Positions 1-64,000 of a DNA stretch of 64,000 bases are shown here, piece by piece; position 1 is the first letter of the stretch; the number at the start of each line of letters is the position of its first letter. The position numbers were made by a program, and so were the translations under genes. Origin of the DNA: Promethearchaeota archaeon Loki_b32 (lineage in GTDB: Archaea; Asgardarchaeota; Lokiarchaeia; Sigyniarchaeales; SOKP01); the NCBI GenBank assembly GCA_005223125.1, contig NJBH01000003.1, positions 1 to 64,000 of the forward strand, written 5' to 3'. The notes beneath the pieces are model-generated. The model searched no databases, was not told where the DNA came from, and saw nothing but the letters and a program-made list of their open reading frames with translations.

Positions 1-1180
1 TAAATGAAAATACCAAATTTCTACCATAAAATATAGAAATACCTTGAGTCATAGATAATCCATTAATTTCATAACTGTGGATTTCAGGTGGGTTATTTTT
101 CACTGTTAAAAAAGTTGATTTTGAATCGATTCCGTTATCATCATCCATTGCTGTGATATCAACTTTATACCTACCAGCAGGTCTATCCGGGAGAATAACG
201 AATGTAGTTGAAAAAAGATTATCTCCCTTATAACTCAAATCTTTTTCAATTACATTTCTACCTTCAGAATCTTGAATGGCCACAGTAATAGTGAGATTCT
301 CTGCTACGGTTTCAATATCAGTGGCATTTATTGAAACCAAACATTCGTCTGTTCTAAAAAGTTCATCAGGAGAAAGATCAATCTCAGAAATAATTGTTGG
401 ATTAGAATTTATTATGTTGAAAGGAAAATATGCTGCTACTATTTTTCCACTAGGTATATCGGTCATATTAACTTTTAGATAGTATATTTTATTTACATCC
501 TGGAAAGTCTCGTTATCTATAGGGAGAGTGAATTGATTAACATTACTTTTAAGATCTAATAAATTATTTTGTGTCGCCTCGTCCATACTATCGACAATAG
601 TAAGGTCCCATTGAAATCCATAATCAATAAAATTACTAGTAAAGTTATTTACCATCAATTCTGCATATAGTGTATCTCCAATAAAGTATTCAGAACTATT
701 AAACCATGCAATACAATTTGAGTGAATTGTGAAGTTTTTATACGTGGTGTGATCATTTAAAAGTGTGCGAGTATCATTGTATATGTAAAAGCTTACATTT
801 TGAACCTCTAAAGGAGCATTATATTCTGGTATATATTCATAATAAAATTCGTTAATTTCGACTTGATCCATATCATAATTTCTAACAGAATTATTACTAA
901 ACTGAATTTCCATTGTTATATAAACCGCATCAGGAAAATCATTTGATGTATCGATAGTAAAATTAATAGATTCAAACAACCGATATATATTTGTAGCGTT
1001 TTGAATTATATCATCATAATTTAGAGCGGTTGCGAATTTAGGGTTTATAAATTCCTCAATTTCATTATCCTCATAATTAATCGTTTGAAAATCATTTAAA
1101 GAAATTAGCATTGAATTTAAACAAAATCCAAATAAAATGAATGAAAATAAAATTATAATTTTGTACCGATTCTTTGTCAA
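1..1180 (-). CDS. Secreted/surface protein with beta-rich Ig-like repeats (partial, runs off the left edge)
   Basis: Not in the ORF track. Manual translation from TTG at 1180 gives MTKNRYKIIILFSFILFGFCLNSMLIS (signal-like), and the frame stays open to position 2 (..NSNPTII..INATDIET..VKNNPPEI..). Begins 7 nt after the stop of the upstream 933-aa gene. Confidence 0.8.
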   Translation of the reverse strand, partial: MTKNRYKIIILFSFILFGFCLNSMLISLNDFQTINYEDNEIEEFINPKFATALNYDDIIQNATNIYRLFESINFTIDTSNDFPDAVYITMEIQFSNNSVRNYDMDQVEINEFYYEYIPEYNAPLEVQNVSFYIYNDTRTLLNDHTTYKNFTIHSNCIAWFNSSEYFIGDTLYAELMVNNFTSNFIDYGFQWDLTIVDSMDEATQNNLLDLKSNVNQFTLPIDNETFQDVNKIYYLKVNMTDIPSGKIVAAYFPFNIINSNPTIISEIDLSPDELFRTDECLVSINATDIETVAENLTITVAIQDSEGRNVIEKDLSYKGDNLFSTTFVILPDRPAGRYKVDITAMDDDNGIDSKSTFLTVKNNPPEIHSYEINGLSMTQGISIFYGRNLVFSF

Positions 1181-1187
1181 GATTATC

Positions 1188-3989
1188 TCATCTTCTTAAT
1201 TTCTTATGTTTTATATCTCTATTCTTAAAAAAAAGTATTACTCCAATAGGGATTACAATCGGTAAAATATAGAAAATGACTAAATTAAAAGATGATAATT
1301 TTAAACCAATTTCAAAATAAAACCTTTCAATTTCTTCATCAGAACTATCTTTTAATACAATTCTATATACCTTAGTTCCAAATTCATAGGGATTTATTGT
1401 TGGCGTTATTTTTGCTACAATTGTATTTTCCCCCGTGTTTAACTCAGCTATGTTCGTGCCAACCCTTTTTCCGTTAAAATATAAGGAAAATTCCTCCGAA
1501 TTATCTTGGTTGTTTTGGATTACTATTATTAACTGAGCAATAGCCCCTTGAGGTACAGTTTTTGGAAAGGTAACACTTATTAACTCAAATTTAGGTATTA
1601 TTTCTATTAAAAATACTTCAGAATAAAATTCTGTTGTGTTGATTAATATGCTCATTTTAACTCTGATGGTTTCATTATCAATAAATTCTAAGGTTTTGAG
1701 ATAGTAGGAAACCGTTTTTATTTCATTTTCGTTTAATGTCTCCTCTTTAATATAATCTTCAATACTATTATCATTATATCCTGTAAAACTTACGTTAAAG
1801 GTTTGAGTTGCATTTGGGAGAAAACTCTCCAAATTCATTGATACCAAGAGATAATCACCACCAACCACTTTACTTTGATATATAAAGTTACTGTAATCAA
1901 ATGGATATCCAATTTCTATTACTTTTTTTATTTCTAAGTAAATAATATCATCTTTTTTAATTCTAAAAAAGATTTCACTACTTCCTGGTATTGCACCAAG
2001 CTTGGCTGTAAGGTTAAAGTTTATTCGAATTTCTTCCAAAGTTACAAAACTAATTTCCTGAGAAGGGTAATTTTGTAATTCTTCACCTTCTAAAGATGCT
2101 GTTAATGTTAAATTTTCATAACGGGTATAATTAATAACTAAGGACACATTTATTACAGGTCCTTGATATAACGTACTTGGTAATCCCTCAATTGATTTGT
2201 TAATTAATCCAGAAACAACATTAAAACGTTTTAAAGTGCTTGTCAGTCTAAAATATGTTGTATTAGCCCAAATATAAATATTATACCCATCACCTATGGA
2301 TAAGGTTTCAGTAATATTATATAAAAGAGTATGGGATGTTGCAGGTTCATTAATTTGATCTTCAAATTGATAATAAAAAGTTCCATTAGGATATTTAAAA
2401 ACATAATTAATAGTGGCATTTGTTATATCATATTGTACTATAGAACGTCCATAAGACTCATTTTCTGGATTATAGAAAGGAATACTTTTAATAAATGAAT
2501 AGGTTGATGTTAAATTCATTTTTTCTTGATTAAAAATAAAATCTGGTATATTTCCCGATACATTATAGACTCCAGTTAAAACTGTGCTATTATAAATATT
2601 AAAAGCATCTAGATATGCCCTACTTAATTTAAGATTTGAATAAAATGATTTAGATGTATCACTTAAAGATAAATTGTAGGCACCGTTGATATCGTCATAT
2701 AGACTTTCTAGAGAATTGTATAATTTCAATGCCCTGTTATAGTATGTTATATTTCCTGTACCTTCAAACAATTTCAAACAAGCACTCATCATCAAAGCGT
2801 TACTATCAAGGTTTAAACTAGGATCAAATATTATAGCCCAAGTAGGTTGGCCAATATTCTTATATAGATTATTACTTGAATCCCATAAATGAGTTTCATC
2901 AGATAAGCTCTCATATAGGTCGATAGCCATTTGTAAATAAGTAGAATCATTTTGCATGCCAGATTCAATCCAAAATTCTATTAAGCTGATTATACCTAAA
3001 GCATTTGTGCTTAAGTGATAATTTTTTTGCTGGCCACCACCTGTGCCCCAATTTCTATCAGCATTATGATAGAAAGCCTCATCTAAAGGATTCCACATAT
3101 TGTCAATCATATCAATCATAGTTAAATTTGCGAGTTCATAAGCTCTGTTTCGTATTGTAGCGTCTAAATTGAGATCATAATAGTTTTGGTGAATTAAGAG
3201 ATTTGCCAATATAGCATAAAAATTACTTTCAGAATATTTAACATTAATATTGAATGGCGGCTCTAAATATGAAGAATTATAATGATAAAATCCATTATAA
3301 TTAATTCTATCATCCCAAAATTCAGAAGAATTCATTAAATAGAACATTTCATTAATATAATTTCTTGGAGATTTTCCATTAATCGAGATAGTGTTAATTT
3401 CAGCACCAATATTTTCAATTAAAAGGAATATTGGCAATAAATTATCATATAAGTATCTATTATCATCTTTTATTTCCCCTGTTGCATTATCAATTGAATT
3501 AATAAAGCCATATTCAAACTCATTTACATCACCTTCATACCATAAAGTAGTATCTTTTAAATCTAAGTAAATATCAAATGTTTCAAGATCATCAATTTCC
3601 ATTTTCATTAACGAGTTGTAATAAAATAAATTGTCTTCTGAAAAAATTGTATCATCTGTAATAACACCATCACTATCTCCATATCTGAAATAGGTGGGTA
3701 TTTCAAAATCTAAACTTGATTGATACTTTGTCTCAAAAAAGTCGCGTAATAGATCAAAATTTTCTGTAAATGGGTCTTGAAGCATTGAAGTTGCAGAAGT
3801 TGTCTGCAGATTATCTATAGGATTATCAAGAATATCTCTATTTTCTGCAGAAAAGTTTTCTCCTGAAAAATTAATATTTAAAATATTTAGTAAGAAAATT
3901 GAAACAAAGAAAAGAGATATTACTATTTTTAGACGTTGGTCTATTTGTCTTCTTTTCTTTCCTTTAATGAATAAATTTGATAACTCCAT
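1188..3989 (-). CDS. Large membrane-anchored surface glycoprotein: (alpha/alpha)6-barrel-like (GH76/AGE-like) domain plus Ig-like domains
   Basis: N-terminal hydrophobic segment; repeats such as YLQMAIDLYESL..LWD and YYNRALKLYNSL..LYD; beta-rich C-terminal half; C-terminal TM with basic tail; about 25 N-x-S/T sequons. Confidence 0.6.
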   Translation of the reverse strand: MELSNLFIKGKKRRQIDQRLKIVISLFFVSIFLLNILNINFSGENFSAENRDILDNPIDNLQTTSATSMLQDPFTENFDLLRDFFETKYQSSLDFEIPTYFRYGDSDGVITDDTIFSEDNLFYYNSLMKMEIDDLETFDIYLDLKDTTLWYEGDVNEFEYGFINSIDNATGEIKDDNRYLYDNLLPIFLLIENIGAEINTISINGKSPRNYINEMFYLMNSSEFWDDRINYNGFYHYNSSYLEPPFNINVKYSESNFYAILANLLIHQNYYDLNLDATIRNRAYELANLTMIDMIDNMWNPLDEAFYHNADRNWGTGGGQQKNYHLSTNALGIISLIEFWIESGMQNDSTYLQMAIDLYESLSDETHLWDSSNNLYKNIGQPTWAIIFDPSLNLDSNALMMSACLKLFEGTGNITYYNRALKLYNSLESLYDDINGAYNLSLSDTSKSFYSNLKLSRAYLDAFNIYNSTVLTGVYNVSGNIPDFIFNQEKMNLTSTYSFIKSIPFYNPENESYGRSIVQYDITNATINYVFKYPNGTFYYQFEDQINEPATSHTLLYNITETLSIGDGYNIYIWANTTYFRLTSTLKRFNVVSGLINKSIEGLPSTLYQGPVINVSLVINYTRYENLTLTASLEGEELQNYPSQEISFVTLEEIRINFNLTAKLGAIPGSSEIFFRIKKDDIIYLEIKKVIEIGYPFDYSNFIYQSKVVGGDYLLVSMNLESFLPNATQTFNVSFTGYNDNSIEDYIKEETLNENEIKTVSYYLKTLEFIDNETIRVKMSILINTTEFYSEVFLIEIIPKFELISVTFPKTVPQGAIAQLIIVIQNNQDNSEEFSLYFNGKRVGTNIAELNTGENTIVAKITPTINPYEFGTKVYRIVLKDSSDEEIERFYFEIGLKLSSFNLVIFYILPIVIPIGVILFFKNRDIKHKKLRR

Positions 3990-4214
3990 GTTAAATTAAA
4001 TAAAGCAATTATGTATGTTCTAACCAAAGTTTAATTTTTAAATTATATTTGTAAAAAATCCTTCTCTTTAAAATTTTTTCTGAACATACCAAATAGATCA
4101 TAATATTTAACAAAAGTTTAAGAGTTAATTCAATTCTTAATTTTAAACATAGATCTATTATTAAAAATTAGAGGATTTGATATTTTTATAAAAAAATATA
4201 CATGGATACTTAAT

Positions 4215-5711
4215 TCACTTAAAGGTTCTGAGTTTATTTCTTATGATTTCAACTAATTCATTTATATTTACTCTATCTTGTTTCATTGTATCTCTAAATC
4301 TAAGAGTAACTGAATTGTCTTCTAGAGAATCATAATCAATTGTAACACAGTACATTGTGCCAATTTCGTCTTGTCTTCGATACCTTTTACCAATTGAGCC
4401 AGAAGCATCATAAAATGAATTAATCCGATTTTCTAATAAGTCTCTATGCACACTTAATGCTAATTTTCTAATATTTTCCTTATTTTTGACAAGAGGAAAG
4501 ACTGCTACTATGTTTGGAGCTAAATTTGGGTTAAGTTTCAAATTAATTCTTCCTTCTTCCACATTAAAATTTGTCTCAAGTAATGTATATATGATTCTAT
4601 CAATTCCAAATGCAATTTCAAGAATCTGAGGAATTTCTTTGGTTTCTGAATCAGAACTCATATTTATGTTAAAATTCTGTTTCGAGAATTCTCCATGTCT
4701 TCTTAAATCATAATTAGTTCTATCATGGACCCCACATATCTCAACCCATCCAAATTGTTTTGTCTTTATTTCCAAATCCCAAGCATCATCAGCGTAATGA
4801 GCACGTTCATTTATTGAATGTTGCCTTAATCTAATGACTTCTTCTGGAAACCCTAAAATTCTGGTCAAATAATAAGTGATATAAAGACAATAAGCATATG
4901 CTGGTTTTTTGAGTATTTTTGTGTTAATTGTGGTCTCTAATGAAATTTTTTCTGGTTTAACGATATTCTTCTCTTGGAGTTTCCAATCTAAAAGAGGTAA
5001 AATTTTATCTTTAATCTCTTCATAATCCTCAAATTCCATCTCTTGCTGTTTACCGATAAATAATTGGAGTTCCAATTGATCAAATGCCCTCATTCGAAGA
5101 ACTCCTTGACGTGGAGAAATTTCATTTCGATACGCTTTACCAAATTGGCATATCCTAATTGGGTATTGCCTTCTAGCATCTTGATTTAAACGATTGAATA
5201 ATAAGTATGTTGTGGTGGCTGTTTCTGGTCGTAAATATGCGGTAACATTATTACCTACTTGTGTTTTTAACATTAAATTATATTCTTCTATTTTAGTAAA
5301 AGTATTTCCGCAATTAGGACAAGCTAAATTATGTTTTTTAATTAAATCTTCCATAGCCTGAAATGACAAACCATCAATCATAAGGTCTGGAAGCTGTTCC
5401 TGAAGGAATTTATCTGCTCTATATAATGTATTACATTTCTTACATCTCAGAACAGGATCAATAAAGCGTTCCAAATGCCCAGATGCTCTCCATACAATTT
5501 CAGGCATAATTGTTGGGCATTCAACTTCTCCAAAACCAAAATATTGTAATTCTCTCCTAAATAAATTTAAAATATTGTTCTTAAGAGCCATTCCCGAGGG
5601 GGCGTAAGAATAGAACCCCGCTAATCCACCATAAATCTCTGGTGAAGGTCCCCATATAAATTTTCTTCTAATTAATGAATTAAATGTTTCAAAATTATCC
5701 TCAATTTTCAT
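4215..5711 (-). CDS. glyS: Glycine--tRNA ligase (alpha2, archaeal/eukaryal type)
   Basis: EIYGG, ASGH, YLRPETA, GKAYRNEISPRQG, ERAHYA, GSIGKRYRRQDEIG motifs. Confidence 0.97.
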   Translation of the reverse strand: MKIEDNFETFNSLIRRKFIWGPSPEIYGGLAGFYSYAPSGMALKNNILNLFRRELQYFGFGEVECPTIMPEIVWRASGHLERFIDPVLRCKKCNTLYRADKFLQEQLPDLMIDGLSFQAMEDLIKKHNLACPNCGNTFTKIEEYNLMLKTQVGNNVTAYLRPETATTTYLLFNRLNQDARRQYPIRICQFGKAYRNEISPRQGVLRMRAFDQLELQLFIGKQQEMEFEDYEEIKDKILPLLDWKLQEKNIVKPEKISLETTINTKILKKPAYAYCLYITYYLTRILGFPEEVIRLRQHSINERAHYADDAWDLEIKTKQFGWVEICGVHDRTNYDLRRHGEFSKQNFNINMSSDSETKEIPQILEIAFGIDRIIYTLLETNFNVEEGRINLKLNPNLAPNIVAVFPLVKNKENIRKLALSVHRDLLENRINSFYDASGSIGKRYRRQDEIGTMYCVTIDYDSLEDNSVTLRFRDTMKQDRVNINELVEIIRNKLRTFK

Positions 5712-5838
5712 ACCATATTAAAAAGTGTATTATTTTATTTGTATTTTAAGATATTACAAGTAAATTAAAATAAATTTTTATAATAGTAATATAATAATAA
5801 TATTATTATTTCTTAAAAGTAAAAAAAATTGAAGACTT

Positions 5839-6696
5839 ATGTTATTTCAAGAAACTCCATTGGAATATTTATCATTTTTTGATGCCATAGAGATGGGTCT
5901 CTATTTTATTATTGTAGGTTACTTTTTCCTCTTATTTTTCTACTTCCTCTTCATACGATATAGAACTTCAAGGAAGTTGTATTGGTTGTTTTTTAGCTTA
6001 TTTTTTCTATGTTTTGGCATTGCAAGGGTATTTTTCATTGTCTATTATTTCTTCGGTCCAGAACTATACGATTTAACAAATGGTGCTGAAGTCGTTGCAT
6101 TTTTAATGATAAATTTTCGCTTAGCAACATTCTTTACTTGGATGGGGGTAGCTTGTGCTGTTGGAGTTTTAGGAATTCTTTTATTTCCACCTGAAACACA
6201 GGAGGAAAATAAAGGAAAAAAAACATTAAACGAATGGTTAAAAAATAGAAAAAATCTCGAATTACTTATTCGGATAGGATTATTTGCTCTCCCTATAATT
6301 ATAGGAATTCTCGCTTTAACATTACCAGATGGCTTATTTATGGATCCTGATTTTATTGACGAGTATATTGTACCTGATAATATTGTTAAAATCACTATTG
6401 GCTCATGGAATTATCCACTTGGTAGATTTCTATTTAATTTCATTTTTATGCCACTATTCCTCACATTGATTCCTTTTATCTTTCTATATCTTGCCTGGAA
6501 AACTTTTGGAGTATTAAGAAAATCATATGCTTTAAATGCTATTGGTTTCATTCTTTATTTTATCGGGGGAAGAATATTACAAGGTGTACTAGATGTAGCT
6601 ACATTACCTCATTTGAGAGCGATAATGCCCCCATTAATAATATTACTCGCGCTTCTTATTTTAGTTATAGCAAATAATTACGAACAGCTCAAATAA
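5839..6696 (+). CDS. Uncharacterised protein with about 7 transmembrane helices
   Basis: Seven hydrophobic segments; no soluble domain. Confidence 0.75.
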   Translation: MLFQETPLEYLSFFDAIEMGLYFIIVGYFFLLFFYFLFIRYRTSRKLYWLFFSLFFLCFGIARVFFIVYYFFGPELYDLTNGAEVVAFLMINFRLATFFTWMGVACAVGVLGILLFPPETQEENKGKKTLNEWLKNRKNLELLIRIGLFALPIIIGILALTLPDGLFMDPDFIDEYIVPDNIVKITIGSWNYPLGRFLFNFIFMPLFLTLIPFIFLYLAWKTFGVLRKSYALNAIGFILYFIGGRILQGVLDVATLPHLRAIMPPLIILLALLILVIANNYEQLK

Positions 6697-6910
6697 AATA
6701 ATTTTACTTTTTACTTATATAATTATTTTTTGTCAGTGGCATTTCTCAAATTACATTATAGCAACCCTTGAAAGTAGTAGAAACATTTAAACTACTATTT
6801 TTTTTTCCTAAAGAAAAAAAGATTAAAAATTTAAAACTGGAGCTCTTTAAATTTAATATATTTGATATATATATATTAAAGATATAAATTAAAAATTCAA
6901 GATAATATCC

Positions 6911-8545
6911 ATGACTGTACACGGAAATCAGTATTTGTTACCATTTTTTATCAGAAAAGATTCACGACCCCTTTCAATTCAAGGAAATGATGAATTAGCG
7001 CTTTCGTTTTATCTTTTAACTAATGAATTGAGTAAAAATAAAAAAATTATTTCTTTTTCAAGACTTCTTTGGCCTATTTTAAGCATTCAAGGCGTAATTA
7101 GTACCCATATAATGTTAGATGGATTAAAGCTTTTTAATAATAGAGGTAGGTTTTCTAATCCCCCACGTCAACCTTTAATTGGTCATATTCTTAGGAATAT
7201 AGACAATAAAACACGAATTGAATTACTCAATAGAATTCTTGACGTTTTAACCTATAAAGACATAGAAGCTGAAGAAATTGGTGAAGGAGAAGAATCTGAA
7301 TTTCAAACACTTAAAATTGATAGTATAATTAATCCAGTGTTTCTTCAGTCATTAATAAAATTCATTCCTCTTATTGAATATAAACCGATTGTAGATTACA
7401 CGGTGTTAGATTCTAGTATTTCTACTGAAAATGCTTTAAATATCTCGGAAGAGTATCGCCAAATAATCAATGCTATGAAAGGAAATGCGTTAAGATGGAA
7501 GACTCAAATTGAATTAATAGATAAAGAAGTAAGTAAGTGGCTTATTGATCTAAACGTTCAATTAAAAGATATTGATTCACGTTATTCGAGTCAAATTACT
7601 AAAACTACCTCTTCAATAGATACATTTCAAGTGAATGAAAAAACAAAATTAGAATTAGATAAAATTGATCAATGGAGTGTTAAAGAGAAGAAAAAAATAA
7701 TTGAAAACATGTCTACTTTATTTAAAACATTTGAAAGACACCTAGAAGAAATAATAAAGAAAAATAAATTTTTTACAAGTGGAGATTCTTTAAAAAGTAG
7801 AGTTTTCAAAGATATTGTACCTCACTTTGAAAATCAATTTTTATATCTAAGAGATGAGGGAAAAAAGTTCTTAGAATCCATTGAAGGTCTTCACCAAAAA
7901 TTCAAAGAATTAAAAGAACGAGGAACTCAAATTGATATTGAAGCAGAACAAAAGTTAGCTAAATTTAAGGACTCATTACATATAAAACTAAAAGATAGAG
8001 ATAAACAATTAACTGAATTTGAAAGTGAAAAAGAAGTGAAAATCTCTGAGTTAAATAATCTAAAAACTCAGATAGAAGATTTAATTACAAATATCAAAAA
8101 AATTATACAAGAAAAACAAAATTCATGCTTACAAGAAGCGCAAAAATTGATTGAATGGTCTCTTAATGATGATCAATCAGATTTATTTTCGAGGCCTATA
8201 CAGTGGATATATATGCCAATATATGCGATTTTTATTGAAGATGAGGATAATATGGAAGAATATATGAATATTTTATTTCCGGGATATATAACCAACGACC
8301 CAAATGCTATATATCAAAACATTGATGATGCCTTCATTAGTTTAAAGAATATTGTGAATGAAAAAGTCGAAACAGACATGGCTACACGATCGAATTTTGA
8401 ATTTTCTTGTGAAAGGAAAAATTTAATTAACGATCCTAACCTTAAAAAGAGAATTCAGTTAGGAATTTCCAAATTAAGAGAAAAGACGCTACTTAATGAA
8501 ACCATTGAAAGAATTATTCGAGAAAAATTAAATTTGTTAACCTAA
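6911..8545 (+). CDS. Uncharacterised protein with long central coiled coil
   Basis: 544-aa ORF; E/K/L/Q-rich heptad region of about 230 aa between globular ends. Confidence 0.75.
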   Translation: MTVHGNQYLLPFFIRKDSRPLSIQGNDELALSFYLLTNELSKNKKIISFSRLLWPILSIQGVISTHIMLDGLKLFNNRGRFSNPPRQPLIGHILRNIDNKTRIELLNRILDVLTYKDIEAEEIGEGEESEFQTLKIDSIINPVFLQSLIKFIPLIEYKPIVDYTVLDSSISTENALNISEEYRQIINAMKGNALRWKTQIELIDKEVSKWLIDLNVQLKDIDSRYSSQITKTTSSIDTFQVNEKTKLELDKIDQWSVKEKKKIIENMSTLFKTFERHLEEIIKKNKFFTSGDSLKSRVFKDIVPHFENQFLYLRDEGKKFLESIEGLHQKFKELKERGTQIDIEAEQKLAKFKDSLHIKLKDRDKQLTEFESEKEVKISELNNLKTQIEDLITNIKKIIQEKQNSCLQEAQKLIEWSLNDDQSDLFSRPIQWIYMPIYAIFIEDEDNMEEYMNILFPGYITNDPNAIYQNIDDAFISLKNIVNEKVETDMATRSNFEFSCERKNLINDPNLKKRIQLGISKLREKTLLNETIERIIREKLNLLT

Positions 8546-8569
8546 CTTTACATTTTTTTACTTCTGATC

Positions 8570-9250
8570 ATGTCACAATCAAAATTAGAGCGTAAAAAAA
8601 GATTAAATCTCAAAAAAAGGAAAATTAGAGCTTATTTCTTATCAATCGAAACAAAAAAAAAACATAAAGTAGAAGTTGATAAGGTTGCAGAGGAACTTTA
8701 TCAAGATGGTATGGTTTACATCCAAATGAAACTCCCTGTTGAGAAAATAACTAATGTTGAAAAAAATTTAAAGGAAAAAATAGAACATAACATAGTACAA
8801 GCAAACATACGAGAAGCTACGAAATCAGATCTTGAGAGCTTGAAATATATTTATAATAGAGCTTGGCTAACTTCCAATACCCCGTTTCGCCCAATAACTA
8901 AAACAGATTTACAAAAAATCCTTGAATATCCTGAAACTGTATTCCTTATAGCAAAATTATATGGATCTGATGCTGCATTTCTTCTTCTAGATTTTGAAGG
9001 TGAAAATAAAGAATTTGCAATCATAGCTGCTTTAGCTGTTATTCCTAGATTTCAAAGGAAAGGTCTTGGATCAGTTCTAGGCATGGCAAGTTGGCAATAT
9101 CTTAAAAAGGAATTCCCTAATGTAAAGGAAATTAGATGTGAAGTATATAAAGATAATAAAGTCTCATATGCTTTCATAAAAGGCATTGGATTTGAAGAGT
9201 ATGGCAAAAAGGTTTATAAAAAAGAAGATTTTGAGATTTCCGACAACTAA
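8570..9250 (+). CDS. GNAT-family N-acetyltransferase
   Basis: IREATKSD, LAVIPRFQRKGLGS (motif A), N..SYAFIKGIGF. Confidence 0.9.
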   Translation: MSQSKLERKKRLNLKKRKIRAYFLSIETKKKHKVEVDKVAEELYQDGMVYIQMKLPVEKITNVEKNLKEKIEHNIVQANIREATKSDLESLKYIYNRAWLTSNTPFRPITKTDLQKILEYPETVFLIAKLYGSDAAFLLLDFEGENKEFAIIAALAVIPRFQRKGLGSVLGMASWQYLKKEFPNVKEIRCEVYKDNKVSYAFIKGIGFEEYGKKVYKKEDFEISDN

Positions 9251-9281
9251 AAATAGTATTTCAATCATAAAGCTTTTATTT

Positions 9282-10736
9282 CTATAAAATATTAATATCT
9301 GTTTGATTTCTTAACGATTTTATTTTTTCGTTTAACAAATTCGCGCTATAGTCATCTTGCATTTTTTGATAATAGTCTCTTGCGCTTTCGAAATTGGATA
9401 TAGCCCGTTCAGTTATTCCTTTATGGAGGTATATATCACCTAATTTATGATAGATTATTGCACATTCTTTAATATATTCTAGATCTTCATATATGTTCAA
9501 AGCCTCTTCTATGTAATTTATCGCTTTTGATGTGTCTTCCTCAAATTCTAAAATAATCTTTCCTATTTTGAATTTAAGTTCAGCATTTTTTCTATTGTCT
9601 CCAAATTTATAAAAAATCTCGCAAGATAGATCATAATATTCAATAGATTTATCAATATCTCCTTTAGAGAGATATAATTCTGCTAAATTTTCTAAGATCT
9701 CACCTTCTTTTATATTATCTCCAATTTCAAAAATGCGGACTGCTTCTAAACTTTGGAGAAATAAGTTTTCAGCTTTAGTAAGATTATCCCATAAACTATA
9801 AATTTTTCCTAGATAAAGAAAACATTCCCATTCTAATTTTGCTTTAATATAAACAGTGATATTTTTTTTTATTAATTCAATTAACTCTAAGGCTTTAGTT
9901 AAATGTTGAAGAGATTCACTAAAATCCTCCCCCATCATATAATAAAGTTTCCCAAATTTAATATGGGTTTGAATCATTCCAAATACATCTTCATTATCTT
10001 TAAAGAAGTCCAGATTTTTTGTTAAGATTCCTTTAATCCGATCGTAATCCTTTAATAAATATAGGACTTCCACTAAATTACTAGAAGATTTTACTTCTTC
10101 AAAAATGAAGTTTTCTTGTTGAGAAAGTTGATATGCTTTTTGATAATAATTATAAGATTGTTCTATATCCTTAATAAGAAAATATACATTTCCTAGATTA
10201 TTAAAAACTTTAACAATTTTAGATGTATCATTTAAATCCTTAAGAATCTCAAGAGATCTGTTAAAATGATAAATTGCTTGGTCAAAAAATCCATTGTCTT
10301 CTTGGATTATTCCTAATTCATTGTGACATATGGCAATATTAGATAAATCATTTTCCTCCTTAAAATTAGTAAGAGCTAATTCAAGAGTTTTTAGAGCTTC
10401 TGGAATATCTCTTTTTCTATAATAGAGACTTGATTTCTCTAATAATAATGATCCAGGGATTGGTTCTCCTAGGACTTCTTTACTTTCTAAAGTTGAATCT
10501 ATTTTTTTTATTTTTTGATCAATTTCCTCATCTTTAATAATAATATCATCATAGGCATCACTTTCTTCCTCCAGATCTAGATGAAAAATCTCCGGTTCAC
10601 CATAAGTAAATCTTACATTTCTATCTAAAGCATCCTCTAAATTTGCAATTAAAGGTTTATTACAATTTCTACAATATGACCAAAATTCCTCAATAGGATT
10701 TTTACAATATGGACATGTCTTCATAAGCATAGACAA
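9282..10736 (-). CDS. Zn-ribbon plus tetratricopeptide-repeat protein
   Basis: N-terminal CPYC..CRNC; multiple TPRs (HNELGII..A..HF..SL, NNLGNVY..Y..A). Confidence 0.88.
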   Translation of the reverse strand: MSMLMKTCPYCKNPIEEFWSYCRNCNKPLIANLEDALDRNVRFTYGEPEIFHLDLEEESDAYDDIIIKDEEIDQKIKKIDSTLESKEVLGEPIPGSLLLEKSSLYYRKRDIPEALKTLELALTNFKEENDLSNIAICHNELGIIQEDNGFFDQAIYHFNRSLEILKDLNDTSKIVKVFNNLGNVYFLIKDIEQSYNYYQKAYQLSQQENFIFEEVKSSSNLVEVLYLLKDYDRIKGILTKNLDFFKDNEDVFGMIQTHIKFGKLYYMMGEDFSESLQHLTKALELIELIKKNITVYIKAKLEWECFLYLGKIYSLWDNLTKAENLFLQSLEAVRIFEIGDNIKEGEILENLAELYLSKGDIDKSIEYYDLSCEIFYKFGDNRKNAELKFKIGKIILEFEEDTSKAINYIEEALNIYEDLEYIKECAIIYHKLGDIYLHKGITERAISNFESARDYYQKMQDDYSANLLNEKIKSLRNQTDINIL

Positions 10737-11014
10737 ATTAATTTGTTTGAAGTGAAAACTCTTAAAATAAAAATGAAAATAACATTATTTATAATTAATT
10801 ATCAATTCTAACAACCATTACATTAATATATCCTTCTCATTTTTTTAATTTTTAACCCCTAAATAGCAAGAGATTCTAAGAAAAACATTAAATAGAGATA
10901 ATTTCACTTATCTATTAAGAAACCTTGACATATCTCTGGATTTATAAAAAGAAATAAAAGGGATAAAATTTTTTTTTATAAAAAAAACTTCGATTTTATA
11001 AAGAGTGAATAACG

Positions 11015-11170
11015 TTGGATGATAAATTATTTAAAAAAACCTTTCCTTTCATTTGTAACGATTGTGGAGCATTTGCTCATACGGACCATGAATTTTGCGA
11101 TAAATGCGGAGCAAAAGGGTTAAGAAAAGCTACAAAACATGATTTTAAAAATCTTAAAAACTCTAAGTAA
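11015..11170 (+). CDS. Small Zn-ribbon protein (51 aa), below the ORF-track cutoff
   Basis: TTG start after GAGTGA; MDDKLFKKTFPFICNDCGAFAHTDHEFCDKCGAKGLRKATKHDFKNLKNSK with two CxxCG motifs. Confidence 0.75.
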   Translation: MDDKLFKKTFPFICNDCGAFAHTDHEFCDKCGAKGLRKATKHDFKNLKNSK

Positions 11171-11223
11171 GAAAAATAGGGGATTTAGGAAAAACAGATA
11201 TTATCTTCTTTATATTATCAGTG

Positions 11224-12141
11224 TCAATTTTGATTTTTTTCAATTTCTTTTAATTCTTCTGTGATATTTTTATCTTGCAGTCCAAGTGATTGTAGAAGAA
11301 TTCTAATTTGAATTATAGCATTTTTGGCATTAATATTCTCAGCAATATTTAACGCTTTTATAAATTGGTTTTTTGCTTCCTTAATTTTTCCGAGATAAAA
11401 TAAGGTCTCACCCACATAACCAAGACCTTTAATAATTTGTTCTGCATAGTTTCCATCAATTGCCACATTGGTTCCTTTTTTAAAATATCTAAGGGCTTCT
11501 TCAAGATCATTGCTTTTCTTTTGAAGGATTCCTAAATTAAAATAAGCTGTTATAATTCCCTTATTATCATTAATTTCTTTAAATGCTTTTAAGGTTTTTT
11601 TATATAGCTCAAATAAAACGTCCCATTCTTCATTAACCTCATGGATATAGATTAAATTTCCTAAACAATCCAATAAATTATAAATGTCATTATTATCTGA
11701 ACAAATTGCGCTACAGTCCATAAAGACATCGCAAGCCTCATCAAATTGGTTTAATTTTATATATGTATTCCCTATTCCCTTCAAACAAGTGATCTGTTCT
11801 TGAATCTGTTTTAAGATCTCGTAGATATCGTAGGCTTTTTCATAGAATTCTATTGATTTCTTGTAATCACCTTTCCTAAAGTATAAAGTAGCTAACACAC
11901 CATAATCTGCAGCTTGTCCTAATCTATCTTTTTGCTTTTTGAAGTGGTTTAGACAAATTAAATAATTTTCTTCTGACTCTTTAAATTGTTCTAATTGTAA
12001 TTGAATTAGAGCAATATTACTTAATTCATGAAAGTAATTAGAATCTTTGCCAAATTCTTCTAGTTCGTTTAAGTTTTCCAACTTTTTATTTAATAATTTT
12101 ATTAATTCCTCTTTTTTTAGCTCTGTCTCATTCTCCGTCAT
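11224..12141 (-). CDS. Tetratricopeptide-repeat protein
   Basis: Repeated TPR consensus (LKGIGNTY..A, YFNLGIL..A..YF). Confidence 0.9.
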   Translation of the reverse strand: MTENETELKKEELIKLLNKKLENLNELEEFGKDSNYFHELSNIALIQLQLEQFKESEENYLICLNHFKKQKDRLGQAADYGVLATLYFRKGDYKKSIEFYEKAYDIYEILKQIQEQITCLKGIGNTYIKLNQFDEACDVFMDCSAICSDNNDIYNLLDCLGNLIYIHEVNEEWDVLFELYKKTLKAFKEINDNKGIITAYFNLGILQKKSNDLEEALRYFKKGTNVAIDGNYAEQIIKGLGYVGETLFYLGKIKEAKNQFIKALNIAENINAKNAIIQIRILLQSLGLQDKNITEELKEIEKNQN

Positions 12142-12181
12142 AAAAATTCTAAATAATAAGTAGTTCCTTCATATAATATTT

Positions 12182-12616
12182 TTATAATAGTTCTTCTAAA
12201 ATCTCTGCTGAGTTCTTTACATATTGAAGACATTTCTTTTCTAAAAATTCATGCTTATCGAAATAGTCTTTCCCTTCAGAAGTATTAATATCACAGCCAA
12301 GTAGTTCCTTGCAAACTACAGAGCCATTATTTTCCTGAAATCGTTCGGTAAATTCTCTAATAACCTGATATGTCTTTTCTTTCGCTTCTAAATTTTCATC
12401 TATTCCCATACCATATTTCAAACCTATAACCATATAAGCCCCCGTCACGGCACCACATGTTCGACCAAACCGAGCCATTCCTCCTCCAAATCCAGTAGAG
12501 ATTTTTAGAGCTATATCTCTATTCAGCCCATATTGAGTGCTGTAAGAAATTAATACTGATTGAGCACAATTACAATTACCATTAAAGTAGGAAACAGCTT
12601 CTTCTATTTTTGATAT
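12182..12616 (-). CDS. C_GCAxxG_C_C family putative redox protein
   Basis: Frame extends 46 codons upstream of the tracked ATG and contains NCAQSVL and GFGGG, followed by TCGAVTG, C.ELLG and KC..YV. No ATG/GTG/TTG lies in the extension; probable ATA start at 12616. Confidence 0.85.
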   Translation of the reverse strand: MSKIEEAVSYFNGNCNCAQSVLISYSTQYGLNRDIALKISTGFGGGMARFGRTCGAVTGAYMVIGLKYGMGIDENLEAKEKTYQVIREFTERFQENNGSVVCKELLGCDINTSEGKDYFDKHEFLEKKCLQYVKNSAEILEELL

Positions 12617-12734
12617 TTCTATAACCTACTCTTTAAAATATTATAATTTAAATCTATAAGAATTATAAAATTTCATATCTATTATATATTTAGAGACACA
12701 TTACTCAAATTGTTTATATAAAAAGGATATTTAA

Positions 12735-13847
12735 ATGAAATTCAAAGCTAGGTTATTTGATAAACTCGATGGAAATAAGGTCAAGTGCCATGTATGTGCA
12801 AATGAATGTACAATCTTACCAGATAAAGTAGGAATATGTAGAACAAGAAAAAATTTTGATGGAGAACTTTTCACACTTATTTATGGATCACTTATTTCTT
12901 CTGGAAGCATAGATCCAATTGAGAAGAAACCACTTTACAATTTTTGGCCGGGTGCAACAGCATATTCTATTGCGTCAATTGGATGTTCTTTTAAGTGCCA
13001 GAATTGCCAAAATTGGAATATATCACAAGCAAATCCAACAGATAATGGAAAAAATGGATTTTATAATATTCAAGGTTATGAAGGTCGCGTTATATCACTA
13101 GCGGAAATGACTCCAGAGCAACTAGAAAAGAAAGTAGTAAAGAGTGGAGCTAAAACTGTTGCTTATACTTATAATGAGCCATTAATATGGCACGAATGGA
13201 TTATAGACACAGTTCCTCTCCTGAAAAAGCATGATATTAAAACTATTTTAGTAACAAATGGATATTCAACTCCAGATGCGACACAAGAGTTGATTCAAGC
13301 AGGAATAGATGCTGCAAATATCGATATTAAAGCAATGACCGATGATTTTTACAAAAAAATATGTGGAGTTAAGTCTGTTCAACCCGTTTTAGACACTGCT
13401 AAACGATTTAAAACTAGTGGAATTCATATAGAAATCACTAATTTAATTATACCCGATTTAAATGATAGTAAGGAAGATATTCAAAAACTCTGTGTTTGGA
13501 TTGTGGAAAATTTAGGGAAAGATACTCCTACTCATTTTTCTTCTTATCATCCGGATTTCAAAATGCCTTCAATGAAACGTACTCCTTATGAAACACTCGA
13601 TATTGCTTATAAAATTGCGAAGGAAACAGGATTATACTTCCCATATATAGGCAATATAAGTCATGAGGAGGGAGGAAATACCTATTGTCCAAACTGCAAC
13701 TTTCTATTAATAGGAAGAAGGGGTTATAGTTTCAAAAATATTGATGTGACTGATGATAAGAAATGTCCAAATTGCTCCTATGAACTAAGCAATGACATTA
13801 TTGGTGAAATTAATAAGCACCCTTCACATAGATTCAGTATTTTTTAA
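12735..13847 (+). CDS. amrS: AmmeMemoRadiSam system radical SAM enzyme
   Basis: C..C...C N-terminus, DPIEKKPLYNF.PG, CSFKCQNCQNW (CxxxCxxC), YTYNEP, C-terminal CPNC. Confidence 0.92.
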   Translation: MKFKARLFDKLDGNKVKCHVCANECTILPDKVGICRTRKNFDGELFTLIYGSLISSGSIDPIEKKPLYNFWPGATAYSIASIGCSFKCQNCQNWNISQANPTDNGKNGFYNIQGYEGRVISLAEMTPEQLEKKVVKSGAKTVAYTYNEPLIWHEWIIDTVPLLKKHDIKTILVTNGYSTPDATQELIQAGIDAANIDIKAMTDDFYKKICGVKSVQPVLDTAKRFKTSGIHIEITNLIIPDLNDSKEDIQKLCVWIVENLGKDTPTHFSSYHPDFKMPSMKRTPYETLDIAYKIAKETGLYFPYIGNISHEEGGNTYCPNCNFLLIGRRGYSFKNIDVTDDKKCPNCSYELSNDIIGEINKHPSHRFSIF

Positions 13848-13917
13848 CGATGATTCAAAAAAATCTCGAAAAAATATCCATTATTATATTTAGTCTTTAA
13901 TTTGTATTTACTTACTT

Positions 13918-14397
13918 CTATCTTTCATTTATTTGTTTGCCAAATATAATGGCATTTTTTTCTCCGATCCAAAATACTTTTCTGAATTTGGATTGGTCGA
14001 TTACTTGAGCACCTGCTTCCTCAACTTTTACTTTCATATAATCAAGTGCTTTTCCACCAGTAAAACGAGCTGTATTAAAGACAACTGCTCTTTTTCCACT
14101 AAAATTTCTAATTCTAGCTACAATTTCATCAAAAGCTTGCGGGGGTTTATTTCCATAAGTGGGCATACCAAAAATAATTAAATCATAATTTGCAGCATCG
14201 AGGGTATTTAATTCAGTTTCTATTGCAGAAAAGTCTTTATTCTCGAACTTGTCTAACATTTTTATCTTTTCGACAAATTTCCCAGTTAATTCCACTGGAA
14301 AATAGCTCACTTCATAATTAGTTAGAGCATTTGCGATAGCCTCAGCAGTTTTCTTCGTTCTTCCTCCCATTGTGAAATATGCAATTAGAGTTTTCAT
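13918..14397 (-). CDS. Flavodoxin-family protein
   Basis: YFTMGGRTKKTA FMN loop; YDLIIFGMPTYG. Confidence 0.85.
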   Translation of the reverse strand: MKTLIAYFTMGGRTKKTAEAIANALTNYEVSYFPVELTGKFVEKIKMLDKFENKDFSAIETELNTLDAANYDLIIFGMPTYGNKPPQAFDEIVARIRNFSGKRAVVFNTARFTGGKALDYMKVKVEEAGAQVIDQSKFRKVFWIGEKNAIIFGKQINER

Positions 14398-14506
14398 AAT
14401 TTAAAGTAATTATACTTACTAAAAAACCTTTATTCTGATTAGTTCTATAAAAAAATAGATTTTCTTTATTTTAAATTTAATAAAAGATAAAAAAAATTAG
14501 ATAAAA

Positions 14507-15181
14507 TTAGAAATATCCCGAAATTGAAACTCCAATTACTAGTAATAAGAATCCTTGAATAAGACAGAAAGCAGCAACTATAAATGCTAATGGAGGCCAT
14601 GATAATGCTTTTGAGATTGCCATTACTCCAGACATATAGAATTTTGCTGTAAGAGCGATTATCGCAAAGATAATTATAAATATGATTACTAATAATATCT
14701 TCGGATCAATAAATACCGCGATAGCTTCTACTAGTTTTGGGGGGATTGCTAAAGCTATTATAGCCACAATTAAACTAGCAACCATTAAACCAATAACACT
14801 TGCGATTGGAAGATCATTTATAGGTTTTAAAAAAGTAAATATCCCAAAGACGATTAGAATAATAGCTGTAAAAACGCTCCTACCAGCTGTGGGATTTAAT
14901 TCAGCAAAAAGTGTGCTTGGTGGTTCATCAAGAATTAACTCTCCAACTCCGCTCAATATGCTGAAAATTCCTACAATAAAACCCAAATAAGTTAAAACTT
15001 TAAGAAATTTGGTAACATCAAAATCCCAAGTTTCTACTTTCCGTTTTTTGACAGATCCTCTCCTTTTTGTCTCATATAATGCGTAAATTATCCAAATAAT
15101 ACCAAGAAGCAAAAGGAAAAATCCTCCCCATTGTGATAAAGGTTTCAAAATATTTTTTGTAAAATCAAATGCAAAAATCAA
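14507..15181 (-). CDS. Uncharacterised polytopic membrane protein
   Basis: About six hydrophobic segments. Confidence 0.75.
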   Translation of the reverse strand: MIFAFDFTKNILKPLSQWGGFFLLLLGIIWIIYALYETKRRGSVKKRKVETWDFDVTKFLKVLTYLGFIVGIFSILSGVGELILDEPPSTLFAELNPTAGRSVFTAIILIVFGIFTFLKPINDLPIASVIGLMVASLIVAIIALAIPPKLVEAIAVFIDPKILLVIIFIIIFAIIALTAKFYMSGVMAISKALSWPPLAFIVAAFCLIQGFLLLVIGVSISGYF

Positions 15182-15290
15182 TTATGTTCACTCTTAAATG
15201 TAAATTTAGATTTGTTATTATATTGTATATACAAACTTAAAAATATATTTCAAAGGGAGTCCAATAATTAAAAAATGAAGTCAGAAGGGA

Positions 15291-16976
15291 TTAGTTAATA
15301 AATGAAACAGATTTCTTAATGTACTCCATATATGACTCAATTTCTTGATTTTTCTTATTTTCATCCCAAGAGTATTCTTTTGCCATAATTTCAGCAACTC
15401 TTTTAGCGGCTATATCCGCAATTTTATGGTCAATCCAAAGTGACATTTCTGTTCGTCTACAAAATAGATCAATTAGATGAGGAGTCGGTTCATATCTTAA
15501 ACAATAAAGAATTTCTGATAGAATAAAATCATTTTCTTCAATTATTTTTTCTTTTAATGATTCATCTTCTTTAATCATTTCAAGAATCTTTATAGCTCCC
15601 TTACCATATTGCTGATATAGGCGATCTTTAATATCGGTCTCCAACTCAATCTTTGATATTTTAACTTCAGCTTCCCATTCTTCTTTTTCTATGCTTATAA
15701 CGAACTTTTGTTTTGAGAAGTTTTCTTTTCTTCCAATATTGGGAAAAATTTCTTTTTCTTCAATTTTTTTGAGTAAATCCTCAGCCATACTCCTCCAAGT
15801 TGTTAGTTTCCCACCTGTAATCGTTAATAATCCATCATTTGAGAAAAATATTATATGTTTCCGAGAAATTTCACTTTCAGATTTACCTTTTTGCATAACT
15901 AAAGGTCTTATTCCCGCATATGTAGAAAGAATGTTATTATAATCTAATTCTGCTTTGGGAAAATAGTGTTTGACGGATTCAATTAAATAATCAGCATCCT
16001 GTCTATTACAAAATGGATTAGCTAAATCCTCCTTATAATCTGTATCTGTTGTACCAATAATCGTAAAATGGTTATTACGAGGTAAAACAAAGAAAGCACG
16101 ACCATCTGTTATTGATCGAATAATAGTGGCCATTTTATTTTTTACATGTTTGCGCTTAAATTGTAAATGGACTCCTTTTGTTGGCCTAATAAGAGGTTCT
16201 GGGATCTCATCAGGATAGTTCTCTAATAATTCATCAGTCCAGATACCAGTTGCATTTATAATTAATTTACCCTTTATCTCTAAGATTTTATCTTTTTCTA
16301 AATCCTTACATTCTACACCCATGATTTTTCCATTCTCTTTAATGTATCCAGTAACTTTACAATAATTAACAATATCTGCACCCCTAATTATTGCTTCTTT
16401 AAGAACCTCAATTGTTAATCTAGTATCATCTACATTATTATCATAATATACTGCTCCACCAATATTTCCTTCTTTAATGAACTCAGGCTCCATCTTAAAA
16501 ATTTCCTCTGGAGGGTACCATTTATACTTTTTATAATTCTTAAATTCTGATTTGTTATCACTTAGAAAATCATATAATTTACATGCTCCTACAATATCTC
16601 GTTTTTTATATTTACCACCTTCTAATGCAACAAAAAGAAAAGGGATTGGTCTTACCAAATGGGGTATATGCGCTCGCATCCAGTTTCTTTCTGTAGTAGA
16701 TTCTTTTACTAAATCCATATCACCGTGAGCTAAATATCTTATGCCTCCATGAGCTAATTTCGAACTCCTTGATGATGTCCCTGCTGCAAAATCTTGCATA
16801 TCAATACAAGCGACCTTTAGCTCTCTCATTGCTGCTTCTCTTGCAACCCCTGCCCCTGTAATCCCCGCTCCAATAATTATTACATCATATTCGGTTTCTT
16901 GCAAGTTATTAATAATTTTGTCCCTATTTTTATAATTCCATGACTTATCAAACAATTTCTTTTCTAAATCTTTCAT
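15291..16976 (-). CDS. glpD: FAD-dependent glycerol-3-phosphate dehydrogenase/oxidase (GlpD/GlpA family)
   Basis: IIGAGITGAG, DFAAGTSSRSSKLAHGGIRYL, IGTTDT, GIRPL, GGKLTT. Confidence 0.9.
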   Translation of the reverse strand: MKDLEKKLFDKSWNYKNRDKIINNLQETEYDVIIIGAGITGAGVAREAAMRELKVACIDMQDFAAGTSSRSSKLAHGGIRYLAHGDMDLVKESTTERNWMRAHIPHLVRPIPFLFVALEGGKYKKRDIVGACKLYDFLSDNKSEFKNYKKYKWYPPEEIFKMEPEFIKEGNIGGAVYYDNNVDDTRLTIEVLKEAIIRGADIVNYCKVTGYIKENGKIMGVECKDLEKDKILEIKGKLIINATGIWTDELLENYPDEIPEPLIRPTKGVHLQFKRKHVKNKMATIIRSITDGRAFFVLPRNNHFTIIGTTDTDYKEDLANPFCNRQDADYLIESVKHYFPKAELDYNNILSTYAGIRPLVMQKGKSESEISRKHIIFFSNDGLLTITGGKLTTWRSMAEDLLKKIEEKEIFPNIGRKENFSKQKFVISIEKEEWEAEVKISKIELETDIKDRLYQQYGKGAIKILEMIKEDESLKEKIIEENDFILSEILYCLRYEPTPHLIDLFCRRTEMSLWIDHKIADIAAKRVAEIMAKEYSWDENKKNQEIESYMEYIKKSVSFIN

Positions 16977-17182
16977 ATATATCAGTCAGCAGAATTTTTA
17001 GATCTAAATTAATCTTACTTGATAATACTATAATACGTAAATTAATATTTCAACTTTTTTTTTGAATTAATAATTATTCGTGTGGACAATACATATTTTT
17101 GCGAAATGTAAAAATTTAAAATAAAATTATTTTATGATCAATGAGTACAGCTAATTTTTGATTCAAAAAAGGATATAAGAAT

Positions 17183-17563
17183 ATGCCAAAATCAGGAAAA
17201 AAAAAAATTTTGATTGTAGACGATGCTCAATTTGTAAGAAATAAGATTAGAAAAGTAGTTGAAAAAATGGATTTTGTCGAAGTTGCAGGTGAAGCTTCAA
17301 ATGGAGATGATGCAATATCTTTATACAAAGAGTTAAAACCTGATTTAGTTACAATGGATCTAGTAATGCCAAATACAGATGGAATTAAAGCTATTGAAGA
17401 AATTATGAAAATTGATAAAAATGCTAAGATCGTTGTAGTAAGCGCGATGGGACAGGAGTTAAGTATTCTTGATGCAACCGAGAAAGGAGCTAAGGATTAC
17501 ATAAAAAAACCTTTTAAAGAAGAAGATATTTACAGAACAATTGAAAAATTTTTAAAAGCCTAA
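17183..17563 (+). CDS. cheY: Stand-alone CheY-like response regulator
   Basis: ILIVDD, TMDLVMP (phospho-Asp), VSAMGQ, KPF. Confidence 0.85.
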   Translation: MPKSGKKKILIVDDAQFVRNKIRKVVEKMDFVEVAGEASNGDDAISLYKELKPDLVTMDLVMPNTDGIKAIEEIMKIDKNAKIVVVSAMGQELSILDATEKGAKDYIKKPFKEEDIYRTIEKFLKA

Positions 17564-17589
17564 TTTTTATAACCATTCAAGACTTATTT

Positions 17590-18564
17590 TTAAAAGTCTT
17601 TTAGAAGTATTTTAAGGATTAAAGGCATAGAATAAATATCATAATAATTATGCTCAACTATTTCCTTTATTAAGCCAATATATCTTTTAGGATTTTCTTT
17701 ATATTTGCGGTAACAGAGTCCTACGAGATTACTTGGTAGTGTATTTTCTCTTGTCCAATTTAATAAATTTTCTTCCATATTGGTTAGAGTATAATTATTA
17801 AATCTTCCTTTAAATAAGCGCCGACAATGATGATATAAATCTATATGGTGGAATTTAGTATTACGTTTCTCATATGGTTGATCATCAATTGAAATCATCG
17901 GATTTTCATCAAAAAAATATAAGAATCTATTTGCTAAATAAGGGATATCGAATGACTTTCCATTATAGGTAATGAAACATTTAAAACGTGGAAATATTTT
18001 AGTTCTTAGATGTTCATATATCGCTATTTCTTCTTCCAGTTCTCTAGTGAAAAGGATATGAATTTTAAATTTATCATTTTCAAAAAAGCCAATCCCTACC
18101 ATAATAACAGGACTATCAATTATTCCTAAGGTTTCAATATCTAAAAATAGGAAATCTTGGATTTTAAAGCAAAAACTTACATCCAATTCATTAATATATC
18201 GATTTTTTGTAAGAGTCTTATAATCTTTATGTTTTATTAAGTTTAAAACCTGATTTGCTGAACTACTAAAATTTAGATTAAATTTTAAATCTGTTAGAGT
18301 CTTTATTCCTCTCTGCTTCAGTTTTTCTTCAATATAATCTCCAATATAGTGTACTGTTTTAAGATTATATAGTAATTTTTTCTGAGTTTTAAATAAATTA
18401 ATGTTATTTGGAATATCTTTTTCTTCCCAAAAGAGTTCTGCAAATTCGCCCATCTTATTTGTAATAATGTGATAATGGTTTTCAAATAGATCTTCTAATC
18501 TTTTTCCATGATACTGTTCTATTAATGGTGTAATCTCAAAGCTTTCGAAATTATAGTAGTTCAT
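17590..18564 (-). CDS. YprB/MrfB-like RNase H-fold 3'-5' exonuclease
   Basis: FLDIETLG, TYNGKSFDIPYL, HIDLY, HNYYDI; N-terminal HhH-like motif. Confidence 0.85.
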   Translation of the reverse strand: MNYYNFESFEITPLIEQYHGKRLEDLFENHYHIITNKMGEFAELFWEEKDIPNNINLFKTQKKLLYNLKTVHYIGDYIEEKLKQRGIKTLTDLKFNLNFSSSANQVLNLIKHKDYKTLTKNRYINELDVSFCFKIQDFLFLDIETLGIIDSPVIMVGIGFFENDKFKIHILFTRELEEEIAIYEHLRTKIFPRFKCFITYNGKSFDIPYLANRFLYFFDENPMISIDDQPYEKRNTKFHHIDLYHHCRRLFKGRFNNYTLTNMEENLLNWTRENTLPSNLVGLCYRKYKENPKRYIGLIKEIVEHNYYDIYSMPLILKILLKDF

Positions 18565-18689
18565 TGCCTATAATTAATTAAGATTTTTTATTTAATAATG
18601 TATTCTCTTAAGATTTATAATAAAACTAAAGTATAAGGACACAGAAAATCTAATATAACCTAATTTATAGATTTATTCTCATTGTGGAG

Positions 18690-18721
18690 AAAATAATAAA
18701 AGGGAGGTATTAAATTCCCTT
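18690..18721 (-). terminator. Possible hairpin plus U-tract terminator after the acyl-CoA dehydrogenase
   Basis: Minus strand AAGGGA-N10-TCCCTT followed by TTATTATTTT, about 26 nt after the stop codon. Confidence 0.35.
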
Positions 18722-18747
18722 GTTTAGCAATTTTAATTGATATCTGT

Positions 18748-20037
18748 TTATGTAGTTTTAAATAATCTTCTAGACTCAGCATCTCCTAGCACATAATGAC
18801 TTCCACCACCATGAATCATACAAAAGGCATCAAGAAGTGCTATCTGATTACTATATTGCTCTGTGAATGCACGCCCCCCCATAGTTCTAAATAAATCAGT
18901 AGAACTTTGTAAAGCTAATTCAGAAGTTTGGATTTTTAAACCCATCCCGTGAGAAGCCATTATTTTAGAACTAGCTGATTGAGGATGACTATCAATCTCT
19001 CGAGTATAGTTTATCAAAGCGGAAAGAAATAAATTGATTTGGCGTATGTTTTGAGCAATTGGAAATCTTATAATCTGATACTGATGTAATTTGTGTTTAA
19101 ATTGTTCACGTTGAAGGGCAAAACTATGAGAAAAAAACATTTTTTTAATAGAGTCACCTATAGCTTCAGCACTGATGACTAATCTCTCTTCAGTGAGTTG
19201 ATGAAACATAATATCTAAACCATCTCCTTCGAGAAGATTCTCTTTAGGGATTTCTACATTATTAAAAACCAAACGACTGACAAATGCATCATTCATTCCA
19301 TAAGTTCTTACTCTGGAAGATTCATAGTTCTTCAATTGTTGATGTTCAGTATCTACTATTATACCTCCTAATCTTCCACTATTTAACCTACCATAAAGAA
19401 TAATATAGTTTGCCAATACTCCATTAGTGATGAAAAGTTTTTTTCCATTCGCAATTACTGTATCATTTTTATCATCAAGTTCCAACTCAATTCTAACAAT
19501 ATCACTACCCGATTTAAATTCAGTCATAGCCGAAGCAGCCATTAAACCATTTTTTACCACAGGAATAAGAAATTTCTTTCTTTGAAATTCATTAGCTTTA
19601 TAGTTTACAGGATTACAATAAAGTGTTCCTCCTGCTAATCTCCCCATTTCAATACTCCAGTTTCCATTTATATATCTTCCACTATTTTTAGACCAAAAAC
19701 CTCCACATAATGCTAAAGCAATAAGTGCATTTCTAGTAACATTTCCAACTTCATATTCTTCAAAATCTATTACTGTACTATAATATCCCTTTTCCGCTAA
19801 TTTCTTCATAAAATTAGCCACGATTTCTTTCTTCCTTTCTTGAATAGGTTCCTCTGCCAGATAATTTAATTCTTCTAAGGCTTTCAAATCTTTTTCGAGG
19901 ATTTCTTCCATATATTCATAAAACTCAGTTAAAAATTCCTTTTCTTTCGTAGTAAATATTGGGTTATTTAGTAAATCTAATTCGGGGATATAACCACTAA
20001 TTTCTAGTCTTGGAAATTCTGGGAGTCTTGTATCCAT
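18748..20037 (-). CDS. Acyl-CoA dehydrogenase (divergent; helix-G Glu type)
   Basis: AMTEFKSGSD, NGKKLFITNG, LTEERL, REQFKH..YQ; C-terminal IHGGG instead of IYEGT. Confidence 0.88.
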   Translation of the reverse strand: MDTRLPEFPRLEISGYIPELDLLNNPIFTTKEKEFLTEFYEYMEEILEKDLKALEELNYLAEEPIQERKKEIVANFMKKLAEKGYYSTVIDFEEYEVGNVTRNALIALALCGGFWSKNSGRYINGNWSIEMGRLAGGTLYCNPVNYKANEFQRKKFLIPVVKNGLMAASAMTEFKSGSDIVRIELELDDKNDTVIANGKKLFITNGVLANYIILYGRLNSGRLGGIIVDTEHQQLKNYESSRVRTYGMNDAFVSRLVFNNVEIPKENLLEGDGLDIMFHQLTEERLVISAEAIGDSIKKMFFSHSFALQREQFKHKLHQYQIIRFPIAQNIRQINLFLSALINYTREIDSHPQSASSKIMASHGMGLKIQTSELALQSSTDLFRTMGGRAFTEQYSNQIALLDAFCMIHGGGSHYVLGDAESRRLFKTT

Positions 20038-20227
20038 AATAAATAAGTCAATTTTCTCATGATTTTAAATTTTCTTCTACATCACGTTGGATTTTTTTCT
20101 CATTAAGATTAAAAAGTCTAATTAGTAAGCTTTTAATCAAAATAAAACATAACAATAAAATATTAACTCTATTTGAAACTAAATTCTAAAATTAAAAAGA
20201 CATGAAATTGTAAAAAGTGAAGATATT

Positions 20228-21649
20228 ATGATAAAATTTAGTGATAAACAATTAAAAATTCCTAAATTAATGCGCCCAGTCTATTTAGCTACAGTAGGAA
20301 TGTCAAAATTTGATCGGGCATTTCCAGAAACGCGGATTGAAGAATTATGTATAGATGCATTAACAGCAGCAGCAGATTTTGTAAATATGACTCCTAGTGA
20401 ACTAAAAAAGTATATTCACACATGTTATTATGGTCATTTTGCTGATCATTTTGGGGATCAATTACTTGGAGAGGCTGTAATTCATGATAGACTTGGATTA
20501 GATCCATTAGGGAATATTGGAGTAAAAACTGGTGGTGCTACAGGAGGTTCTGCCATGTGGGAGGCTGTAAAAGCTGTTGCTTCTGGATATAGTGATTGTG
20601 CTCTCGCATTAGGTTGGGAGAGAATGGATGAAGTACCAACAGATGAGGGTAATCACCTTATTTCTTGCGCTGCAGATAAAGATTGGGAAACTCCACTTGG
20701 ACATATATATACAGGTTATTATGCTGTTATGGCTCAAAGATATTGGAAAATATTTGGTAAGGAAGAAGACTCATTTCGAAATACTATGGCAGAAGTAGCT
20801 GTAAAGAATCGAGGGTACGCTAGAATGAATCCTCATGCTCAAGGACCGATGAAGATAACTGTTGAGGACGTGATTAACTCTCCTATAGTTGCTTATCCTC
20901 TCCGTGTTTTAGATTGTTGCTTAATGAGTGTCGGATCTGCGTGTGGTATAGTATGTGATGAAAAAACAGCTTATGAAATCACAGACAAACCACTTAGGAT
21001 TTATATTGCAGCCGGGAGCCATACATTAAGGGTAGCTGATCGAAGAGATATGAAAATACCTCTCTTACCAAATGAGAAACCAAATCAATATGATGATTTA
21101 GGGAAAAGATTTCCAGGAGGAAATCGTTATCCAGGATTCACAGGCTTTTTAGCAGCAAGGATGTCCGCTTATTATGCATATAACATGTCTGGTGTTGTTG
21201 ATCCAACTGAAGATCTTGATTTAGTTGAACTTCATGATGCATTTACAATCAGTGATATTCAAACTTACGAAGATATTGGAATTAGGCCTTACGGAGAAGG
21301 AAGAGATTATATTGAGAGTGGAGATGCATATGTTATTAACCCACATACTAAAAAACCAGGAAAGCTACCTAGTAACCCATGTGGTGGGTTAATAGGGTGT
21401 ATGCATGCTGTAGGGGCGACAGGTCTAATGCAAATTGCTGAGATTGGATATCATATTTGGAACCGATGGGATGAAATCCATGAGCCTGAGGAGAAGTGGA
21501 AAGCGTTCGGAAGGGAAAAACCAAAAGATTGGACAAATCTACAAGTTAAGGGAGCAAAAAGAGGTTTGGCAATTTCTCACGCGGGAGTAGGTTCCCATGT
21601 AACATGTACAATTTTAATGGATCCAAATAATTTAATAAAGGAGGATTAG
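20228..21649 (+). CDS. SCPx-type thiolase-fold protein lacking the nucleophilic Cys
   Basis: KTGGATGG in place of ACASG; AVKNR, ELHDAF, HAVGATG retained; two insertions. Confidence 0.9.
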   Translation: MIKFSDKQLKIPKLMRPVYLATVGMSKFDRAFPETRIEELCIDALTAAADFVNMTPSELKKYIHTCYYGHFADHFGDQLLGEAVIHDRLGLDPLGNIGVKTGGATGGSAMWEAVKAVASGYSDCALALGWERMDEVPTDEGNHLISCAADKDWETPLGHIYTGYYAVMAQRYWKIFGKEEDSFRNTMAEVAVKNRGYARMNPHAQGPMKITVEDVINSPIVAYPLRVLDCCLMSVGSACGIVCDEKTAYEITDKPLRIYIAAGSHTLRVADRRDMKIPLLPNEKPNQYDDLGKRFPGGNRYPGFTGFLAARMSAYYAYNMSGVVDPTEDLDLVELHDAFTISDIQTYEDIGIRPYGEGRDYIESGDAYVINPHTKKPGKLPSNPCGGLIGCMHAVGATGLMQIAEIGYHIWNRWDEIHEPEEKWKAFGREKPKDWTNLQVKGAKRGLAISHAGVGSHVTCTILMDPNNLIKED

Positions 21650-21653
21650 AAAG

Positions 21654-22256
21654 ATGCCAAAAACAGAAGAGGAAAAAGGTTTTGTAGATATTGTTGATAG
21701 TAGATATAAACCTAAAGGAGTTTTTCATATAATTGAAGCAAATCAACCCATTTATAATAAAGATACGGGAAAATTAGCAGGTGTTACAAACCCAAGAGAT
21801 ATGACATATATACATACATATGGAGGAGAAGCTATATTTTTTGAATCTCTTGGTAAAGGAAGACTTATGGCTTCAAGATGCGATAACGAAAAATGTGAAA
21901 CAAAAGGTTCTGTTTATGAACCGTTTAGAATCTTTTGTCCAGACTGCTTAAGAAAAAACACCGTTGTAGATATAACAGAGAAAGCCCAGAAGACTGCAAA
22001 AATCCACTCATTTATTATTACACATCGTTCTGGAGCTTTCAATACATTGCCTAAACCCATAAAATTCATAAATGTAGAATTTGATGAAGAAGTGGTAACG
22101 ATTCTTATGAGTGTGTTAGTTGTCGGAGAACCTGAAATGGGAAAAATAGTTGTGCCAATTTTTCGAACTAAAAGTCCAACCTATACAATTATGGATTTAA
22201 TGTTTGTTGTTGAAGGTACAACCGAGTCAGAGTTACCTGAAGGCTTTACATTTTAA
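21654..22256 (+). CDS. DUF35 Zn-ribbon/OB-fold partner protein
   Basis: FFESLGKGRLMASRC..C..P.RIFCPDC followed by OB fold; GGAGG upstream. Confidence 0.88.
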   Translation: MPKTEEEKGFVDIVDSRYKPKGVFHIIEANQPIYNKDTGKLAGVTNPRDMTYIHTYGGEAIFFESLGKGRLMASRCDNEKCETKGSVYEPFRIFCPDCLRKNTVVDITEKAQKTAKIHSFIITHRSGAFNTLPKPIKFINVEFDEEVVTILMSVLVVGEPEMGKIVVPIFRTKSPTYTIMDLMFVVEGTTESELPEGFTF

Positions 22257-22491
22257 TTTTATATTCTATTACTCTTTTTTTTATTTAGAATATTATTTTC
22301 AAATCCAAAGATTTTATAAACTCAATTTCTGTCAATAAATTATTATTTTATTTTGAAATATTTAAGATTTTCTCTACTTAAAGCAAATTGCTTAAATTAT
22401 CAATTTGATTTTAATTAGTTATAATACGATACTAAAATAAGTAAAAAGTAAAAGATTTTATTTATAGTTGTTTATCGGTTTAGATGACTGC

Positions 22492-23391
22492 TTATAATAT
22501 CACATGTTCTTGCTTTAGATGAAATATTTTTCTTGCCTCTTCACCTTGAGCAATTTCTCGTCCTGAAATCTCAGCAACCTTTTTGGCCCATGCTACTTGT
22601 TCATAACTGCCTTTAGCTAATTCTCCTGTAATATTACGTGTATTATCTTCGAGACCAACTCGAATATGCCCTCCCAAAGCTGCAGCGCATAATCCACCTT
22701 GAAATTGTTGCTTAGAAACACCACATACACTCCAAGTAGCATCTGGAGGTATCAGATCTAGCAGTAGAGCGAGATTTTTTGGATTGAATGGAATTCCTCC
22801 GAGTACGCCCCATACAAATTGGAAATGTAATGGTTGTGTGAATGTACCTTCTTGTTTATTTAGGAAAAGCATATTATACAAGCCTCCTAAGTCGTAAATT
22901 TCCATTTCTGGTTTAGTTCCAGCTTTCTTCATCTCCTTCGCAAATTTCGAAATAGTTCTAAATGTATTTGCAAAAATATTAGTTGCACCCATACCAACTT
23001 TTCCTGTTCTGTAATCACCAACAGCAAAATTCATGGAGGCTGTATTTAAAGATGCTAGGGGGGGTTTATAGGTTTGAACTGGCGCTATTCTTTGTTTATC
23101 AGTTGCAACTGAACTAATAGCCGTACTCAAATTTATTATTACATCTGGTGCTTTTGATTTAATATTTTCTAGCACAGCCTTTATTAACTCTAACTCATGT
23201 GTTGGATTGCCTTTTTCTGGATCTCGAGCATGAATGTGAACAATCGCAGCACCTGCATCATAACATTTTTTTGCTTCATCTCCAAATTCTTCTGCTGTAT
23301 AAGGAACACCTGGATTATTAACCTTAGTCGTAATTGCACCAGCTAATGCTGCTGAAATAACTAACTTATTTTCTGGGTTTGATTCTGACAT
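22492..23391 (-). CDS. Beta-keto acid cleavage enzyme (BKACE/Kce, DUF849)
   Basis: AGAAIVHIHARD, SLNTASMN, KPEMEIYD, GGHIRVGLEDN. Confidence 0.93.
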   Translation of the reverse strand: MSESNPENKLVISAALAGAITTKVNNPGVPYTAEEFGDEAKKCYDAGAAIVHIHARDPEKGNPTHELELIKAVLENIKSKAPDVIINLSTAISSVATDKQRIAPVQTYKPPLASLNTASMNFAVGDYRTGKVGMGATNIFANTFRTISKFAKEMKKAGTKPEMEIYDLGGLYNMLFLNKQEGTFTQPLHFQFVWGVLGGIPFNPKNLALLLDLIPPDATWSVCGVSKQQFQGGLCAAALGGHIRVGLEDNTRNITGELAKGSYEQVAWAKKVAEISGREIAQGEEARKIFHLKQEHVIL

Positions 23392-23567
23392 TTAATATCA
23401 CATTTTTATTTATTTTGTTTGGATTTATTTTAAGAAGAAAAATTAATTGTTTAGTAAAAATTACACATCTTTATATTTAAACTTTGAATGATAGAATTTC
23501 TCTGAAGCAAAGCTTTGAATTCTTTGAACAAAATTGAGGAAATTTTGCTTAAAAAAATCAACTCAAT

Positions 23568-23592
23568 GTTAAAATGAATTAGTCATTTTAAC
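23568..23592. promoter_or_regulatory. Perfect 10-bp inverted repeat, candidate operator in the divergent BKACE/thiolase promoter
   Basis: GTTAAAATGA-attag-TCATTTTAAC; AACTCAAT directly repeated on either side. Confidence 0.5.
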
Positions 23593-23668
23593 TCAATTAG
23601 AAATTTTTTTTATTAATTCAACTAATATAATAATAATTTGAATTAAAAAAAAAAAGAGAAAATCAAAT

Positions 23669-24814
23669 ATGGATAAAGAAGTTGCTATTGTTGGATGTAC
23701 TCAAACTAAATATGAAGCAGATAAAATAGATTTAACAATTTCAGAACTTGTATTTGAAGTTGTCAAGAAGCTTCATAATGATTTAGGAATCACAAATGAT
23801 GATGTTGGGTGTGTAATATCTGGTTCTAATGATTTCAATGATGGGCGAACAATTGCTAATATGGCAATTCAAGATGCCGTAGGATCTGTTAGAAAATCAG
23901 AATCTCGAGTTTCTGGAGATGGTGCTTTTGCTTATGTGTATGGTGCTATGAGGATTCTTTCTGGTGAATATGATACAGTCTTGGTTGTTTCCCATTCTAA
24001 ATGTTCAGAAGGGGATCAATTTCTTATAAATAATTCAATATTTGATCCCTATTATCAACGACACTTAGGATTAGATCAAATTTCTTCTGCTGGTTTAATG
24101 GCAAATATGTATATGAGTAAATATGGAGTTAGTGAAGAACAAGCTGCTAAAGTGGTTGTAAAAAATCGGAAAAATGCTATAAATAACCCACATGCACATC
24201 TACAAAAAGAGGTATCTATGGATGAGGTTTTAAGCTCACCAATGTTAGCATATCCACTGAAAGAATTGGATTTTCCACCATATAGTGACGGTGCAGTAGC
24301 AATGCTTCTCACTAACAAAGAAAAGGCTAAAAGGTTTACAAATACACCAGTTTGGTTAAAGGGATATGCAAGTTGTACTGATGCTTATTATCTTGGACAT
24401 CGAACCATGACCGATCTAATTGGATTAGAATTTGCTGCAAAAGAAGCCTATAAGATGGCAAAAATCAAGGATCCGGTTAGGGATTTGGATGTTGCTGAAG
24501 TTTTTGAAGCCTTTTCTACACATGAACTGATGATTTATGAAGCATTAGATTTTTGTGATAAAGGAGAGGGAGGAAAATTTATAGATAGTGGAGAAACAAA
24601 TATAAATGGTACAATTCCAGTTAATCCTTCGGGTGGTGTTTTATCTAGCAACGTAGCAATGGCTAATGGATTAATTCGTGTAGCAGAAATTACTTCACAA
24701 CTAATGGGTGCAGCAGAGGATCACCAAATACCTAACGCAAAAACGGGACTAGCATATGGGATGAATGGTATCTGTTCGCAAGGAAATTGTGTATTAATAT
24801 TTGGAGGTGAATAA
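23669..24814 (+). CDS. Ltp4-like thiolase-fold protein (no catalytic Cys/His)
   Basis: SGSNDFNDGR, ESRVSGDGAFA, EVFEAF, NPSGG.LSSN. Confidence 0.85.
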   Translation: MDKEVAIVGCTQTKYEADKIDLTISELVFEVVKKLHNDLGITNDDVGCVISGSNDFNDGRTIANMAIQDAVGSVRKSESRVSGDGAFAYVYGAMRILSGEYDTVLVVSHSKCSEGDQFLINNSIFDPYYQRHLGLDQISSAGLMANMYMSKYGVSEEQAAKVVVKNRKNAINNPHAHLQKEVSMDEVLSSPMLAYPLKELDFPPYSDGAVAMLLTNKEKAKRFTNTPVWLKGYASCTDAYYLGHRTMTDLIGLEFAAKEAYKMAKIKDPVRDLDVAEVFEAFSTHELMIYEALDFCDKGEGGKFIDSGETNINGTIPVNPSGGVLSSNVAMANGLIRVAEITSQLMGAAEDHQIPNAKTGLAYGMNGICSQGNCVLIFGGE

Positions 24815-24817
24815 AGA

Positions 24818-25990
24818 ATGCCAAAACATAATGTAGCGGTAGTAGGGATTGGTCAAACTAAGTTCAGGAGTAAAAGAAGAGATGTGAATATACCTGAAAT
24901 GATCTATGAAGCAGTTAAGATGGCCCTTGATGATGCTCAAATGGAACCGAAAGATGTTGATGCCATTCTTATCGGCAATATGGATCATTTTGAAGGGATT
25001 AATTTCTCTGAGATGTGGTGTGGAATTGATGCTGCACCAGGATATCTAAAACCAGTTGTTAAAATTGCAACTGGAGGGACAACAGGGTCATCTTTAGGGA
25101 TATGTGGATATTATAATGTCGCTTCTGGGATATACAAAAACATTTTAGTTGTGGGATGGGAGAAATTAAATGAAGGAGGAGCCACAACAGGAATAATCAC
25201 AGCATTTGATCCTGTATGGGAACGCCCCTCATTGGCAGGAGCTCTAGGACCACTCGCTCTAATGGCAAATATTTATGCTGCTCGATATGGAATAACCTCT
25301 GAACAAGCAGCAAAAGTAACTGTTAAAAATAGAAGCAATGCTGCCAATAATCCATTTGCCCATATACAAATGCCTGATATTACTTTAGAAGATGTAATGA
25401 ATTCTCAAATGATATCTTATCCCTTAAGATTACATGATTGTTGTCCACAGAGCGAAGGAGCTTGTGCCGTTATCTATGCTAATGAGGAAGAAACAAAGAA
25501 AATAACAGATAATCCTGCATGGTTTAAAGGTGTGTCAACAGCTCATTACTACACATTTGGTTGTGACGATTTAATGTTTGATTTGCCCACTGCCGCCATT
25601 GCGTCCAAGAAAATATATAAGAAACTAGGTATAAAAGACCCTGTAAAGGATCTTGATGTTGCGGAGATATATGAACCTACATCATGGTCAGAACTTAGTT
25701 GGACTGAAAGCTTAGGTTTTTGCGGTAAAGGAGAAGGAGGTAAGTTATTGGATGAAGGTATAACTCAAATGACGGGAGAGTTACCCGTTAATCCCTCTGG
25801 TGGAGTATTAAGCACTAATCCTATTGGAGCAACAGCATTAGTGCGATTCGCTGAAGCTGCTATCCAGGTTATGGGTAGAGGAGGAAAACGACAAATTCCT
25901 GATGTCGAAACAGCAATGGGAATGGGATTTGGTGGATCTCTTTGGACTGAATTAGCAATATTAGGTAAAGATCCAAAACCGTTGAGGTGA
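24818..25990 (+). CDS. Ltp3-like thiolase-fold aldolase
   Basis: ATGGTTGSS (no Cys), AEIYEP.SW.E, NPSGGVLSTNPIGAT..RFAEAAIQV. Confidence 0.85.
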   Translation: MPKHNVAVVGIGQTKFRSKRRDVNIPEMIYEAVKMALDDAQMEPKDVDAILIGNMDHFEGINFSEMWCGIDAAPGYLKPVVKIATGGTTGSSLGICGYYNVASGIYKNILVVGWEKLNEGGATTGIITAFDPVWERPSLAGALGPLALMANIYAARYGITSEQAAKVTVKNRSNAANNPFAHIQMPDITLEDVMNSQMISYPLRLHDCCPQSEGACAVIYANEEETKKITDNPAWFKGVSTAHYYTFGCDDLMFDLPTAAIASKKIYKKLGIKDPVKDLDVAEIYEPTSWSELSWTESLGFCGKGEGGKLLDEGITQMTGELPVNPSGGVLSTNPIGATALVRFAEAAIQVMGRGGKRQIPDVETAMGMGFGGSLWTELAILGKDPKPLR

Positions 25991-25995
25991 TAAAA

Positions 25996-26475
25996 ATGGG
26001 AAAAAAAGAAAAGGAATTTCAGATTAAATGGAAAACAGACTTACCTTATAGGTATTCTATAGGAAAATTGGCAGTAAAATATTTTGAAGAACTTAAAAAT
26101 AAGAAGATTATGGGTTCAAAATGCCCTAAATGTGATAAAAGATATATGCCTCCGAGAGCCGTATGTGCGAATTGTTTTATTGAAATGACTGTGGAAGATA
26201 TGATAGAATTTTCTCCTAAAGGTACTTTAGTAGGATTTACAGTTGTTAATTATCCCTTTATTGATCCAAATACAGGAGGTATGCGTCCATTCCCTTATGG
26301 TTATGGAATATTCAAATTAGATGGAGCAGACACGTATATGATGCACTTTGTTGATGAAACTGATCATACTAAATTTAAAATCGGACAAAGAGTTGAAGCA
26401 GTGTTCAAAGAAAAAACTGAAGGTGATATTTATGATATTCCATACTTCAGGCTTATTAAGGAGGAGGAAGAATAA
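25996..26475 (+). CDS. DUF35 Zn-ribbon/OB-fold protein
   Basis: GSKCPKC..PPRAVCANC; I.LDGAD; GQRVEAVF; ATG 25996 follows GAGGTGA. Confidence 0.92.
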   Translation: MGKKEKEFQIKWKTDLPYRYSIGKLAVKYFEELKNKKIMGSKCPKCDKRYMPPRAVCANCFIEMTVEDMIEFSPKGTLVGFTVVNYPFIDPNTGGMRPFPYGYGIFKLDGADTYMMHFVDETDHTKFKIGQRVEAVFKEKTEGDIYDIPYFRLIKEEEE

Positions 26476-26939
26476 TGGAGGGAGAAAAAATGAATGAAGA
26501 ATTAGAAAAGAAAGTATTTAGAGGGAGAATTAAAGTTCCTTATAAACATACTGCTGGGGCCTATGTAGAGAAGTTCATAACTGAAATCGGAAAAAATAAC
26601 AAAATTATGGGAGTAAGATGTCCAAAATGTAGTAAAGTGTTTGTACCTCCCAAGATGATCTGTTTTAAATGCTTTGAAAAAATGGAAGAATGGGTTGAAG
26701 TCGGAAATCAAGGAGTAATTAAAGGTTTTACAGTAATTTCTCATTCGACGCCTGTGTTGCCTTTGAAACCTCCATTTGCTTATGGGATAATTACACTCGA
26801 TGGTGCAGACACAGATTTTGTACATATTATAAATGAGAGCGATCCTAAAAAATTAAAAGTAGGAATGCGAGTCGAAGCTGTCTTTAAAGAGAAACCAAGA
26901 AAACGAATATTGGATATTGAATATTTCAAACTAATTTAG
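26475..26939 (+). CDS. DUF35 Zn-ribbon/OB-fold protein
   Basis: GVRCPKC..PP..CFKC; LDGAD; GMRVEAVF; translationally coupled (TAATG). Confidence 0.92.
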   Translation: MEGEKMNEELEKKVFRGRIKVPYKHTAGAYVEKFITEIGKNNKIMGVRCPKCSKVFVPPKMICFKCFEKMEEWVEVGNQGVIKGFTVISHSTPVLPLKPPFAYGIITLDGADTDFVHIINESDPKKLKVGMRVEAVFKEKPRKRILDIEYFKLI

Positions 26940-27015
26940 TAAGCAATAAAACAAATTTTTTATTATATTAATTTTAAACTTCCTTGGTATAAAGAAAATA
27001 AAGAATATAATTATT

Positions 27016-29028
27016 TTATATACTATTTGCCACTTTGTAAGCTCTGTGAACCGCTTCTAGGACTGTTTCTGGTTTTCTTGCATCTCCGATTTTTTGAACC
27101 TTAATGTTTCTAAGTTGTTTTATTTCATTAAATAGGTTATCATTTGGTTCTACTCCAGTAGCATAATATACCATATCCACATCATTAATCATTTGTTCTT
27201 TATCTGCGGCATCAAGATAACTTACAAAATTCTCTCCAATTTTTTTAACTCTAACGCTAGTATGAAATTTAACACCTAAAGCATCACATTTATCGAGAAG
27301 TACCCATTTTGTCGTTTTTCCAAGAGCTGTACCTAATTTTGGTAATTGTTCCAATACAGTTACCTTATTTCTCCCACCATGTAACATTTTTAAAGCAATA
27401 TCTGGCTCTAAAGCTTTGTAAAATGTAAGAAAATCAAAGGCTTCAAGACTTAAAGCCCCAAATTTAGCTAAATAAATGGCAAGTTCGATTCCAGTAGCTC
27501 CTCCACCAATTATTACATTATTATTTCCAACTGGAGCATCTCCATTAAAAACATCATTAGCCCAAAAGACATTTTCTCTATCTATACCGGGAATCGGTGG
27601 CGTTATTGGATTTGATCCAGTTGCTAAAAACACTGCATCGGGATTAAATTCTTTAACAGTATTAATTGAAACTTCTTTGTCAAGATGTAAGTGGATTCCA
27701 TATTTTTGAATCCAATATAAATAATTATCAATCATTCTTTTGAATTCATTTCTTCCGGGAGGAATCCAGATGATGTTTAATAAGCCTCCAATTTTGTCAT
27801 CCTTTTCAAAAACGTGAACTTCATGACCTCTCATCGCTGCAACTCTCGCAACTTCTAATCCTCCAGGCCCAGAACCAATAATCATTATTTTCTTTTTTTC
27901 TTTAAGAGGTTTTAATTCTGTTTTAGCTTCATTTGCAGCTCTTGCATTTCTTAAACAAGAAATTGGCATCATTTTAAATATTGCATCAAAACATCCTTGA
28001 TTGCAACCAACACAAGTCATAATATCTCTCAATTCACCTTTTTTTGCTTTCATTGGTAAATATGGATCAGCTATCAATGATCTACCCATACAGATAGCAT
28101 CCGCTTTTCTAGCCATTAAAACTTGTTCCGCTAATTCAGGATTATTAATTCTATTGGAGGCAAAAACCGGGATAGACACATTATTTTTAACATTTTCAGC
28201 CAAATAGGTGTAGCATCCTTCTGGAACATCCATAGTTGTCTGGGGGGTTTTAGTTTCATGCCAACCTCCAGTTACATTGAAATAATCTAAATATTTTCCC
28301 AAGTTTTTAGCTATTGCAGCTTTTTCTTTATAAGTATTACTATCTGGAACAAAATCATCACCAGAAATTCGGTATCCTATAGGAAAATCATCTACACTTG
28401 ATCTCATTAATTCAATTGTTTCAATGGGAAATCTTAAGCGATTTTCAAAACTACCTCCATACTCATCAGTTCGGATATTAGTCTTCGGAGATACAAATTG
28501 AGTAAACAGATAACCAGCATTAGCACAAATTTCCACTGCATCAAATCCTGCTTTTTTTGCCCGTACAGTAGCATCAGCAAAAGCTTGTTGTTCTCTTTTA
28601 ATATCTTCAAGAGTCATCTCTCTCGGCGTTGTTTTACTGAAGTTACTGTAAACAGCGGAAGGAGCGATGGGAGTTTTTCCAATTATAAAAGGCATCGTAT
28701 ATGCTCCACCATGGTATAATTGGCAAACAATTTTTACATCATCTCTAGCTTTATGTAGAGCTTCTGTAAACTCTGTTAATTTTGGGACATATTCATCGCT
28801 TTCTATTGAAATCATGGCAGGTAATCCTTTTCCATATACGTCTACATAACAACCCCCCACAATTAACATACCAGCACCCCCCTTTGCCCTTTCACGATAA
28901 AAATTTATTAATTTTTTTGTGATAAAACCATTATTAGCAAGGTTAAGATTCAAAGCAGGCATAACAATACGATTGGAGACCGTCATATTCCTAATTTTAA
29001 AAGGTGTAAACAATTTAAAGAACTTCAA
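27016..29028 (-). CDS. fadH: 2,4-dienoyl-CoA reductase-like (OYE-FMN, Fe-S and FAD domains)
   Basis: [52 protein letters not shown]. Confidence 0.85.
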
Positions 29029-29261
29029 TTTTAATCCTCAACATAATATAATTTTATAATAAGAATAACATGGTAATTTATTAAAATTTATTTGGAGTAA
29101 AAATAGGGGGCTTATTTATTATACGTTTTAGTAAAGAGGACAGCAGTTTAAATTGTTAAGCAAAAGAAATTGTCTTCTTACATTAGAAGAAGGAAAGAAA
29201 TAATTTTTTTATCAAAATACAATTATACTATACAAAAATAAAAATTAATACGTGAAAAAAA

Positions 29262-30086
29262 ATGTCTGAAAACGCAATATTAATAGAGGAAAATGAAGAT
29301 AAGACAATCACGATAATTAAAATGAATCGTTTAAGTAAAAAAAATGCGATGAATTATGATTTAATGGTCGGACTTCAAAAAGCAATTGATAAAATCGAAC
29401 GAACTAATACGAGAGTTGTTATTATAACTGGAGGAGACGATTTTTTTAGCTCAGGTATAGATTTAAACTTTTTAACGGGGCAAGAAAAAGATTCTGAGGG
29501 TGTAATTCCTGATTTACGAATTCCAAGGAATTTTAGATATTTTGCAAATACTTGGATCCATCCGATTTTCACAAAAATTGAAAAGATGGAAAAACCGGTG
29601 ATTGCTAAGATAAATGGTTACTGTTATGGAATGGCATTTGAATTAGCTTTAGCATGTGATTTTCGATTTTGTACAGAATCAGCCGAATTCCATATGTTAG
29701 AATCAAAGATAGGTATGAACCCCGACGTGGGGGGTACAATTAGACTAACAAGACTTGTGGGTATTCAAAATACTAAAGATATCATTTTAACAGGACGGAA
29801 ATTTGATGGAAATGAAGCTTATAGACTTGGAGTTGTAAATCGGGTTGTTAAAAACCATCAAGAATTAGATTCAATTATTAAAAAGTATACCGATGAACTT
29901 ATGACAAGTGGACCCCTAGCGGTAGGACTTGCAAAAAAATTAATAGATGATTGTTATGGTAAGGATACAGCTTTTGGATTAGAACTTGAAACGCTTGTTA
30001 GTTCACAATTACTTCAAACCAAAGATGCTACTTCAGGAGTGCTCGCTCGTTTGCAAAAGGTAAAACCTAAATGGCGATGGAAATAA
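29262..30086 (+). CDS. Enoyl-CoA hydratase/isomerase (crotonase family)
   Basis: FSSGIDL, KPVIAKING.CYGMAFELALACD, E..IG..PD.GG. Confidence 0.92.
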   Translation: MSENAILIEENEDKTITIIKMNRLSKKNAMNYDLMVGLQKAIDKIERTNTRVVIITGGDDFFSSGIDLNFLTGQEKDSEGVIPDLRIPRNFRYFANTWIHPIFTKIEKMEKPVIAKINGYCYGMAFELALACDFRFCTESAEFHMLESKIGMNPDVGGTIRLTRLVGIQNTKDIILTGRKFDGNEAYRLGVVNRVVKNHQELDSIIKKYTDELMTSGPLAVGLAKKLIDDCYGKDTAFGLELETLVSSQLLQTKDATSGVLARLQKVKPKWRWK

Positions 30087-30104
30087 ATTTTTTTTCTTAT
30101 TTTA

Positions 30105-31952
30105 TTAAAGATCTCCTAAACCTAATCTTTTTAAATCTTCTTGCTTAAATTTTCCTGTTTCGATATCCCATTGTCTATATTTATAATATTCCATTTTTAA
30201 TTGTTCAAAGTCAGGGGATTTGCCAGCACACTCCGTTCCTTCTAATGGGTTGAGTAAAATTTTTGGTAATCGATCATCTTTTGGAGAAATCCCCATCTTT
30301 AGATTAAACATTCGTTTTATCATGAAAATTCTTTCACCGTAAATTTTTAGTCTTTCTATATCACATTTTAAACCTATAGCTGTTTGTACTAATTCAGCAA
30401 TTATTGAAGGTAATGGATTAGCAAAAACACACATAATTAATGAACTATAGAGTGCACGGTAATCTTGAGCTCTAGCACTCATTATCGCCATTTCTGAGTC
30501 ATCTTTAAATTTATCAATAGTCTCTATCCCAAATTCTTCAAGAGGAGTTCCTAATAAAATAGTACACATATCACAAGAATTATGGCAAGGACCTCTAGGA
30601 GCAGCTATTGCATATGCTATTGCCATACCGAAATTCGATCGTAAATCATGATATGGGACTTCCATTCCATATACAGTTGCTATTTCGTCTTGAGGTATAT
30701 TGAATTCTTTCCCTATCTCATCAGATCCCTCAGCTAATAAATCTCCTATGCCTTCTCTTATTGATATTTTTTCAATCATCTCTAAAGCAGGTTTAATGTC
30801 TCCCCATTTAGGACTCAAACCATCAATTTGTTCGGATTTTAGTTTACCAGAATCATATAAGTAATATATAAGGGCAATTATACTGCTACAACTAATTGTA
30901 TCAATTCCATAATCATTACATAATTCGTTTGCTTTTACAATTGATTCAATATTATCATTTAAAATCATAGAGCCAAAACCAGCGAGAGTTTGATATTCTG
31001 GAGCTTCAACTTCTCCCTCAGTTTTATATTCTCCGGTTTTTACAATAGCTTTTTTAGCACATCCAATTGGACATGAAAAGCAAGGATATTTCCGTGTAAC
31101 AGTTTTCTCTAAAGCAGTCATTCCAGAAATATTGTAGGCGCCTTCCCACTCATCACCATAAGTCCAATATTTTTTGGACATTTCTCCAGTTGAGTTCCAT
31201 AAGTCTATACCTGCTGATGTACCAATATCACCATACATTTTTGAAGTAAATGATTGATTTACTTCAGTTAATGCTTTTTGAACTGATTGTTTGAAATTTT
31301 TTGAGTCAGCCGCTTCATATTGCCTTTTTTTACCTCGTACAGATATAGCTTTTAATTTTTTCGATCCCATAACAGCGCCCATTCCCGTTCTTCCAGCAGC
31401 TTTTTCTTCAGAGGCAATAATAGCAAATTTAATTAAATTTTCACCTGCTTGACCTATGCAAGCTATCCTAGTTAAATTTGAGCCAGATTGCTCTTTTAAG
31501 ATTTTTGAAGTTTCTAATATCCCTTTTCCCCATAAAGATGAAGCATCTTTAATTTTAGCTTCATTTTCTTTAACTTCAAGATATATAGGTTTTTCTGAAG
31601 CACCTTTAATAATGATTCCATCATACCCTGCTTTTTTAAGCTCTGGTCCAAAATATCCTCCGCAATTAGATTCTCCCCAAATTCCAGTATATGGAGATTT
31701 CGCACATACAACAAATCTTCCACTTGTTGGAATAGTCGAACCGCAGAATGGGCCTGTCATAAACATTAAAATATTATCTGGAGATAAAGGATTTGTTTTT
31801 TTATCGATATGATCATAAAGATACCTACAGCAATATCCAGAACCTCCAAGAAAGTCTTTTGCGATTTCTTCATTAAGCAATTCTTCAGAAATTTCTTGAT
31901 TAGTTAAGTTAACTATTAATAATTTGCCCGTAAACCCTTTTAATGTACTCAT
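30105..31952 (-). CDS. aor: Tungsten aldehyde:ferredoxin oxidoreductase family
   Basis: KSPYTG, AAGRTGMGAVMGSKKLKA, CFSCPIGC, YGIDTIS, DDRLP. Confidence 0.93.
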   Translation of the reverse strand: MSTLKGFTGKLLIVNLTNQEISEELLNEEIAKDFLGGSGYCCRYLYDHIDKKTNPLSPDNILMFMTGPFCGSTIPTSGRFVVCAKSPYTGIWGESNCGGYFGPELKKAGYDGIIIKGASEKPIYLEVKENEAKIKDASSLWGKGILETSKILKEQSGSNLTRIACIGQAGENLIKFAIIASEEKAAGRTGMGAVMGSKKLKAISVRGKKRQYEAADSKNFKQSVQKALTEVNQSFTSKMYGDIGTSAGIDLWNSTGEMSKKYWTYGDEWEGAYNISGMTALEKTVTRKYPCFSCPIGCAKKAIVKTGEYKTEGEVEAPEYQTLAGFGSMILNDNIESIVKANELCNDYGIDTISCSSIIALIYYLYDSGKLKSEQIDGLSPKWGDIKPALEMIEKISIREGIGDLLAEGSDEIGKEFNIPQDEIATVYGMEVPYHDLRSNFGMAIAYAIAAPRGPCHNSCDMCTILLGTPLEEFGIETIDKFKDDSEMAIMSARAQDYRALYSSLIMCVFANPLPSIIAELVQTAIGLKCDIERLKIYGERIFMIKRMFNLKMGISPKDDRLPKILLNPLEGTECAGKSPDFEQLKMEYYKYRQWDIETGKFKQEDLKRLGLGDL

Positions 31953-31987
31953 AATAAAAGTCTCCTTTTTAAATTATAGTGATATCT

Positions 31988-33187
31988 TTAAAAATCGATG
32001 TCTTTCCCTTCATAGGCATAATAATATATTTTTCTGTAATATTCGTCTGTAATTGATCTTGGAGTCATTACACTAGTAGCATCTTGAAAACAACAAGCAA
32101 CTAGCATTTCTATATTATTTTCAAAATCAGTTTTTGAAACTCCTAAATCTTGTAATTTAGAAGGAAAGTCAACTTTCTTTTGAAGTTCTTTGATTTTATC
32201 GACAGCTTTAAATGCTGCTTTTTTATCATCATCATCCCATTTAGCCCATCCTAGCTGTTTAGCAATCTTAGAATGTATTTCTAGAGTATCATCATCTTTA
32301 TCAGGGTTATTTAGGCAAAATTGCGAGACATATGGAAGTAAAATTCCAACTGTTCTTCCATGATGGGTATGAAAAACCGCACCCCAACTATGCCCCATGC
32401 CATGACCAATATGAACCTGAGAATTACTGAAAGCTAAACCAGCCATAGTCGCTGCTTGATGTAGATAATCCCTTGCTTCCATATTTTTCCCATCTTTGTA
32501 AACAATTGGCAAATATTTAAAAATGAGTTCTATCGCTTTTAAACCCATTGCGTTTGAAAATTCATTCTTCCAATTTGAAACCATACCTTCGATAGCATGC
32601 GATAATGCATCAAAAGCAGTATCAACCGTTAATTGTGGAGGCATTCCTTTTGGAAATATAGGATCTACAATAGCATACGTAGGAGTTATTCCCCGATGGG
32701 CATAAATAAATTTTTTCCATATATCATCCTCTAACTGCGAAATAATTGTTCCGTTTGTTGCTTCTGACCCAGTTCCCGAAGTAGTTGGTATTGCAATAAA
32801 TTTTGCCTTTTTCCCCGTCTCATATAAATCAGATCTAAATAGATGAATATCACCAATGTTCAATTCTGGAAATTCATATAGAACCCATGCTGTTTTAGCA
32901 GTATCTATTACAGATCCTCCACCTAAAGCAATAATTATATCGGGAGAATAAACATTACACTGTTTTCTCGCCTTTAAAACACCTTCTTCTCTTGGATCTG
33001 GAACAACTTCATTAAAAACCTGAAAATCTTTGCCAAATTTTTCTAATTTTTCTGTTAATATTTTAAGATAGCCTAATTCTTCAATTAACTTATCAGTAAC
33101 TATATAACATTTATTTCCCTTAATATTTTCTATAAAACCTAAGCTATCTTCTCCATAAATTATATTTGGACTATAGAAATACCACAT
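31988..33187 (-). CDS. Iron-containing alcohol dehydrogenase
   Basis: ALGGGSVID, IPTTSGTGSE, DALSHAIE, H..GH..G..FH..HG. Confidence 0.93.
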   Translation of the reverse strand: MWYFYSPNIIYGEDSLGFIENIKGNKCYIVTDKLIEELGYLKILTEKLEKFGKDFQVFNEVVPDPREEGVLKARKQCNVYSPDIIIALGGGSVIDTAKTAWVLYEFPELNIGDIHLFRSDLYETGKKAKFIAIPTTSGTGSEATNGTIISQLEDDIWKKFIYAHRGITPTYAIVDPIFPKGMPPQLTVDTAFDALSHAIEGMVSNWKNEFSNAMGLKAIELIFKYLPIVYKDGKNMEARDYLHQAATMAGLAFSNSQVHIGHGMGHSWGAVFHTHHGRTVGILLPYVSQFCLNNPDKDDDTLEIHSKIAKQLGWAKWDDDDKKAAFKAVDKIKELQKKVDFPSKLQDLGVSKTDFENNIEMLVACCFQDATSVMTPRSITDEYYRKIYYYAYEGKDIDF

Positions 33188-33302
33188 ATTTTTTCCCCTA
33201 TAAAATTAGTATAAATATTTTGAATATATTCCTTAAATATTAATAAAATTTAACTTTCTTTGAAAAATCCATTCTAACAAAAAAAATAAAATTAGAATTT
33301 TG

Positions 33303-33713
33303 TTATAAAAATTCAAATTCGAAGCGCCCAAGACTGTTCACAATTTCTAGTGCTGCTTTAGTATTACGCATTAACTTTGCCATATCACCTTCAAGTCTTA
33401 ATTTACCAGCCATTATAGCTCTTATTGGATCAATTTCTTTTTTCGTAACTGCTACAAAATTATCATAAGGTCCAGCCATGGTGGATTCTGTTTCTATTTC
33501 TTCACCTTCTGGTACCAATCTAGTTCCTGTACATTCTCCATGATGTAATCCTATAAATACTCTAACTTCATGATCTAACTTACCACTAGGTTCGATAACA
33601 AGAAGCATATCCCCTTCCCAAGTAAGTGCTGATGGTTTATAATCTGGATTTTCATTTATAGCTTTGCCAAAAGCTTCAACCCATTCTTCTGATAAAATTT
33701 TCATTCTTATCAC
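33303..33713 (-). CDS. SCP2 sterol/lipid-binding domain protein
   Basis: SEEW..A..IN; DPIRAIMAGKLRLEGDM. Confidence 0.9.
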   Translation of the reverse strand: MIRMKILSEEWVEAFGKAINENPDYKPSALTWEGDMLLVIEPSGKLDHEVRVFIGLHHGECTGTRLVPEGEEIETESTMAGPYDNFVAVTKKEIDPIRAIMAGKLRLEGDMAKLMRNTKAALEIVNSLGRFEFEFL

Positions 33714-33802
33714 TTCAGTTTTTTCAATTTAAATTTATTTTCTTCATAATTTGTTAGTATATTAATTGTTAAAATTGAATTTAAGATTTCAATTTTTTTA
33801 AT

Positions 33803-35002
33803 TTAGATTAAAGTTAAATCAATATGAATATCAGTTATGGGGTAAGACACACAGGGGTGAATATAACCATAATCTTGATCAATTTCTCTCATTGTCACTT
33901 CTGGGGGCATGAATATTTTGCCACTCACAAGTTTAGTTCTACACAAAGCACATGCTCCTGAGCGGCACCCATTATTAATAATTATGCCTAAATCTTTTTC
34001 TCTTTCAAGACTATTTAATATTGGTTCAACACATGATGCTTCAAATGTCTCTTTAACTTTTCTTCCCTGATTTAAAAACTCTATAGTAATATTCACAGTG
34101 TTTGAAGTATTAATATCTTTTGGCCAACCTATTACTTCTGTAACATCATCAGGGACCCCATAAGATTCGTAAATCATGTGATGTCTAGGGACACCCAACT
34201 CTTTCATTTGTCCTTCTATAAATGAATACATTGCACGATTTCCAACTATATAAAAGAATTTATTTTCAATTGATTTTATCTCATCTAAAATCTTATCTTT
34301 TGTAATAAAGCCGGAAGCACCATCCCAACTTGGTCCTGGTTCTGAAAGAATGTATTTAACTCTAACATTAGAACGTCTTGTTTGTATATCCTCAAGTTCG
34401 TCTTTAAATAACATATTATCTTCAGATAAACATCCAAATATTAACCAGACATTCAATTTTAAGTTCTGTTCAGAAATATCTCTCAACATTGAAATGAAAG
34501 GTGTTATACCAGAACCACCAGCAATAAAAACTAAATCGGTCCCATGAAAAACACGATTATAATACAATTCTCCTAATGGTTCTGTTGCTTCTAATATATC
34601 ACCAACTTTTATTGCATCAAGTAAATAAATGCTAACAAATCCTCCCTCTTTTCTTTTTACTCCTAATTCATAATAAGCAAGCTGATTTGGAGATGAAACA
34701 AGTGAAAAAGGTCGAGATGTTCTAACACCACTAATTTCTACAGTAAGACCAATATACTGGCCGGCTCTGAATGGAGCAAGAGGCTTATTAGGTCTTGCTG
34801 AGACGAACCGATACAGTTTAGTATCCTTAGAGAGTTCTTGTATATCTGTGACTTGCAATAATTGTTTTTCGGGATGAATACGATCACAGAGATTTTCCAA
34901 TCCATCATAATACCAAGGAATTGGCTCAACTTCATCTCGCCATTTTTTTAATTTCTCAAGTTTTTGATACTTCTTAACATCATTCATTATCTCTTTTTCC
35001 AC
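33803..35002 (-). CDS. FAD/NAD-binding reductase with C-terminal 2Fe-2S ferredoxin (Hcr/KshB/PaaE architecture)
   Basis: FRAGQY, RPFSLVSSP, GFVS, IAGGSGITPF, CRSGACALC..C. Confidence 0.9.
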   Translation of the reverse strand: MEKEIMNDVKKYQKLEKLKKWRDEVEPIPWYYDGLENLCDRIHPEKQLLQVTDIQELSKDTKLYRFVSARPNKPLAPFRAGQYIGLTVEISGVRTSRPFSLVSSPNQLAYYELGVKRKEGGFVSIYLLDAIKVGDILEATEPLGELYYNRVFHGTDLVFIAGGSGITPFISMLRDISEQNLKLNVWLIFGCLSEDNMLFKDELEDIQTRRSNVRVKYILSEPGPSWDGASGFITKDKILDEIKSIENKFFYIVGNRAMYSFIEGQMKELGVPRHHMIYESYGVPDDVTEVIGWPKDINTSNTVNITIEFLNQGRKVKETFEASCVEPILNSLEREKDLGIIINNGCRSGACALCRTKLVSGKIFMPPEVTMREIDQDYGYIHPCVSYPITDIHIDLTLI

Positions 35003-35005
35003 TAC

Positions 35006-36559
35006 TTACCACCTCCCTTCTTTGTTATCTCTTATATACATACCAGCAGCAATCCTTCCACTCAAAATACTTGATGAGAATCCACCACCAATATTTGTCC
35101 AAGCACCGCACTGATATAACCCAGGAATTGAACCACGGCTTTTTAACCTAAGTGTTGGACCATTCATAAGATCCTGAGTATATCCATAGATAGCTCCTTC
35201 TAAATTCTTTGAATATCGATAATATGTAAGAGGAGTTGCGGCTTCAACTACTTCTATATAATCACGAATCTCTGGACAAATTGTTTTTTCTACTAATTCA
35301 ACCATTTTATCGGTAATATAATCCTTGACTTTAAAATACTGGTCAGGGGATATTGATTGCCATAATTTGCCCATTTGTAATGTAGTAAGAACAAGTTGGG
35401 ATGTTCCTGGAGGAGTAATATCATCATAAATATGATTATAACAAGCTGCTACCATATATTTAGGTGGTTCTAATTTAGTAAATGTTTCATAGGCTTTATT
35501 TAAATCATCTGTCTCATTTATAAACATTTCATGAACATTCAATCCTAATTCTTTGTATGAAGCATTCAGACCTATATAAACTGAAAATGCAGATGGACCT
35601 ATTTCTGGAGCATAAATTTGCTTTTTATAACTATCTGGGACTACATCATTGGGAAGCATCTTCATTGTTGTACAAATCGGATTGACATTTGAAATTACTG
35701 TTTTACATTCATATATATCACCATTAAGAAGTTCAACACCACAAACTCTTCCATTTTGAACTAGTATTCGGTTAACTAAAGCATTAAACCTAATTTTACC
35801 ACCTAATTCTTCAAAAGCCTTCACAATAGCAGTTGTAAAAGCATGTGATCTTCCAATTGGAAAGGCAGCACCCCATTTTAAATACGTAATTAACATAGCA
35901 ACAAATGCATATGCATTTAATCGAGATGGAGGCAGACCCAAGTATCCCCATAATTGTGCGATAATTGCCATCAAACGTTTATCAGTAAAGAATTTATCAA
36001 ATACTTCTTGTAATGTAAGACCAGAAACCCGTACAAGCCATGGATGTTCTTTAAGTACTTCTGCGGGCGAATACTGACCTCTTCTTCTTACCATAAATTC
36101 AATACCCTCCAACACTTTTTGACACATATCTAAAAATTCTTCGATTCCCTTTTTCTCAGAAGGAAATAATTCAATGAGCTTCTCAATGTATTCTTCTAAA
36201 CCGATAGGTAGAGTAACATCATATCCATCTAAAAATACACTTCTATAAAACTCTGGAATTTGTTTGAATTGGATTTTGTCAGGAATTACTCCTATTCTCT
36301 CCAAAAATCGGTATAAGCCACCTTTATTGGCTTCTGTACCAATATCACTTAGTTCATGTAAGGCGCCCTCAAATTCAAACCTACCTCTTACAAAAGAAGT
36401 TGCAAAACCACCCGGGACATTATGTTTTTCCAGTAATAATACTTTCTTCCCTACAAGGGCAAGTTGACATGCAGCACCGAGTCCTCCGAGACCAGCTCCA
36501 ATAATAATAACGGGATAACTGTCTACTACTCTAGTTTTATCATAAATACTATCATTCAT
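35006..36559 (-). CDS. Phytoene-desaturase-family (CrtI/RetSat/CrtISO-like) flavoprotein
   Basis: IIGAGLGGL..A, LEKHNVPGG, ATPLT..RY..GAIYG, GLYQCGAW..GGG. Confidence 0.88.
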   Translation of the reverse strand: MNDSIYDKTRVVDSYPVIIIGAGLGGLGAACQLALVGKKVLLLEKHNVPGGFATSFVRGRFEFEGALHELSDIGTEANKGGLYRFLERIGVIPDKIQFKQIPEFYRSVFLDGYDVTLPIGLEEYIEKLIELFPSEKKGIEEFLDMCQKVLEGIEFMVRRRGQYSPAEVLKEHPWLVRVSGLTLQEVFDKFFTDKRLMAIIAQLWGYLGLPPSRLNAYAFVAMLITYLKWGAAFPIGRSHAFTTAIVKAFEELGGKIRFNALVNRILVQNGRVCGVELLNGDIYECKTVISNVNPICTTMKMLPNDVVPDSYKKQIYAPEIGPSAFSVYIGLNASYKELGLNVHEMFINETDDLNKAYETFTKLEPPKYMVAACYNHIYDDITPPGTSQLVLTTLQMGKLWQSISPDQYFKVKDYITDKMVELVEKTICPEIRDYIEVVEAATPLTYYRYSKNLEGAIYGYTQDLMNGPTLRLKSRGSIPGLYQCGAWTNIGGGFSSSILSGRIAAGMYIRDNKEGRW

Positions 36560-36704
36560 AAAAAATAATTCTATCAGATAACATTTAAAATTATAGATTT
36601 TAATCTAAATAATTTAATTTTTAATAGATAAGAAAATAGAAGAGGAACATTTGTATATTAATGAAAAATAGATATTCAATATAGATTTTGTTAGTAGGGT
36701 TTAA

Positions 36705-37520
36705 TCAACGACCAACAAAGACTGGATCTCGTTTTTCTTTGAGAGCTTTCATAGATTCATTAAAATCTTTTGAGGTAAAGGCTTTTCTTAATGCTCTATT
36801 TTCTAAATCTAAAGTTCTATCTAAGATCTCCCGAAAATAAGCATGCATAGTTTTTTTCATCAGCTTCAAAGATAGGCTTGGACCTTTTGGTGGGATTAAT
36901 TTTAAAGCTTGTTCTCTAGAATAAGGGATTAATTCATCTGGTGGCAAAACTTTATTTACAAGTCCAAGTTCATAAGCTTTTTGAGCAGTTATTTTATCAC
37001 CAAAATAACAAATTTCCTTTGCTTTTTGAAAACCGACTAGTAATGGTAAAAGAAATGTGCAAGAAAATTCTGGAATTATGGCTCTTTTTGAGAAGAAAAA
37101 TCCTAACCAAGCATTTTTTGACATATATATTAAATCGGCACCAGCCAAGGGCATTGTAATACCACCTCCAATGGCCATTCCATTAATAGCGGCTATGACT
37201 GGTTTATTAAAATCCCAAAATTTCATACACACTTTTTTTTGTGCGATATCCATAAGATCAATTTCTGGATATTTTCTCATTTCTTCCATCATTTCTGGTT
37301 TAAAATAACCACCAGATGTAAAAGCGTTTCCCTTGGGATCTCCAGTTATTATTAGTACTTTAGCATTTCTATCGTTTTCCATATCTTCTAAAACAGTATA
37401 GATTTCTAAGAAAGTAATATAAGTCACAGCATTCCTTCCTTCAGGTCTAGAAATTGTGGCAGTACATATCCCATTATCTTCCTTCTCATAAATAATATCT
37501 TCAAAATCTTCTATTATCAT
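36705..37520 (-). CDS. Enoyl-CoA hydratase/isomerase family protein
   Basis: KPVIAAINGMAIGGG, PEF, A.ELGLVNKV, EKRDPVF. Confidence 0.9.
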   Translation of the reverse strand: MIIEDFEDIIYEKEDNGICTATISRPEGRNAVTYITFLEIYTVLEDMENDRNAKVLIITGDPKGNAFTSGGYFKPEMMEEMRKYPEIDLMDIAQKKVCMKFWDFNKPVIAAINGMAIGGGITMPLAGADLIYMSKNAWLGFFFSKRAIIPEFSCTFLLPLLVGFQKAKEICYFGDKITAQKAYELGLVNKVLPPDELIPYSREQALKLIPPKGPSLSLKLMKKTMHAYFREILDRTLDLENRALRKAFTSKDFNESMKALKEKRDPVFVGR

Positions 37521-37638
37521 AATTAGATTTAAATTAAATTTTTAATATTGAATACTTTTCAAATTTATGATTATTTATACTTAAGTTTATAGCAAATTTA
37601 AAGAAAATATGTAAAAAAAAGTTTAATTATTTAGTTCT

Positions 37639-39348
37639 TTATTTTTTTTCTTCTTCGCGAAGTGCTTTTTTCAATACTTTACCAACCATAGTTAATGGTA
37701 GTTCTTCTCGGAAGTCCCAGATCTTGGGAACTTCATATTTTGAGAGATTTTCTTCAGCATATTTTTTAATACTATCTTTAACTTCACCAGCTGCTTCAAC
37801 TCCTTCTTTGAGTTGAATAACTGCTTTAACTATTTCAGCTCCAGGTCTATCAGGATTAGGAACCCCTATTATTGCAAGTATTTGAATATCAGGATGCTTT
37901 GTCATTACTTCTTCAACATGAACACTATATACCTTAAAGCCGCTAACTATCAGCATATCTTTGGTACGATCTACAATCTTTAAATAGCCATCTTCATCGA
38001 AAACACCAACATCGCCCGTATGAACATAACCATCTTTATCAAATGTGGCTGCTGTAGCTTCAGGTTTATTATGATATTGCTTAACAACTGAGGGACCTTT
38101 TATCAAGATTTCACCGGGTTGTCCAATCTCTTTTATATCTGCTCCAGATTCTGTATCTATTAGTTTAATATCTGTATCTGGCCATGGCAATCCAACAGTT
38201 CCAATTTTTTTCTCTCCATACATTGGATTAGCGCATATTACAACAGCAGTTTCAGTCATTCCATAAACCTCGACAAATTTATTCTCTGTATGAAATTGTT
38301 TTTCAAATTCTCTTATTGCTTCTGGAGGAAAGGGTGCAGCACCACTTACATATAATGAAATATTATCTAATACTTCTGGTGGGATTTTTTTTGACATTGG
38401 ATTATTCTGAACCATTAAAAACAGAGTTGGTACATTTCCAAAACTTGAAGGTTTCTTATCAATGATCTCCTTTATTATATGGTCAGTATCTCTTGGATTT
38501 GCTATTAATATTTGTGCTCCTCCTAAATAATTCAAAAAAAGTCCTATAAGGAATCCCGCAACGTGAAAGAAAGGAAATGCTGAAAGAAGTATTTCTTTAC
38601 CTTTCTCTCTATTGACCCAGACATCAAATTGATGAATATTTGCCATCAAATTGGAATGAACGATGTCTACTCCTTTAGGAAGTCCTGTAGTTCCTCCTGT
38701 ATATTGTATCAAGGCCAAATCTTTTTTCGGATCAATATCAACCTTTTTCAAATCAATTTCCGTTTCTAATGCCACTAGAAATGGGACTACAGTTTTTCCA
38801 GGCCAAGGTATAATTTTACCCTTTGGAATCTTTTTTATTAATTTTCCCATAAATACTTTAAATCCCCCGAAACCCATAAATTCTGAAATATTTGTTGGGA
38901 CTATAACTTTCAAATCATTTAAGCGATCATAAATCTTTGAAATGACTTTTTCATGAAGTATATCCATAGTAATTAAAAATTTTGCACCTGAATCCTTCAT
39001 TTGATAAGCCATTTCTTCGGGGCTTAACAGTGGTGAACATCCTGTAACAGTACCGCCAGCTATATATGTTCCATAAACAGCAAAGAGGTATTGAGGAGAA
39101 TTCGCAAGACAAATTGCAACTACATCACCCTTATTTAGACCATTTTTCTGTAAGAATGTAGCAAATTTCTGAGAATATTTTAATATCTCTTTGAAAAGAA
39201 ATGTGCGGTCCATGAAATAAAAACCTACATTATCTGCATATTTGGTCATGTTTTGGGTTAAAATCGTTCCAAGATCTTCTGTTGGATATGTTAAAGTTGC
39301 TGGAACATGTTTATCATATGATTTAAGCCATATTTTTTCATTACTCAT
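37639..39348 (-). CDS. Long-chain fatty-acid--CoA ligase
   Basis: YTGGTTGLPKG, YGMTE, TGDVG, DRTKD, VGKVLK. Confidence 0.93.
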   Translation of the reverse strand: MSNEKIWLKSYDKHVPATLTYPTEDLGTILTQNMTKYADNVGFYFMDRTFLFKEILKYSQKFATFLQKNGLNKGDVVAICLANSPQYLFAVYGTYIAGGTVTGCSPLLSPEEMAYQMKDSGAKFLITMDILHEKVISKIYDRLNDLKVIVPTNISEFMGFGGFKVFMGKLIKKIPKGKIIPWPGKTVVPFLVALETEIDLKKVDIDPKKDLALIQYTGGTTGLPKGVDIVHSNLMANIHQFDVWVNREKGKEILLSAFPFFHVAGFLIGLFLNYLGGAQILIANPRDTDHIIKEIIDKKPSSFGNVPTLFLMVQNNPMSKKIPPEVLDNISLYVSGAAPFPPEAIREFEKQFHTENKFVEVYGMTETAVVICANPMYGEKKIGTVGLPWPDTDIKLIDTESGADIKEIGQPGEILIKGPSVVKQYHNKPEATAATFDKDGYVHTGDVGVFDEDGYLKIVDRTKDMLIVSGFKVYSVHVEEVMTKHPDIQILAIIGVPNPDRPGAEIVKAVIQLKEGVEAAGEVKDSIKKYAEENLSKYEVPKIWDFREELPLTMVGKVLKKALREEEKK

Positions 39349-39584
39349 TTGTTAACTCCTCTATATTAACACTTTTTTGAAATTTTATTATTATATTATT
39401 ATAATTAATTATTTACTATCTTTGTAAAAGCTTATAAAAATTGACATTTTTTTTCTGAAGATTAATGGTTTATATCTCCATTAAAATACAACAATGGACA
39501 GTGTATATTATTGTTGAACTTGCATTGTTATTTACGAAAATTTGGTTAAATTTATAAAAAAGATAAGAAAAAAAAAAAGAAATG

Positions 39585-40865
39585 TTAGAGCAATTTAAAT
39601 AATTGTCTTAGTGTTAGACTCATGATATATTGCTGAATTTGTCTTGTACCTCCGCCAATTTCCTGAATTCTGGTTATGCCTAGTAAATCTTGCATTAATG
39701 TATTATCACACACACCAGCACCTCCCATAAGATTAGCACACTCATAAGCTGTTCTTTGAGCCAACTTAGCACTTATTGATTTCAGTTGGGCTGCTGTGGC
39801 CATTAAAGTTAAACTAAATTGTTTAGGGAGGGATCCAAATTGTTCCACTTTTTTATCTACCATTTGACATACGTTTAAAGTAGATAAAGTAAGATTCATA
39901 GTTTCTGCCCATAAATCTGCTAAAGGAAATCCAACCCCTTGAAATTTTAAAATCTCTTGATCAAATTGCTTTCTCATGTTAGCATAAATAACAGCATGAG
40001 TTATAGCATTCCAAGCTTCTGCCGCGTTTAGTATCACAATCCCTAATCGTTCCAAATTCAATCCTTCAAAAAGATATTCCCTTCCTTGACCTGGTTTACC
40101 TAAAACATACTCTGGAGGTACTTTTAAATTTGTGAAAGTTTCTTTACCAAGATGAATTCTTGGAGTCCATGGAATATTGATTCTTTCTGCTTTCCATCCA
40201 TCCCAAGATGTATCAACTAAAAATTGTCCCATAGTATTGCCACTATTCTTTTCAGTAACGGCATAAATTATTGCCCAATCTGCTTTAGGTCCATTTGTTT
40301 GGTAAATTTTTTCTCCGTTAAGAATATAACTTCCATCTTCTTGTTGATCACAAGTTGTTAACATATGAACTGCATCAGAACCTCTTTCAGGTTCGGTGAT
40401 ACAAATACATCCATTTTTCTGCCCTGTTACTAATTCTTTTAGCGCTTTTAAGCGAATATCAACATCTTCATGATGCACCAATAGAGGATTTATTGCTAAA
40501 ACATTAGCACCCATTCCCATTGTAAGTTGAGGGTCAAAAAAATCAGTAGCTAATGTTCTCATAAATTCAGCTGTTAATCCATACGGCTCAAAATTCATAT
40601 CAAGAACATCAAAATTATTTATTCGTGTAACTAAACCTTCTTTACCAATTTCAGGAATCCACTCATAAAAATCTTCATTATGAGTGATATTATTCCTCTT
40701 TTCAAAACCGATATAGAACTTTTGAGCTTTCTTAAGAAAATCTAAATGCTCCTTTTCCAAAAAAGACATCAAATTGTAATTCAAGAATTTATAACGATTC
40801 TTTAAAGAAAGCTTCTCAAGTATTTCATCATTAATACATTGAACTTCTCCTTTTTTGATAACCAT
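39585..40865 (-). CDS. Acyl-CoA dehydrogenase (isovaleryl-CoA-DH-like signature)
   Basis: ITEPERGSD, LNGEK..TNG, GLNLERL, RKQF..I..FQ, EIGGGT. Confidence 0.9.
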   Translation of the reverse strand: MVIKKGEVQCINDEILEKLSLKNRYKFLNYNLMSFLEKEHLDFLKKAQKFYIGFEKRNNITHNEDFYEWIPEIGKEGLVTRINNFDVLDMNFEPYGLTAEFMRTLATDFFDPQLTMGMGANVLAINPLLVHHEDVDIRLKALKELVTGQKNGCICITEPERGSDAVHMLTTCDQQEDGSYILNGEKIYQTNGPKADWAIIYAVTEKNSGNTMGQFLVDTSWDGWKAERINIPWTPRIHLGKETFTNLKVPPEYVLGKPGQGREYLFEGLNLERLGIVILNAAEAWNAITHAVIYANMRKQFDQEILKFQGVGFPLADLWAETMNLTLSTLNVCQMVDKKVEQFGSLPKQFSLTLMATAAQLKSISAKLAQRTAYECANLMGGAGVCDNTLMQDLLGITRIQEIGGGTRQIQQYIMSLTLRQLFKLL

Positions 40866-41046
40866 TTAACTCAACTCTAAAAATTTAAATTAATTTTTTT
40901 AGTAGTAATATTGCCCATATCTCTTAAAATTATTTAAAATGTCTGTAAAAATTAAAGAAAGGGAATCAGAGGTTTTTAAAATTATAAATACTACTAATCA
41001 CAATATTAATCATTATAAAAATTACAATCAAAAAAAATTTAAAATA

Positions 41047-41508
41047 ATGACTGAAAAAATAGTTGTTGCAAATAAAGGGTTAGTAAGAGCAGAATTTGCT
41101 TTTTGGGTTGGCCGATACATGGACAAGTTTTTTGATGCTTTTGAAAATAAGAAAATACTTGGAAATAAATGTCCTAAATGTGGAGATGTTTTTGTTCCAC
41201 CAAGAAAAATATGTGGAAAATGTAATATTATGATCCCTTTTGATCAAAATTGGGTAGATTTGCCAGATACTGGTACTTTAAAGAATTATACTATAACATA
41301 TTACAAAATAAATGATAGAGCCAGTCGAAAGGTTAAGAAACCTCAAATTATTGGGATGGTACAAATTGATGGGAGTAATACAGCAATAATTTACCGTCTA
41401 TTAGATATTGAACCAGAAGAAGTGAAGATAGAAATGAAAGTTAAAGTTGTATGGGAAGATAAAACTAAAGGCGACCCTTCAGATATTAAGGGTTTCGTAA
41501 AAATCTGA
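41047..41508 (+). CDS. DUF35 Zn-ribbon/OB-fold protein
   Basis: GNKCPKCG..PPRKICGKC; IDGS; MKVKVVW; likely start ATG 41047. Confidence 0.9.
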   Translation: MTEKIVVANKGLVRAEFAFWVGRYMDKFFDAFENKKILGNKCPKCGDVFVPPRKICGKCNIMIPFDQNWVDLPDTGTLKNYTITYYKINDRASRKVKKPQIIGMVQIDGSNTAIIYRLLDIEPEEVKIEMKVKVVWEDKTKGDPSDIKGFVKI

Positions 41509-41523
41509 GAGGTGATAAAATAG

Positions 41524-42666
41524 GTGCAAAAAGTAGGAATTGTAGGATTCTACCAAGTAAAATTACTTTCTGATGCAAATTATGGTCGTTATGAAATGAT
41601 CTTTGAAGCGGTAAGAGGAGCTCTTGATAAAGCAGGATTAAAGAAAAAGGATATAACAACGGTAATTTCATGTACAAATGATTATTATGATGGGAGAACT
41701 ATTTCTAATGCTTTTGCTGTTGAAGCAGGTGGTGCATACTTAGCAGATGAGTCAAAAGTAGAGATGGATGGTGCACACGCATTACTTTATGGGATGATGA
41801 GAATTTTATCTGGGAATCATAAATTAGCAGTGATTTGGGCAGGGAGTATGGCTTCATGTTTTCCATATCATTCAGCTAGATTATTTGAGACTGATCCAAT
41901 ATGGGAAAGACCTAGTGCTTATGTTAATGATATAACAGCAGCTGGGTTTCAGATGAGAGCTTATATGGAGAAATATGGGGTTAGTGTTGAAGAAATGGCC
42001 AAAGTAGTGGTCAAAAATAGAAGAAATGCATCCAAAAATTTATTAGCTTTAGAAGAAGCTCAAAATCCTAATTTAACAGTTAAAGATGTTTTAGACTCTG
42101 AAATTTATGCTGATCCGGTGACTGAACTTATGGTGGCTCAACCTTGTGATGGTATTGCAGCAATACTTTTAGCTCCAGAGAAACAAGCTTTAAAAATTAC
42201 TGATAAACCAGTATGGATTACTGGAGTAGGATATAATCAAGATGCTTATTATCTTGGCGATAAAGATTTATCAGAATCTAAATCAATGAGACTAGCAGCT
42301 AAAATGGCATACGAAGCTGCTGGAATTACAGATCCAATAAAAGAAATTAATGTTGCTGAAATATTTGAAGCATATGCTCATGAAGAATTAATCTTAAAGG
42401 AAGCTCTAGGATTTGCTGAAAAAGGAAAAGGAGCATTTTTGAATTCTGAAATTGATGGAGAGCTTCCAATTAATCCTTCTGGGGGTGCACTCGGAGGTAA
42501 TCCACCTTGTGGAACAGGATTAATTAGAATTATTGAAGCTACGAAACAAATTACAGGTGAAGCAAATGGATATCAAGTAGAAGGTGTTAAAAAAGCTCTA
42601 GCAACAGGGCAGATTGGTATGTGTGCCCAAAATAATATAGTATATATATTGGAGGGGGGGAATTAA
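41524..42666 (+). CDS. Ltp4-like thiolase-fold protein (no catalytic Cys/His)
   Basis: DYYDGR, ESKVEMDGAHA, EIFEAY, NPSGG; GAGGTGA upstream. Confidence 0.85.
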   Translation: MQKVGIVGFYQVKLLSDANYGRYEMIFEAVRGALDKAGLKKKDITTVISCTNDYYDGRTISNAFAVEAGGAYLADESKVEMDGAHALLYGMMRILSGNHKLAVIWAGSMASCFPYHSARLFETDPIWERPSAYVNDITAAGFQMRAYMEKYGVSVEEMAKVVVKNRRNASKNLLALEEAQNPNLTVKDVLDSEIYADPVTELMVAQPCDGIAAILLAPEKQALKITDKPVWITGVGYNQDAYYLGDKDLSESKSMRLAAKMAYEAAGITDPIKEINVAEIFEAYAHEELILKEALGFAEKGKGAFLNSEIDGELPINPSGGALGGNPPCGTGLIRIIEATKQITGEANGYQVEGVKKALATGQIGMCAQNNIVYILEGGN

Positions 42667-42667
42667 A

Positions 42668-43915
42668 ATGGGAAGACAAGTTTGTATCGCTAGCGCTGGA
42701 TTCAGCGAACATGCTTCAAAAAGATCTGATGTGAATATGCCAGAATTAGTCAGTGAAGCAATTGAAGATTGTTTAAAAAAAGTTCCAAGTGTCAGTGTAA
42801 ATGACATCGATGCTTTTGTTAATGGGAATATGCCTGCCTTTGAAGGTTCTAATATACCAGAATTATGGATGACTGATTGGATGGGAGCACGAAACAAACC
42901 ATTAATGAGAATTACAACTGGTGGAACAACGGGAGGATCAGTCGCTATTGGTGGATATTATACTGTAACAGCAGAATTACCAGGGATCGACACAGTTTTG
43001 GCAATAGCATTTGAACAACAATCCCAAGGGGACACTAGCACGGGCTTAGCTTCTGTTGCATATGGGGAAATATCAGTTCTAAACACTTTAGGCATTTCTT
43101 ATGAACAATTAACCCAATTATTATCTGCTGGCGCCGCAATTGGAGTTGCTTCTTACCAAGCTACTAATTATATGCGTAGAAGTAAAATTACGGAAGAAGA
43201 CTTAGCTAGAGTTGTTGTACAAAATAGACATAATGCTGCTAATACTTGGTGGGCTCATTTGAAAATGCCCGATCTAACAATCGCAGATGTATTAGAAACA
43301 CCATATATTTCATATCCTTTAAGATATGGTATGGTTTGTCCTGCGTCGGATGGAGCATGCGCCATGTTATTTACTACTGAAGAAAAAGCAAAAGATCTAT
43401 GCGATATACCTGTTTATGTAAATGGAGTAGGTAGTGTAGCTAATGAATCAGGAGTGCTAGGATATAATGGTAGTGGTGCTGGTCAATTAGATACTTCTGA
43501 ACAATTAGGAGCAATGAAATCTGCAGAACTTGCTTTTGGGCAGGCAGGCATTTCATTTCCAAGGAAAGAAATTGACTATGCTGAGGTTTATTCGCCTTTT
43601 CCAAACCAAGAACTAATGTGGATTGAAAGGTTAGGGTTGTTTGAGGAAAATACAGCTTCAGAAATGTATGAAACGGGTGTTACAGCTCTTAATGGAGAGT
43701 TACCAATAAATTGTTCTGGTGGAGTTAATTCAACTAACGCGATTGGAGCTTCAGCCATGGAAAGACCTGCAGTAGCAGCACTTCAGATTATGGGTAAAGC
43801 TAGTAATCAAGTACCAAAAACGGTACACACCGCTATTGGTCATGGATGGGGAGGTATTATAAATTTAATTACGATGATGGTGATGTCAAATAAACCTACA
43901 AGGAAAATTAAGTAA
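42668..43915 (+). CDS. Ltp3-like thiolase-fold aldolase
   Basis: RITTGGTTGGS, AEVYSPF..E..W.E.LG, TNAIGAS. Confidence 0.85.
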   Translation: MGRQVCIASAGFSEHASKRSDVNMPELVSEAIEDCLKKVPSVSVNDIDAFVNGNMPAFEGSNIPELWMTDWMGARNKPLMRITTGGTTGGSVAIGGYYTVTAELPGIDTVLAIAFEQQSQGDTSTGLASVAYGEISVLNTLGISYEQLTQLLSAGAAIGVASYQATNYMRRSKITEEDLARVVVQNRHNAANTWWAHLKMPDLTIADVLETPYISYPLRYGMVCPASDGACAMLFTTEEKAKDLCDIPVYVNGVGSVANESGVLGYNGSGAGQLDTSEQLGAMKSAELAFGQAGISFPRKEIDYAEVYSPFPNQELMWIERLGLFEENTASEMYETGVTALNGELPINCSGGVNSTNAIGASAMERPAVAALQIMGKASNQVPKTVHTAIGHGWGGIINLITMMVMSNKPTRKIK

Positions 43916-43932
43916 ATGGAGGTATTAAAAAA

Positions 43933-44463
43933 ATGTCGAAAAGAACTCAAAGAAAATCAATGGGTTATATTAAAAAAGATTATATAAGAACTCGAACAAT
44001 GCCAGGCAGCTGGTATCTTTCCAGTTATAGGTTTAAATTCAATATAACTCACTTTAAACCTTTTCAGGACAAATTAAAAGAGAGAAAATTAGTAGGTTTA
44101 CAGTGTTCGAGCTGTAATCGAGTTTTCTTTCCACCTAGACTTATCTGTGGTAAATGTTTTGTAAAACCAGATCGATGGGTGGATTTACGTGAAACAGGGA
44201 GAGTTGCTACATTTACTATAACATACTTGAAGGATCTGGAAACTGGAGAAGTATCAGAAAGACCCGTTGTATTAGTTCAACAAGATGGATCTGATACTAC
44301 ATATACTGCTCAATTAAGCCCTGATGTGGATTATAAGGATACATATATAGGAATGCCAGTTAAGGTCCACTGGGCCGAAGAACCTACAGGGGGCTTAATG
44401 GATATTCAATTTTATGATTTAGTTGAAGATAATTCAAAAGATTTAGAATTACGTAAAGATTAA
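43933..44463 (+). CDS. DUF35 Zn-ribbon/OB-fold protein
   Basis: GLQCSSC..PPRLICGKC; DGSD; IGMPVKVHW. Confidence 0.9.
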   Translation: MSKRTQRKSMGYIKKDYIRTRTMPGSWYLSSYRFKFNITHFKPFQDKLKERKLVGLQCSSCNRVFFPPRLICGKCFVKPDRWVDLRETGRVATFTITYLKDLETGEVSERPVVLVQQDGSDTTYTAQLSPDVDYKDTYIGMPVKVHWAEEPTGGLMDIQFYDLVEDNSKDLELRKD

Positions 44464-44518
44464 TTATTTTTTTTTTATTTTTTATAATTTACTCTTAGTA
44501 ATATTGAATATATCATTT

Positions 44519-45583
44519 TCAAGCACTTAGATAATTAGTTAATACATTGCTAATTTTTTCAATAGAATACTGTATATCATCTTCAAATATTCCATAATGA
44601 GTTACAAATCTAATTTTTTCTTTACTGATATTGAAAGCTAAAATCCCATCTTTTCCAAGCGTATTTACTATTTTAAATATACGTACATTTTTCTTAAGTT
44701 CAACAATTACAATATTTGTTTCTGGTTTATGTACATTTATAGGTAAATCATAAGATTCAATTCCTTCAGCAAGTAGTTTTGCGTTTTTATGATCTTCTTC
44801 GAGTCGGTCAATCCATTTTTGCTCAAGCGCTATTAATCCAAAAGATGCAATTATTCCAGCTTGACGCATGCCTCCACCAAGCATTTTTCGATATCTCCTA
44901 GCATTTGTGATAAATTCTTTTGATCCAGCAACAATTGATCCAACTGGACAAGATAATCCTTTAGATAGACAAAACATGACACTATCAATATGTCTGGTGA
45001 ATTCTGTAATCGGAACTTTAAGGCTTACTGCTGCATTAAATATTCTTGCTCCATCTAAATGTAATTTTAAATCATTCTTGTCTGAAAACTCCTTCATATC
45101 TTTAATTACTTCCGGTCGAATAATTACTCCTCCGTGATAATTGTGAGTATTTTCTACAGAAAAGAGAGTTGTAGGTGGTTCATGTATATCCTCTCTATCA
45201 CGAATTAGTTTTTGGAGTTGATCAAATGAAGGAACACCTTTATTCGAAGGATAAGTCCTAATCATTAATCCTCCAATACGAGCAGCACTACCTACCTCAT
45301 TTTTGTATATATGACTTAATTCTTCTAATAGAATCTCATCACCAGGATTAGTTTGTGAGAGTAATGAAACTAAATTTCCTTGTGTCCCAGAAGTAACAAA
45401 TAATGCTGCTTCTTTACCAATAACTTCAGCTGCTCTTTTTTCCAGTTTATTTACGGTGGGATCTTCTCCTTCAACATCATCTCCAATTTTGGAATCATCA
45501 AGTGATCTGAGCATCTCCCACATTTCTTCAGATGGCTTGGTAACAGTATCAGAACGAAAATCTACAATTTTCAATTTAATCAA
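44519..45583 (-). CDS. ltaE: Low-specificity L-threonine aldolase (copy A, intact)
   Basis: DFRSDTVT, GDD..EDPT, SGTQGN, ENTHN, HLDGAR, CLSKGL, GGGMRQAG. Confidence 0.95.
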   Translation of the reverse strand: MIKLKIVDFRSDTVTKPSEEMWEMLRSLDDSKIGDDVEGEDPTVNKLEKRAAEVIGKEAALFVTSGTQGNLVSLLSQTNPGDEILLEELSHIYKNEVGSAARIGGLMIRTYPSNKGVPSFDQLQKLIRDREDIHEPPTTLFSVENTHNYHGGVIIRPEVIKDMKEFSDKNDLKLHLDGARIFNAAVSLKVPITEFTRHIDSVMFCLSKGLSCPVGSIVAGSKEFITNARRYRKMLGGGMRQAGIIASFGLIALEQKWIDRLEEDHKNAKLLAEGIESYDLPINVHKPETNIVIVELKKNVRIFKIVNTLGKDGILAFNISKEKIRFVTHYGIFEDDIQYSIEKISNVLTNYLSA

Positions 45584-45845
45584 GACTTTATTTATTATAA
45601 GTTAAATCTCTATAATGTATCATAAAAATAAAAGAGTATGATAATAAGTGATATGATCAATAATTTGAAATTTCATTTTAGGACGCAAAACAGAAGTTCA
45701 AATTCAAAATTTCAATACCATAATCTTTTAATCGAAGAATCTCATTTAATCTAAAAAATTTGTCATCAAAGATTGAGATATCAAATTAATAGACGTAATT
45801 AAAAAAATAAAAAAAAATTTTAAATTTTATTTAAAGTTAAGTAAA

Positions 45846-46595
45846 TTACAAACCTGGAATTCCTGTTCGTTTGTGAACGATATCTAATCCTTTGGAAATA
45901 ATCGCAATTGTGACTAGAAAGATAATAGCGACAAGGATGTAGGTAGTTAGCGATATAGCCGTAACTGACACGATAGATTTCGCCTGAGCAAATAGTTCGG
46001 TGGCTCCAACTAAAGAAACAACGACAGTATATTTAGGAAGGTATGCTGCTTCATTAGACCACGAAGGAATGACACGGCGTAGTGTTTGTGGTAATACAAC
46101 ATGGCGAATACCAGCTAGACGAGACATGCCCAATGATTGGGCAGCCATTAACTGCCCAGTCCCTACCGACATAAAAGATCCACAGAAGTATTCAGCTTGA
46201 TAGGCTGCACTATTTAGACCTAGTGTGATTAGGGCGACTAAAGTTCGGTGATTTAGGAGGATGATAGTGATATCCTTATCTAGTATTTTGAAGCTAGTAT
46301 CTAATCCCTAGCTTCCCACTGGGATATTTAGGCTAACGTGAAGAAAATAAATGAATAATAATTACGCGAGCAAAGGTGTACCACGCATAAACTCAATATA
46401 CACGATAGCAATTCGTGAGAGAATCCAACCACCATACTGACGGAGAGTAGCTAGGATAAGACCAAGAAAAAAGCCCATCATAAGCGCCCATGCATACAAC
46501 CACATCGTCAATAAAAAACCTGAGAAGATATGATCACAGTATTCTAGGACAGTAAGAAGTTCGGCTATGGGATTAGTAGTACCTTGAAATATCAT
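45846..46595 (-). pseudogene. Polar amino-acid ABC permease, copy A, with two in-frame stops
   Basis: Same length (750 nt) as the paralogue at 54893-55642. TAA at 46362-46364 replaces Gln and TAG at 46308-46310 replaces Trp; no frameshift. Confidence 0.9.
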
Positions 46596-47320
46596 TTACT
46601 TTCCTCCTCATATGATTGCTTTAAAAGCTCTTCATGGCTTCCATATAATATCTGAAGCTGTTTGAGAAATTTTTTTACTCGATCAGACTTAGGCGAGGTG
46701 AAGAAATGTTTAGGAGTTCCCTGTTCTAAGATAACTCCATCACCGAGAAAAATCATTTCTGATGCAACAGCTCTCGCGAAACCCATTTCGTGAGTGACAA
46801 CTATCATTGTAGTACCTGCTTTAGCAATATCCAACATCACTTGGAGTACTTCGCCAATCAGTTCAGGATCTAAAGCAGAAGTAGGCTCGTCAAACAAGAT
46901 TACATCTGGCTCCATGGCCAAAGCACGTGCAATACCTACACGTTGTTGTTGTCCACCAGATAGTTCTGCAGGATAGTGATCAGCCCATTGCTCCATTTTA
47001 ACTTGTTGCAATGCCTCTAGTGCCTTTGCGCGAGCTTCTTCCTTTAAAAGACCTTTCACCCGGCGAAGCCCTATACTAACATTATCTATCGCTTTGAGAT
47101 GAGAAAATAGATTAAAAGTTTGGAATACCATGCCGATCCTTGCTCGTATCGTATTAAGATTTATTCCAGATGCCATAAAATTCTGTCCACGAAGATATAC
47201 TTCACCCTTATCTGGTGGGCTTAGCATATTGATGCAACGAAGTAGTGTACTTTTACCAGAACCACTTGGCCCAAATATTACCTTGACTTCTCGCTCTGCT
47301 ACTTCGAGTGAAACACCCTT
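46592..47320 (-). pseudogene. Polar amino-acid ABC ATPase, copy A, 5'-truncated
   Basis: [32 protein letters not shown]. Similarity to copy B ends at TTAA 47319-47322, and there is no start codon before the upstream in-frame stop. Confidence 0.85.
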
Positions 47321-47322
47321 AA

Positions 47323-47897
47323 TAAATCCGGAGCAATTCCAAGATAAAGATTTAATGGTATTTCCCTGTTTAGTGTCACATTCAAAATTTTCTCAGAGGG
47401 GAATTGGGAAACAATTAATTGAAGCAGCAGAGAAAGAAACTTTCAATCAAAAGCGAAAGGGAATTGCAACGATTGGTTATTTTTGGGATTTTTGGTTTAT
47501 GCCTGCAAAGTATTTTTTAAACCTTGGTTTTAAAGTCATGGTAAGGAGGGGTGAAGAAACAATATTATAGAAACAGTTTGATCAAACTGCAGAACCACCT
47601 ACATTTAGGGAAGAAAACTATAAATTTAAACCCATTAAAGGAAAAGTGGTAATAGATCTATTTTGGAGTACTTTCTGTTTAACCAGTGATGTTGAAGCCC
47701 AAAGAGTTCGAGAAATAGTCTCAGAATATGGAGGTACTGTGATTTCAAATGAATATTCTGCTGATAATCAATCAATTTTACAACAATATGGTATTTCTCG
47801 AAGAATCTATGTGAATGGTAAAATAGTTGAAGTGAGTCCAGAAATAGAAAAAGAAGAGCTTAGACAAGAAATTGAAAATGCTAAAATAAAGATTTAG
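47323..47897 (+). pseudogene. GNAT (+ thioredoxin-like C-terminus) gene remnant, 5'-truncated, internal TAG
   Basis: [24 protein letters not shown]; TAG 47568-47570 is in frame with the downstream KQFD..VIDLFWSTFC ORF. Confidence 0.75.
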
Positions 47898-49030
47898 CTT
47901 TGCGAATTTTTTAACTCCATAATTAATTCATGTATGCGACTAAGTGCTTGGGTAAGGTAATCTTGCGGCAGTCCAAAACCAATCCGAAGGAACTTGTCCA
48001 TACCGAAAAAATCCCCTGGTATAATGAGTACATTCTTTTCCTTTCGCAAACGCTCTGCAAATTCAGTAGAATTGATATCTAAGTGATAACGTAAGAAAAG
48101 GATTGCAGCTGCTTGTGGAGGTATAAAACTGAATGTATTTTTGTGGTTATCCATCCATGATTGTAAAACCAGATATCCATTACGAATGAACTTACGAGTA
48201 CGCTTGATAATGCGCGGTCTTACTTTAGGGGACAAGGCGATCGCAGCGAGTTTGTTTGATAACATCGTGGCACTGATTGTAGTATACTCGTGTCGTGCCC
48301 AAATATTATCTATAGTATCAATAGGACCGAGTACCCAGCCAATACGAAGTCCAGGTAAACCATATGCTTTACTCATACTACCCACCGCTAGTACTTTGTC
48401 GTATCGTCCATAAAATGAAGGAGTTTGATCGTTTATCAAACGTTCAGTACCATTATAGACTTCATCGGCCAAAATCCATGCACCAACTCGTTCTGCTGCA
48501 TTAACAATAGCATCCATTTCATTCTCAGTAAGGATATAACCAGTAGGGTTATTAGGATTACATACGGCGATGAGTTTGGTATTTTTTGTCACTTTTTCTT
48601 GTAATTCATCTAAGTCAGGTGCCCAACCATTTTCCTCGAGTAGATGGAGTGTTCTTAACCTAAAATTATTGTTCTTGGCAATACCCCAAATTTGCATGTA
48701 ATTTGGTAGCATCATGACGATTTCATCACCAGCAGCAAGTAAAGTACGGATAGCATTATAATTGGCTTCAATTGCCCCTACCGTAACCAAAACATTGTCC
48801 GCCGTAGCACCATCATATAACACAGCAATATTTTCCCTTAGTTCGGGGATGCCATTAACATGTGGATAATTCAGATCAGTAGCAAGAAGATGATTGATAT
48901 AATCTGGATCATCTGAAAGTAATTCGCTGAGCGACATTGGATGAACACTACTTTCGGTCAGGTTGAACTCAACATCCTGCTCAAACTTGGACATCCAGCG
49001 TTCTTTAGCAAAGGGTTGAAATTTTTGCAT
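47894..49030 (-). CDS. Class I/II PLP aminotransferase
   Basis: CNPNNPTG, ADEVY, SMSKAYGLPGLRIGW. Confidence 0.92.
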   Translation of the reverse strand: MQKFQPFAKERWMSKFEQDVEFNLTESSVHPMSLSELLSDDPDYINHLLATDLNYPHVNGIPELRENIAVLYDGATADNVLVTVGAIEANYNAIRTLLAAGDEIVMMLPNYMQIWGIAKNNNFRLRTLHLLEENGWAPDLDELQEKVTKNTKLIAVCNPNNPTGYILTENEMDAIVNAAERVGAWILADEVYNGTERLINDQTPSFYGRYDKVLAVGSMSKAYGLPGLRIGWVLGPIDTIDNIWARHEYTTISATMLSNKLAAIALSPKVRPRIIKRTRKFIRNGYLVLQSWMDNHKNTFSFIPPQAAAILFLRYHLDINSTEFAERLRKEKNVLIIPGDFFGMDKFLRIGFGLPQDYLTQALSRIHELIMELKNSQS

Positions 49031-49288
49031 TTTATTGTTTTACTATTTGGAATTAATTTAAAAGAGTATTAAATCTATTTTAAATCTTCTTTGATCTATT
49101 ATTTTTCTTAATCAATTGTACAATTATTCTATTTGATAAATCGAAGTATGTCTCTAGGTTACCTTAAATCAAAATTTCAATTAAGAATTTCAATATTATT
49201 CTAATATATCTATATATAGATTTTCGATCAATTCTTTAAAATCTTGAATTTAATGTTTAACAGAAGTTTTGTTTCCATCAGAAAAATA

Positions 49289-51075
49289 GATTAATTCCTA
49301 AATCTTGTGTATATATAAATGATTTTTTCTTAATTAATAAAATTGCGCACTTCACCTCCAAGCTGTAATTGCATGCGATTTACTATGTGATCGAGCCCCT
49401 GTCGATTCAAACTTGCTTTAAAAGGCGCTTTCACGCGTTTATTGAGCCATTCCATGTTTGCACGACAGGCTTTTCCTAATTCGGGATATTCGAGAAAAAC
49501 TTTAGCAAACGCTATTATTTCAGATTTATATTTTTTGAGCGTTGTTATAGCAGTGTTTAATTTATCGGAGTAATTCTTTTTTTGAGTTAAGGCGTCTATT
49601 TGCCGACCATCTATAACCTTATAGGGTTCTCGATAAATTTCTCCTATCATTAACGTCATTTCGCGATATTCCCGGAGAATCGGATGTTGCTTTAAGAATT
49701 CTTCTATAATCGCTTCTACTTTAGGAGACACCTTTTCGGGCTGTTTAAAAAGAAGAAATTGCTTTTTACTGAATTCTCGTGCCTCTTCTTTCAGCGGTTT
49801 TCTAAAACTAACACAGAGTGTCTTCAATTTTTTCAAGAGCTCTCCTTGGACACGATTGCGTCCTTTAATGGTAAACTTCCGTTTTGGGAATTTAGAGCGC
49901 AAAACATCGCAAAACTCCTTTACTCTTTCGCCGTGTTCTTTTAAAAGCTTTTTAAGCTCCACGTCAAAAACGATAAAAAAAGAGTGAGGATCCCATAGGG
50001 TTAAAAGAAAAAGTAGCTTCTTTATGACATCGCTACATGTTTTTGCTCCGGAATGGGAAGGGGTAATACTTTTTAAAGGAGGAATGCTTTCAAGGGTAAG
50101 GAGATCTGCGTGCTTACGCATCTCTTGGAGTCCATTAAGATAAGAACGAAGCTCTAAAAATTCATTTATTTCATTACGATAATGTTTAGCCCTGTAATAC
50201 TTGAAATCTCGTCTTATCCCGTTATTGAGTTCTCGCATGACGTGAAAGCCGTCAATTTGAACGGTAGATTCAGGAAAAATCGCCTTGATTGATGCGATTA
50301 ATGCGGGACTAAAATCGCACGTGATAATATAAGGGTTAATGGGTGCTTTTTTTCTTACGGCGAGTAAAGAACGGCAGCCATTCTCGAAATCTTCTACTCC
50401 CACCAGGTCAGTAAGTATATTCCGTCTGACAACTTGACTGCTGATGACAATTGCACATCGTTTTTTTTTCCTAAAAGCTTATTTCCTAAACTAAAACCCG
50501 TTCCATCGATCATTAGTGCTTTATACACTTCTAATGCCTTCTCAGGCTCGGCTTTAAATTCACTTTTCATGAAGTCTTCAGTTAAAGCATTGATCCATGA
50601 GTAAATCGTCTTAGGAAGCATCTGAACGCTAAAATATTTCGCAAGCTGAGCCGCAATTCTGTTTCCTGAGACATTATCTTGAAAATGGAGAGACAAGGCC
50701 GTTTGAATTATACTTCTTGAATATTCATATCCCTTAGGGTAATCGGGGTGTTGTGGCGTGTATTTATTCCTGCAATTCTCACATTCAAAGGTAGCTACAT
50801 GGAGTTCCACAAATAATTCTGTAATAATATTTCCAAGCTCGGATATTGTCCTTTTATGGCTTGTCCTTATTGCAATTTCACCACTTCCGCAAGATGGGCA
50901 CGCTTTTGGTGCATATTGGTGGGTAGAGATCTTCACGATTTCTTTTTTGACGCATCAACTAAAGTCCATAAATTCAAAAGCAGTAAATTTTGTTATAATA
51001 AGCTGTGATATCTATGTGATACCTTCAAACGAAAACTTTTTTTTTTTGCCCATACACAAAGTTTAGGAATTAATC
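49289..51075 (-). mobile_element. IS element (ISL3-like DDE transposase) with terminal inverted repeats
   Basis: Left GATTAATTCCTAAATCTTGTGTAT (49289-49312) matches the reverse complement of 51052-51075 at 22/24 positions. Confidence 0.88.
49330..50936 (-). CDS. Transposase encoded in two frames joined by a -1 frameshift at A9 (50461-50469)
   Basis: ORF1: CPSC..CENC Zn finger, HTH, LMIDGT. The -1 frame is open from the A9 run (KKKRCAIVIS..) into ORF2: TCDFS, IDGFHV, NMEWLN. Confidence 0.85.
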
Positions 51076-51108
51076 AATTTTTTTGAATAATAGGGAAAAT
51101 ATCTGTTT

Positions 51109-52078
51109 TCATTCACTTAGAAACTTGTTTAATACATTACTAATTTTTTCAATAGAATATTGTATATCATCTTTATTTATTCCGTAATGAGTTACAAATC
51201 TGATTTTTTCTTTACTGATATTGAAAGCTAAAATCCCCTCTTTTCCAAGGGTATTTACTATTTTAAATATGCGTGTCTTTTTCTTAAGTTCAACAATTAC
51301 AATATTAGTTTCTGGTTTATGTACATTTATAGGTAAATCACTAGTTTCAATTCCTTCAGCAAGTAGCTTTACATTTTCATGATCTTCCTCAAGTCTGTTA
51401 ATCCATTTTTGTTCAAGTGCAATTAAACCAAAAGAAGCAATTATTCCAGCTTGACGCATACCTCCACCAAGCATTTTTCGATATCTCCTAGCATTCGTGA
51501 TAAATTCCTTGGATCCCGCAACAATTGAACCCACTGGACAAGAAAGTCCTTTAGATAGACAAAACATTACGCTATCAACATATTTAGTGAACTCTGTAAC
51601 AGGGATTTTTAGGCTTACTGCTGCATTAAATATCCTCGCTCCATCTAAATGTAATTTTAAATCATTCTTTTCTGAAAATCCCTTCATCTCCTTAATTATT
51701 TCTGGTTGGATAATCACTCCTCCATGATAATTATGAGTGTTTTCTACAGAAAAGAGAGTAGTTGGTGGCTCATGTATATCTTCTTTATCACAAATTAATT
51801 TTTGAAGTTGATCAAATGAAGGAACACCTTTATTCGAGGGATAAGTTCTAATCATTAATCCGCCAATACGTGCAGCACTACCTACCTCATTTTTGTAAAT
51901 ATGACTTAATTCTTCTAAGAGAATCTGCTTTTTCTTCTAACTCATTAACAGTAGGATCTTCTCCTTCAACATCATCTCCAATTTTTGAGTCATCCAAAGA
52001 CCTTAGCATTTCCCACATTTCAGGAGATGGTTTGGTTACGGTATCAGAACGAAATTCAACTACTCTCGAATTAATCAA
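51109..52078 (-). pseudogene. ltaE: Threonine aldolase copy B, inactivated by a ~95-bp frameshifting deletion
   Basis: Colinear with 44519-45583 but lacks the segment equal to 45337-45431 (includes SGTQGN); junction near 51925 with CT microhomology. Confidence 0.9.
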
Positions 52079-52155
52079 GACTTCATCAATAAAAGTTAAA
52101 ATTCTATAATGTTTCATTAAAATAAAAGAGTGTATTAAAAGCAATAAGATAATTA

Positions 52156-52995
52156 TTAAAATTTATAATAAACCTCATTTATAGATTTTCCTACAATTTC
52201 AATTTCATCCAAATCTGCTATACCAAGTTGTTTTTTTTCTCCATATTTTAAATATTTGACTTTATCCCACCCAAATCCTATGATTTCGCTCCCAACTCTA
52301 TCAACAGCCACAGGATCTTCTCCAGCTATAATTAAATCCATTTGGATAGGTTTGCCTCCTAGCTCCCATCCATCTGACTCAATAATTGCATCAATGATTT
52401 GAAATTTCATTTTAGGTCGTAACACAGAAACTAAATCAGTTATTTTTTTATGGATACTCGAGTGCATTATACTTTTTGGCATAATAGTACCCATCATATT
52501 TTTCATGCTTAATGTTGTTCTAGCCAAATTATGTGTTTTTAATGAGGGAACCGAAATAATACAACTAGCCTCCATAGCTGTCTTCACTATATTAACAGTT
52601 TTTAATGACAAAGGATTAGGAATTTCAATGTCATTTACAATTTCATCATTATTTAAATCCATAATTTTGATTCCATAATCCTTCAAACGAATAATTTCAT
52701 TTAATTTGAAAAATTCCTCAGCTATACCAAAAGATCCTCCATCACCAACTATTAATTTTTCAGGATCTATTTTAGCTTCTTGTATAAGATATATAACAAT
52801 TCCTTCTAACGTATCTGTTGAAGTTATGTTTCCAGTAGTAAAATGCTCGGAGGTTACCCAATTTGGATTTATTATAATTTTTTTTTCTGAATTAGTTATC
52901 AATTCCTTTAGAGGAATCATTTTAAGAATTCTTAAAACTACCGCTTGAATAGTTTCATGGGATTTTCTTTTAATTACATAAACTTTTGTTTTCAT
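52156..52995 (-). CDS. DUF362 family protein
   Basis: INPNWV..ITS, LIVGDG, SVPSLKTH..TTLSMKNMMG, DPVAVD; likely start MKTKV at 52995 (the tracked 5' extension runs into the IS end). Confidence 0.88.
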   Translation of the reverse strand: MKTKVYVIKRKSHETIQAVVLRILKMIPLKELITNSEKKIIINPNWVTSEHFTTGNITSTDTLEGIVIYLIQEAKIDPEKLIVGDGGSFGIAEEFFKLNEIIRLKDYGIKIMDLNNDEIVNDIEIPNPLSLKTVNIVKTAMEASCIISVPSLKTHNLARTTLSMKNMMGTIMPKSIMHSSIHKKITDLVSVLRPKMKFQIIDAIIESDGWELGGKPIQMDLIIAGEDPVAVDRVGSEIIGFGWDKVKYLKYGEKKQLGIADLDEIEIVGKSINEVYYKF

Positions 52996-53072
52996 ATTTA
53001 AAGAATTTATCTCAAGTAAAAGGATTAAGATATTAAAATATTTAAAGTAATTAAAGAAATTAAAAAAAAACT

Positions 53073-54847
53073 TTAATGTCAAACAACACTCACCCGACAA
53101 AAATAAATAGGCTCCTTGAGCTTAATAGAAAGGTTTATCTTCGTTAAATCCTTATTTTATTTAATGCCAACAAAACCTTCTGAAATTAAAAAAGCTACAA
53201 TCCATACTTATTGGAAATCTAAAGAAGGATTGATTTGCCCCTTATGTTCTTCTCAATTACAACATGAATTTAATAATGGAGGCAGGAAGATTATTACTTT
53301 AAAGGGACCTGTATGGGTAATGACTAATTATTATAGCTGCATTAATCCTAAGTGTGAAATGCACGAGGCATTTCCAGTAGCATATCATTCTGCCATGCAA
53401 CGGAAGCGATTTTCCTTGGAAGTATGGGAAAAAGTGATACAACATCATTTCAAGCATCATCTTAATTATTCCACTATCGTTGAACTCATGTGGGACGATT
53501 GGGACGTGTCAATTTCGAGGAACACGGTGAGAAACATCTGCGAATTTTTTGAAATGGCAGGAAAGCAATACACGGACAAAAAAGTCCTAAAAGAGGTAGA
53601 ATCAAGCGGGAAAATTGTTTTATCGCTTGATGGTGCCCAACCAGTTAAGAGCGAGCCTTCTCTTTGGGTCTTTTCTGATCGCCTCACGGGAAACGTGCTC
53701 CTTGCAAGGAACTTAGAATCTGCTCCCGCATTCGCGTTATGTGCTATATTTCGAGAAATTGAAATGCTCTATGGCGTTCCCATCGTAGCCATCATTTCCG
53801 ACAAGCAAAAAAACATTGTGAATAGTGTCAAGCAATTCAAACCAGATATCCCACAGGTGTATTGCCAGTACCACTTCCTTAACCACGTTGCCGAGCCCAT
53901 TGCTTCGAAAGATTCGCATCTCAAGAAAATTCTTCGGAAATCTGTAAAACAACTCTCAATTGTCTATAATAGTAAATATACCGATTCAAACAAGTTATAC
54001 AAGTTGTTTCATCCCATTAGCGAGGAGCTGAAATGTGCCATCTCCACGCGTGGTGTTCGATTTGACGTGTTTCCGGGAATCGAAGCATATGCGAATTTAG
54101 AGTATGTTGTATCACGATTGGAACAATTCGGGGAAATAGAGTTCGCTCCGAAAGTTTTTCGCACACTGAACGCTCTTCTTGCAGCATTAAAGAATTTACT
54201 TAGAGAGAATCGTCATTTACGAGAGGAGATAACCTCCTTGATACCTGATTTTCAGCAGATTCGTAAGATTTTGGCCAAAAGGGAGAAAAAATCTTCTCAA
54301 ATCGAGAAAGAAGTGAAAAAATGGATGTACAAACTCCAGAGCCGCTTGAAAAGGAGAAAATTGGAGTCTAATCCTCAGAACATCAAGTGGCAACAACCTT
54401 CTTTCAAGTTAAGTTGCGAGGAAATATGGCAACAATGGATTAGGTTAGTAAATTCTTATAGTGAAGGATTATACAAGGCTTATGATGTCGAGGAATTAGA
54501 GTTTACCAATAACGCCAAAGAACAGCTGTTTCACCGCAGTAAGCACCATTTTAAAGCCCTATTGGGCCGTGAAAACGTTGCAAGAGCGTTTCTGAACCAC
54601 GGAGGACTGCATGTCCAGTTATTAGATATCGATTTTACGAAAAAAAAAGTTACAAGCGTGCTGTTAGCGTGCGAAACCCCACTTATTGAAGCCCACAGGA
54701 AAGAATTTAACGCACAATACGCAACAATAAGAAGAACGTGGAGAATTAGAGAAAAAGACACAGGAAACTTTACCCAATTCAAAATTAATTTGACTCAACT
54801 AGAGATGTCCTAATCTATTTTGTCGAGTGAGTGGGGTTTGAAATTAA
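53073..54847 (+). mobile_element. IS element (Mutator/IS256/ISL3-superfamily-like) with terminal inverted repeats and flanking TTAA
   Basis: Left TTAATGTCAAACAACACTCACCCGACAAAA vs reverse-complemented right TTAATTTCAAACCCCACTCACTCGACAAAA (4 mismatches). Confidence 0.88.
53164..54813 (+). CDS. Transposase (Zn finger, HTH, DDE with CxxH)
   Basis: CPLC..C..C, LSLDGA, IISDKQ, YCQYHF, NNAKEQLF. Confidence 0.88.
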   Translation: MPTKPSEIKKATIHTYWKSKEGLICPLCSSQLQHEFNNGGRKIITLKGPVWVMTNYYSCINPKCEMHEAFPVAYHSAMQRKRFSLEVWEKVIQHHFKHHLNYSTIVELMWDDWDVSISRNTVRNICEFFEMAGKQYTDKKVLKEVESSGKIVLSLDGAQPVKSEPSLWVFSDRLTGNVLLARNLESAPAFALCAIFREIEMLYGVPIVAIISDKQKNIVNSVKQFKPDIPQVYCQYHFLNHVAEPIASKDSHLKKILRKSVKQLSIVYNSKYTDSNKLYKLFHPISEELKCAISTRGVRFDVFPGIEAYANLEYVVSRLEQFGEIEFAPKVFRTLNALLAALKNLLRENRHLREEITSLIPDFQQIRKILAKREKKSSQIEKEVKKWMYKLQSRLKRRKLESNPQNIKWQQPSFKLSCEEIWQQWIRLVNSYSEGLYKAYDVEELEFTNNAKEQLFHRSKHHFKALLGRENVARAFLNHGGLHVQLLDIDFTKKKVTSVLLACETPLIEAHRKEFNAQYATIRRTWRIREKDTGNFTQFKINLTQLEMS

Positions 54848-54864
54848 AAAAAAAAAAAAAAAAA
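54846..54864 (-). terminator. Oligo-U (T19 on minus strand) terminator of the ABC operon
   Basis: 19-nt A run on the + strand about 28 nt downstream of the permease stop. Confidence 0.5.
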
Positions 54865-54892
54865 GTATAAATTTTATTTATACTTGGACAGA

Positions 54893-55642
54893 TTACAAAC
54901 CCGGAATTGCTGTTCGTTTATGGATGACATCTAGTACTTTGGAAACAGTTGAGATCAAGACTAGAAAGATGATAGCGATAATAATGAATGTAGCCTCCGG
55001 GATAAACTCCTTAAAAACGAGATAGTGAGCCTTGCCAAAAAGTTCTGGTACTCCAATATACCAGACAACTATAGTATATTTCGGAAGATAAGCGGCTTCG
55101 TTGGACCATGCAGGAATAACACGGCGTAAAGCCTGTGGCAACACGATATGGACTATACCCACCCGACGAGACATACCCAGCGATTGGGCAGCTACTAGTT
55201 GCTCAGTACCAACAGATGTAATAGCACCACGGAGGTATTCAGCTTGATAAGCCGCACTATTAAGACCTAAAGCGAGGATACCTACTAAAATTTCTGGATT
55301 TAATAAGATGAAAGTCATCTCCCTATCACTGATTCTAAAGTTAGTGTAGAAGGCCCACCTTTCAATGGGGATATTCAAGCTATAAGGGAGAAAGTATAGG
55401 AGTAATATCTGTGCTAGTAAAGGTGTACCCCGCACAATTTCGATGTACCCAGTAGCAATCCGTGAAATAATTGCCCCCCCATATTGGCGAAGAATGGCGA
55501 GGAAAAGGCCAAGAAAAAAGCCTATCATTAGTGCCCATACATATAACCAAATCATCATTATAAAACCTTCTAGGATTTCATCCCAGTATTCTAGTACGGC
55601 AAGTAAGTCCTGAATTTCCTGAGGGAGAGCTTGGAACATCAT
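54893..55642 (-). CDS. Polar amino-acid ABC permease (copy B, intact)
   Basis: [30 protein letters not shown]. Confidence 0.93.
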
Positions 55643-56430
55643 TTGTCTTCTTCCTCTTTTGACAACTTCAGAAGTCCTTTATGGCTTCCGTATAAAATAT
55701 CAAGTTGTTTAAGAAAAGTCTTCACACGATCAGATTTTGGTGAGGCGAAGAAGTGTTGTGGAGTTCCACGTTCTATTATGACGCCATTACCGAGGAAGAG
55801 CATTTCTGATGCAACAGCTCCAGCGAATCCCATCTCGTGAGTTACTACTATCATTGTAGTACCAGTTTTAGCAAGCTCTAACATTACTTGAAGTACTTCT
55901 CCGATCAGTTCAGGATCCAAGGCAGAGGTAGGTTCGTCAAACAAGATAACATCAGGCTCCATTACCAATGCACGTGCAATACCTATACGCTGTTGTTGAC
56001 CACCGGATAGTTGTGCAGGATAATGATCAGCCCATTCCGCCATCTTTACTTGATTTAAAGCCTTTAATGCCTTCGAACGAGCTTCTTCCTTTGATACACC
56101 TTTTACTCGGCGAAGACCGATACTAACGTTATTTATTGCTCTGAGATGCGCAAAAAGATTAAAATGTTGGAATACCATACCGATATTTGCTCGCATTATG
56201 TTAAGATTGATTCCAGGCTCCATTAGATTCTGTTCCGAGAGATAGACCTCACCTTGGTCTGGTGGGTCCAGCATATTGATGCAACGAAGCAATGTGCTCT
56301 TACCAGAGCCACTTGGTCCGAAAATAACCTTCACCTCTTGTTCCATTAACTCAAATGAGACCCCCTTAAGAACCTCCAATTCTCCATACGATTTCCACAC
56401 ATCAACTATGCGTAGCACGGGTTTACCCAT
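55639..56430 (-). CDS. Polar amino-acid ABC ATP-binding protein (GlnQ-like)
   Basis: [35 protein letters not shown]. Confidence 0.95.
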
Positions 56431-56432
56431 CT

Positions 56433-57161
56433 TTATCCACCTCCCATTCCCAACTCTTTAAGTTTCTTGGTTTGCCGTTCGCCAAATAATCTTGTTATAG
56501 GATAGGTGAGTAGAAAATATAGAATCGCCACAACGCCTATAGATACAGCCCACAACTCGACAAAATTTGATGATATCTGTAAAGCTGCGTTTGTCATCTC
56601 GACTATTCCAACCGTGAGGGCAAAAGATGAATCCTTGATGACTACCGCATATTCATTAGACCAGCTAGGAACAGCTAGCCGTAAGGCTTGAGGCAATAGA
56701 ATAGTTCGTAAAGCTTGGAAACGGCTCATCCCCAATGCACGAGCAGCTTCCTCCTGTCCTGGATTCACGGATAGAAGAGCGCCGCGAAAAATCTGAGATT
56801 GATAAGCTCCACTGCGAAGGGCAAGCGCCAAAAATACACCGAAAAGTGGTCTATATTGTGGCTCTATGCCAAAACATGTATCACCAATGCAAATCTCATA
56901 CAAATTAGTTAGATAAATAGCAAAGACGAATATCAGAACCAGAATTGGGATTCCACGAAAAAGTTTTTCATAGCCACTCGCTAACCAATTAAGTTCTTTG
57001 CCACCATAAACGCGCATAATTGCCAGTGATAAACCTATCACAAACCCACCTAATAGGCCTAGAACTGTGAGTATTAACGTTCTAGGCAATCCTTTCACAA
57101 AAATATAAAAACCAATTTCAGCAAGATTAGGAGGTTTCGGAATGCTGTTCACCCAAACCAT
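56433..57161 (-). CDS. Polar amino-acid ABC permease
   Basis: [30 protein letters not shown]. Confidence 0.93.
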
Positions 57162-57949
57162 TTTTCGATGAGTAAATCCATTGATCCATCTCCAAATGCA
57201 TTAAGGATGACTTTATTGATTTCTTTCATCAGTTCGGGTTCTTCCCAACGGCACCAAAGTGCTGTAGGCTCAGCTGGTACTGTGAATATAGACTTAAATG
57301 CGTACGTTTTCGCATAGACGGTAAAAACTGGTTCATCTACAAACGCAGCATCAATAGTTCCAAGATCTAATGCGGCCATAAGCACGTCAGCTTTAGGGTA
57401 TACTAAAAGATTTACGCCTTCAGTCATGCCGAGATCTTTTAAGGTATCATGCTGTGTGGTACCCGATTGAACACCAACGGTGTAAGCTGTAATTTCCGTT
57501 AAACTAGTGATATTAATCGTTGAGACACTCTGGACGATGACAACCTCATTTACACGAATATAAGGCACGGAATGCGCGAGTTGTTCTGCACGAGTTGATG
57601 TAACCATCATTGCAGCCGCAATCATATCGATACTACCTGCTTTACAAGCACCAATCAGGAGATCAAAATCCATATCTGTCATTATAAGGGCAACACCGAG
57701 GTGCACAGCTATCATGGCTGACAGATCGATGTCAAAACCTTGCCACTCATCCGCAGTAACATTAAATATCTCAAAAGGGGGCCATGGTTCATCAGTTCCC
57801 ACCATAATATAGCCTTGATCCTGAATCTCCTCGAGTAATGTTTTCCTTTCTGTTGGTTCTGCGGTAAAAAGTGGAGGTATAAACCATCCCGCCAAGAATC
57901 CTCCCGCTAAGCAAACTATCATCCCTACTACTGCAATTTCTCTTTTCAT
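57149..57949 (-). CDS. Polar amino-acid ABC substrate-binding protein (family 3)
   Basis: N-terminal TM anchor; GTDEPWPPFE, GFDIDL, VGVQSGTT, KWFG. Confidence 0.92.
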   Translation of the reverse strand: MKREIAVVGMIVCLAGGFLAGWFIPPLFTAEPTERKTLLEEIQDQGYIMVGTDEPWPPFEIFNVTADEWQGFDIDLSAMIAVHLGVALIMTDMDFDLLIGACKAGSIDMIAAAMMVTSTRAEQLAHSVPYIRVNEVVIVQSVSTINITSLTEITAYTVGVQSGTTQHDTLKDLGMTEGVNLLVYPKADVLMAALDLGTIDAAFVDEPVFTVYAKTYAFKSIFTVPAEPTALWCRWEEPELMKEINKVILNAFGDGSMDLLIEKWFG

Positions 57950-58420
57950 TTTATATTTACCTCTTATTATTTTTTTTTATTTTATATAATTTTTTTAATT
58001 GATATTTTTGGATAGATTCTGATGGTAAAATAATTCCTAGGTAAATATATAAAGATTTCGATATTTGAGTATAAAATACGAATTATCTTTAATATTAAAA
58101 TTTCTATTACTCACCAACAAGATTTATCATAAAAAATTAATTTATCAATAGCTAAAACAAAACCTAAATTATTCCACGCAATATGGAATTCTTGATCGGT
58201 GTTAAATGTGAAAGTTACTAAAAACGATTTAGAGAGATTCATTTAAAACCTTTGCGATGAAATTCTAATATCACAATGAAAATTTCTTCCACCAGAAAAT
58301 CATTGTCATTAGTAGAACAAATATAAAATTGTATTTAGTTAGAGAAATTAATTAATCATCCATATAAGGTTATTTAGAAATAAAAACAAAGTTCTTATTG
58401 ATTAGGAATTTTAATAATTC

Positions 58421-59593
58421 ATGGATCTCTCAAAAATCACAGAAATTTTTACAGAATCAGTTATACGTGAAATGACACGTATAGCACATCAATATCCTGG
58501 ATGTATTAATCTTGCTCAAGGTTTTCCAGACTTTCCTGCACCTGAACCAATAAAAGATGCTGCGATAAAAGCAATTAAAGAAGATATAAACCAATATTCA
58601 ATCACATGGGGTTCTGAATCTCTAAGGAATGCAATTGCTGATAAAGTTGCTCGTTATAATAAAATGGATTTTGTAGAGGCTGATAAGAATATTACAGTTA
58701 CTTGTGGTTCAACAGAAGCAATGATTTCTTCTATGAAAGCAATTATAAATCCTAAAGATGAAGTAATTATTTTTGAACCATTTTATGAAAATTATGGACC
58801 TGATTGCTTATTATCTGGAGCAATTCCTCGATATATTAAATTATATTCTCCAGAATGGACATTTGATTTTGATGAACTTGAAGTATCTTTCAATGAAAAA
58901 ACTAAAGCCATCATTTTAAATACACCTAATAACCCTACTGGAAAAGTTTTTACCGAAAAAGAATTGAAATTTATTGTTGATTTATGTTTGAACTATGATT
59001 GTATTGCGATGACAGATGAAATTTATGAACATATATTATATGATGACCATAAGCATATCTCTATTGCGTCTTTTCCAGAAATGGAAAATAATTCAATTAC
59101 AATTAACTCAATCTCAAAATCTTATTCACTTACTGGGTGGAGAGTTGGTTGGGCAATAGCTAGTGAGAGAATAACTGCTGAAATTAAAAAAGTTCATGAT
59201 TTTTTAACAGTGGGTGCTCCTGCTCCACTTCAAGAAGCTGCCGCATTTGCACTATCGCTTGGAGACGAGTATTATACACGGTTAAGAGATTTTTATCAAA
59301 AAGCTAGAGATAAACTTTATAATGCTTTAAAAAATACAGATCTGCAGCCAATTAAGCCAGGTGGCGCCTATTATATGATGACAAATTGCGAAGAATATAT
59401 GAAAAATTATGAGCTCAAAAATTCTATGGATTTAGCTATACACTTAGTGAAACGTTTAGGTATAGTAACTGTACCAGGATCTTCATTTTATGCTAATCCA
59501 GAGGATGGACAATTTCAAACTAGATTTTGTTTTTGTAAAAAAGACGAAACGCTTCAAGCAGCCTCTCAAAAGCTAGTTAAGATAAGAAGTTAA
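58421..59593 (+). CDS. Class I/II PLP aminotransferase (YbdL/kynurenine-aminotransferase-like)
   Basis: NLAQGFPDF, NTPNNPTG, DEIYE, SKSYSLTGWRVGW, RFCFCK. Confidence 0.93.
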   Translation: MDLSKITEIFTESVIREMTRIAHQYPGCINLAQGFPDFPAPEPIKDAAIKAIKEDINQYSITWGSESLRNAIADKVARYNKMDFVEADKNITVTCGSTEAMISSMKAIINPKDEVIIFEPFYENYGPDCLLSGAIPRYIKLYSPEWTFDFDELEVSFNEKTKAIILNTPNNPTGKVFTEKELKFIVDLCLNYDCIAMTDEIYEHILYDDHKHISIASFPEMENNSITINSISKSYSLTGWRVGWAIASERITAEIKKVHDFLTVGAPAPLQEAAAFALSLGDEYYTRLRDFYQKARDKLYNALKNTDLQPIKPGGAYYMMTNCEEYMKNYELKNSMDLAIHLVKRLGIVTVPGSSFYANPEDGQFQTRFCFCKKDETLQAASQKLVKIRS

Positions 59594-59975
59594 GATATTT
59601 ATGAACAGATCATTCCTGATTCTTTCTATTAATTCATATTATTCGGGTTAATATATTAAATTATAGTTCAATCAAGATATTAGGCATTTTTTTCTAATAA
59701 TTTCAAATGATCCGTGAGTATTATGCGCTAAAAAGGTCTATCTTGTCCAGGAATTTTTCCTGTTGCTATCCAAGCTTGATCATCTTTCGGTATAAAAATA
59801 CATGAATAAACACAACTCACTACTTGACTATAAATAGATCTTTTAAAATTAAAGAAATGTTTACATGAGTTATTTAATTGAATCTTATCATTCATTCATT
59901 TCTTTATTAAAATTTTATCACTTCATAAAGTAAAAATAAATAGGTTGTAATAAAATTTTAAAAGAAAAAATTAAT

Positions 59976-60347
59976 TTATTTAGTTTTTAATACGATTGTA
60001 ATTGCTCTCGTTAGGCGGATAACATCCATAACTTTACCTTTTTCCACAGTTATCTGCTCTCGCGAAATCACATGGGTAAAATCTCCTTTTCCATCACATA
60101 CTTTAACGAGTGCATCAGAATCCCCAGACATTACGATGAATGCATCAGATTTAGTACCTTCAGATAAGAGAGCTTTACGATTCTTGATTTCTAAGAAGAA
60201 GGGGTCATCTTTATCTAGATTAAACTGAAAGGACATCTCCCAATCAACATCTTTTCCTGCAATATTCGTAACAAATACCGCTTGAGCTTTTGGAATTGTG
60301 TTTAATTTCTCCACGATTTTACTTAAATTTTCTTTTGCTTGTCCCAT
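59976..60347 (-). CDS. SCP2-like lipid-binding domain protein
   Basis: FQFNL..PFFLEI..ALL.EG..D..M.GD pattern; coupled to the DUF35 gene. Confidence 0.75.
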   Translation of the reverse strand: MGQAKENLSKIVEKLNTIPKAQAVFVTNIAGKDVDWEMSFQFNLDKDDPFFLEIKNRKALLSEGTKSDAFIVMSGDSDALVKVCDGKGDFTHVISREQITVEKGKVMDVIRLTRAITIVLKTK

Positions 60348-60844
60348 TATGATTCTCCTCCTTCATATTCTGACTTTGATATCCAATTTTCATACTCATC
60401 TTCGGGAACAAAGAAAAAATCAGTCATTTTACCCACCCTATCCTTGTTAAAGACCGCCCTAACTTTTTTTCCCTTTTTTATTTTTGAAGGTACTAAATTC
60501 TCAGAAAAAATCCCTTGAAGTAATGCGGTTTCAGCACCATCAAGTTTTATAAACCCTATTCCATAAGGTATCGCTTTGATAAAGGCTGAAGTGGTATACC
60601 ACACTATTGTGCTAACCTCTATTGTTCCAGTTTGTTTGAGTTCCACCCAATTTGCTGGTGTATAGCAATCAGAGCAGTTAATTCTAGGAGGCATCCATAT
60701 CTTTCCACATTTAGTACATTTCGTACCTAATAACTTCTTGTTATTCATTAACTCTATAAAAAACTTTGATTGACCTCCCATTGTGTATTTATACGAAATA
60801 GCAATTTTATCTCGTATTTCATGAGATAGAAATTCTTCACTCAT
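60347..60844 (-). CDS. DUF35 Zn-ribbon/OB-fold protein
   Basis: GTKCTKCG..PPRINCSDC; IKLDGAE; GKKVRAVF. Confidence 0.92.
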   Translation of the reverse strand: MSEEFLSHEIRDKIAISYKYTMGGQSKFFIELMNNKKLLGTKCTKCGKIWMPPRINCSDCYTPANWVELKQTGTIEVSTIVWYTTSAFIKAIPYGIGFIKLDGAETALLQGIFSENLVPSKIKKGKKVRAVFNKDRVGKMTDFFFVPEDEYENWISKSEYEGGES

Positions 60845-62097
60845 GTTTGTTTCAACCCCTCCTCATTTGCCATTACAATAACTGCGGCATATGCTGCTCC
60901 CGGTCCTCCTATAGAATGCGAAATAGCTCGCCCCTTTTCAATTGTTACTTGATGTTTTCCTGCTTCTCCTCTTAATTGAAGAGCAGCCTCTCCCGTACTC
61001 ATTATCCCAGTTGCACCAACAGCATGTCCACAACCTATTAACCCCCCAGAAGGACAGCAGGGTAATTCCCCTTCAATCCAGGGTCCCTCTCCTGATTTTT
61101 CAAAAGTTTTTTCAATCCAAGAACCACCCTCTCCAAAAGGAACAAACCCAAGCTCCTCATAGGAAATAACTTCCTGTCCTGAGAATGCATCGTGTAATTC
61201 TGCTAAATCTATTAGGCTTTTTATTCTATTATAATCTAGTCCTGCCATTTTATAGGCAGCTTTTGCTGCATATATATTTGAATAAAGTCTTCCCATATCT
61301 TCTCTGTTTCCTATAAAACAATCAGTATTTGCTGCTGCTACCCCAGTAATCCAAACTGGCTTTTCAATCTTTAATTCTCTTACTTTTTCTTCACTTGCTA
61401 GAATCAACGCCGCAGACGCTTCTGAATATAAACAACAATCCAACATTTTGAATGGATAGCAGATTATTCTTGAATTCATGACATCCTCAACGGTTATTTT
61501 CATTGGAGATTGTGCTTTTGGATTATTCATAGCATTTCCATGATTTTTAACACTAACGTAAGCCATTTGTTCCTCCGTTGGATTTCCAAATTCTTCATAA
61601 TGCGCATTTACCATCGACACATAAGAACTCGCTGCCATCATGCCCATAGGGTATTCATATGTCATATCCGCGGAATATGCTATTGCATTTAAAACTTCAG
61701 GTGTAGTAACTCCAGTTTGTTCATCGTAACAGTCATTACATTTTTCAAGACCTATGCATAAACATAAATCTGACAATCCTGAAGCAACTTCTGCATATGC
61801 CATCCTTACTGTGTATCCTCCTGTAGCACCCCCTGTTGCAATACGCGTTCCAGGTTTGTTATTCATCCCAAGATAACTATTTGTAAAAATATCTGGCATA
61901 AATTGCCGTTCAAACAATTCGTTATAGATTCCATAAACGGTTGATTGAATGTTTTTATGAGATATATCAGCTCCATTTTTATTAGCATCTTCTAAGGCAA
62001 GTTTAGTTGCATCATAAGCAAGCTCAAAATAAGTTTTATCTAAATACCTTGCCTTAAAAGGAGTAATTCCAATTCCTATTATTGCTACTTTTTGCAT
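60841..62097 (-). CDS. SCPx-type thiolase-fold protein lacking the nucleophilic Cys
   Basis: ATGGATGG; SVKNH; ELHDAF; GHAVGATG. Confidence 0.9.
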   Translation of the reverse strand: MQKVAIIGIGITPFKARYLDKTYFELAYDATKLALEDANKNGADISHKNIQSTVYGIYNELFERQFMPDIFTNSYLGMNNKPGTRIATGGATGGYTVRMAYAEVASGLSDLCLCIGLEKCNDCYDEQTGVTTPEVLNAIAYSADMTYEYPMGMMAASSYVSMVNAHYEEFGNPTEEQMAYVSVKNHGNAMNNPKAQSPMKITVEDVMNSRIICYPFKMLDCCLYSEASAALILASEEKVRELKIEKPVWITGVAAANTDCFIGNREDMGRLYSNIYAAKAAYKMAGLDYNRIKSLIDLAELHDAFSGQEVISYEELGFVPFGEGGSWIEKTFEKSGEGPWIEGELPCCPSGGLIGCGHAVGATGIMSTGEAALQLRGEAGKHQVTIEKGRAISHSIGGPGAAYAAVIVMANEEGLKQT

Positions 62098-62268
62098 ATT
62101 TTACCACTTTTGAAATTTTCTTTTTATTATTTTTAAGGAATAATTATTGATTCATTTTTATTTTAATTAATTATGAAAAAAGTATGAATTGATTCTAAAA
62201 AATTAAATAGGTTAAAAACCAAAATTAATTTAAATACACTTTTTGTGTAAAACTATTAGGGATGAAAT

Positions 62269-62955
62269 TTGCTTAATCGTATAGATCTCAATGGATTCAA
62301 AAAAGTTCAAAAGGAGTATAAAAAAGACCGCTCCAAATGTAAAAAAACATTAGAGGTTAAAGGAAGATGGAGATTAGATGTTGAATATGGTCCACAATTT
62401 GAGACTAAACTAAAAACAGAAAGAGCCGGGGAAATTACGGTACAAACTGATGAAACGATTATCCTTGGAGGAGGAGGAACTGCAGTACATCCTGTTCATT
62501 ATTGCATGGCAGGTTTTTGTGGATGTTTCTCTGCAGCTTTTGCTAAATGGGCTGCAATGGCAGGAATTGAGTTAAGAAAACTTGATATTAGAATAGTTGC
62601 AGATATTGACTTAACCACAGGATTTGGGATTGAGGATGGTATTGATGCCGTGGACAACTATAAACTTGAAATATTTGTTGAGAGTGACGCACCTATAGAA
62701 AAATTAAATGAGGTTCTAGAGGCTACTAAAAAAAGGTGTTTTTGCATGTATTGTATTACGACACCAATAGTTCCTAATATAGATATGATTGTAGAAATTC
62801 CAAAGGAAAAGATGGAAGAAGCTCTTTTTATTTGTCCTACATGCTTCAATAAAACATTGGTCTTTTTAGATGATAATACACAAAAGTGCAAGAATTGTGG
62901 TACTACTGGCTACTTTACTAAACAGCCCGAACCAGAAAAAGTATCTCAAAAATAA
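62269..62955 (+). CDS. OsmC-family protein with C-terminal Zn ribbon
   Basis: DE..LGGGG...P..Y..AG..GC; KRC; tail CPTC..CKNCG. Confidence 0.8.
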   Translation: MLNRIDLNGFKKVQKEYKKDRSKCKKTLEVKGRWRLDVEYGPQFETKLKTERAGEITVQTDETIILGGGGTAVHPVHYCMAGFCGCFSAAFAKWAAMAGIELRKLDIRIVADIDLTTGFGIEDGIDAVDNYKLEIFVESDAPIEKLNEVLEATKKRCFCMYCITTPIVPNIDMIVEIPKEKMEEALFICPTCFNKTLVFLDDNTQKCKNCGTTGYFTKQPEPEKVSQK

Positions 62956-63033
62956 AAATTATATGGAAAAAAATAATTGTATATAATAAAAACCATACAT
63001 AAAAGTAAAAAAGTAATTTTAAAATTTTAGAGG

Positions 63034-63252
63034 TTGAATTTAATGACAGAAGAATGGCCATATGTTTCTGATAAAGATCAATATGTAAAGACTTTAGAAA
63101 AGGATTTAAAGAAGATTAAAAGTCAATTATACCAGACTCTATTAAACGCAAATAAAACTGTAATCCAAAACCAAAAACTACAAGAGCAATTAAATCAATA
63201 TCAAATTGAAAACTCTAAATTAAAGACTCAGATTAAAGATTTAACTAAATAA
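63034..63252 (+). CDS. Small coiled-coil protein
   Basis: 72-aa heptad-rich ORF with GAGG upstream. Confidence 0.6.
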   Translation: MNLMTEEWPYVSDKDQYVKTLEKDLKKIKSQLYQTLLNANKTVIQNQKLQEQLNQYQIENSKLKTQIKDLTK

Positions 63253-63342
63253 ATTAAAAAACGAATTATCAAAATTATAGAAGAAAAATTTGAAATTATT
63301 AGTATATTAAACTAAAATTGAAAAAGTGATGTAAGTTTGAGT

Positions 63343-64000
63343 ATGGAAAAGGGTGAAATATTAGAGGAAAAAAAAGTAATAGAAAATTATGTTGAATCAA
63401 TTTACGTTTATGACAACGCTGGAGTTTGCTTGACAAGTTGCGGAATTAAACCTGAAAATTTGGATGAACATATCGTGTCTGGATTTTTCACAGCAATTAA
63501 GAAATTTGGTCAAAAATTAATTCCTGGAACTGTTGTTAAATCCTTAATAATGAGTGGTCATAAATTATTTTATAATAATTTCGAAAATATTACTTTTTGT
63601 ATTCAATGTTATGACGATCTGCCAAATCAAGTAATTGATTATATTCTAAACAGGATATCAAATCAATTTCTGGAAATTTATCAAGAACGTCTCCCAATAC
63701 GCGATGGAAATATAAGCATCTTCTCAGATTTTAGCACATATTTATCGCAGTTTATGGAACAACCGCTAATTGAAGGTTTATTAGAAGATTTTGGGTATAA
63801 AGTATTATCCGAAGGTGTGATTTTATTTGATGAAATCCGAGAAAAAATTCTTTTTGCAAAAGTTCCAGAAGAATATTCGTCAAGAAAACAAATAGCTATG
63901 AGCGGAATGTTAATTAATTTTGCTAAAAAACTATCAAATGAATATCAAGGTGGAGATGTAAACAGTATATTAATTTCTTCTGAGAATCGGTGGATTTGTA
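63343..64000 (+). CDS. Longin/roadblock-like tandem-domain protein (partial, runs off the right edge)
   Basis: Not in the ORF track. Manual translation MEKGE..ESIYVYDNAGVCL..DEHIVSGFFTAIKKFGQ..ILNRISNQFLEIY, then a second similar unit (GVILFD..SGMLINFAKKL); open to the end of the window. Confidence 0.7.
   Translation, partial: MEKGEILEEKKVIENYVESIYVYDNAGVCLTSCGIKPENLDEHIVSGFFTAIKKFGQKLIPGTVVKSLIMSGHKLFYNNFENITFCIQCYDDLPNQVIDYILNRISNQFLEIYQERLPIRDGNISIFSDFSTYLSQFMEQPLIEGLLEDFGYKVLSEGVILFDEIREKILFAKVPEEYSSRKQIAMSGMLINFAKKLSNEYQGGDVNSILISSENRWIC

Follow-up and report, generated by a model that had tools for sequence, protein, structure and literature searches.

The Promethearchaeota archaeon Loki_b32 carries, in one region of its genome, six thiolase-fold genes that have lost the nucleophilic Cys, each with a DUF35 partner and set among genes of acyl-CoA metabolism. 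The best explanation, to which we give about an even chance taken as a whole, is that this Promethearchaeota (Loki-type Asgard) genome has here several operons that form a conserved neighbourhood. They would encode the breakdown of CoA-activated organic acids by a route resembling beta-oxidation, except that the C-C bond would be cut by Cys-less thiolase-fold lyases with DUF35 proteins and not by thiolases. We infer the aldolase chemistry, the formation of heteromers and the order of steps as parts of this explanation.

We analyzed a window of 64,000 nucleotides (positions 1-64,000 of contig NJBH01000003.1, assembly GCA_005223125.1) from a genome of 4.13 Mb that is 95.5% complete. All genes of a preliminary description of this DNA were recovered in the window with Pfam at the same coordinates. 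Six of the nine SCPx-type thiolase-fold genes of the genome lie within 42 kb, an arrangement with a probability of about 1e-8 by chance. The 46.8-kb span from 15291 to 62097 is more than one unit: between 44.5 and 59.6 kb lie a PLP aldolase, aminotransferases, an amino-acid ABC transporter, an ISL3 transposase, and truncated gene copies.

The nucleophile position was judged by alignment with two thiolases of solved structure, 6esq and 7yvy. The nucleophilic Cys is replaced by Gly in T1 (20228-21649, + strand; Pfam, alignment, NCBIfam, and tree), T3 (24818-25990, +; the same four lines of evidence), T5 (42668-43915, +; likewise), and T6 (60841-62097, - strand; Pfam, alignment, and tree), and it falls inside a 3-residue deletion in T2 (23669-24814, +; Pfam, alignment, and tree) and T4 (41524-42666, +; Pfam, alignment, NCBIfam, and tree). 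The Cys of the HDCF motif is also gone in all six proteins, and the GHP His is missing in T2, T3, T4, and T5. In T2, FEAF replaces HDCF and the nucleophile loop is shortened by 3 residues, while T3 shows the motifs TGGTTG, E-I-Y-E-P, and S-T-N-P-I-G. The preliminary description had held that none of these are ordinary thiolases; the loss of Cys bears this out in 6/6, with the reservation that T1 and T6 have a conserved Cys-x-His.

Judged from reciprocal similarity, shared motifs, and the tree, the pairs T2/T3 and T4/T5 together with their two DUF35 genes apiece are homologous to Ltp4/Ltp3 and a double-DUF35 protein of actinobacteria, T2 and T4 being the Ltp4-type and T3 and T5 the Ltp3-type subunits; the two four-gene modules, T2-T3-D-D and D-T4-T5-D, are paralogous. 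For comparison we used a Tsukamurella steroid cluster comprising a crotonase, an AMP-ligase, a double OB-fold protein, two thiolase-domain genes, a P450, and the steroid FadA5. Best matches between its proteins and those of the island were reciprocal: the Ltp3-like protein matched T3 (42% identity, 269 bits), the Ltp4-like protein matched T2 and T4 (28-29% identity, 135 bits), and both halves of the double OB-fold protein matched D proteins, including D3a and D3b. The Tsukamurella proteins and their island counterparts have E-x-Y-x-P-x-S-W, N-P-I-G, and the 3-residue deletion in common. In a maximum-likelihood tree, T2 and T4 grouped with Ltp4-like proteins (support 100/99) and T3 and T5 with Ltp3-like proteins (92/96), and the two groups were sisters (82/81). 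The best NCBIfam score of T3 and T5 was to PRK08313, and T2 and T4 matched PRK07937, PRK06065, and PRK06066, with all NCBIfam scores of the thiolase-fold proteins, and of the OYE protein described below, under the curated cut-offs.

T1 and T6 form a clade apart from Ltp2/3/4 (support 96/93), and T1 reaches 682 bits against PRK06365 (cut-off 695). Both proteins have HDAF and keep both His residues, T1 with two insertions. Cys391, two residues before the second His (G-C-x-H), is present in 34/34 T1/T6-like sequences and may allow Cys-dependent chemistry in T1/T6, possibly as a relocated nucleophile. The proposed kinship with Ltp-type aldol-lyases was borne out for T2-T5, by reciprocal matches, motifs, and the tree, and not for T1 and T6.

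Within the T3 family, Tyr285, Asn334, and Cys209 are invariant in 71/71 sequences. In alignments, Tyr285 falls on the HDCF His and on Tyr298 of PhlC, which belongs to the active site (PMC6392133), and Asn334 stands where thiolases have His. It is most likely, from these alignments, that T3 and T5 carry the active site with Tyr285 as the base. In structure prediction, the T3:T2 heterodimer scored 0.96, compared to 0.00 for the best of 3 controls, against a pass mark reached by 58/80 solved complexes and 2/110 mismatched pairs, a pass that may perhaps reflect simple likeness to solved thiolase homodimers; 97% or more of the contacts recurred between runs, with a partner pLDDT of at least 94.

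Each of the six thiolase-fold genes has a DUF35 partner, five of them clear and one divergent, in keeping with the six DUF35 genes first described. D3a (25987-26475, +), D3b (26475-26939, +), D4 (40939-41508, +), D5 (43933-44463, +), and D6 (60347-60844, -) pass Pfam; D3a overlaps its upstream gene by 4 bases and D3b by 1 base. D1 (21654-22256, +), a zinc-ribbon/OB protein adjoining T1 here and in relatives, fails Pfam at 0.001. We read it as a divergent DUF35 on the basis of sub-threshold matches to zf-ChsH2 and OB_ChsH2_C in the right order, four aligned Cys, an hhalign E value of 2.4e-4 against the other five, and synteny. D6 is translationally coupled to T6 and to SCP2b (59976-62097, -).

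The other enzymes named in the preliminary description are likewise present by Pfam. ACAD1 (18748-20037, -; Pfam and alignment) is an acyl-CoA dehydrogenase with the catalytic Glu on helix G (IVD/LCAD type) and Gly at the canonical Glu site, and ACAD2 (39585-40865, -; Pfam and alignment) also has an IVD-type base; most ACAD paralogues in the genome share this base, which therefore says little. The BKACE, of the beta-keto acid cleavage enzyme family (22492-23391, -; Pfam, 298.7 bits), has its best NCBIfam match in Kce (260 bits, under the 382 cut-off). An OYE/FMN plus FAD/NAD(P) (Pyr_redox_2) flavoenzyme of 2,4-dienoyl-CoA reductase (FadH) architecture (27016-29028, -; Pfam) is followed by the crotonase ECH1 (29262-30086, +; Pfam and NCBIfam), best matched by EchA19 (163 bits, cut-off 400), and then by AOR (30105-31952, -; Pfam), Fe-ADH (31988-33187, -; Pfam), and the lipid-carrier-like SCP2a (33303-33713, -). 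An FNR-like reductase composed of FAD_binding_6, NAD_binding_1, and, at its C terminus, a 2Fe-2S domain (33803-35002, -; Pfam) lies 4 bases from the gene of a CrtI/CRTISO-family flavoprotein (35006-36559, -; Pfam and NCBIfam) that matches 4dgk across its full length (E 1.6e-20). Beyond these are a second crotonase, ECH2 (36705-37520, -; Pfam), and LIG (37639-39348, -; Pfam and NCBIfam), a long-chain-type acyl-CoA (AMP-) ligase. Of the two SCP2 proteins first described, SCP2a is clear by Pfam and SCP2b (59976-60347, -) borderline (20.9 bits, cut-off 21.3), its Atlas clusters being 51-55% SCP2. The reported lack of 3-hydroxyacyl-CoA dehydrogenase and Cys-thiolase holds within the window; other contigs carry five 3HCDH_N genes, two Cys/HDCF SCPx-type thiolases, and one type-II-like thiolase. 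Related genomes have an SDR inside the same cluster, and these relatives may be able to oxidize the beta-hydroxy group.

Synteny was examined in 32 Asgard loci, each 15 kb or longer; close kin supply much of the synteny evidence. BKACE was found in 27/32, FNR in 26/32, CrtI in 25/32, and LIG, ECH1, and ACAD1 in 22/32 each, with Fe-ADH (18/32), SCP2 (14/32), OYE (10/32), and AOR (9/32) as variable neighbours. ACAD2-LIG-ECH2-CrtI-FNR adjoins D4-T4-T5-D5 in 7/12 congeneric loci, and a further 2 have part of this arrangement. Co-conservation extends across many Promethearchaeota (ACADs, BKACE, crotonases, ligase, and CrtI-like with FNR/2Fe-2S) and partly into bacteria. The preliminary description spoke of an archaeal pathway, but the module is not specific to archaea: its relatives in Thermodesulfobacteriota and further bacterial groups are about 50% identical. 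A Syntrophaceae MAG locus (L090) has much of the neighbourhood as a single operon, with D-T2-T3-D-ACAD-LIG-ECH-ACAD-CrtI-FNR on one strand; FNR is next to the CrtI-like gene there and in L103, and BKACE is also found in bacterial loci L100, L105, L108, and L109. A class-III aminotransferase adjoins the module in some MAGs, and a Liv-type ABC transporter precedes it in L109. GlpD/GlpA-like (15291-16976, -; Pfam) is present in 7/32 Asgard loci, with unrelated genes between it and the cluster, and the suggested glycerol-phosphate link to ether lipids is speculative.

In the route that we favour, the AMP-ligase would activate the acid, an IVD-type ACAD would dehydrogenate the acyl-CoA, and an EchA19-like crotonase would hydrate the enoyl product, after which retro-aldol cleavage of the beta-hydroxyacyl-CoA would give a carbonyl compound and acetyl- or propionyl-CoA. 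T3/T5, with the Tyr285 base, would pair with T2/T4 via the usual thiolase dimer interface, one DUF35 docked on each thiolase-fold subunit. The ACAD2-LIG-ECH2-CrtI-like-FNR/2Fe-2S-SCP2-FeADH-AOR operon could also produce this acid, starting from an unsaturated and hydrophobic compound, through allylic oxidation or double-bond chemistry and then alcohol and aldehyde, and BKACE might turn a free beta-keto acid into acyl-CoA without ATP. An aldol-type solution is needed where the beta-carbinol is not oxidizable, e.g., in branched chains, and a branched, isoprenoid-like chain is our leading guess for the substrate. For the phytol, archaeol, sterol, or hopanoid class first proposed, support is circumstantial.

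Short, amino-acid-derived substrates in place of lipids, from leucine/isovalerate or from hydroxy- or amino-acids via PLP aldolase, aminotransferases, and BKACE, are an unlikely alternative; in its leucine variant, isovaleryl-CoA would pass through 3-methylcrotonyl-CoA and 3-hydroxyisovaleryl-CoA to acetone and acetyl-CoA with no carboxylase needed. A search of the 95.5%-complete genome for an acyl-CoA carboxyltransferase gave none, which leaves it without the normal leucine route, and the ACADs are of IVD type. In 12 congeners, D5 has as conserved neighbours a GntG-family, threonine-aldolase-like PLP aldolase (here 44519-45583, -; NCBIfam 382 bits, cut-off 230) and a polar amino-acid ABC transporter, but these lie on other strands or in other operons and may be no more than neighbours; the aminotransferase and Liv-type transporter of some relatives fit the same reading, as does the likeness of BKACE to the lysine-fermentation enzyme Kce, which is however below the cut-off. 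On the other side, LIG is nearest to long-chain fatty-acid ligases by NCBIfam, and SCP2 carriers with a CrtI-family flavoprotein suggest hydrophobic substrates.

Specific degradation of sterol or hopanoid side chains, as by actinobacterial Ltp3/Ltp4, appears improbable. The four-gene module with ECH1 is homologous to the ltp3/ltp4/echA19 neighbourhood, the OYE protein matches BaiCD, a bile-acid enzyme, at 449 bits (below cut-off), and Sterolibacterium has a CtmAB-related flavoenzyme that acts on the side chains of sterols (PMC11061730). However, Pfam showed no further gene of steroid catabolism in the window (no KstD/AcmB type, Mo-dependent C25/C26 hydroxylase, or MaoC-type ChsH hydratase), the genome yielded no carboxylase for the C28 step, and the module is widespread among anaerobes not known for sterol use. 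As no acyl-CoA carboxyltransferase was found, the sitosterol and Atu routes, whose logic depends on carboxylation, are not simply transferable.

Ordinary ketothiolase/DUF35 pairs, serving beta-oxidation or ACP-independent archaeal fatty-acid synthesis, are quite improbable. The fold and DUF35 pairing match archaeal thiolase complexes, and Schmerling et al. count Asgard pairs in this way, with a mean of 3.8 KT/DUF35 pairs per genome linked to fatty-acid synthesis (bioRxiv 10.1101/2024.07.05.601840); both His and the invariant Cys391 of T1/T6 fit as well. Against this stand the loss of the acyl-accepting and HDCF Cys in 6/6 and of the GHP His in T2-T5, and the canonical Cys-thiolases are separate in the genome, among them one that has a DUF35 and another next to HMG-CoA synthase. 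A synthetic direction, in which an aldehyde formed from an acid by AOR, or a ketone, would add to acetyl-CoA and the 3-hydroxyacyl-CoA be dehydrated and reduced in a thiolase-free elongation loop, is very improbable: aldol addition does bypass the thermodynamically unfavourable Claisen step, and AOR, crotonases, ACAD/OYE-type enoyl reductases, and ligase do occur with aldolase-type proteins, but AOR and OYE are in few loci, the cluster has no thioesterase or ADP-forming synthetase, and known relatives are catabolic (Ltp2 and Sal; Ltp3/4 by genetics).

The aldol-type route that we prefer can be set beside known systems. According to PMC6273163, citing Wilbrink 2012, the Ltp4/Ltp3/double-DUF35 module is an aldol-lyase that C24-branched sterol side chains require; the searchable literature yielded no biochemical characterisation of an Ltp3/Ltp4-clade enzyme, and the label derives from genetics and from analogy to Ltp2 and Sal. 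Compared to these two, the Ltp3-type subunit has Tyr (71/71) where the catalytic base of Ltp2 (YDHF) and Sal (YDCY) is located (PMC12329534), but T3 differs in that the second catalytic residue (Ltp2 Tyr344; Sal Cys304) is absent, and no acid catalyst was identified; in the structure-match ranking of T3, Ltp2/Sal are distant (6ok1 8th, 9myr 9th). Anaerobic terpene degradation (Ctm/Geo) employs a CrtI-family enzyme together with its 2Fe-2S/reductase partner, and then alcohol/aldehyde dehydrogenases and a ligase (PMC4109377, PMC11061730). The island is like Ctm/Geo in its CrtI-like protein with FNR/2Fe-2S, Fe-ADH, AOR, and ligase, and this order, through its likeness to anaerobic terpene activation, lends circumstantial support to the isoprenoid idea.

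The genome comprises 4.13 Mb, is 95.5% complete and has a G+C content of ~30%; the window takes up positions 1 to 64,000 of a contig 228 kb in length. Pfam scans over all ORFs of the window confirmed the gene list of the preliminary description, and the 46.8-kb region that holds these genes consists of several transcription units on both strands, not a single operon. Block A (18.7 to 26.9 kb) contains the acyl-CoA dehydrogenase gene ACAD1 on the minus strand, T1-D1 on the plus strand, BKACE on the minus strand, and T2-T3-D3a-D3b on the plus strand, where T1 to T6 are the six SCPx-type thiolase-fold genes numbered by position and D marks their DUF35 partners. Block B holds OYE, a flavoenzyme gene of FadH architecture (minus), and the crotonase gene ECH1 (plus), with a minus-strand row of ACAD2, the AMP-ligase gene LIG, the crotonase gene ECH2, a CrtI-like flavoprotein gene, FNR/2Fe-2S (an FNR-like reductase), SCP2a, Fe-ADH, and AOR (30.1 to 40.9 kb); divergent from the ACAD2 row lies D4-T4-T5-D5 on the plus strand (40.9 to 44.5 kb). 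Block C (44.5 to 59.6 kb) carries a PLP aldolase of the GntG family, aminotransferases, a polar amino-acid ABC transporter, an ISL3 transposase, and truncated paralogue copies, and block D (60.0 to 62.1 kb) is made of T6-D6-SCP2b on the minus strand. SCP2b has no pairwise similarity to SCP2a and is called SCP2-like from a borderline Pfam match and Atlas clusters only. The thiolase-fold genes encode Pfam Thiolase_N and Thiolase_C_1, with a spacing of 4 bases between T2 and T3 and of 2 bases between T4 and T5. Six of the nine SCPx-type genes of the genome fall within 42 kb of the window, a clustering far above chance.

The stretch at 45846-51855 is rearranged and looks like a partial duplication combined with an IS insertion. 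It contains a truncated PLP aldolase copy (51109-51855) that matches the last 247 residues of 44519-45583 at 90% identity, a piece of an ABC ATPase (46592-47227) that is 81% identical to 55639-56430, a permease fragment (45846-46172; 65%), and an ISL3-family transposase split over two overlapping ORFs (49330-50403 and 50394-50936). In most congeners examined, the aldolase is followed by the transporter without this intervening stretch. Elsewhere in the window, four ORFs (1188-3989, 5839-6696, 6911-8545, and 53116-54813, encoding 933, 285, 544, and 565 aa, respectively) matched no Pfam family at E 0.001, and two long TPR proteins are encoded at 9282-10736 and 11224-12141.

Sequences of T1 to T6 were aligned with each other, with the other SCPx-type proteins of the genome, and with the solved thiolases 6esq, 7yvy, and 6hsj. 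The acyl-accepting cysteine is missing from all six, being glycine in T1, T3, T5, and T6 and lost through a 3-residue deletion in T2 and T4, and the cysteine of the HDCF motif is likewise missing throughout, so that none of the six has the set of nucleophilic Cys, HDCF Cys, and GHP His of true SCP2-type and archaeal thiolases. Three types could be distinguished: T1/T6, with HDAF and the GHP-type histidine retained; T3/T5, with the HDCF histidine changed to tyrosine and the GHP histidine to asparagine; and T2/T4, with phenylalanine and asparagine at these places. Among the six, both motif histidines are retained only in T1 and T6, which, together with their orthologues, have in common a G-C-x-H motif in addition to HDAF. 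The cysteine of this motif (Cys391 in T1 numbering) sits two residues ahead of the retained His393 in all 34 T1/T6-like sequences, and judging from this pattern the T1/T6 clade may perform an alternative Cys-dependent chemistry via Cys391. T1 has insertions of ~30 and ~25 residues, both lacking in T6.

Outside the window, the genome encodes two canonical Cys/HDCF SCPx-type enzymes and one type-II-like thiolase. One canonical enzyme has its own DUF35 partner and the other adjoins a probable HMG-CoA-synthase-DUF35 fusion; on contig C36 (37768-40395), a 478-aa ORF next to a canonical Cys-thiolase hits the DUF35 profile and probably encodes the mevalonate-pathway HMG-CoA synthase fused to DUF35. 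A further Cys-less SCPx-type protein, the seventh, with proline in place of the cysteine and with HDAF and GHP, is encoded on contig C37 (31985-33208); its Thiolase_C_1 score is the highest in the genome, and the DUF35 profile picked up no DUF35 gene next to it.

With regard to the origin of T2 to T5, T3 and T5 were nearest to NCBIfam PRK08313 and T2 and T4 near PRK07937, PRK06065, and PRK06066, all with scores below the cut-offs (377 and 347 for T3 and T5 against 514 for PRK08313; 201 and 195 for T2 and T4 against 419 for PRK07937). By these profiles, T2 to T5 would be at best distant members of PRK08313 and PRK07937, which we take to be Ltp3 and Ltp4, respectively. A tblastn search against plasmid records revealed ~40%-identical actinobacterial genes, among them a Tsukamurella steroid cluster with the order crotonase, AMP-ligase, 309-aa double OB-fold protein, 359-aa and 390-aa thiolase-domain genes, P450, and "steroid 3-ketoacyl-CoA thiolase." This is the ltp4/ltp3 arrangement, and the reference proteins used here are named by synteny only. 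In reciprocal BLAST, the 390-aa protein paired with T3 (42% identity, 269 bits) and the 359-aa protein with T2 and T4 (28 to 29% identity), and both halves of the double OB-fold protein matched the DUF35 proteins D3a/D3b and D4/D5. Furthermore, the 3-residue deletion in the nucleophile loop of T2 and T4 was also found in the Ltp4-like Tsukamurella protein. In a maximum-likelihood tree, the sampling of which was limited in that it held no Ltp2, Sal, BbsB, or PhlC sequences, T2 and T4 grouped with the Ltp4-like protein (100/99) and T3 and T5 with the Ltp3-like protein (92/96) in two sister clades, with T1 and T6 separate from both and the C37 protein placed with the Cys-thiolases. The adjacent paralogue pair, loss of the cysteine, two DUF35 proteins, and grouping with actinobacterial Ltp3/Ltp4 that mark Ltp3/Ltp4-(DUF35)2 were all found in T2 to T5.

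The residues of the T3 active site were compared with those of characterized relatives. In the aldolases Ltp2 and Sal, the base is a tyrosine that lies where thiolases have HDCF, within YDHF in Ltp2 and YDCY in Sal (PMC12329534). T3 Tyr285 aligns with the HDCF histidine and with PhlC Tyr298, a residue that lines the PhlC active site (PMC6392133); its equivalence to the base of Ltp2 (6ok1) was drawn from the shared HDCF-motif alignment and matched ranges. All 71 family members compared, drawn from archaea, bacteria, and actinobacteria, have Tyr285, Asn334, and Cys209 (T3 numbering). The Ltp2/Sal-type tyrosine at the first HDCF-equivalent position is found in T3 and T5 only, with phenylalanine in T2/T4 and histidine in T1/T6, and Ltp2 Tyr344 and Sal Cys304 (in YDC) have no counterpart in T3, which has Asn334 and Pro287 at those places. 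As Cys209, located in D-C-C-P-x-S-x-G, should by homology line the CoA tunnel, it probably does not serve as a replacement nucleophile; true SCP2-type thiolases have Cys or Ser there too.

Ltp3 and Ltp4 are described in PMC6273163, which cites Wilbrink 2012, as "aldol-lyases" essential for C24-branched sterol side chains on genetic grounds, and no biochemical characterization of either protein was found in a literature search. Altogether, the idea of retro-aldol cleavage that had been put forward for all six thiolase-fold proteins is reasonably supported for T2 to T5 by their Ltp3/Ltp4 homology; T1 and T6, with their conserved Cys-x-His, may use cysteine chemistry.

At the loci compared, Ltp4-type and Ltp3-type paralogues co-occur in every case. 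Co-folding of T3 with T2 gave a score of 0.96, against 0.00 for the best of three controls; of 80 solved complexes, 58 attained the mark used to judge such scores, as did 2 of 110 mismatched pairs. Contacts agreed between runs to 97% or more, the partner pLDDT was at least 94, and the predicted interface is the usual thiolase dimer interface. Because thiolase dimers have already been solved, the co-fold points to a likeness to such dimers and is not proof of a heteromer. For T3 alone, AlphaFold2 given 12 aligned rows yielded an unusable model (mean pLDDT of 38.7).

Orthologues of T3 with 73 to 96% identity are present in many Promethearchaeota, Jordarchaeia, and Freyarchaeota MAGs, and ~50%-identical relatives in Syntrophaceae, Desulfarculaceae, and other bacteria; at every locus of these relatives, the four-gene module of two thiolase-fold and two DUF35 genes is intact. 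In the 32 Asgard loci that span 15 kb or more, the genes nearby were BKACE (27 loci), FNR-like (26), CrtI-like (25), ligase, ECH1, and ACAD1 (22 each), and ECH2 (20), and more rarely Fe-ADH (18), T1/D1 (17), SCP2a (14), OYE (10), AOR (9), and GlpD (7), counts that overstate independence since Asgard loci are kin. The bacterial loci are independent support for co-conservation: the Syntrophaceae locus L090 carries D-T2-T3-D-ACAD (IVD type)-ligase-crotonase-ACAD-CrtI-like-FNR-like on one strand, and at four other bacterial loci BKACE and ACADs adjoin the module. In congeneric species, the PLP aldolase gene adjoins D5 in 12 of 12, the ACAD2 and ligase row flanks D4-T4-T5-D5 in 7 of 12, and the trio SCP2b-D6-T6 shares that stretch in 7 of 12, giving the block [FNR-CrtI-ECH2-LIG-ACAD2][D4-T4-T5-D5][PLP aldolase][amino-acid ABC][SCP2b-D6-T6]. 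Co-conservation of the pathway genes, which the preliminary description had named as a check, was borne out by Asgard and bacterial loci.

Across the phylum, the T3 type proper is patchy: of 151 genomes sampled, 19 had it, all belonging to two families, and 23 further Asgard families in the sample gave no match at E≤1e-120. This distribution suggests gene transfer with bacteria. Five genomes of one other Asgard family have three T3-type copies each, one ~73 to 76% and two ~52 to 53% identical to T3. Variable island inserts in relatives include a luciferase-like oxidoreductase, a class-III aminotransferase, an MFS transporter, and a nitronate-monooxygenase-like protein; a gene of the last family is also present in the Tsukamurella steroid cluster and in the bacterial locus L100.

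The lack of a 3-hydroxyacyl-CoA dehydrogenase and of a Cys-containing thiolase, from which the retro-aldol route had been argued, holds for the window; elsewhere in the genome, five 3HCDH_N genes and Cys-thiolases are present. In addition, a 291-aa SDR (adh_short), of which the window has no such gene, occurs beside BKACE and Ltp3/4-type modules in related Promethearchaeota (L034:6171-7046, L121:12017-12892, and three further loci), placed between BKACE and the modules, and an SDR lies upstream in L090. The missing dehydrogenase therefore characterizes the window and not the system. An IVD-type base is present in both ACAD1 and ACAD2, and says little, as most ACAD paralogues of the genome have it.

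As for the substrate, direct evidence supports neither the isoprenoid or sterol compounds nor the ether-lipid story that had been proposed. The ligase is nearest to long-chain fatty-acid ligases, ECH1 is nearest to EchA19, and the CrtI-like protein is related to phytoene desaturase over its full length; along with SCP2, these features fit a hydrophobic, unsaturated, branched chain. The best 120 relatives of the CrtI-like protein are Asgard homologues only, named phytoene desaturase family or prolycopene isomerase, with no Ctm-like name among them. On an isoprenoid reading, the candidate substrates would be chains derived from phytol, squalene, carotenoid, or archaeal lipid: the CrtI-family flavoenzyme and its fused ferredoxin-reductase partner would attack the unsaturated chain, Fe-ADH and AOR would oxidize it to the acid, which would be activated with CoA, and heteromeric retro-aldolases of the Ltp3/Ltp4 type would, with BKACE, strip methyl-branched units that thiolases cannot handle, with no need of a carboxylase. 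We regard such oxygen-independent degradation of isoprenoid chains in Promethearchaeota and in syntrophic or sulfate-reducing Thermodesulfobacteriota as unlikely. A literature search returned nothing relevant on genes for anaerobic phytol or trimethylpentadecanone degradation or on Asgard SCP2/thiolase pathways.

The conserved PLP aldolase, the amino-acid transporter, the aminotransferases, and a Kce-like BKACE would in turn fit an amino-acid or short-chain substrate. BKACE (PF05853) is a full-length Pfam match of 298.7 bits against a gathering score of 24.8 and scored 260 bits with the Kce equivalog, below its cut-off of 382. Two further BKACE genes are present in the genome, on contigs C39 (26168-28851) and C42, the former with a 289-aa 3HCDH-type dehydrogenase ~1.3 kb away, a pairing that is usual for BKACE. 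A straight-chain loop of aldolase, AOR, and ligase in place of HADH and thiolase would consume two ATP equivalents in each round for no evident benefit, and was rejected as the main role with AOR present in 9 of 32 loci. The proposed GlpD link to ether-lipid backbones did not hold up either, GlpD being found in 7 of 32 loci and cut off here by a response regulator and an RNase-H-like gene. Lastly, carboxylation of the Atu/Liu or sitosterol type was rejected for this genome, in which no acyl-CoA carboxyltransferase (Carboxyl_trans domain) was found at 95.5% completeness, a result to be read as "not found" and not as "absent."

Thiolase/DUF35 pairs in Asgard genomes have been counted as fatty-acid synthesis potential (bioRxiv 10.1101/2024.07.05.601840), a potential relevant to the "lipid divide" and to eukaryogenesis. 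In this genome, the nucleophilic cysteine is missing from seven of nine SCPx-type genes; read as non-thiolases, these imply that pair counts overstate thiolase capacity. The system is of a known but poorly studied kind: the Ltp3/Ltp4 clade, known from genetics in sterol-degrading actinobacteria only, is now seen in archaea and anaerobic bacteria too, where it forms a module that is conserved and duplicated. Together with its recurrent partners (IVD-type ACAD, crotonase, ligase, BKACE, and the CrtI-like/FNR pair), the module forms a widespread, uncharacterized putative C-C cleavage system and offers concrete candidates for biochemistry. If the substrate were isoprenoid, these would be missing genes for anaerobic isoprenoid-lipid turnover in sediments and would hint at the food source of Loki-type archaea.

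Among known systems, the archaeal acetoacetyl-CoA thiolase/DUF35(/HMG-CoA synthase) complex (6esq/6et9) and the KT/DUF35 fatty-acid synthase complex of S. acidocaldarius have the same SCPx-type fold and DUF35 as the island and rank first or close to first among the sequence matches of T6 and T1; unlike the six proteins of the window, which all lack the nucleophile, they have the Cys nucleophile, HDCF, and GHP, and their true counterparts in this genome lie on contigs C36 and C58. The best solved match of T2 (E 2e-46) and T3 (E 5e-49) is ST0096 of Sulfolobus tokodaii (4yzo), an uncharacterized archaeal protein that likewise has no nucleophilic cysteine in the aligned loop; it retains histidine in both motifs (HDMA, GHP), as do T1, T6, and the C37 protein, whereas T2 to T5 do not. 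Ltp2-ChsH2(DUF35) (6ok1) and Sal-Shy(DUF35) resemble T3/T5 in the thiolase fold, the lost nucleophile, and the DUF35 partner, with YDHF in Ltp2 and YDCY in Sal corresponding to Y-E-P-T and Y-S-P-F in T3 and T5, and Asn334 of T3 is an amide at roughly the position of Sal Gln352. However, T3 belongs to a lineage separate from Ltp2, 6ok1 being its eighth-best PDB match, and T3/T2 is a predicted heteromer of two paralogues, unlike the Ltp2/Sal homodimer.

The anaerobic monoterpene route of Castellaniella defragrans employs CtmAB (a COG1233 flavoenzyme), CtmE (2Fe-2S ferredoxin), CtmF (reductase), GeoA, GeoB, a CoA ligase, and Mrc enzymes including a 2,4-dienoyl-CoA reductase (PMC4109377), and a Ctm-related flavoenzyme acts on sterol side chains (PMC11061730). 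Like the island, the Ctm/Geo system combines a CrtI-family flavoprotein and its 2Fe-2S/NAD(P)H reductase partner with an alcohol dehydrogenase, aldehyde oxidation, a CoA ligase, hydratases, and a FadH-like reductase, a resemblance best taken as a functional analogy in the kinds of parts. Ctm has an alpha/beta flavoprotein pair and separate CtmE and CtmF, whereas the island has one flavoprotein gene and a fused ferredoxin and reductase, and its aldehyde and alcohol steps would fall to a tungsten-type AOR and to Fe-ADH, unlike in the Ctm/Geo system.

Closest to T2-T5 is the Ltp3-Ltp4 system with its double DUF35 protein (Rv3523/Rv3522/Rv3521 type of M. tuberculosis; ltp3/ltp4 of Rhodococcus rhodochrous; near fadD19 and echA19). 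It differs from the island in that the island DUF35 domains are two separate genes, not fused; that the island has two paralogous modules, in an anaerobic archaeon; that the island neighbours are BKACE, CrtI-like/FNR, AOR, Fe-ADH, and SCP2, not steroid genes; and that the identity between the Tsukamurella and island proteins is just 28 to 42%. Both systems nonetheless have adjacent Cys-less SCPx-type paralogues with two DUF35 domains, and both neighbourhoods include an AMP-ligase and a crotonase, that of the island (ECH1) being closest to EchA19. They also share type-specific motifs, namely E-x-Y-x-P and N-P-I-G in the Ltp3 type and T3/T5 and, in the Ltp4 type and T2/T4, a nucleophile loop shortened by 3 residues.

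Follow-up and report, generated by a model that had tools for sequence, protein, structure and literature searches.

A four-gene cassette in a Lokiarchaeial genome pairs two thiolase-fold proteins lacking thiolase catalytic residues with two DUF35 proteins: a candidate retro-aldol-type lyase distantly related to Ltp3/Ltp4

Four open reading frames, all on the forward strand, lie at positions 23669-26939 of the window, the 64,000-nucleotide stretch of Promethearchaeota archaeon Loki_b32 DNA that was analyzed as a whole. The first two encode thiolase-fold proteins, designated T1 (23669-24814, 381 residues) and T2 (24818-25990, 390 residues), and these are followed by genes for two DUF35 proteins, D1 (25996-26475) and D2 (26475-26939, 154 residues). 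Consecutive genes are separated by 3 to 5 nucleotides or overlap by one, and a GGAGG-type site precedes each. At the T1/T2 junction, the T1 stop codon (TAA, 24812-24814) and a GGAGGTG site stand before the T2 ATG at 24818. At the T2/D1 junction, the T2 stop codon (TGA, 25988-25990) lies within GAGGTGA, and for D1 the ATG at 25996 is the likelier start over the GTG at 25987 of the mechanical ORF call. The D1 TAA and the D2 ATG at 26475 share one base, with AAGGAGGAGG upstream. A preliminary description of this DNA, made from the letters alone, had reported four tightly coupled genes with Shine-Dalgarno sites, and this was confirmed. The motifs it quoted are also present, with ESRVSGDGA at residues 78-86 of T1, and ATGGTTG (84-90), EIYEPTSW (283-290) and NPIGATALVRFAEAAIQV in T2.

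Using Pfam, we found Thiolase_N and Thiolase_C_1 in both T1 and T2, and zf-ChsH2 (PF12172) and OB_ChsH2_C (PF01796) in each of D1 and D2, all above the curated cut-offs. The DUF35 scores for PF12172 and PF01796 were 37.9 and 41.6 bits in D1 and 31.1 and 50.9 bits in D2. Both proteins contain the CxxC...CxxC pattern and have the four-Cys zinc ribbon followed by an OB fold; they are 41% identical to each other, and the closest PDB match of D1 is 3irb.

Alignment to solved thiolases showed that T1 and T2 have each lost the catalytic residues of SCP2-type thiolases, namely the nucleophilic Cys, the two catalytic His and the acid/base Cys, all of which are kept in the Cys-bearing thiolases of the same genome (on C58 and C36). 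The loss therefore precludes thiolysis or Claisen condensation by way of an acyl-enzyme. In T1, the nucleophile position is taken by Gly85, HDCF reads FEAF (Phe279), and the GHP His has given way to Asn328. The key residues of T2 are Gly87, Tyr285 and Pro287 (of YEPT), Asn325 and Asn334, which gives a signature in which the Cys nucleophile has become Gly, HDCF has become Y-x-P-x and the GHP His has become Asn. Ltp3 carries the same signature (G, YVPF, N). Across 66 sequences of the T2/Ltp3 clade, Gly87 is conserved in 97%, Tyr285 in 88% and Asn334 in 95%, as against 100% for Cys/His/His in a comparison set of 30 Cys-bearing thiolases. Gly87, Tyr285 and Asn334 are strictly kept among T2 orthologues that are only 51-58% identical, while the T1 counterpart of the T2 motif varies even between close orthologues.

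In the alignments, Tyr285 takes the place of the HDCF His. The Tyr in the YDHF motif of an Ltp2-type protein stands at this same position, where the preliminary description had suggested looking for the Tyr of EIYEP. The Ltp2 catalytic residues are this Tyr and a second one, Tyr344 (PMC12329534), and in the aligned Ltp2-type protein 50 residues separate the two Tyr, just as in TcLtp2. T2 is missing the second catalytic residue of both Ltp2 and the aldolase Sal; it has Asn334 at the position of Ltp2 Tyr344 and Pro287 at the position of both the YDHF His and Cys304 of Sal, the acid residue of that enzyme (PMC12329534). The combination of a missing nucleophilic Cys with a Tyr that opens the HDCF-equivalent motif is found in T2 (Gly87, Tyr285), not in T1 (Phe279).

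For comparison with actinobacteria, we used the NCBIfam models NF006180 / PRK08313 for Ltp3 (Rv3523 type; curated cut-off 514 bits) and NF005924 / PRK07937 for Ltp4 (Rv3522 type; 419 bits), together with Tsukamurella and Nocardia genes that exceed the two cut-offs. The Ltp3-type references score 734 (Tsukamurella) and 750 bits (Nocardia) on NF006180, and both reference loci have a tandem-DUF35 gene upstream and fadD19/echA19-like neighbors. The preliminary description had likened the archaeal operon to this set, and its composition of an Ltp4-like protein, an Ltp3-like protein and two DUF35 domains is indeed matched in both actinobacteria. T2 scored 377 bits on NF006180, which is under the cut-off although it is the best family (next, 255 bits). 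Its identification as Ltp3-like held up, since T2 and Ltp3 are each the other's top hit (Ltp3 to T2, 269 bits; T2 to Ltp3, 262 bits) and fall in one clade; T2 and Tsukamurella Ltp3 are 41% identical and share the long stretches NPSGGVLS.NPIGA and RFAEAA.QVMG.

The likening of T1 to Ltp4 was upheld only in part. T1 does group with Ltp4 in trees, but it scored 201 bits on NF005924, under the cut-off, and higher (276 bits) on NF006180, and its best-hit relation runs one way. When the Loki_b32 genome was searched with Tsukamurella Ltp4, T1 tied as best hit at 135 bits with cT1, the T1-type protein of a second cassette described below (T2, 77 bits), and Nocardia Ltp4 placed cT1 (131 bits) ahead of T1 (123 bits). 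With T1 as query, Ltp3 (181 bits) exceeded Ltp4 (132 bits), to which T1 is 28% identical. Given the one-way best hit and the degenerate motif, T1 is probably a non-catalytic partner, and T2 is presumed to be the catalytic subunit.

Trees built with FastTree and with a quick IQ-TREE run (SH-aLRT support) recovered the grouping anticipated in the preliminary description. T2, its second-cassette counterpart cT2 and Ltp3 form one clade (FastTree 0.981; SH-aLRT 97 for a 16-row core and 92 for the 20-row T2 group), and T1, cT1 and Ltp4 form another (FastTree 0.96-0.975; SH-aLRT 96), in which Ltp4 sits on a long branch of unusual composition. In both trees, all Cys-bearing thiolases (C, HDCF, H) form a clade that excludes T1 and T2, and within the T2/Ltp3 clade Ltp3 is not the direct sister of T2. 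Because both proteins score under the NCBIfam cut-offs, we classify T1 and T2, on sequence grounds, as distant paralogues of Ltp4 and Ltp3, not as orthologues. There are further differences between the two sets. The DUF35 domains of the Rv3521-type protein are in tandem, whereas here they are on two genes; D1 and D2 both keep a zinc ribbon, which is absent from the N-terminal DUF35 half in Tsukamurella; and Ltp4 is some 25-35 residues shorter than the full-length T1. D1 and D2 prefer one or the other half of the tandem protein only weakly (D1 the C-terminal half). The split of the double DUF35 into two genes is genuine, and close Loki relatives have D1 and D2 fused in one gene (L045:8125-9123).

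The second, diverged cassette lies at 40939-44463 on the forward strand, in the order DUF35, cT1, cT2, DUF35. Both trees group cT2 with T2 and Ltp3, and cT1 with T1 and Ltp4, and this cassette is a paralogue of the set at 23669-26939, outside its operon. Among public genomes, all 80 related loci that were fetched carry the cassette, either in full or as a part cut off by the end of the contig, so the four-gene set is more than a chance arrangement. About 60 have the order T1-T2-D-D and about six D-T1-T2-D. Their hosts are members of several Asgard lineages as well as anaerobic or soil bacteria, and the four genes are all that archaeal and bacterial loci have in common. Within the Asgard archaea the distribution is patchy (25 of 201 genomes). 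A T2-like domain is joined to two DUF35 domains in single proteins of 729-731 residues. Another 17 proteins, of about 750 residues and read as Ltp4-Ltp3 fusions, were not counted, as all are singletons that could be frameshifted overlapping genes.

Upstream of T1 and divergent to it is a gene for a beta-keto-acid cleavage enzyme (BKACE; 22492-23391, reverse strand), the commonest neighbor in Asgard loci (36 of 54); we treat it as genomic context with a putative functional link to the cassette. An OYE/FadH-like Fe-S flavoenzyme (27016-29028, reverse strand) and a crotonase (29262-30086, forward strand) follow D2 and are also frequent neighbors in Asgard loci, likewise taken as context. Outside the Asgard archaea, the neighborhood is not conserved.

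Several characterized systems combine this fold with DUF35. TcLtp2-ChsH2(DUF35), a steroid C3 side-chain retro-aldolase (PDB 6OK1), resembles T2 in having an SCP2-thiolase fold without the nucleophilic Cys and a Tyr opening the HDCF-equivalent motif. It differs in that motif (YDHF with Tyr344, against YEPT with Asn334 in T2) and in being a homodimer with a single kind of DUF35, and the Ltp2-type sequence falls outside the T1 and T2 clades in both trees. TcLtp2 needs its DUF35 partner; for T1 and T2, such a pairing is suggested by gene adjacency, fusions in relatives and analogy. CtSal-Shy(DUF35), a bile-acid C5 side-chain aldolase (PDB 9MYR), likewise combines Gly in place of the nucleophile with a Tyr base and a DUF35 clamp, and its aldehyde product is further oxidized by a separate enzyme, as we propose for the cassette. 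Unlike T2, it has an acid Cys304 (in YDCY) where T2 has Pro, and it is homodimeric. Condensing thiolase-DUF35 systems share a thiolase-fold dimer flanked by DUF35 proteins, but they are true Cys/His/His thiolases of a single subunit kind working in the condensing direction. The solved structure that best matches both T1 and T2 in sequence is ST0096, a thiolase-like protein of Sulfolobus tokodaii (PDB 4YZO), which also has Gly at the nucleophile position; in contrast to T1 and T2 it retains both the His and the Asp of the HDCF motif, as well as the GHP His. When T1 and T2 were modeled as one chain, by reading through the in-frame TAA and using 29 naturally paired rows, the pTM was 0.87, a value that weakly suggests a packed thiolase-like pair, given that the covalent link is artificial and that a heterodimer and a homodimer look the same by this measure. 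A Foldseek search with the fused model returned 4YZO with the highest target TM-score (0.92) and the lowest rmsd (1.9 Å), confirming the SCP2-thiolase fold and leaving aldolases and thiolases unseparated.

We hypothesize that the cassette encodes one heteromeric enzyme of the Ltp3/Ltp4 plus DUF35 type, acting as a non-thiolytic, retro-aldol-type lyase on a 3-hydroxyacyl-CoA, a proposal that we hold to be somewhat better than evenly balanced. By analogy with Ltp2-ChsH2(DUF35) and Sal-Shy(DUF35), T1 and T2 would pair into a heterodimer of thiolase type in which a separate DUF35 protein clamps each subunit. Tyr285 of T2 would serve as general base on the beta-hydroxyl, leading to cleavage of the C2-C3 bond, so that acetyl-CoA (or propionyl-CoA) is released together with an aldehyde or ketone, while the enolate would be held by Asn325 and Asn334, both of which are retained. 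An inert T1 may shape a larger substrate pocket. Judged from the gene neighborhood, the substrate is probably a long or branched, isoprenoid-like acyl-CoA that is beyond the normal dehydrogenase and thiolase steps. The neighboring CoA ligase, acyl-CoA dehydrogenases and crotonases would make it, and the carbonyl products would pass to AOR, Fe-ADH and BKACE. The lost thiolase residues, the clade-wide conservation of Gly87, Tyr285 and Asn334, the alignment of Tyr285 with the YDHF Tyr, the reciprocal hits and shared clades, the recurrence of the cassette in the 80 loci, the fusions in relatives and the read-through model are all consistent with this proposal. So is the description of Ltp3 and Ltp4, in a passage of PMC6273163 citing Wilbrink 2012, as aldol-lyases essential for C24-branched side chains, where the C24-branch requirement is a genetic phenotype reported in Rhodococcus. 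The aldolase role of Ltp3 and Ltp4 is itself a genetic inference, and this counts against the proposal, as do the second catalytic residue that T2 lacks relative to both characterized thiolase-fold aldolases, the roughly 12% of wider-clade sequences that carry Gln, His or Phe instead of Tyr285, the artificial linkage behind the pTM, and a substrate assigned from a neighborhood that is not conserved beyond Asgard loci. In addition, one locus (L088) has a 3-hydroxyacyl-CoA dehydrogenase directly after the cassette, which would suit a keto substrate.

The absence of the acid residue of known aldolases also leaves room for a thiolase-fold complex with other chemistry, such as malonyl- or beta-carboxy-acyl-CoA decarboxylation, PhlABC-like acyl transfer, isomerization or hydrolysis, or for an inert lipid- or acyl-CoA-binding scaffold that organizes neighboring enzymes. 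DUF35 proteins are scaffolds in several complexes, the Cys-less relative TbSLP has only weak malonyl-CoA decarboxylase activity (both PMC12329534), and the cassette neighbors differ by lineage, all of which would fit. We nonetheless regard this as rather unlikely, as the retention of Tyr285, Gly87 and Asn334 in distant orthologues and in Ltp3 argues for an Ltp2-like site with a Tyr base, and PhlC keeps a catalytic Cys that T2 does not. A conventional DUF35-associated thiolase for acetoacetyl-CoA or ketoacyl-CoA, as in the archaeal mevalonate pathway or a proposed archaeal fatty-acid synthase, would have the same fold and partnership, and would agree with the public labels "acetyl-CoA C-acetyltransferase" and "thiolase family protein" and with the several ketothiolase/DUF35 pairs reported per Asgard genome (bioRxiv 10.1101/2024.07.05.601840). 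We rejected it as very improbable on the residues, with Cys changed to Gly, HDCF to FEAF or YEPT and the GHP His to Asn; as judged from these positions, the acetyl-CoA acetyltransferase reaction of the public annotation is ruled out. T1 and T2 also stand outside the Cys-bearing clade, and the genome encodes Cys-bearing thiolases apart from these, one of which adjoins an HMG-CoA synthase-DUF35 fusion.

The part-for-part likeness to the DUF35x2-Ltp4-Ltp3 set, in which two unlike Cys-less thiolase-fold proteins are likewise encoded next to two DUF35 domains, could also be read as function in kind, with the cassette taking the C24 branch off sterols from the environment, or a like branch off hopanoid side chains. 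The window does contain an SCP2 gene, a long-chain CoA ligase and crotonases, and one of the crotonases has EchA19 as its nominal best model, at a non-discriminating 163 bits against a cut-off of 400. Steroid ring-degradation genes were not seen within the window, T1 and T2 are far under the NCBIfam cut-offs, and T2 is not sister to Ltp3. The actinobacterial set serves sterol side-chain catabolism, whereas the cassette sits in an anaerobic archaeon, and in many other anaerobes, in non-steroid surroundings; one actinobacterial copy is on a Streptomyces plasmid. The family scores, the placement in the trees and the gene context led us to reject a sterol-specific role, which seems to us most unlikely. 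The preliminary description had asked what the substrate might be in an archaeon not known to make sterols. The occurrence is no paradox, since a module widespread in anaerobes with varied neighbors does not imply sterol chemistry.

If the retro-aldol proposal is correct, the cassette could carry out C-C cleavage in an "aldolytic", oxygen-independent beta-oxidation shunt in Asgard archaea, an extension that we consider improbable as it stands. In such a shunt, a 3-hydroxyacyl-CoA that cannot be oxidized, for example a 3-methyl-branched one derived from isoprenoids, would be split to acetyl-CoA and an aldehyde or methyl ketone; the aldehyde would go on to a tungsten-type AOR and to Fe-ADH, working with ferredoxin, and beta-keto acids would go to BKACE. 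By this path, archaea living in sediments would be able to feed on lipids of the phytol type or on archaeal isoprenoid lipids. Working out the reaction would also settle what Ltp3 and Ltp4 do in actinobacteria that degrade sterols, mycobacteria among them. Archaea and bacteria of anoxic sediments commonly carry the T1-T2-D-D cassette, whose public names are acetyl-CoA acetyltransferase or thiolase, and Asgard metabolic reconstructions take "thiolase/DUF35" pairs as evidence of beta-oxidation or fatty-acid synthesis. In this genome, the catalytic Cys is kept in only two of nine SCP2-type thiolase-like proteins, and counts of thiolase/DUF35 pairs therefore overstate thiolase capacity.

The preliminary description of this region had reported a tightly coupled set of four genes with Shine-Dalgarno-type sites, and that operon is real. 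Within an AT-rich window (G+C ~30%), drawn from contig C24 of a 4.13 Mb, 95.5% complete assembly, two thiolase-fold ORFs with Thiolase_N and Thiolase_C_1 domains, T1 (23669-24814) and T2 (24818-25990), are followed in the same orientation by two DUF35 genes encoding a ChsH2-type zinc ribbon and OB fold, D1 (25987/25996-26475) and D2 (26475-26939). The sequences GGAGGTG, GAGGTGA and AAGGAGGAGG lie a few bases 5′ of the next start at the three junctions, which are spaced, in order, by a 3-nt gap, a ~5-nt gap if D1 starts at ATG 25996, and a 1-nt overlap. T1 and T2 are in the same frame, with one TAA and one codon between them, and every motif quoted earlier was found in their sequences. The nearest T2 homologues are Promethearchaeota (Loki-type) MAG proteins of 90-98% identity, with remoter ones in Hodarchaeota, Hermodarchaeota and Jord-/Freyarchaeota, which places the host among the Asgard archaea. 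A second, diverged cassette at 40939-44463 has the order DUF35, T1-type (cT1), T2-type (cT2), DUF35, and both cassettes stand side by side in the Hodarchaeota locus L028. Just 3′ of the second cassette (44519-45583) is a PLP-dependent aldolase of the GntG/low-specificity threonine aldolase type (383 bits on NF041359).

As Ltp3 and Ltp4 references, we used actinobacterial records from a plasmid collection, from Tsukamurella tyrosinosolvens and Nocardia farcinica, each with three adjacent genes: one tandem-DUF35, one Ltp4-type (593-596 bits on NF005924, cut-off 419) and one Ltp3-type (734-750 bits on NF006180, cut-off 514). The Tsukamurella set adjoins an AMP-binding ligase, a crotonase and a P450, and is the Rv3521-ltp4-ltp3 arrangement beside fadD19/echA19. 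Over its full length, T2 shares 41% identity with Tsukamurella Ltp3, including long common stretches around the active-site motifs, and NF006180 is its top family by a lead of ~120 bits, at a score (377 bits) below the cut-off of 514. T2 and Ltp3 are reciprocal best hits, but T1, used as a query, scores Ltp3 above Ltp4. T1 is 28% identical to Ltp4 and reaches 201 bits on NF005924 (cut-off 419); when this genome was searched with Ltp4, the Tsukamurella protein gave 135 bits for T1 and cT1 alike and 77 for T2, and the Nocardia protein gave 131 for cT1 and 123 for T1. The proposed likeness to an Ltp4-Ltp3-DUF35-DUF35 set therefore stands as to the kind of gene set, but it is only distant, as both T1 and T2 fall below the family cut-offs; the operon is a distant archaeal member of the Ltp3/Ltp4 plus two-DUF35 kind.

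The expected grouping with Ltp3 and Ltp4 was recovered in both a FastTree tree of 188 sequences (references plus 124 representatives taken from an exhaustive HMMER search) and a quick IQ-TREE tree of 58 rows (LG+C20+F+G4), which agree on the T1 and T2 clades. One clade unites T2 and cT2 with Ltp3 and a paralogue from a Rhodococcus plasmid (FastTree 0.981; SH-aLRT 97 for the 16-row core and 92 for the full 20-row group), and a separate one unites T1 and cT1 with Ltp4 (FastTree 0.96-0.975; SH-aLRT 96). Cys-bearing thiolases, an Ltp2-type protein and the window's other Cys-less thiolase-like genes fall outside both, a separation supported at 99 SH-aLRT in IQ-TREE but only 0.474 in FastTree. Since T1 and T2 are not sisters of Ltp4 and Ltp3 inside their clades, they are distant paralogues, and given the two clades, the T1/T2 duplication predates the split of actinobacterial from Asgard/bacterial cassettes. 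The Asgard clade is nested among bacterial sequences in both trees; transfer of the cassette from bacteria to Asgard is hinted at, in trees not rooted for that question.

When T2 was aligned to the archaeal thiolase structure 6ESQ and zebrafish SCP2-thiolase, the nucleophilic Cys position was Gly87, the His-Asp-Cys-Phe position was Tyr285-Glu-Pro-Thr and the GHP His was Asn334. A 64-sequence alignment including this genome's two Cys-bearing thiolases gave the same replacements, with Gly85, Phe-Glu-Ala-Phe and Asn328 at the equivalent positions of T1. The replaced Cys, HDCF and GHP His residues rule out T1 and T2 as thiolases; judging from these alignments, acyl-enzyme thiolysis or Claisen condensation is excluded for both, and a thiolase/acetyl-CoA acetyltransferase label cannot describe the cassette's reaction. 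Across 66 sequences of the T2/Ltp3 clade, Gly87, Tyr285 and Asn334 are conserved at 97%, 88% and 95% (Cys/His/His are at 100% in 30 Cys-bearing thiolases), and they are invariant in cassette orthologues 51-58% identical to T2; cT2 has the signature G / YSPF / N. The T1/Ltp4 clade motif is variable (FEAF, SEAF, YDAF, SDYY, SARY, HAPF), differing even between Asgard orthologues of 75-93% identity, which points to T1 as an inert partner that would still be under purifying selection.

Ltp2 and Sal are characterised thiolase-fold steroid aldolases with DUF35 partners, using Tyr294 as base and Tyr344 as acid in Ltp2 and the pair Tyr302 and Cys304 in Sal (PMC12329534). Whether the EIYEP Tyr occupies the Ltp2 catalytic position had been raised as a check; in the alignment, this residue, T2 Tyr285, is matched by the YDHF Tyr of a Nocardia Ltp2-type protein. 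A second Tyr of that protein, 50 residues downstream, with the spacing of Tyr294 and Tyr344 in TcLtp2, aligns with T2 Asn334; therefore only the Tyr base is common to T2/Ltp3 and the characterised aldolases. We also aligned a T1-T2 read-through chain with 13 orthologous loci that are likewise in frame and 16 database entries in which Ltp4 and Ltp3 form a single chain. Its AlphaFold2 model (773 residues, artificial link; mean pLDDT 82.5, pTM 0.87) is indirect evidence for a defined packing of the two thiolase-like halves, and a homodimer might reach an equal score. Foldseek returned the SCP2-thiolase fold, as expected, and the match that ranks first by both target TM-score and rmsd is the Cys-less ST0096 of Sulfolobus tokodaii. 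We infer, for both chemistry and substrate, that the cassette is most likely a heteromeric retro-aldol-type lyase, and propose that T2 would be its catalytic subunit with T1 as the inert partner.

When one genome per species was scanned, 560 relatives were recovered, and the best 80 of these loci all have the cassette or a contig-truncated part. Among these 80, the order is T1-T2-D-D in ~60 and D-T1-T2-D in ~6, the remainder being cut by contig ends or, in four Loki loci, having fused DUF35 genes; hosts include Loki, Hermod, Hod, Jord/Frey and a Methanobacteriota MAG among archaea, and Syntrophales, Thermodesulfobacteriota, Acidobacteriota, Abyssobacteria and Poribacteria among bacteria. Distribution in Asgard is patchy, with a close orthologue in 25 of 201 sampled genomes, 2 of 27 families and 5 of 10 other genomes of the same genus. 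Two contigs, L012 ('Thermoplasmata archaeon') and L026 ('Odinarchaeota archaeon'), carry cassettes 96% and 87% identical to the window's with the same neighbours, and are probably mis-binned or mislabelled. The double DUF35 is split into two genes here, as had been noted, and D1-D2 fusions of ~332 aa with two complete zinc-ribbon/OB units occur in four Promethearchaeota (Loki) MAGs (L045:8125-9123, L043, L046, L048). In three metagenomic proteins of 729-731 aa (P0233, P0292, P0293), three of the four parts are naturally fused: a T2-like thiolase-fold domain with the motif YDPF shares one chain with two DUF35 domains. Thus, split and fused forms of the DUF35 pair are interchangeable, and some relatives have the components in physical linkage. 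A further ~17 singleton proteins of 708-760 aa (P0275-P0290) read as actinobacterial-type Ltp4-Ltp3 fusions and may be real or frameshift artefacts of overlapping genes.

Ltp3 and Ltp4 are regarded as aldol-lyases required only for C24-branched sterols (PMC6273163, PMC10398937). Nothing here ties the cassette to sterols, and its neighbours differ outside Asgard. Among 54 Asgard loci, the frequent neighbours are a beta-keto-acid cleavage enzyme (BKACE; 36), two crotonases (29 and 23), a PaaE-like reductase (23), a further Cys-less thiolase-like gene (19) and its divergent DUF35 gene (21), a CrtI-like flavoprotein (18), Fe-ADH (15), an OYE/FadH-like enzyme (13) and AOR (8). The window also holds a long-chain-type CoA ligase, two divergent acyl-CoA dehydrogenases and SCP2; no 3-hydroxyacyl-CoA dehydrogenase lies within it, and five lie elsewhere in the genome. 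Outside Asgard, locus L088 has CoA-transferase A/B, 3-hydroxyacyl-CoA dehydrogenase, BKACE and acyl-CoA dehydrogenases, Acidobacteria cassettes have ETF, acyl-CoA dehydrogenase and OYE, and Blastocatellia cassettes have CoA ligase, SCP2 and MaoC. Only the four cassette genes are common to Asgard and non-Asgard loci, and the cassette acts like a portable unit for C-C chemistry in acyl-CoA pathways.

At 33303-36559, a CrtI/carotenoid-isomerase-like flavoprotein, a PaaE-like FAD/2Fe-2S reductase and SCP2 stand in a row, with no oxygenase nearby, and this set adjoins the cassette again in many Loki loci. On a Streptomyces clavuligerus plasmid (L094), tandem-DUF35, Ltp4-type and Ltp3-type genes adjoin a terpene synthase and CoA ligase; on Rhodococcus qingshengii pLP1 (L002), a T2-type gene, a 304-aa degenerate partner and a single DUF35 sit within a MaoC/acyl-CoA dehydrogenase/CoA-transferase cluster.

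The Cys is kept in two of the nine SCP2-type thiolase-like proteins of this genome. Three more thiolase-like genes without it, at 20228-22256, 60347-62097 and on contig C37 (L009:2986-4209), have Gly, Gly and Pro at the nucleophile position and keep HDAF and the GHP His; two have DUF35 partners, one divergent (200 aa, 21654-22256) and one standard (60347-60844). On contig C36 (L011:3769-6396), the first ~320 residues of a 478-aa ORF match HMG-CoA synthase (173 bits on NF003274, below the cut-off of 244), a DUF35 OB-fold match lies in the same open frame, and a Cys-bearing thiolase (NF004810, 500 bits) directly adjoins it. This pair probably represents the mevalonate-pathway complex, in which two of the three components seem to be fused.
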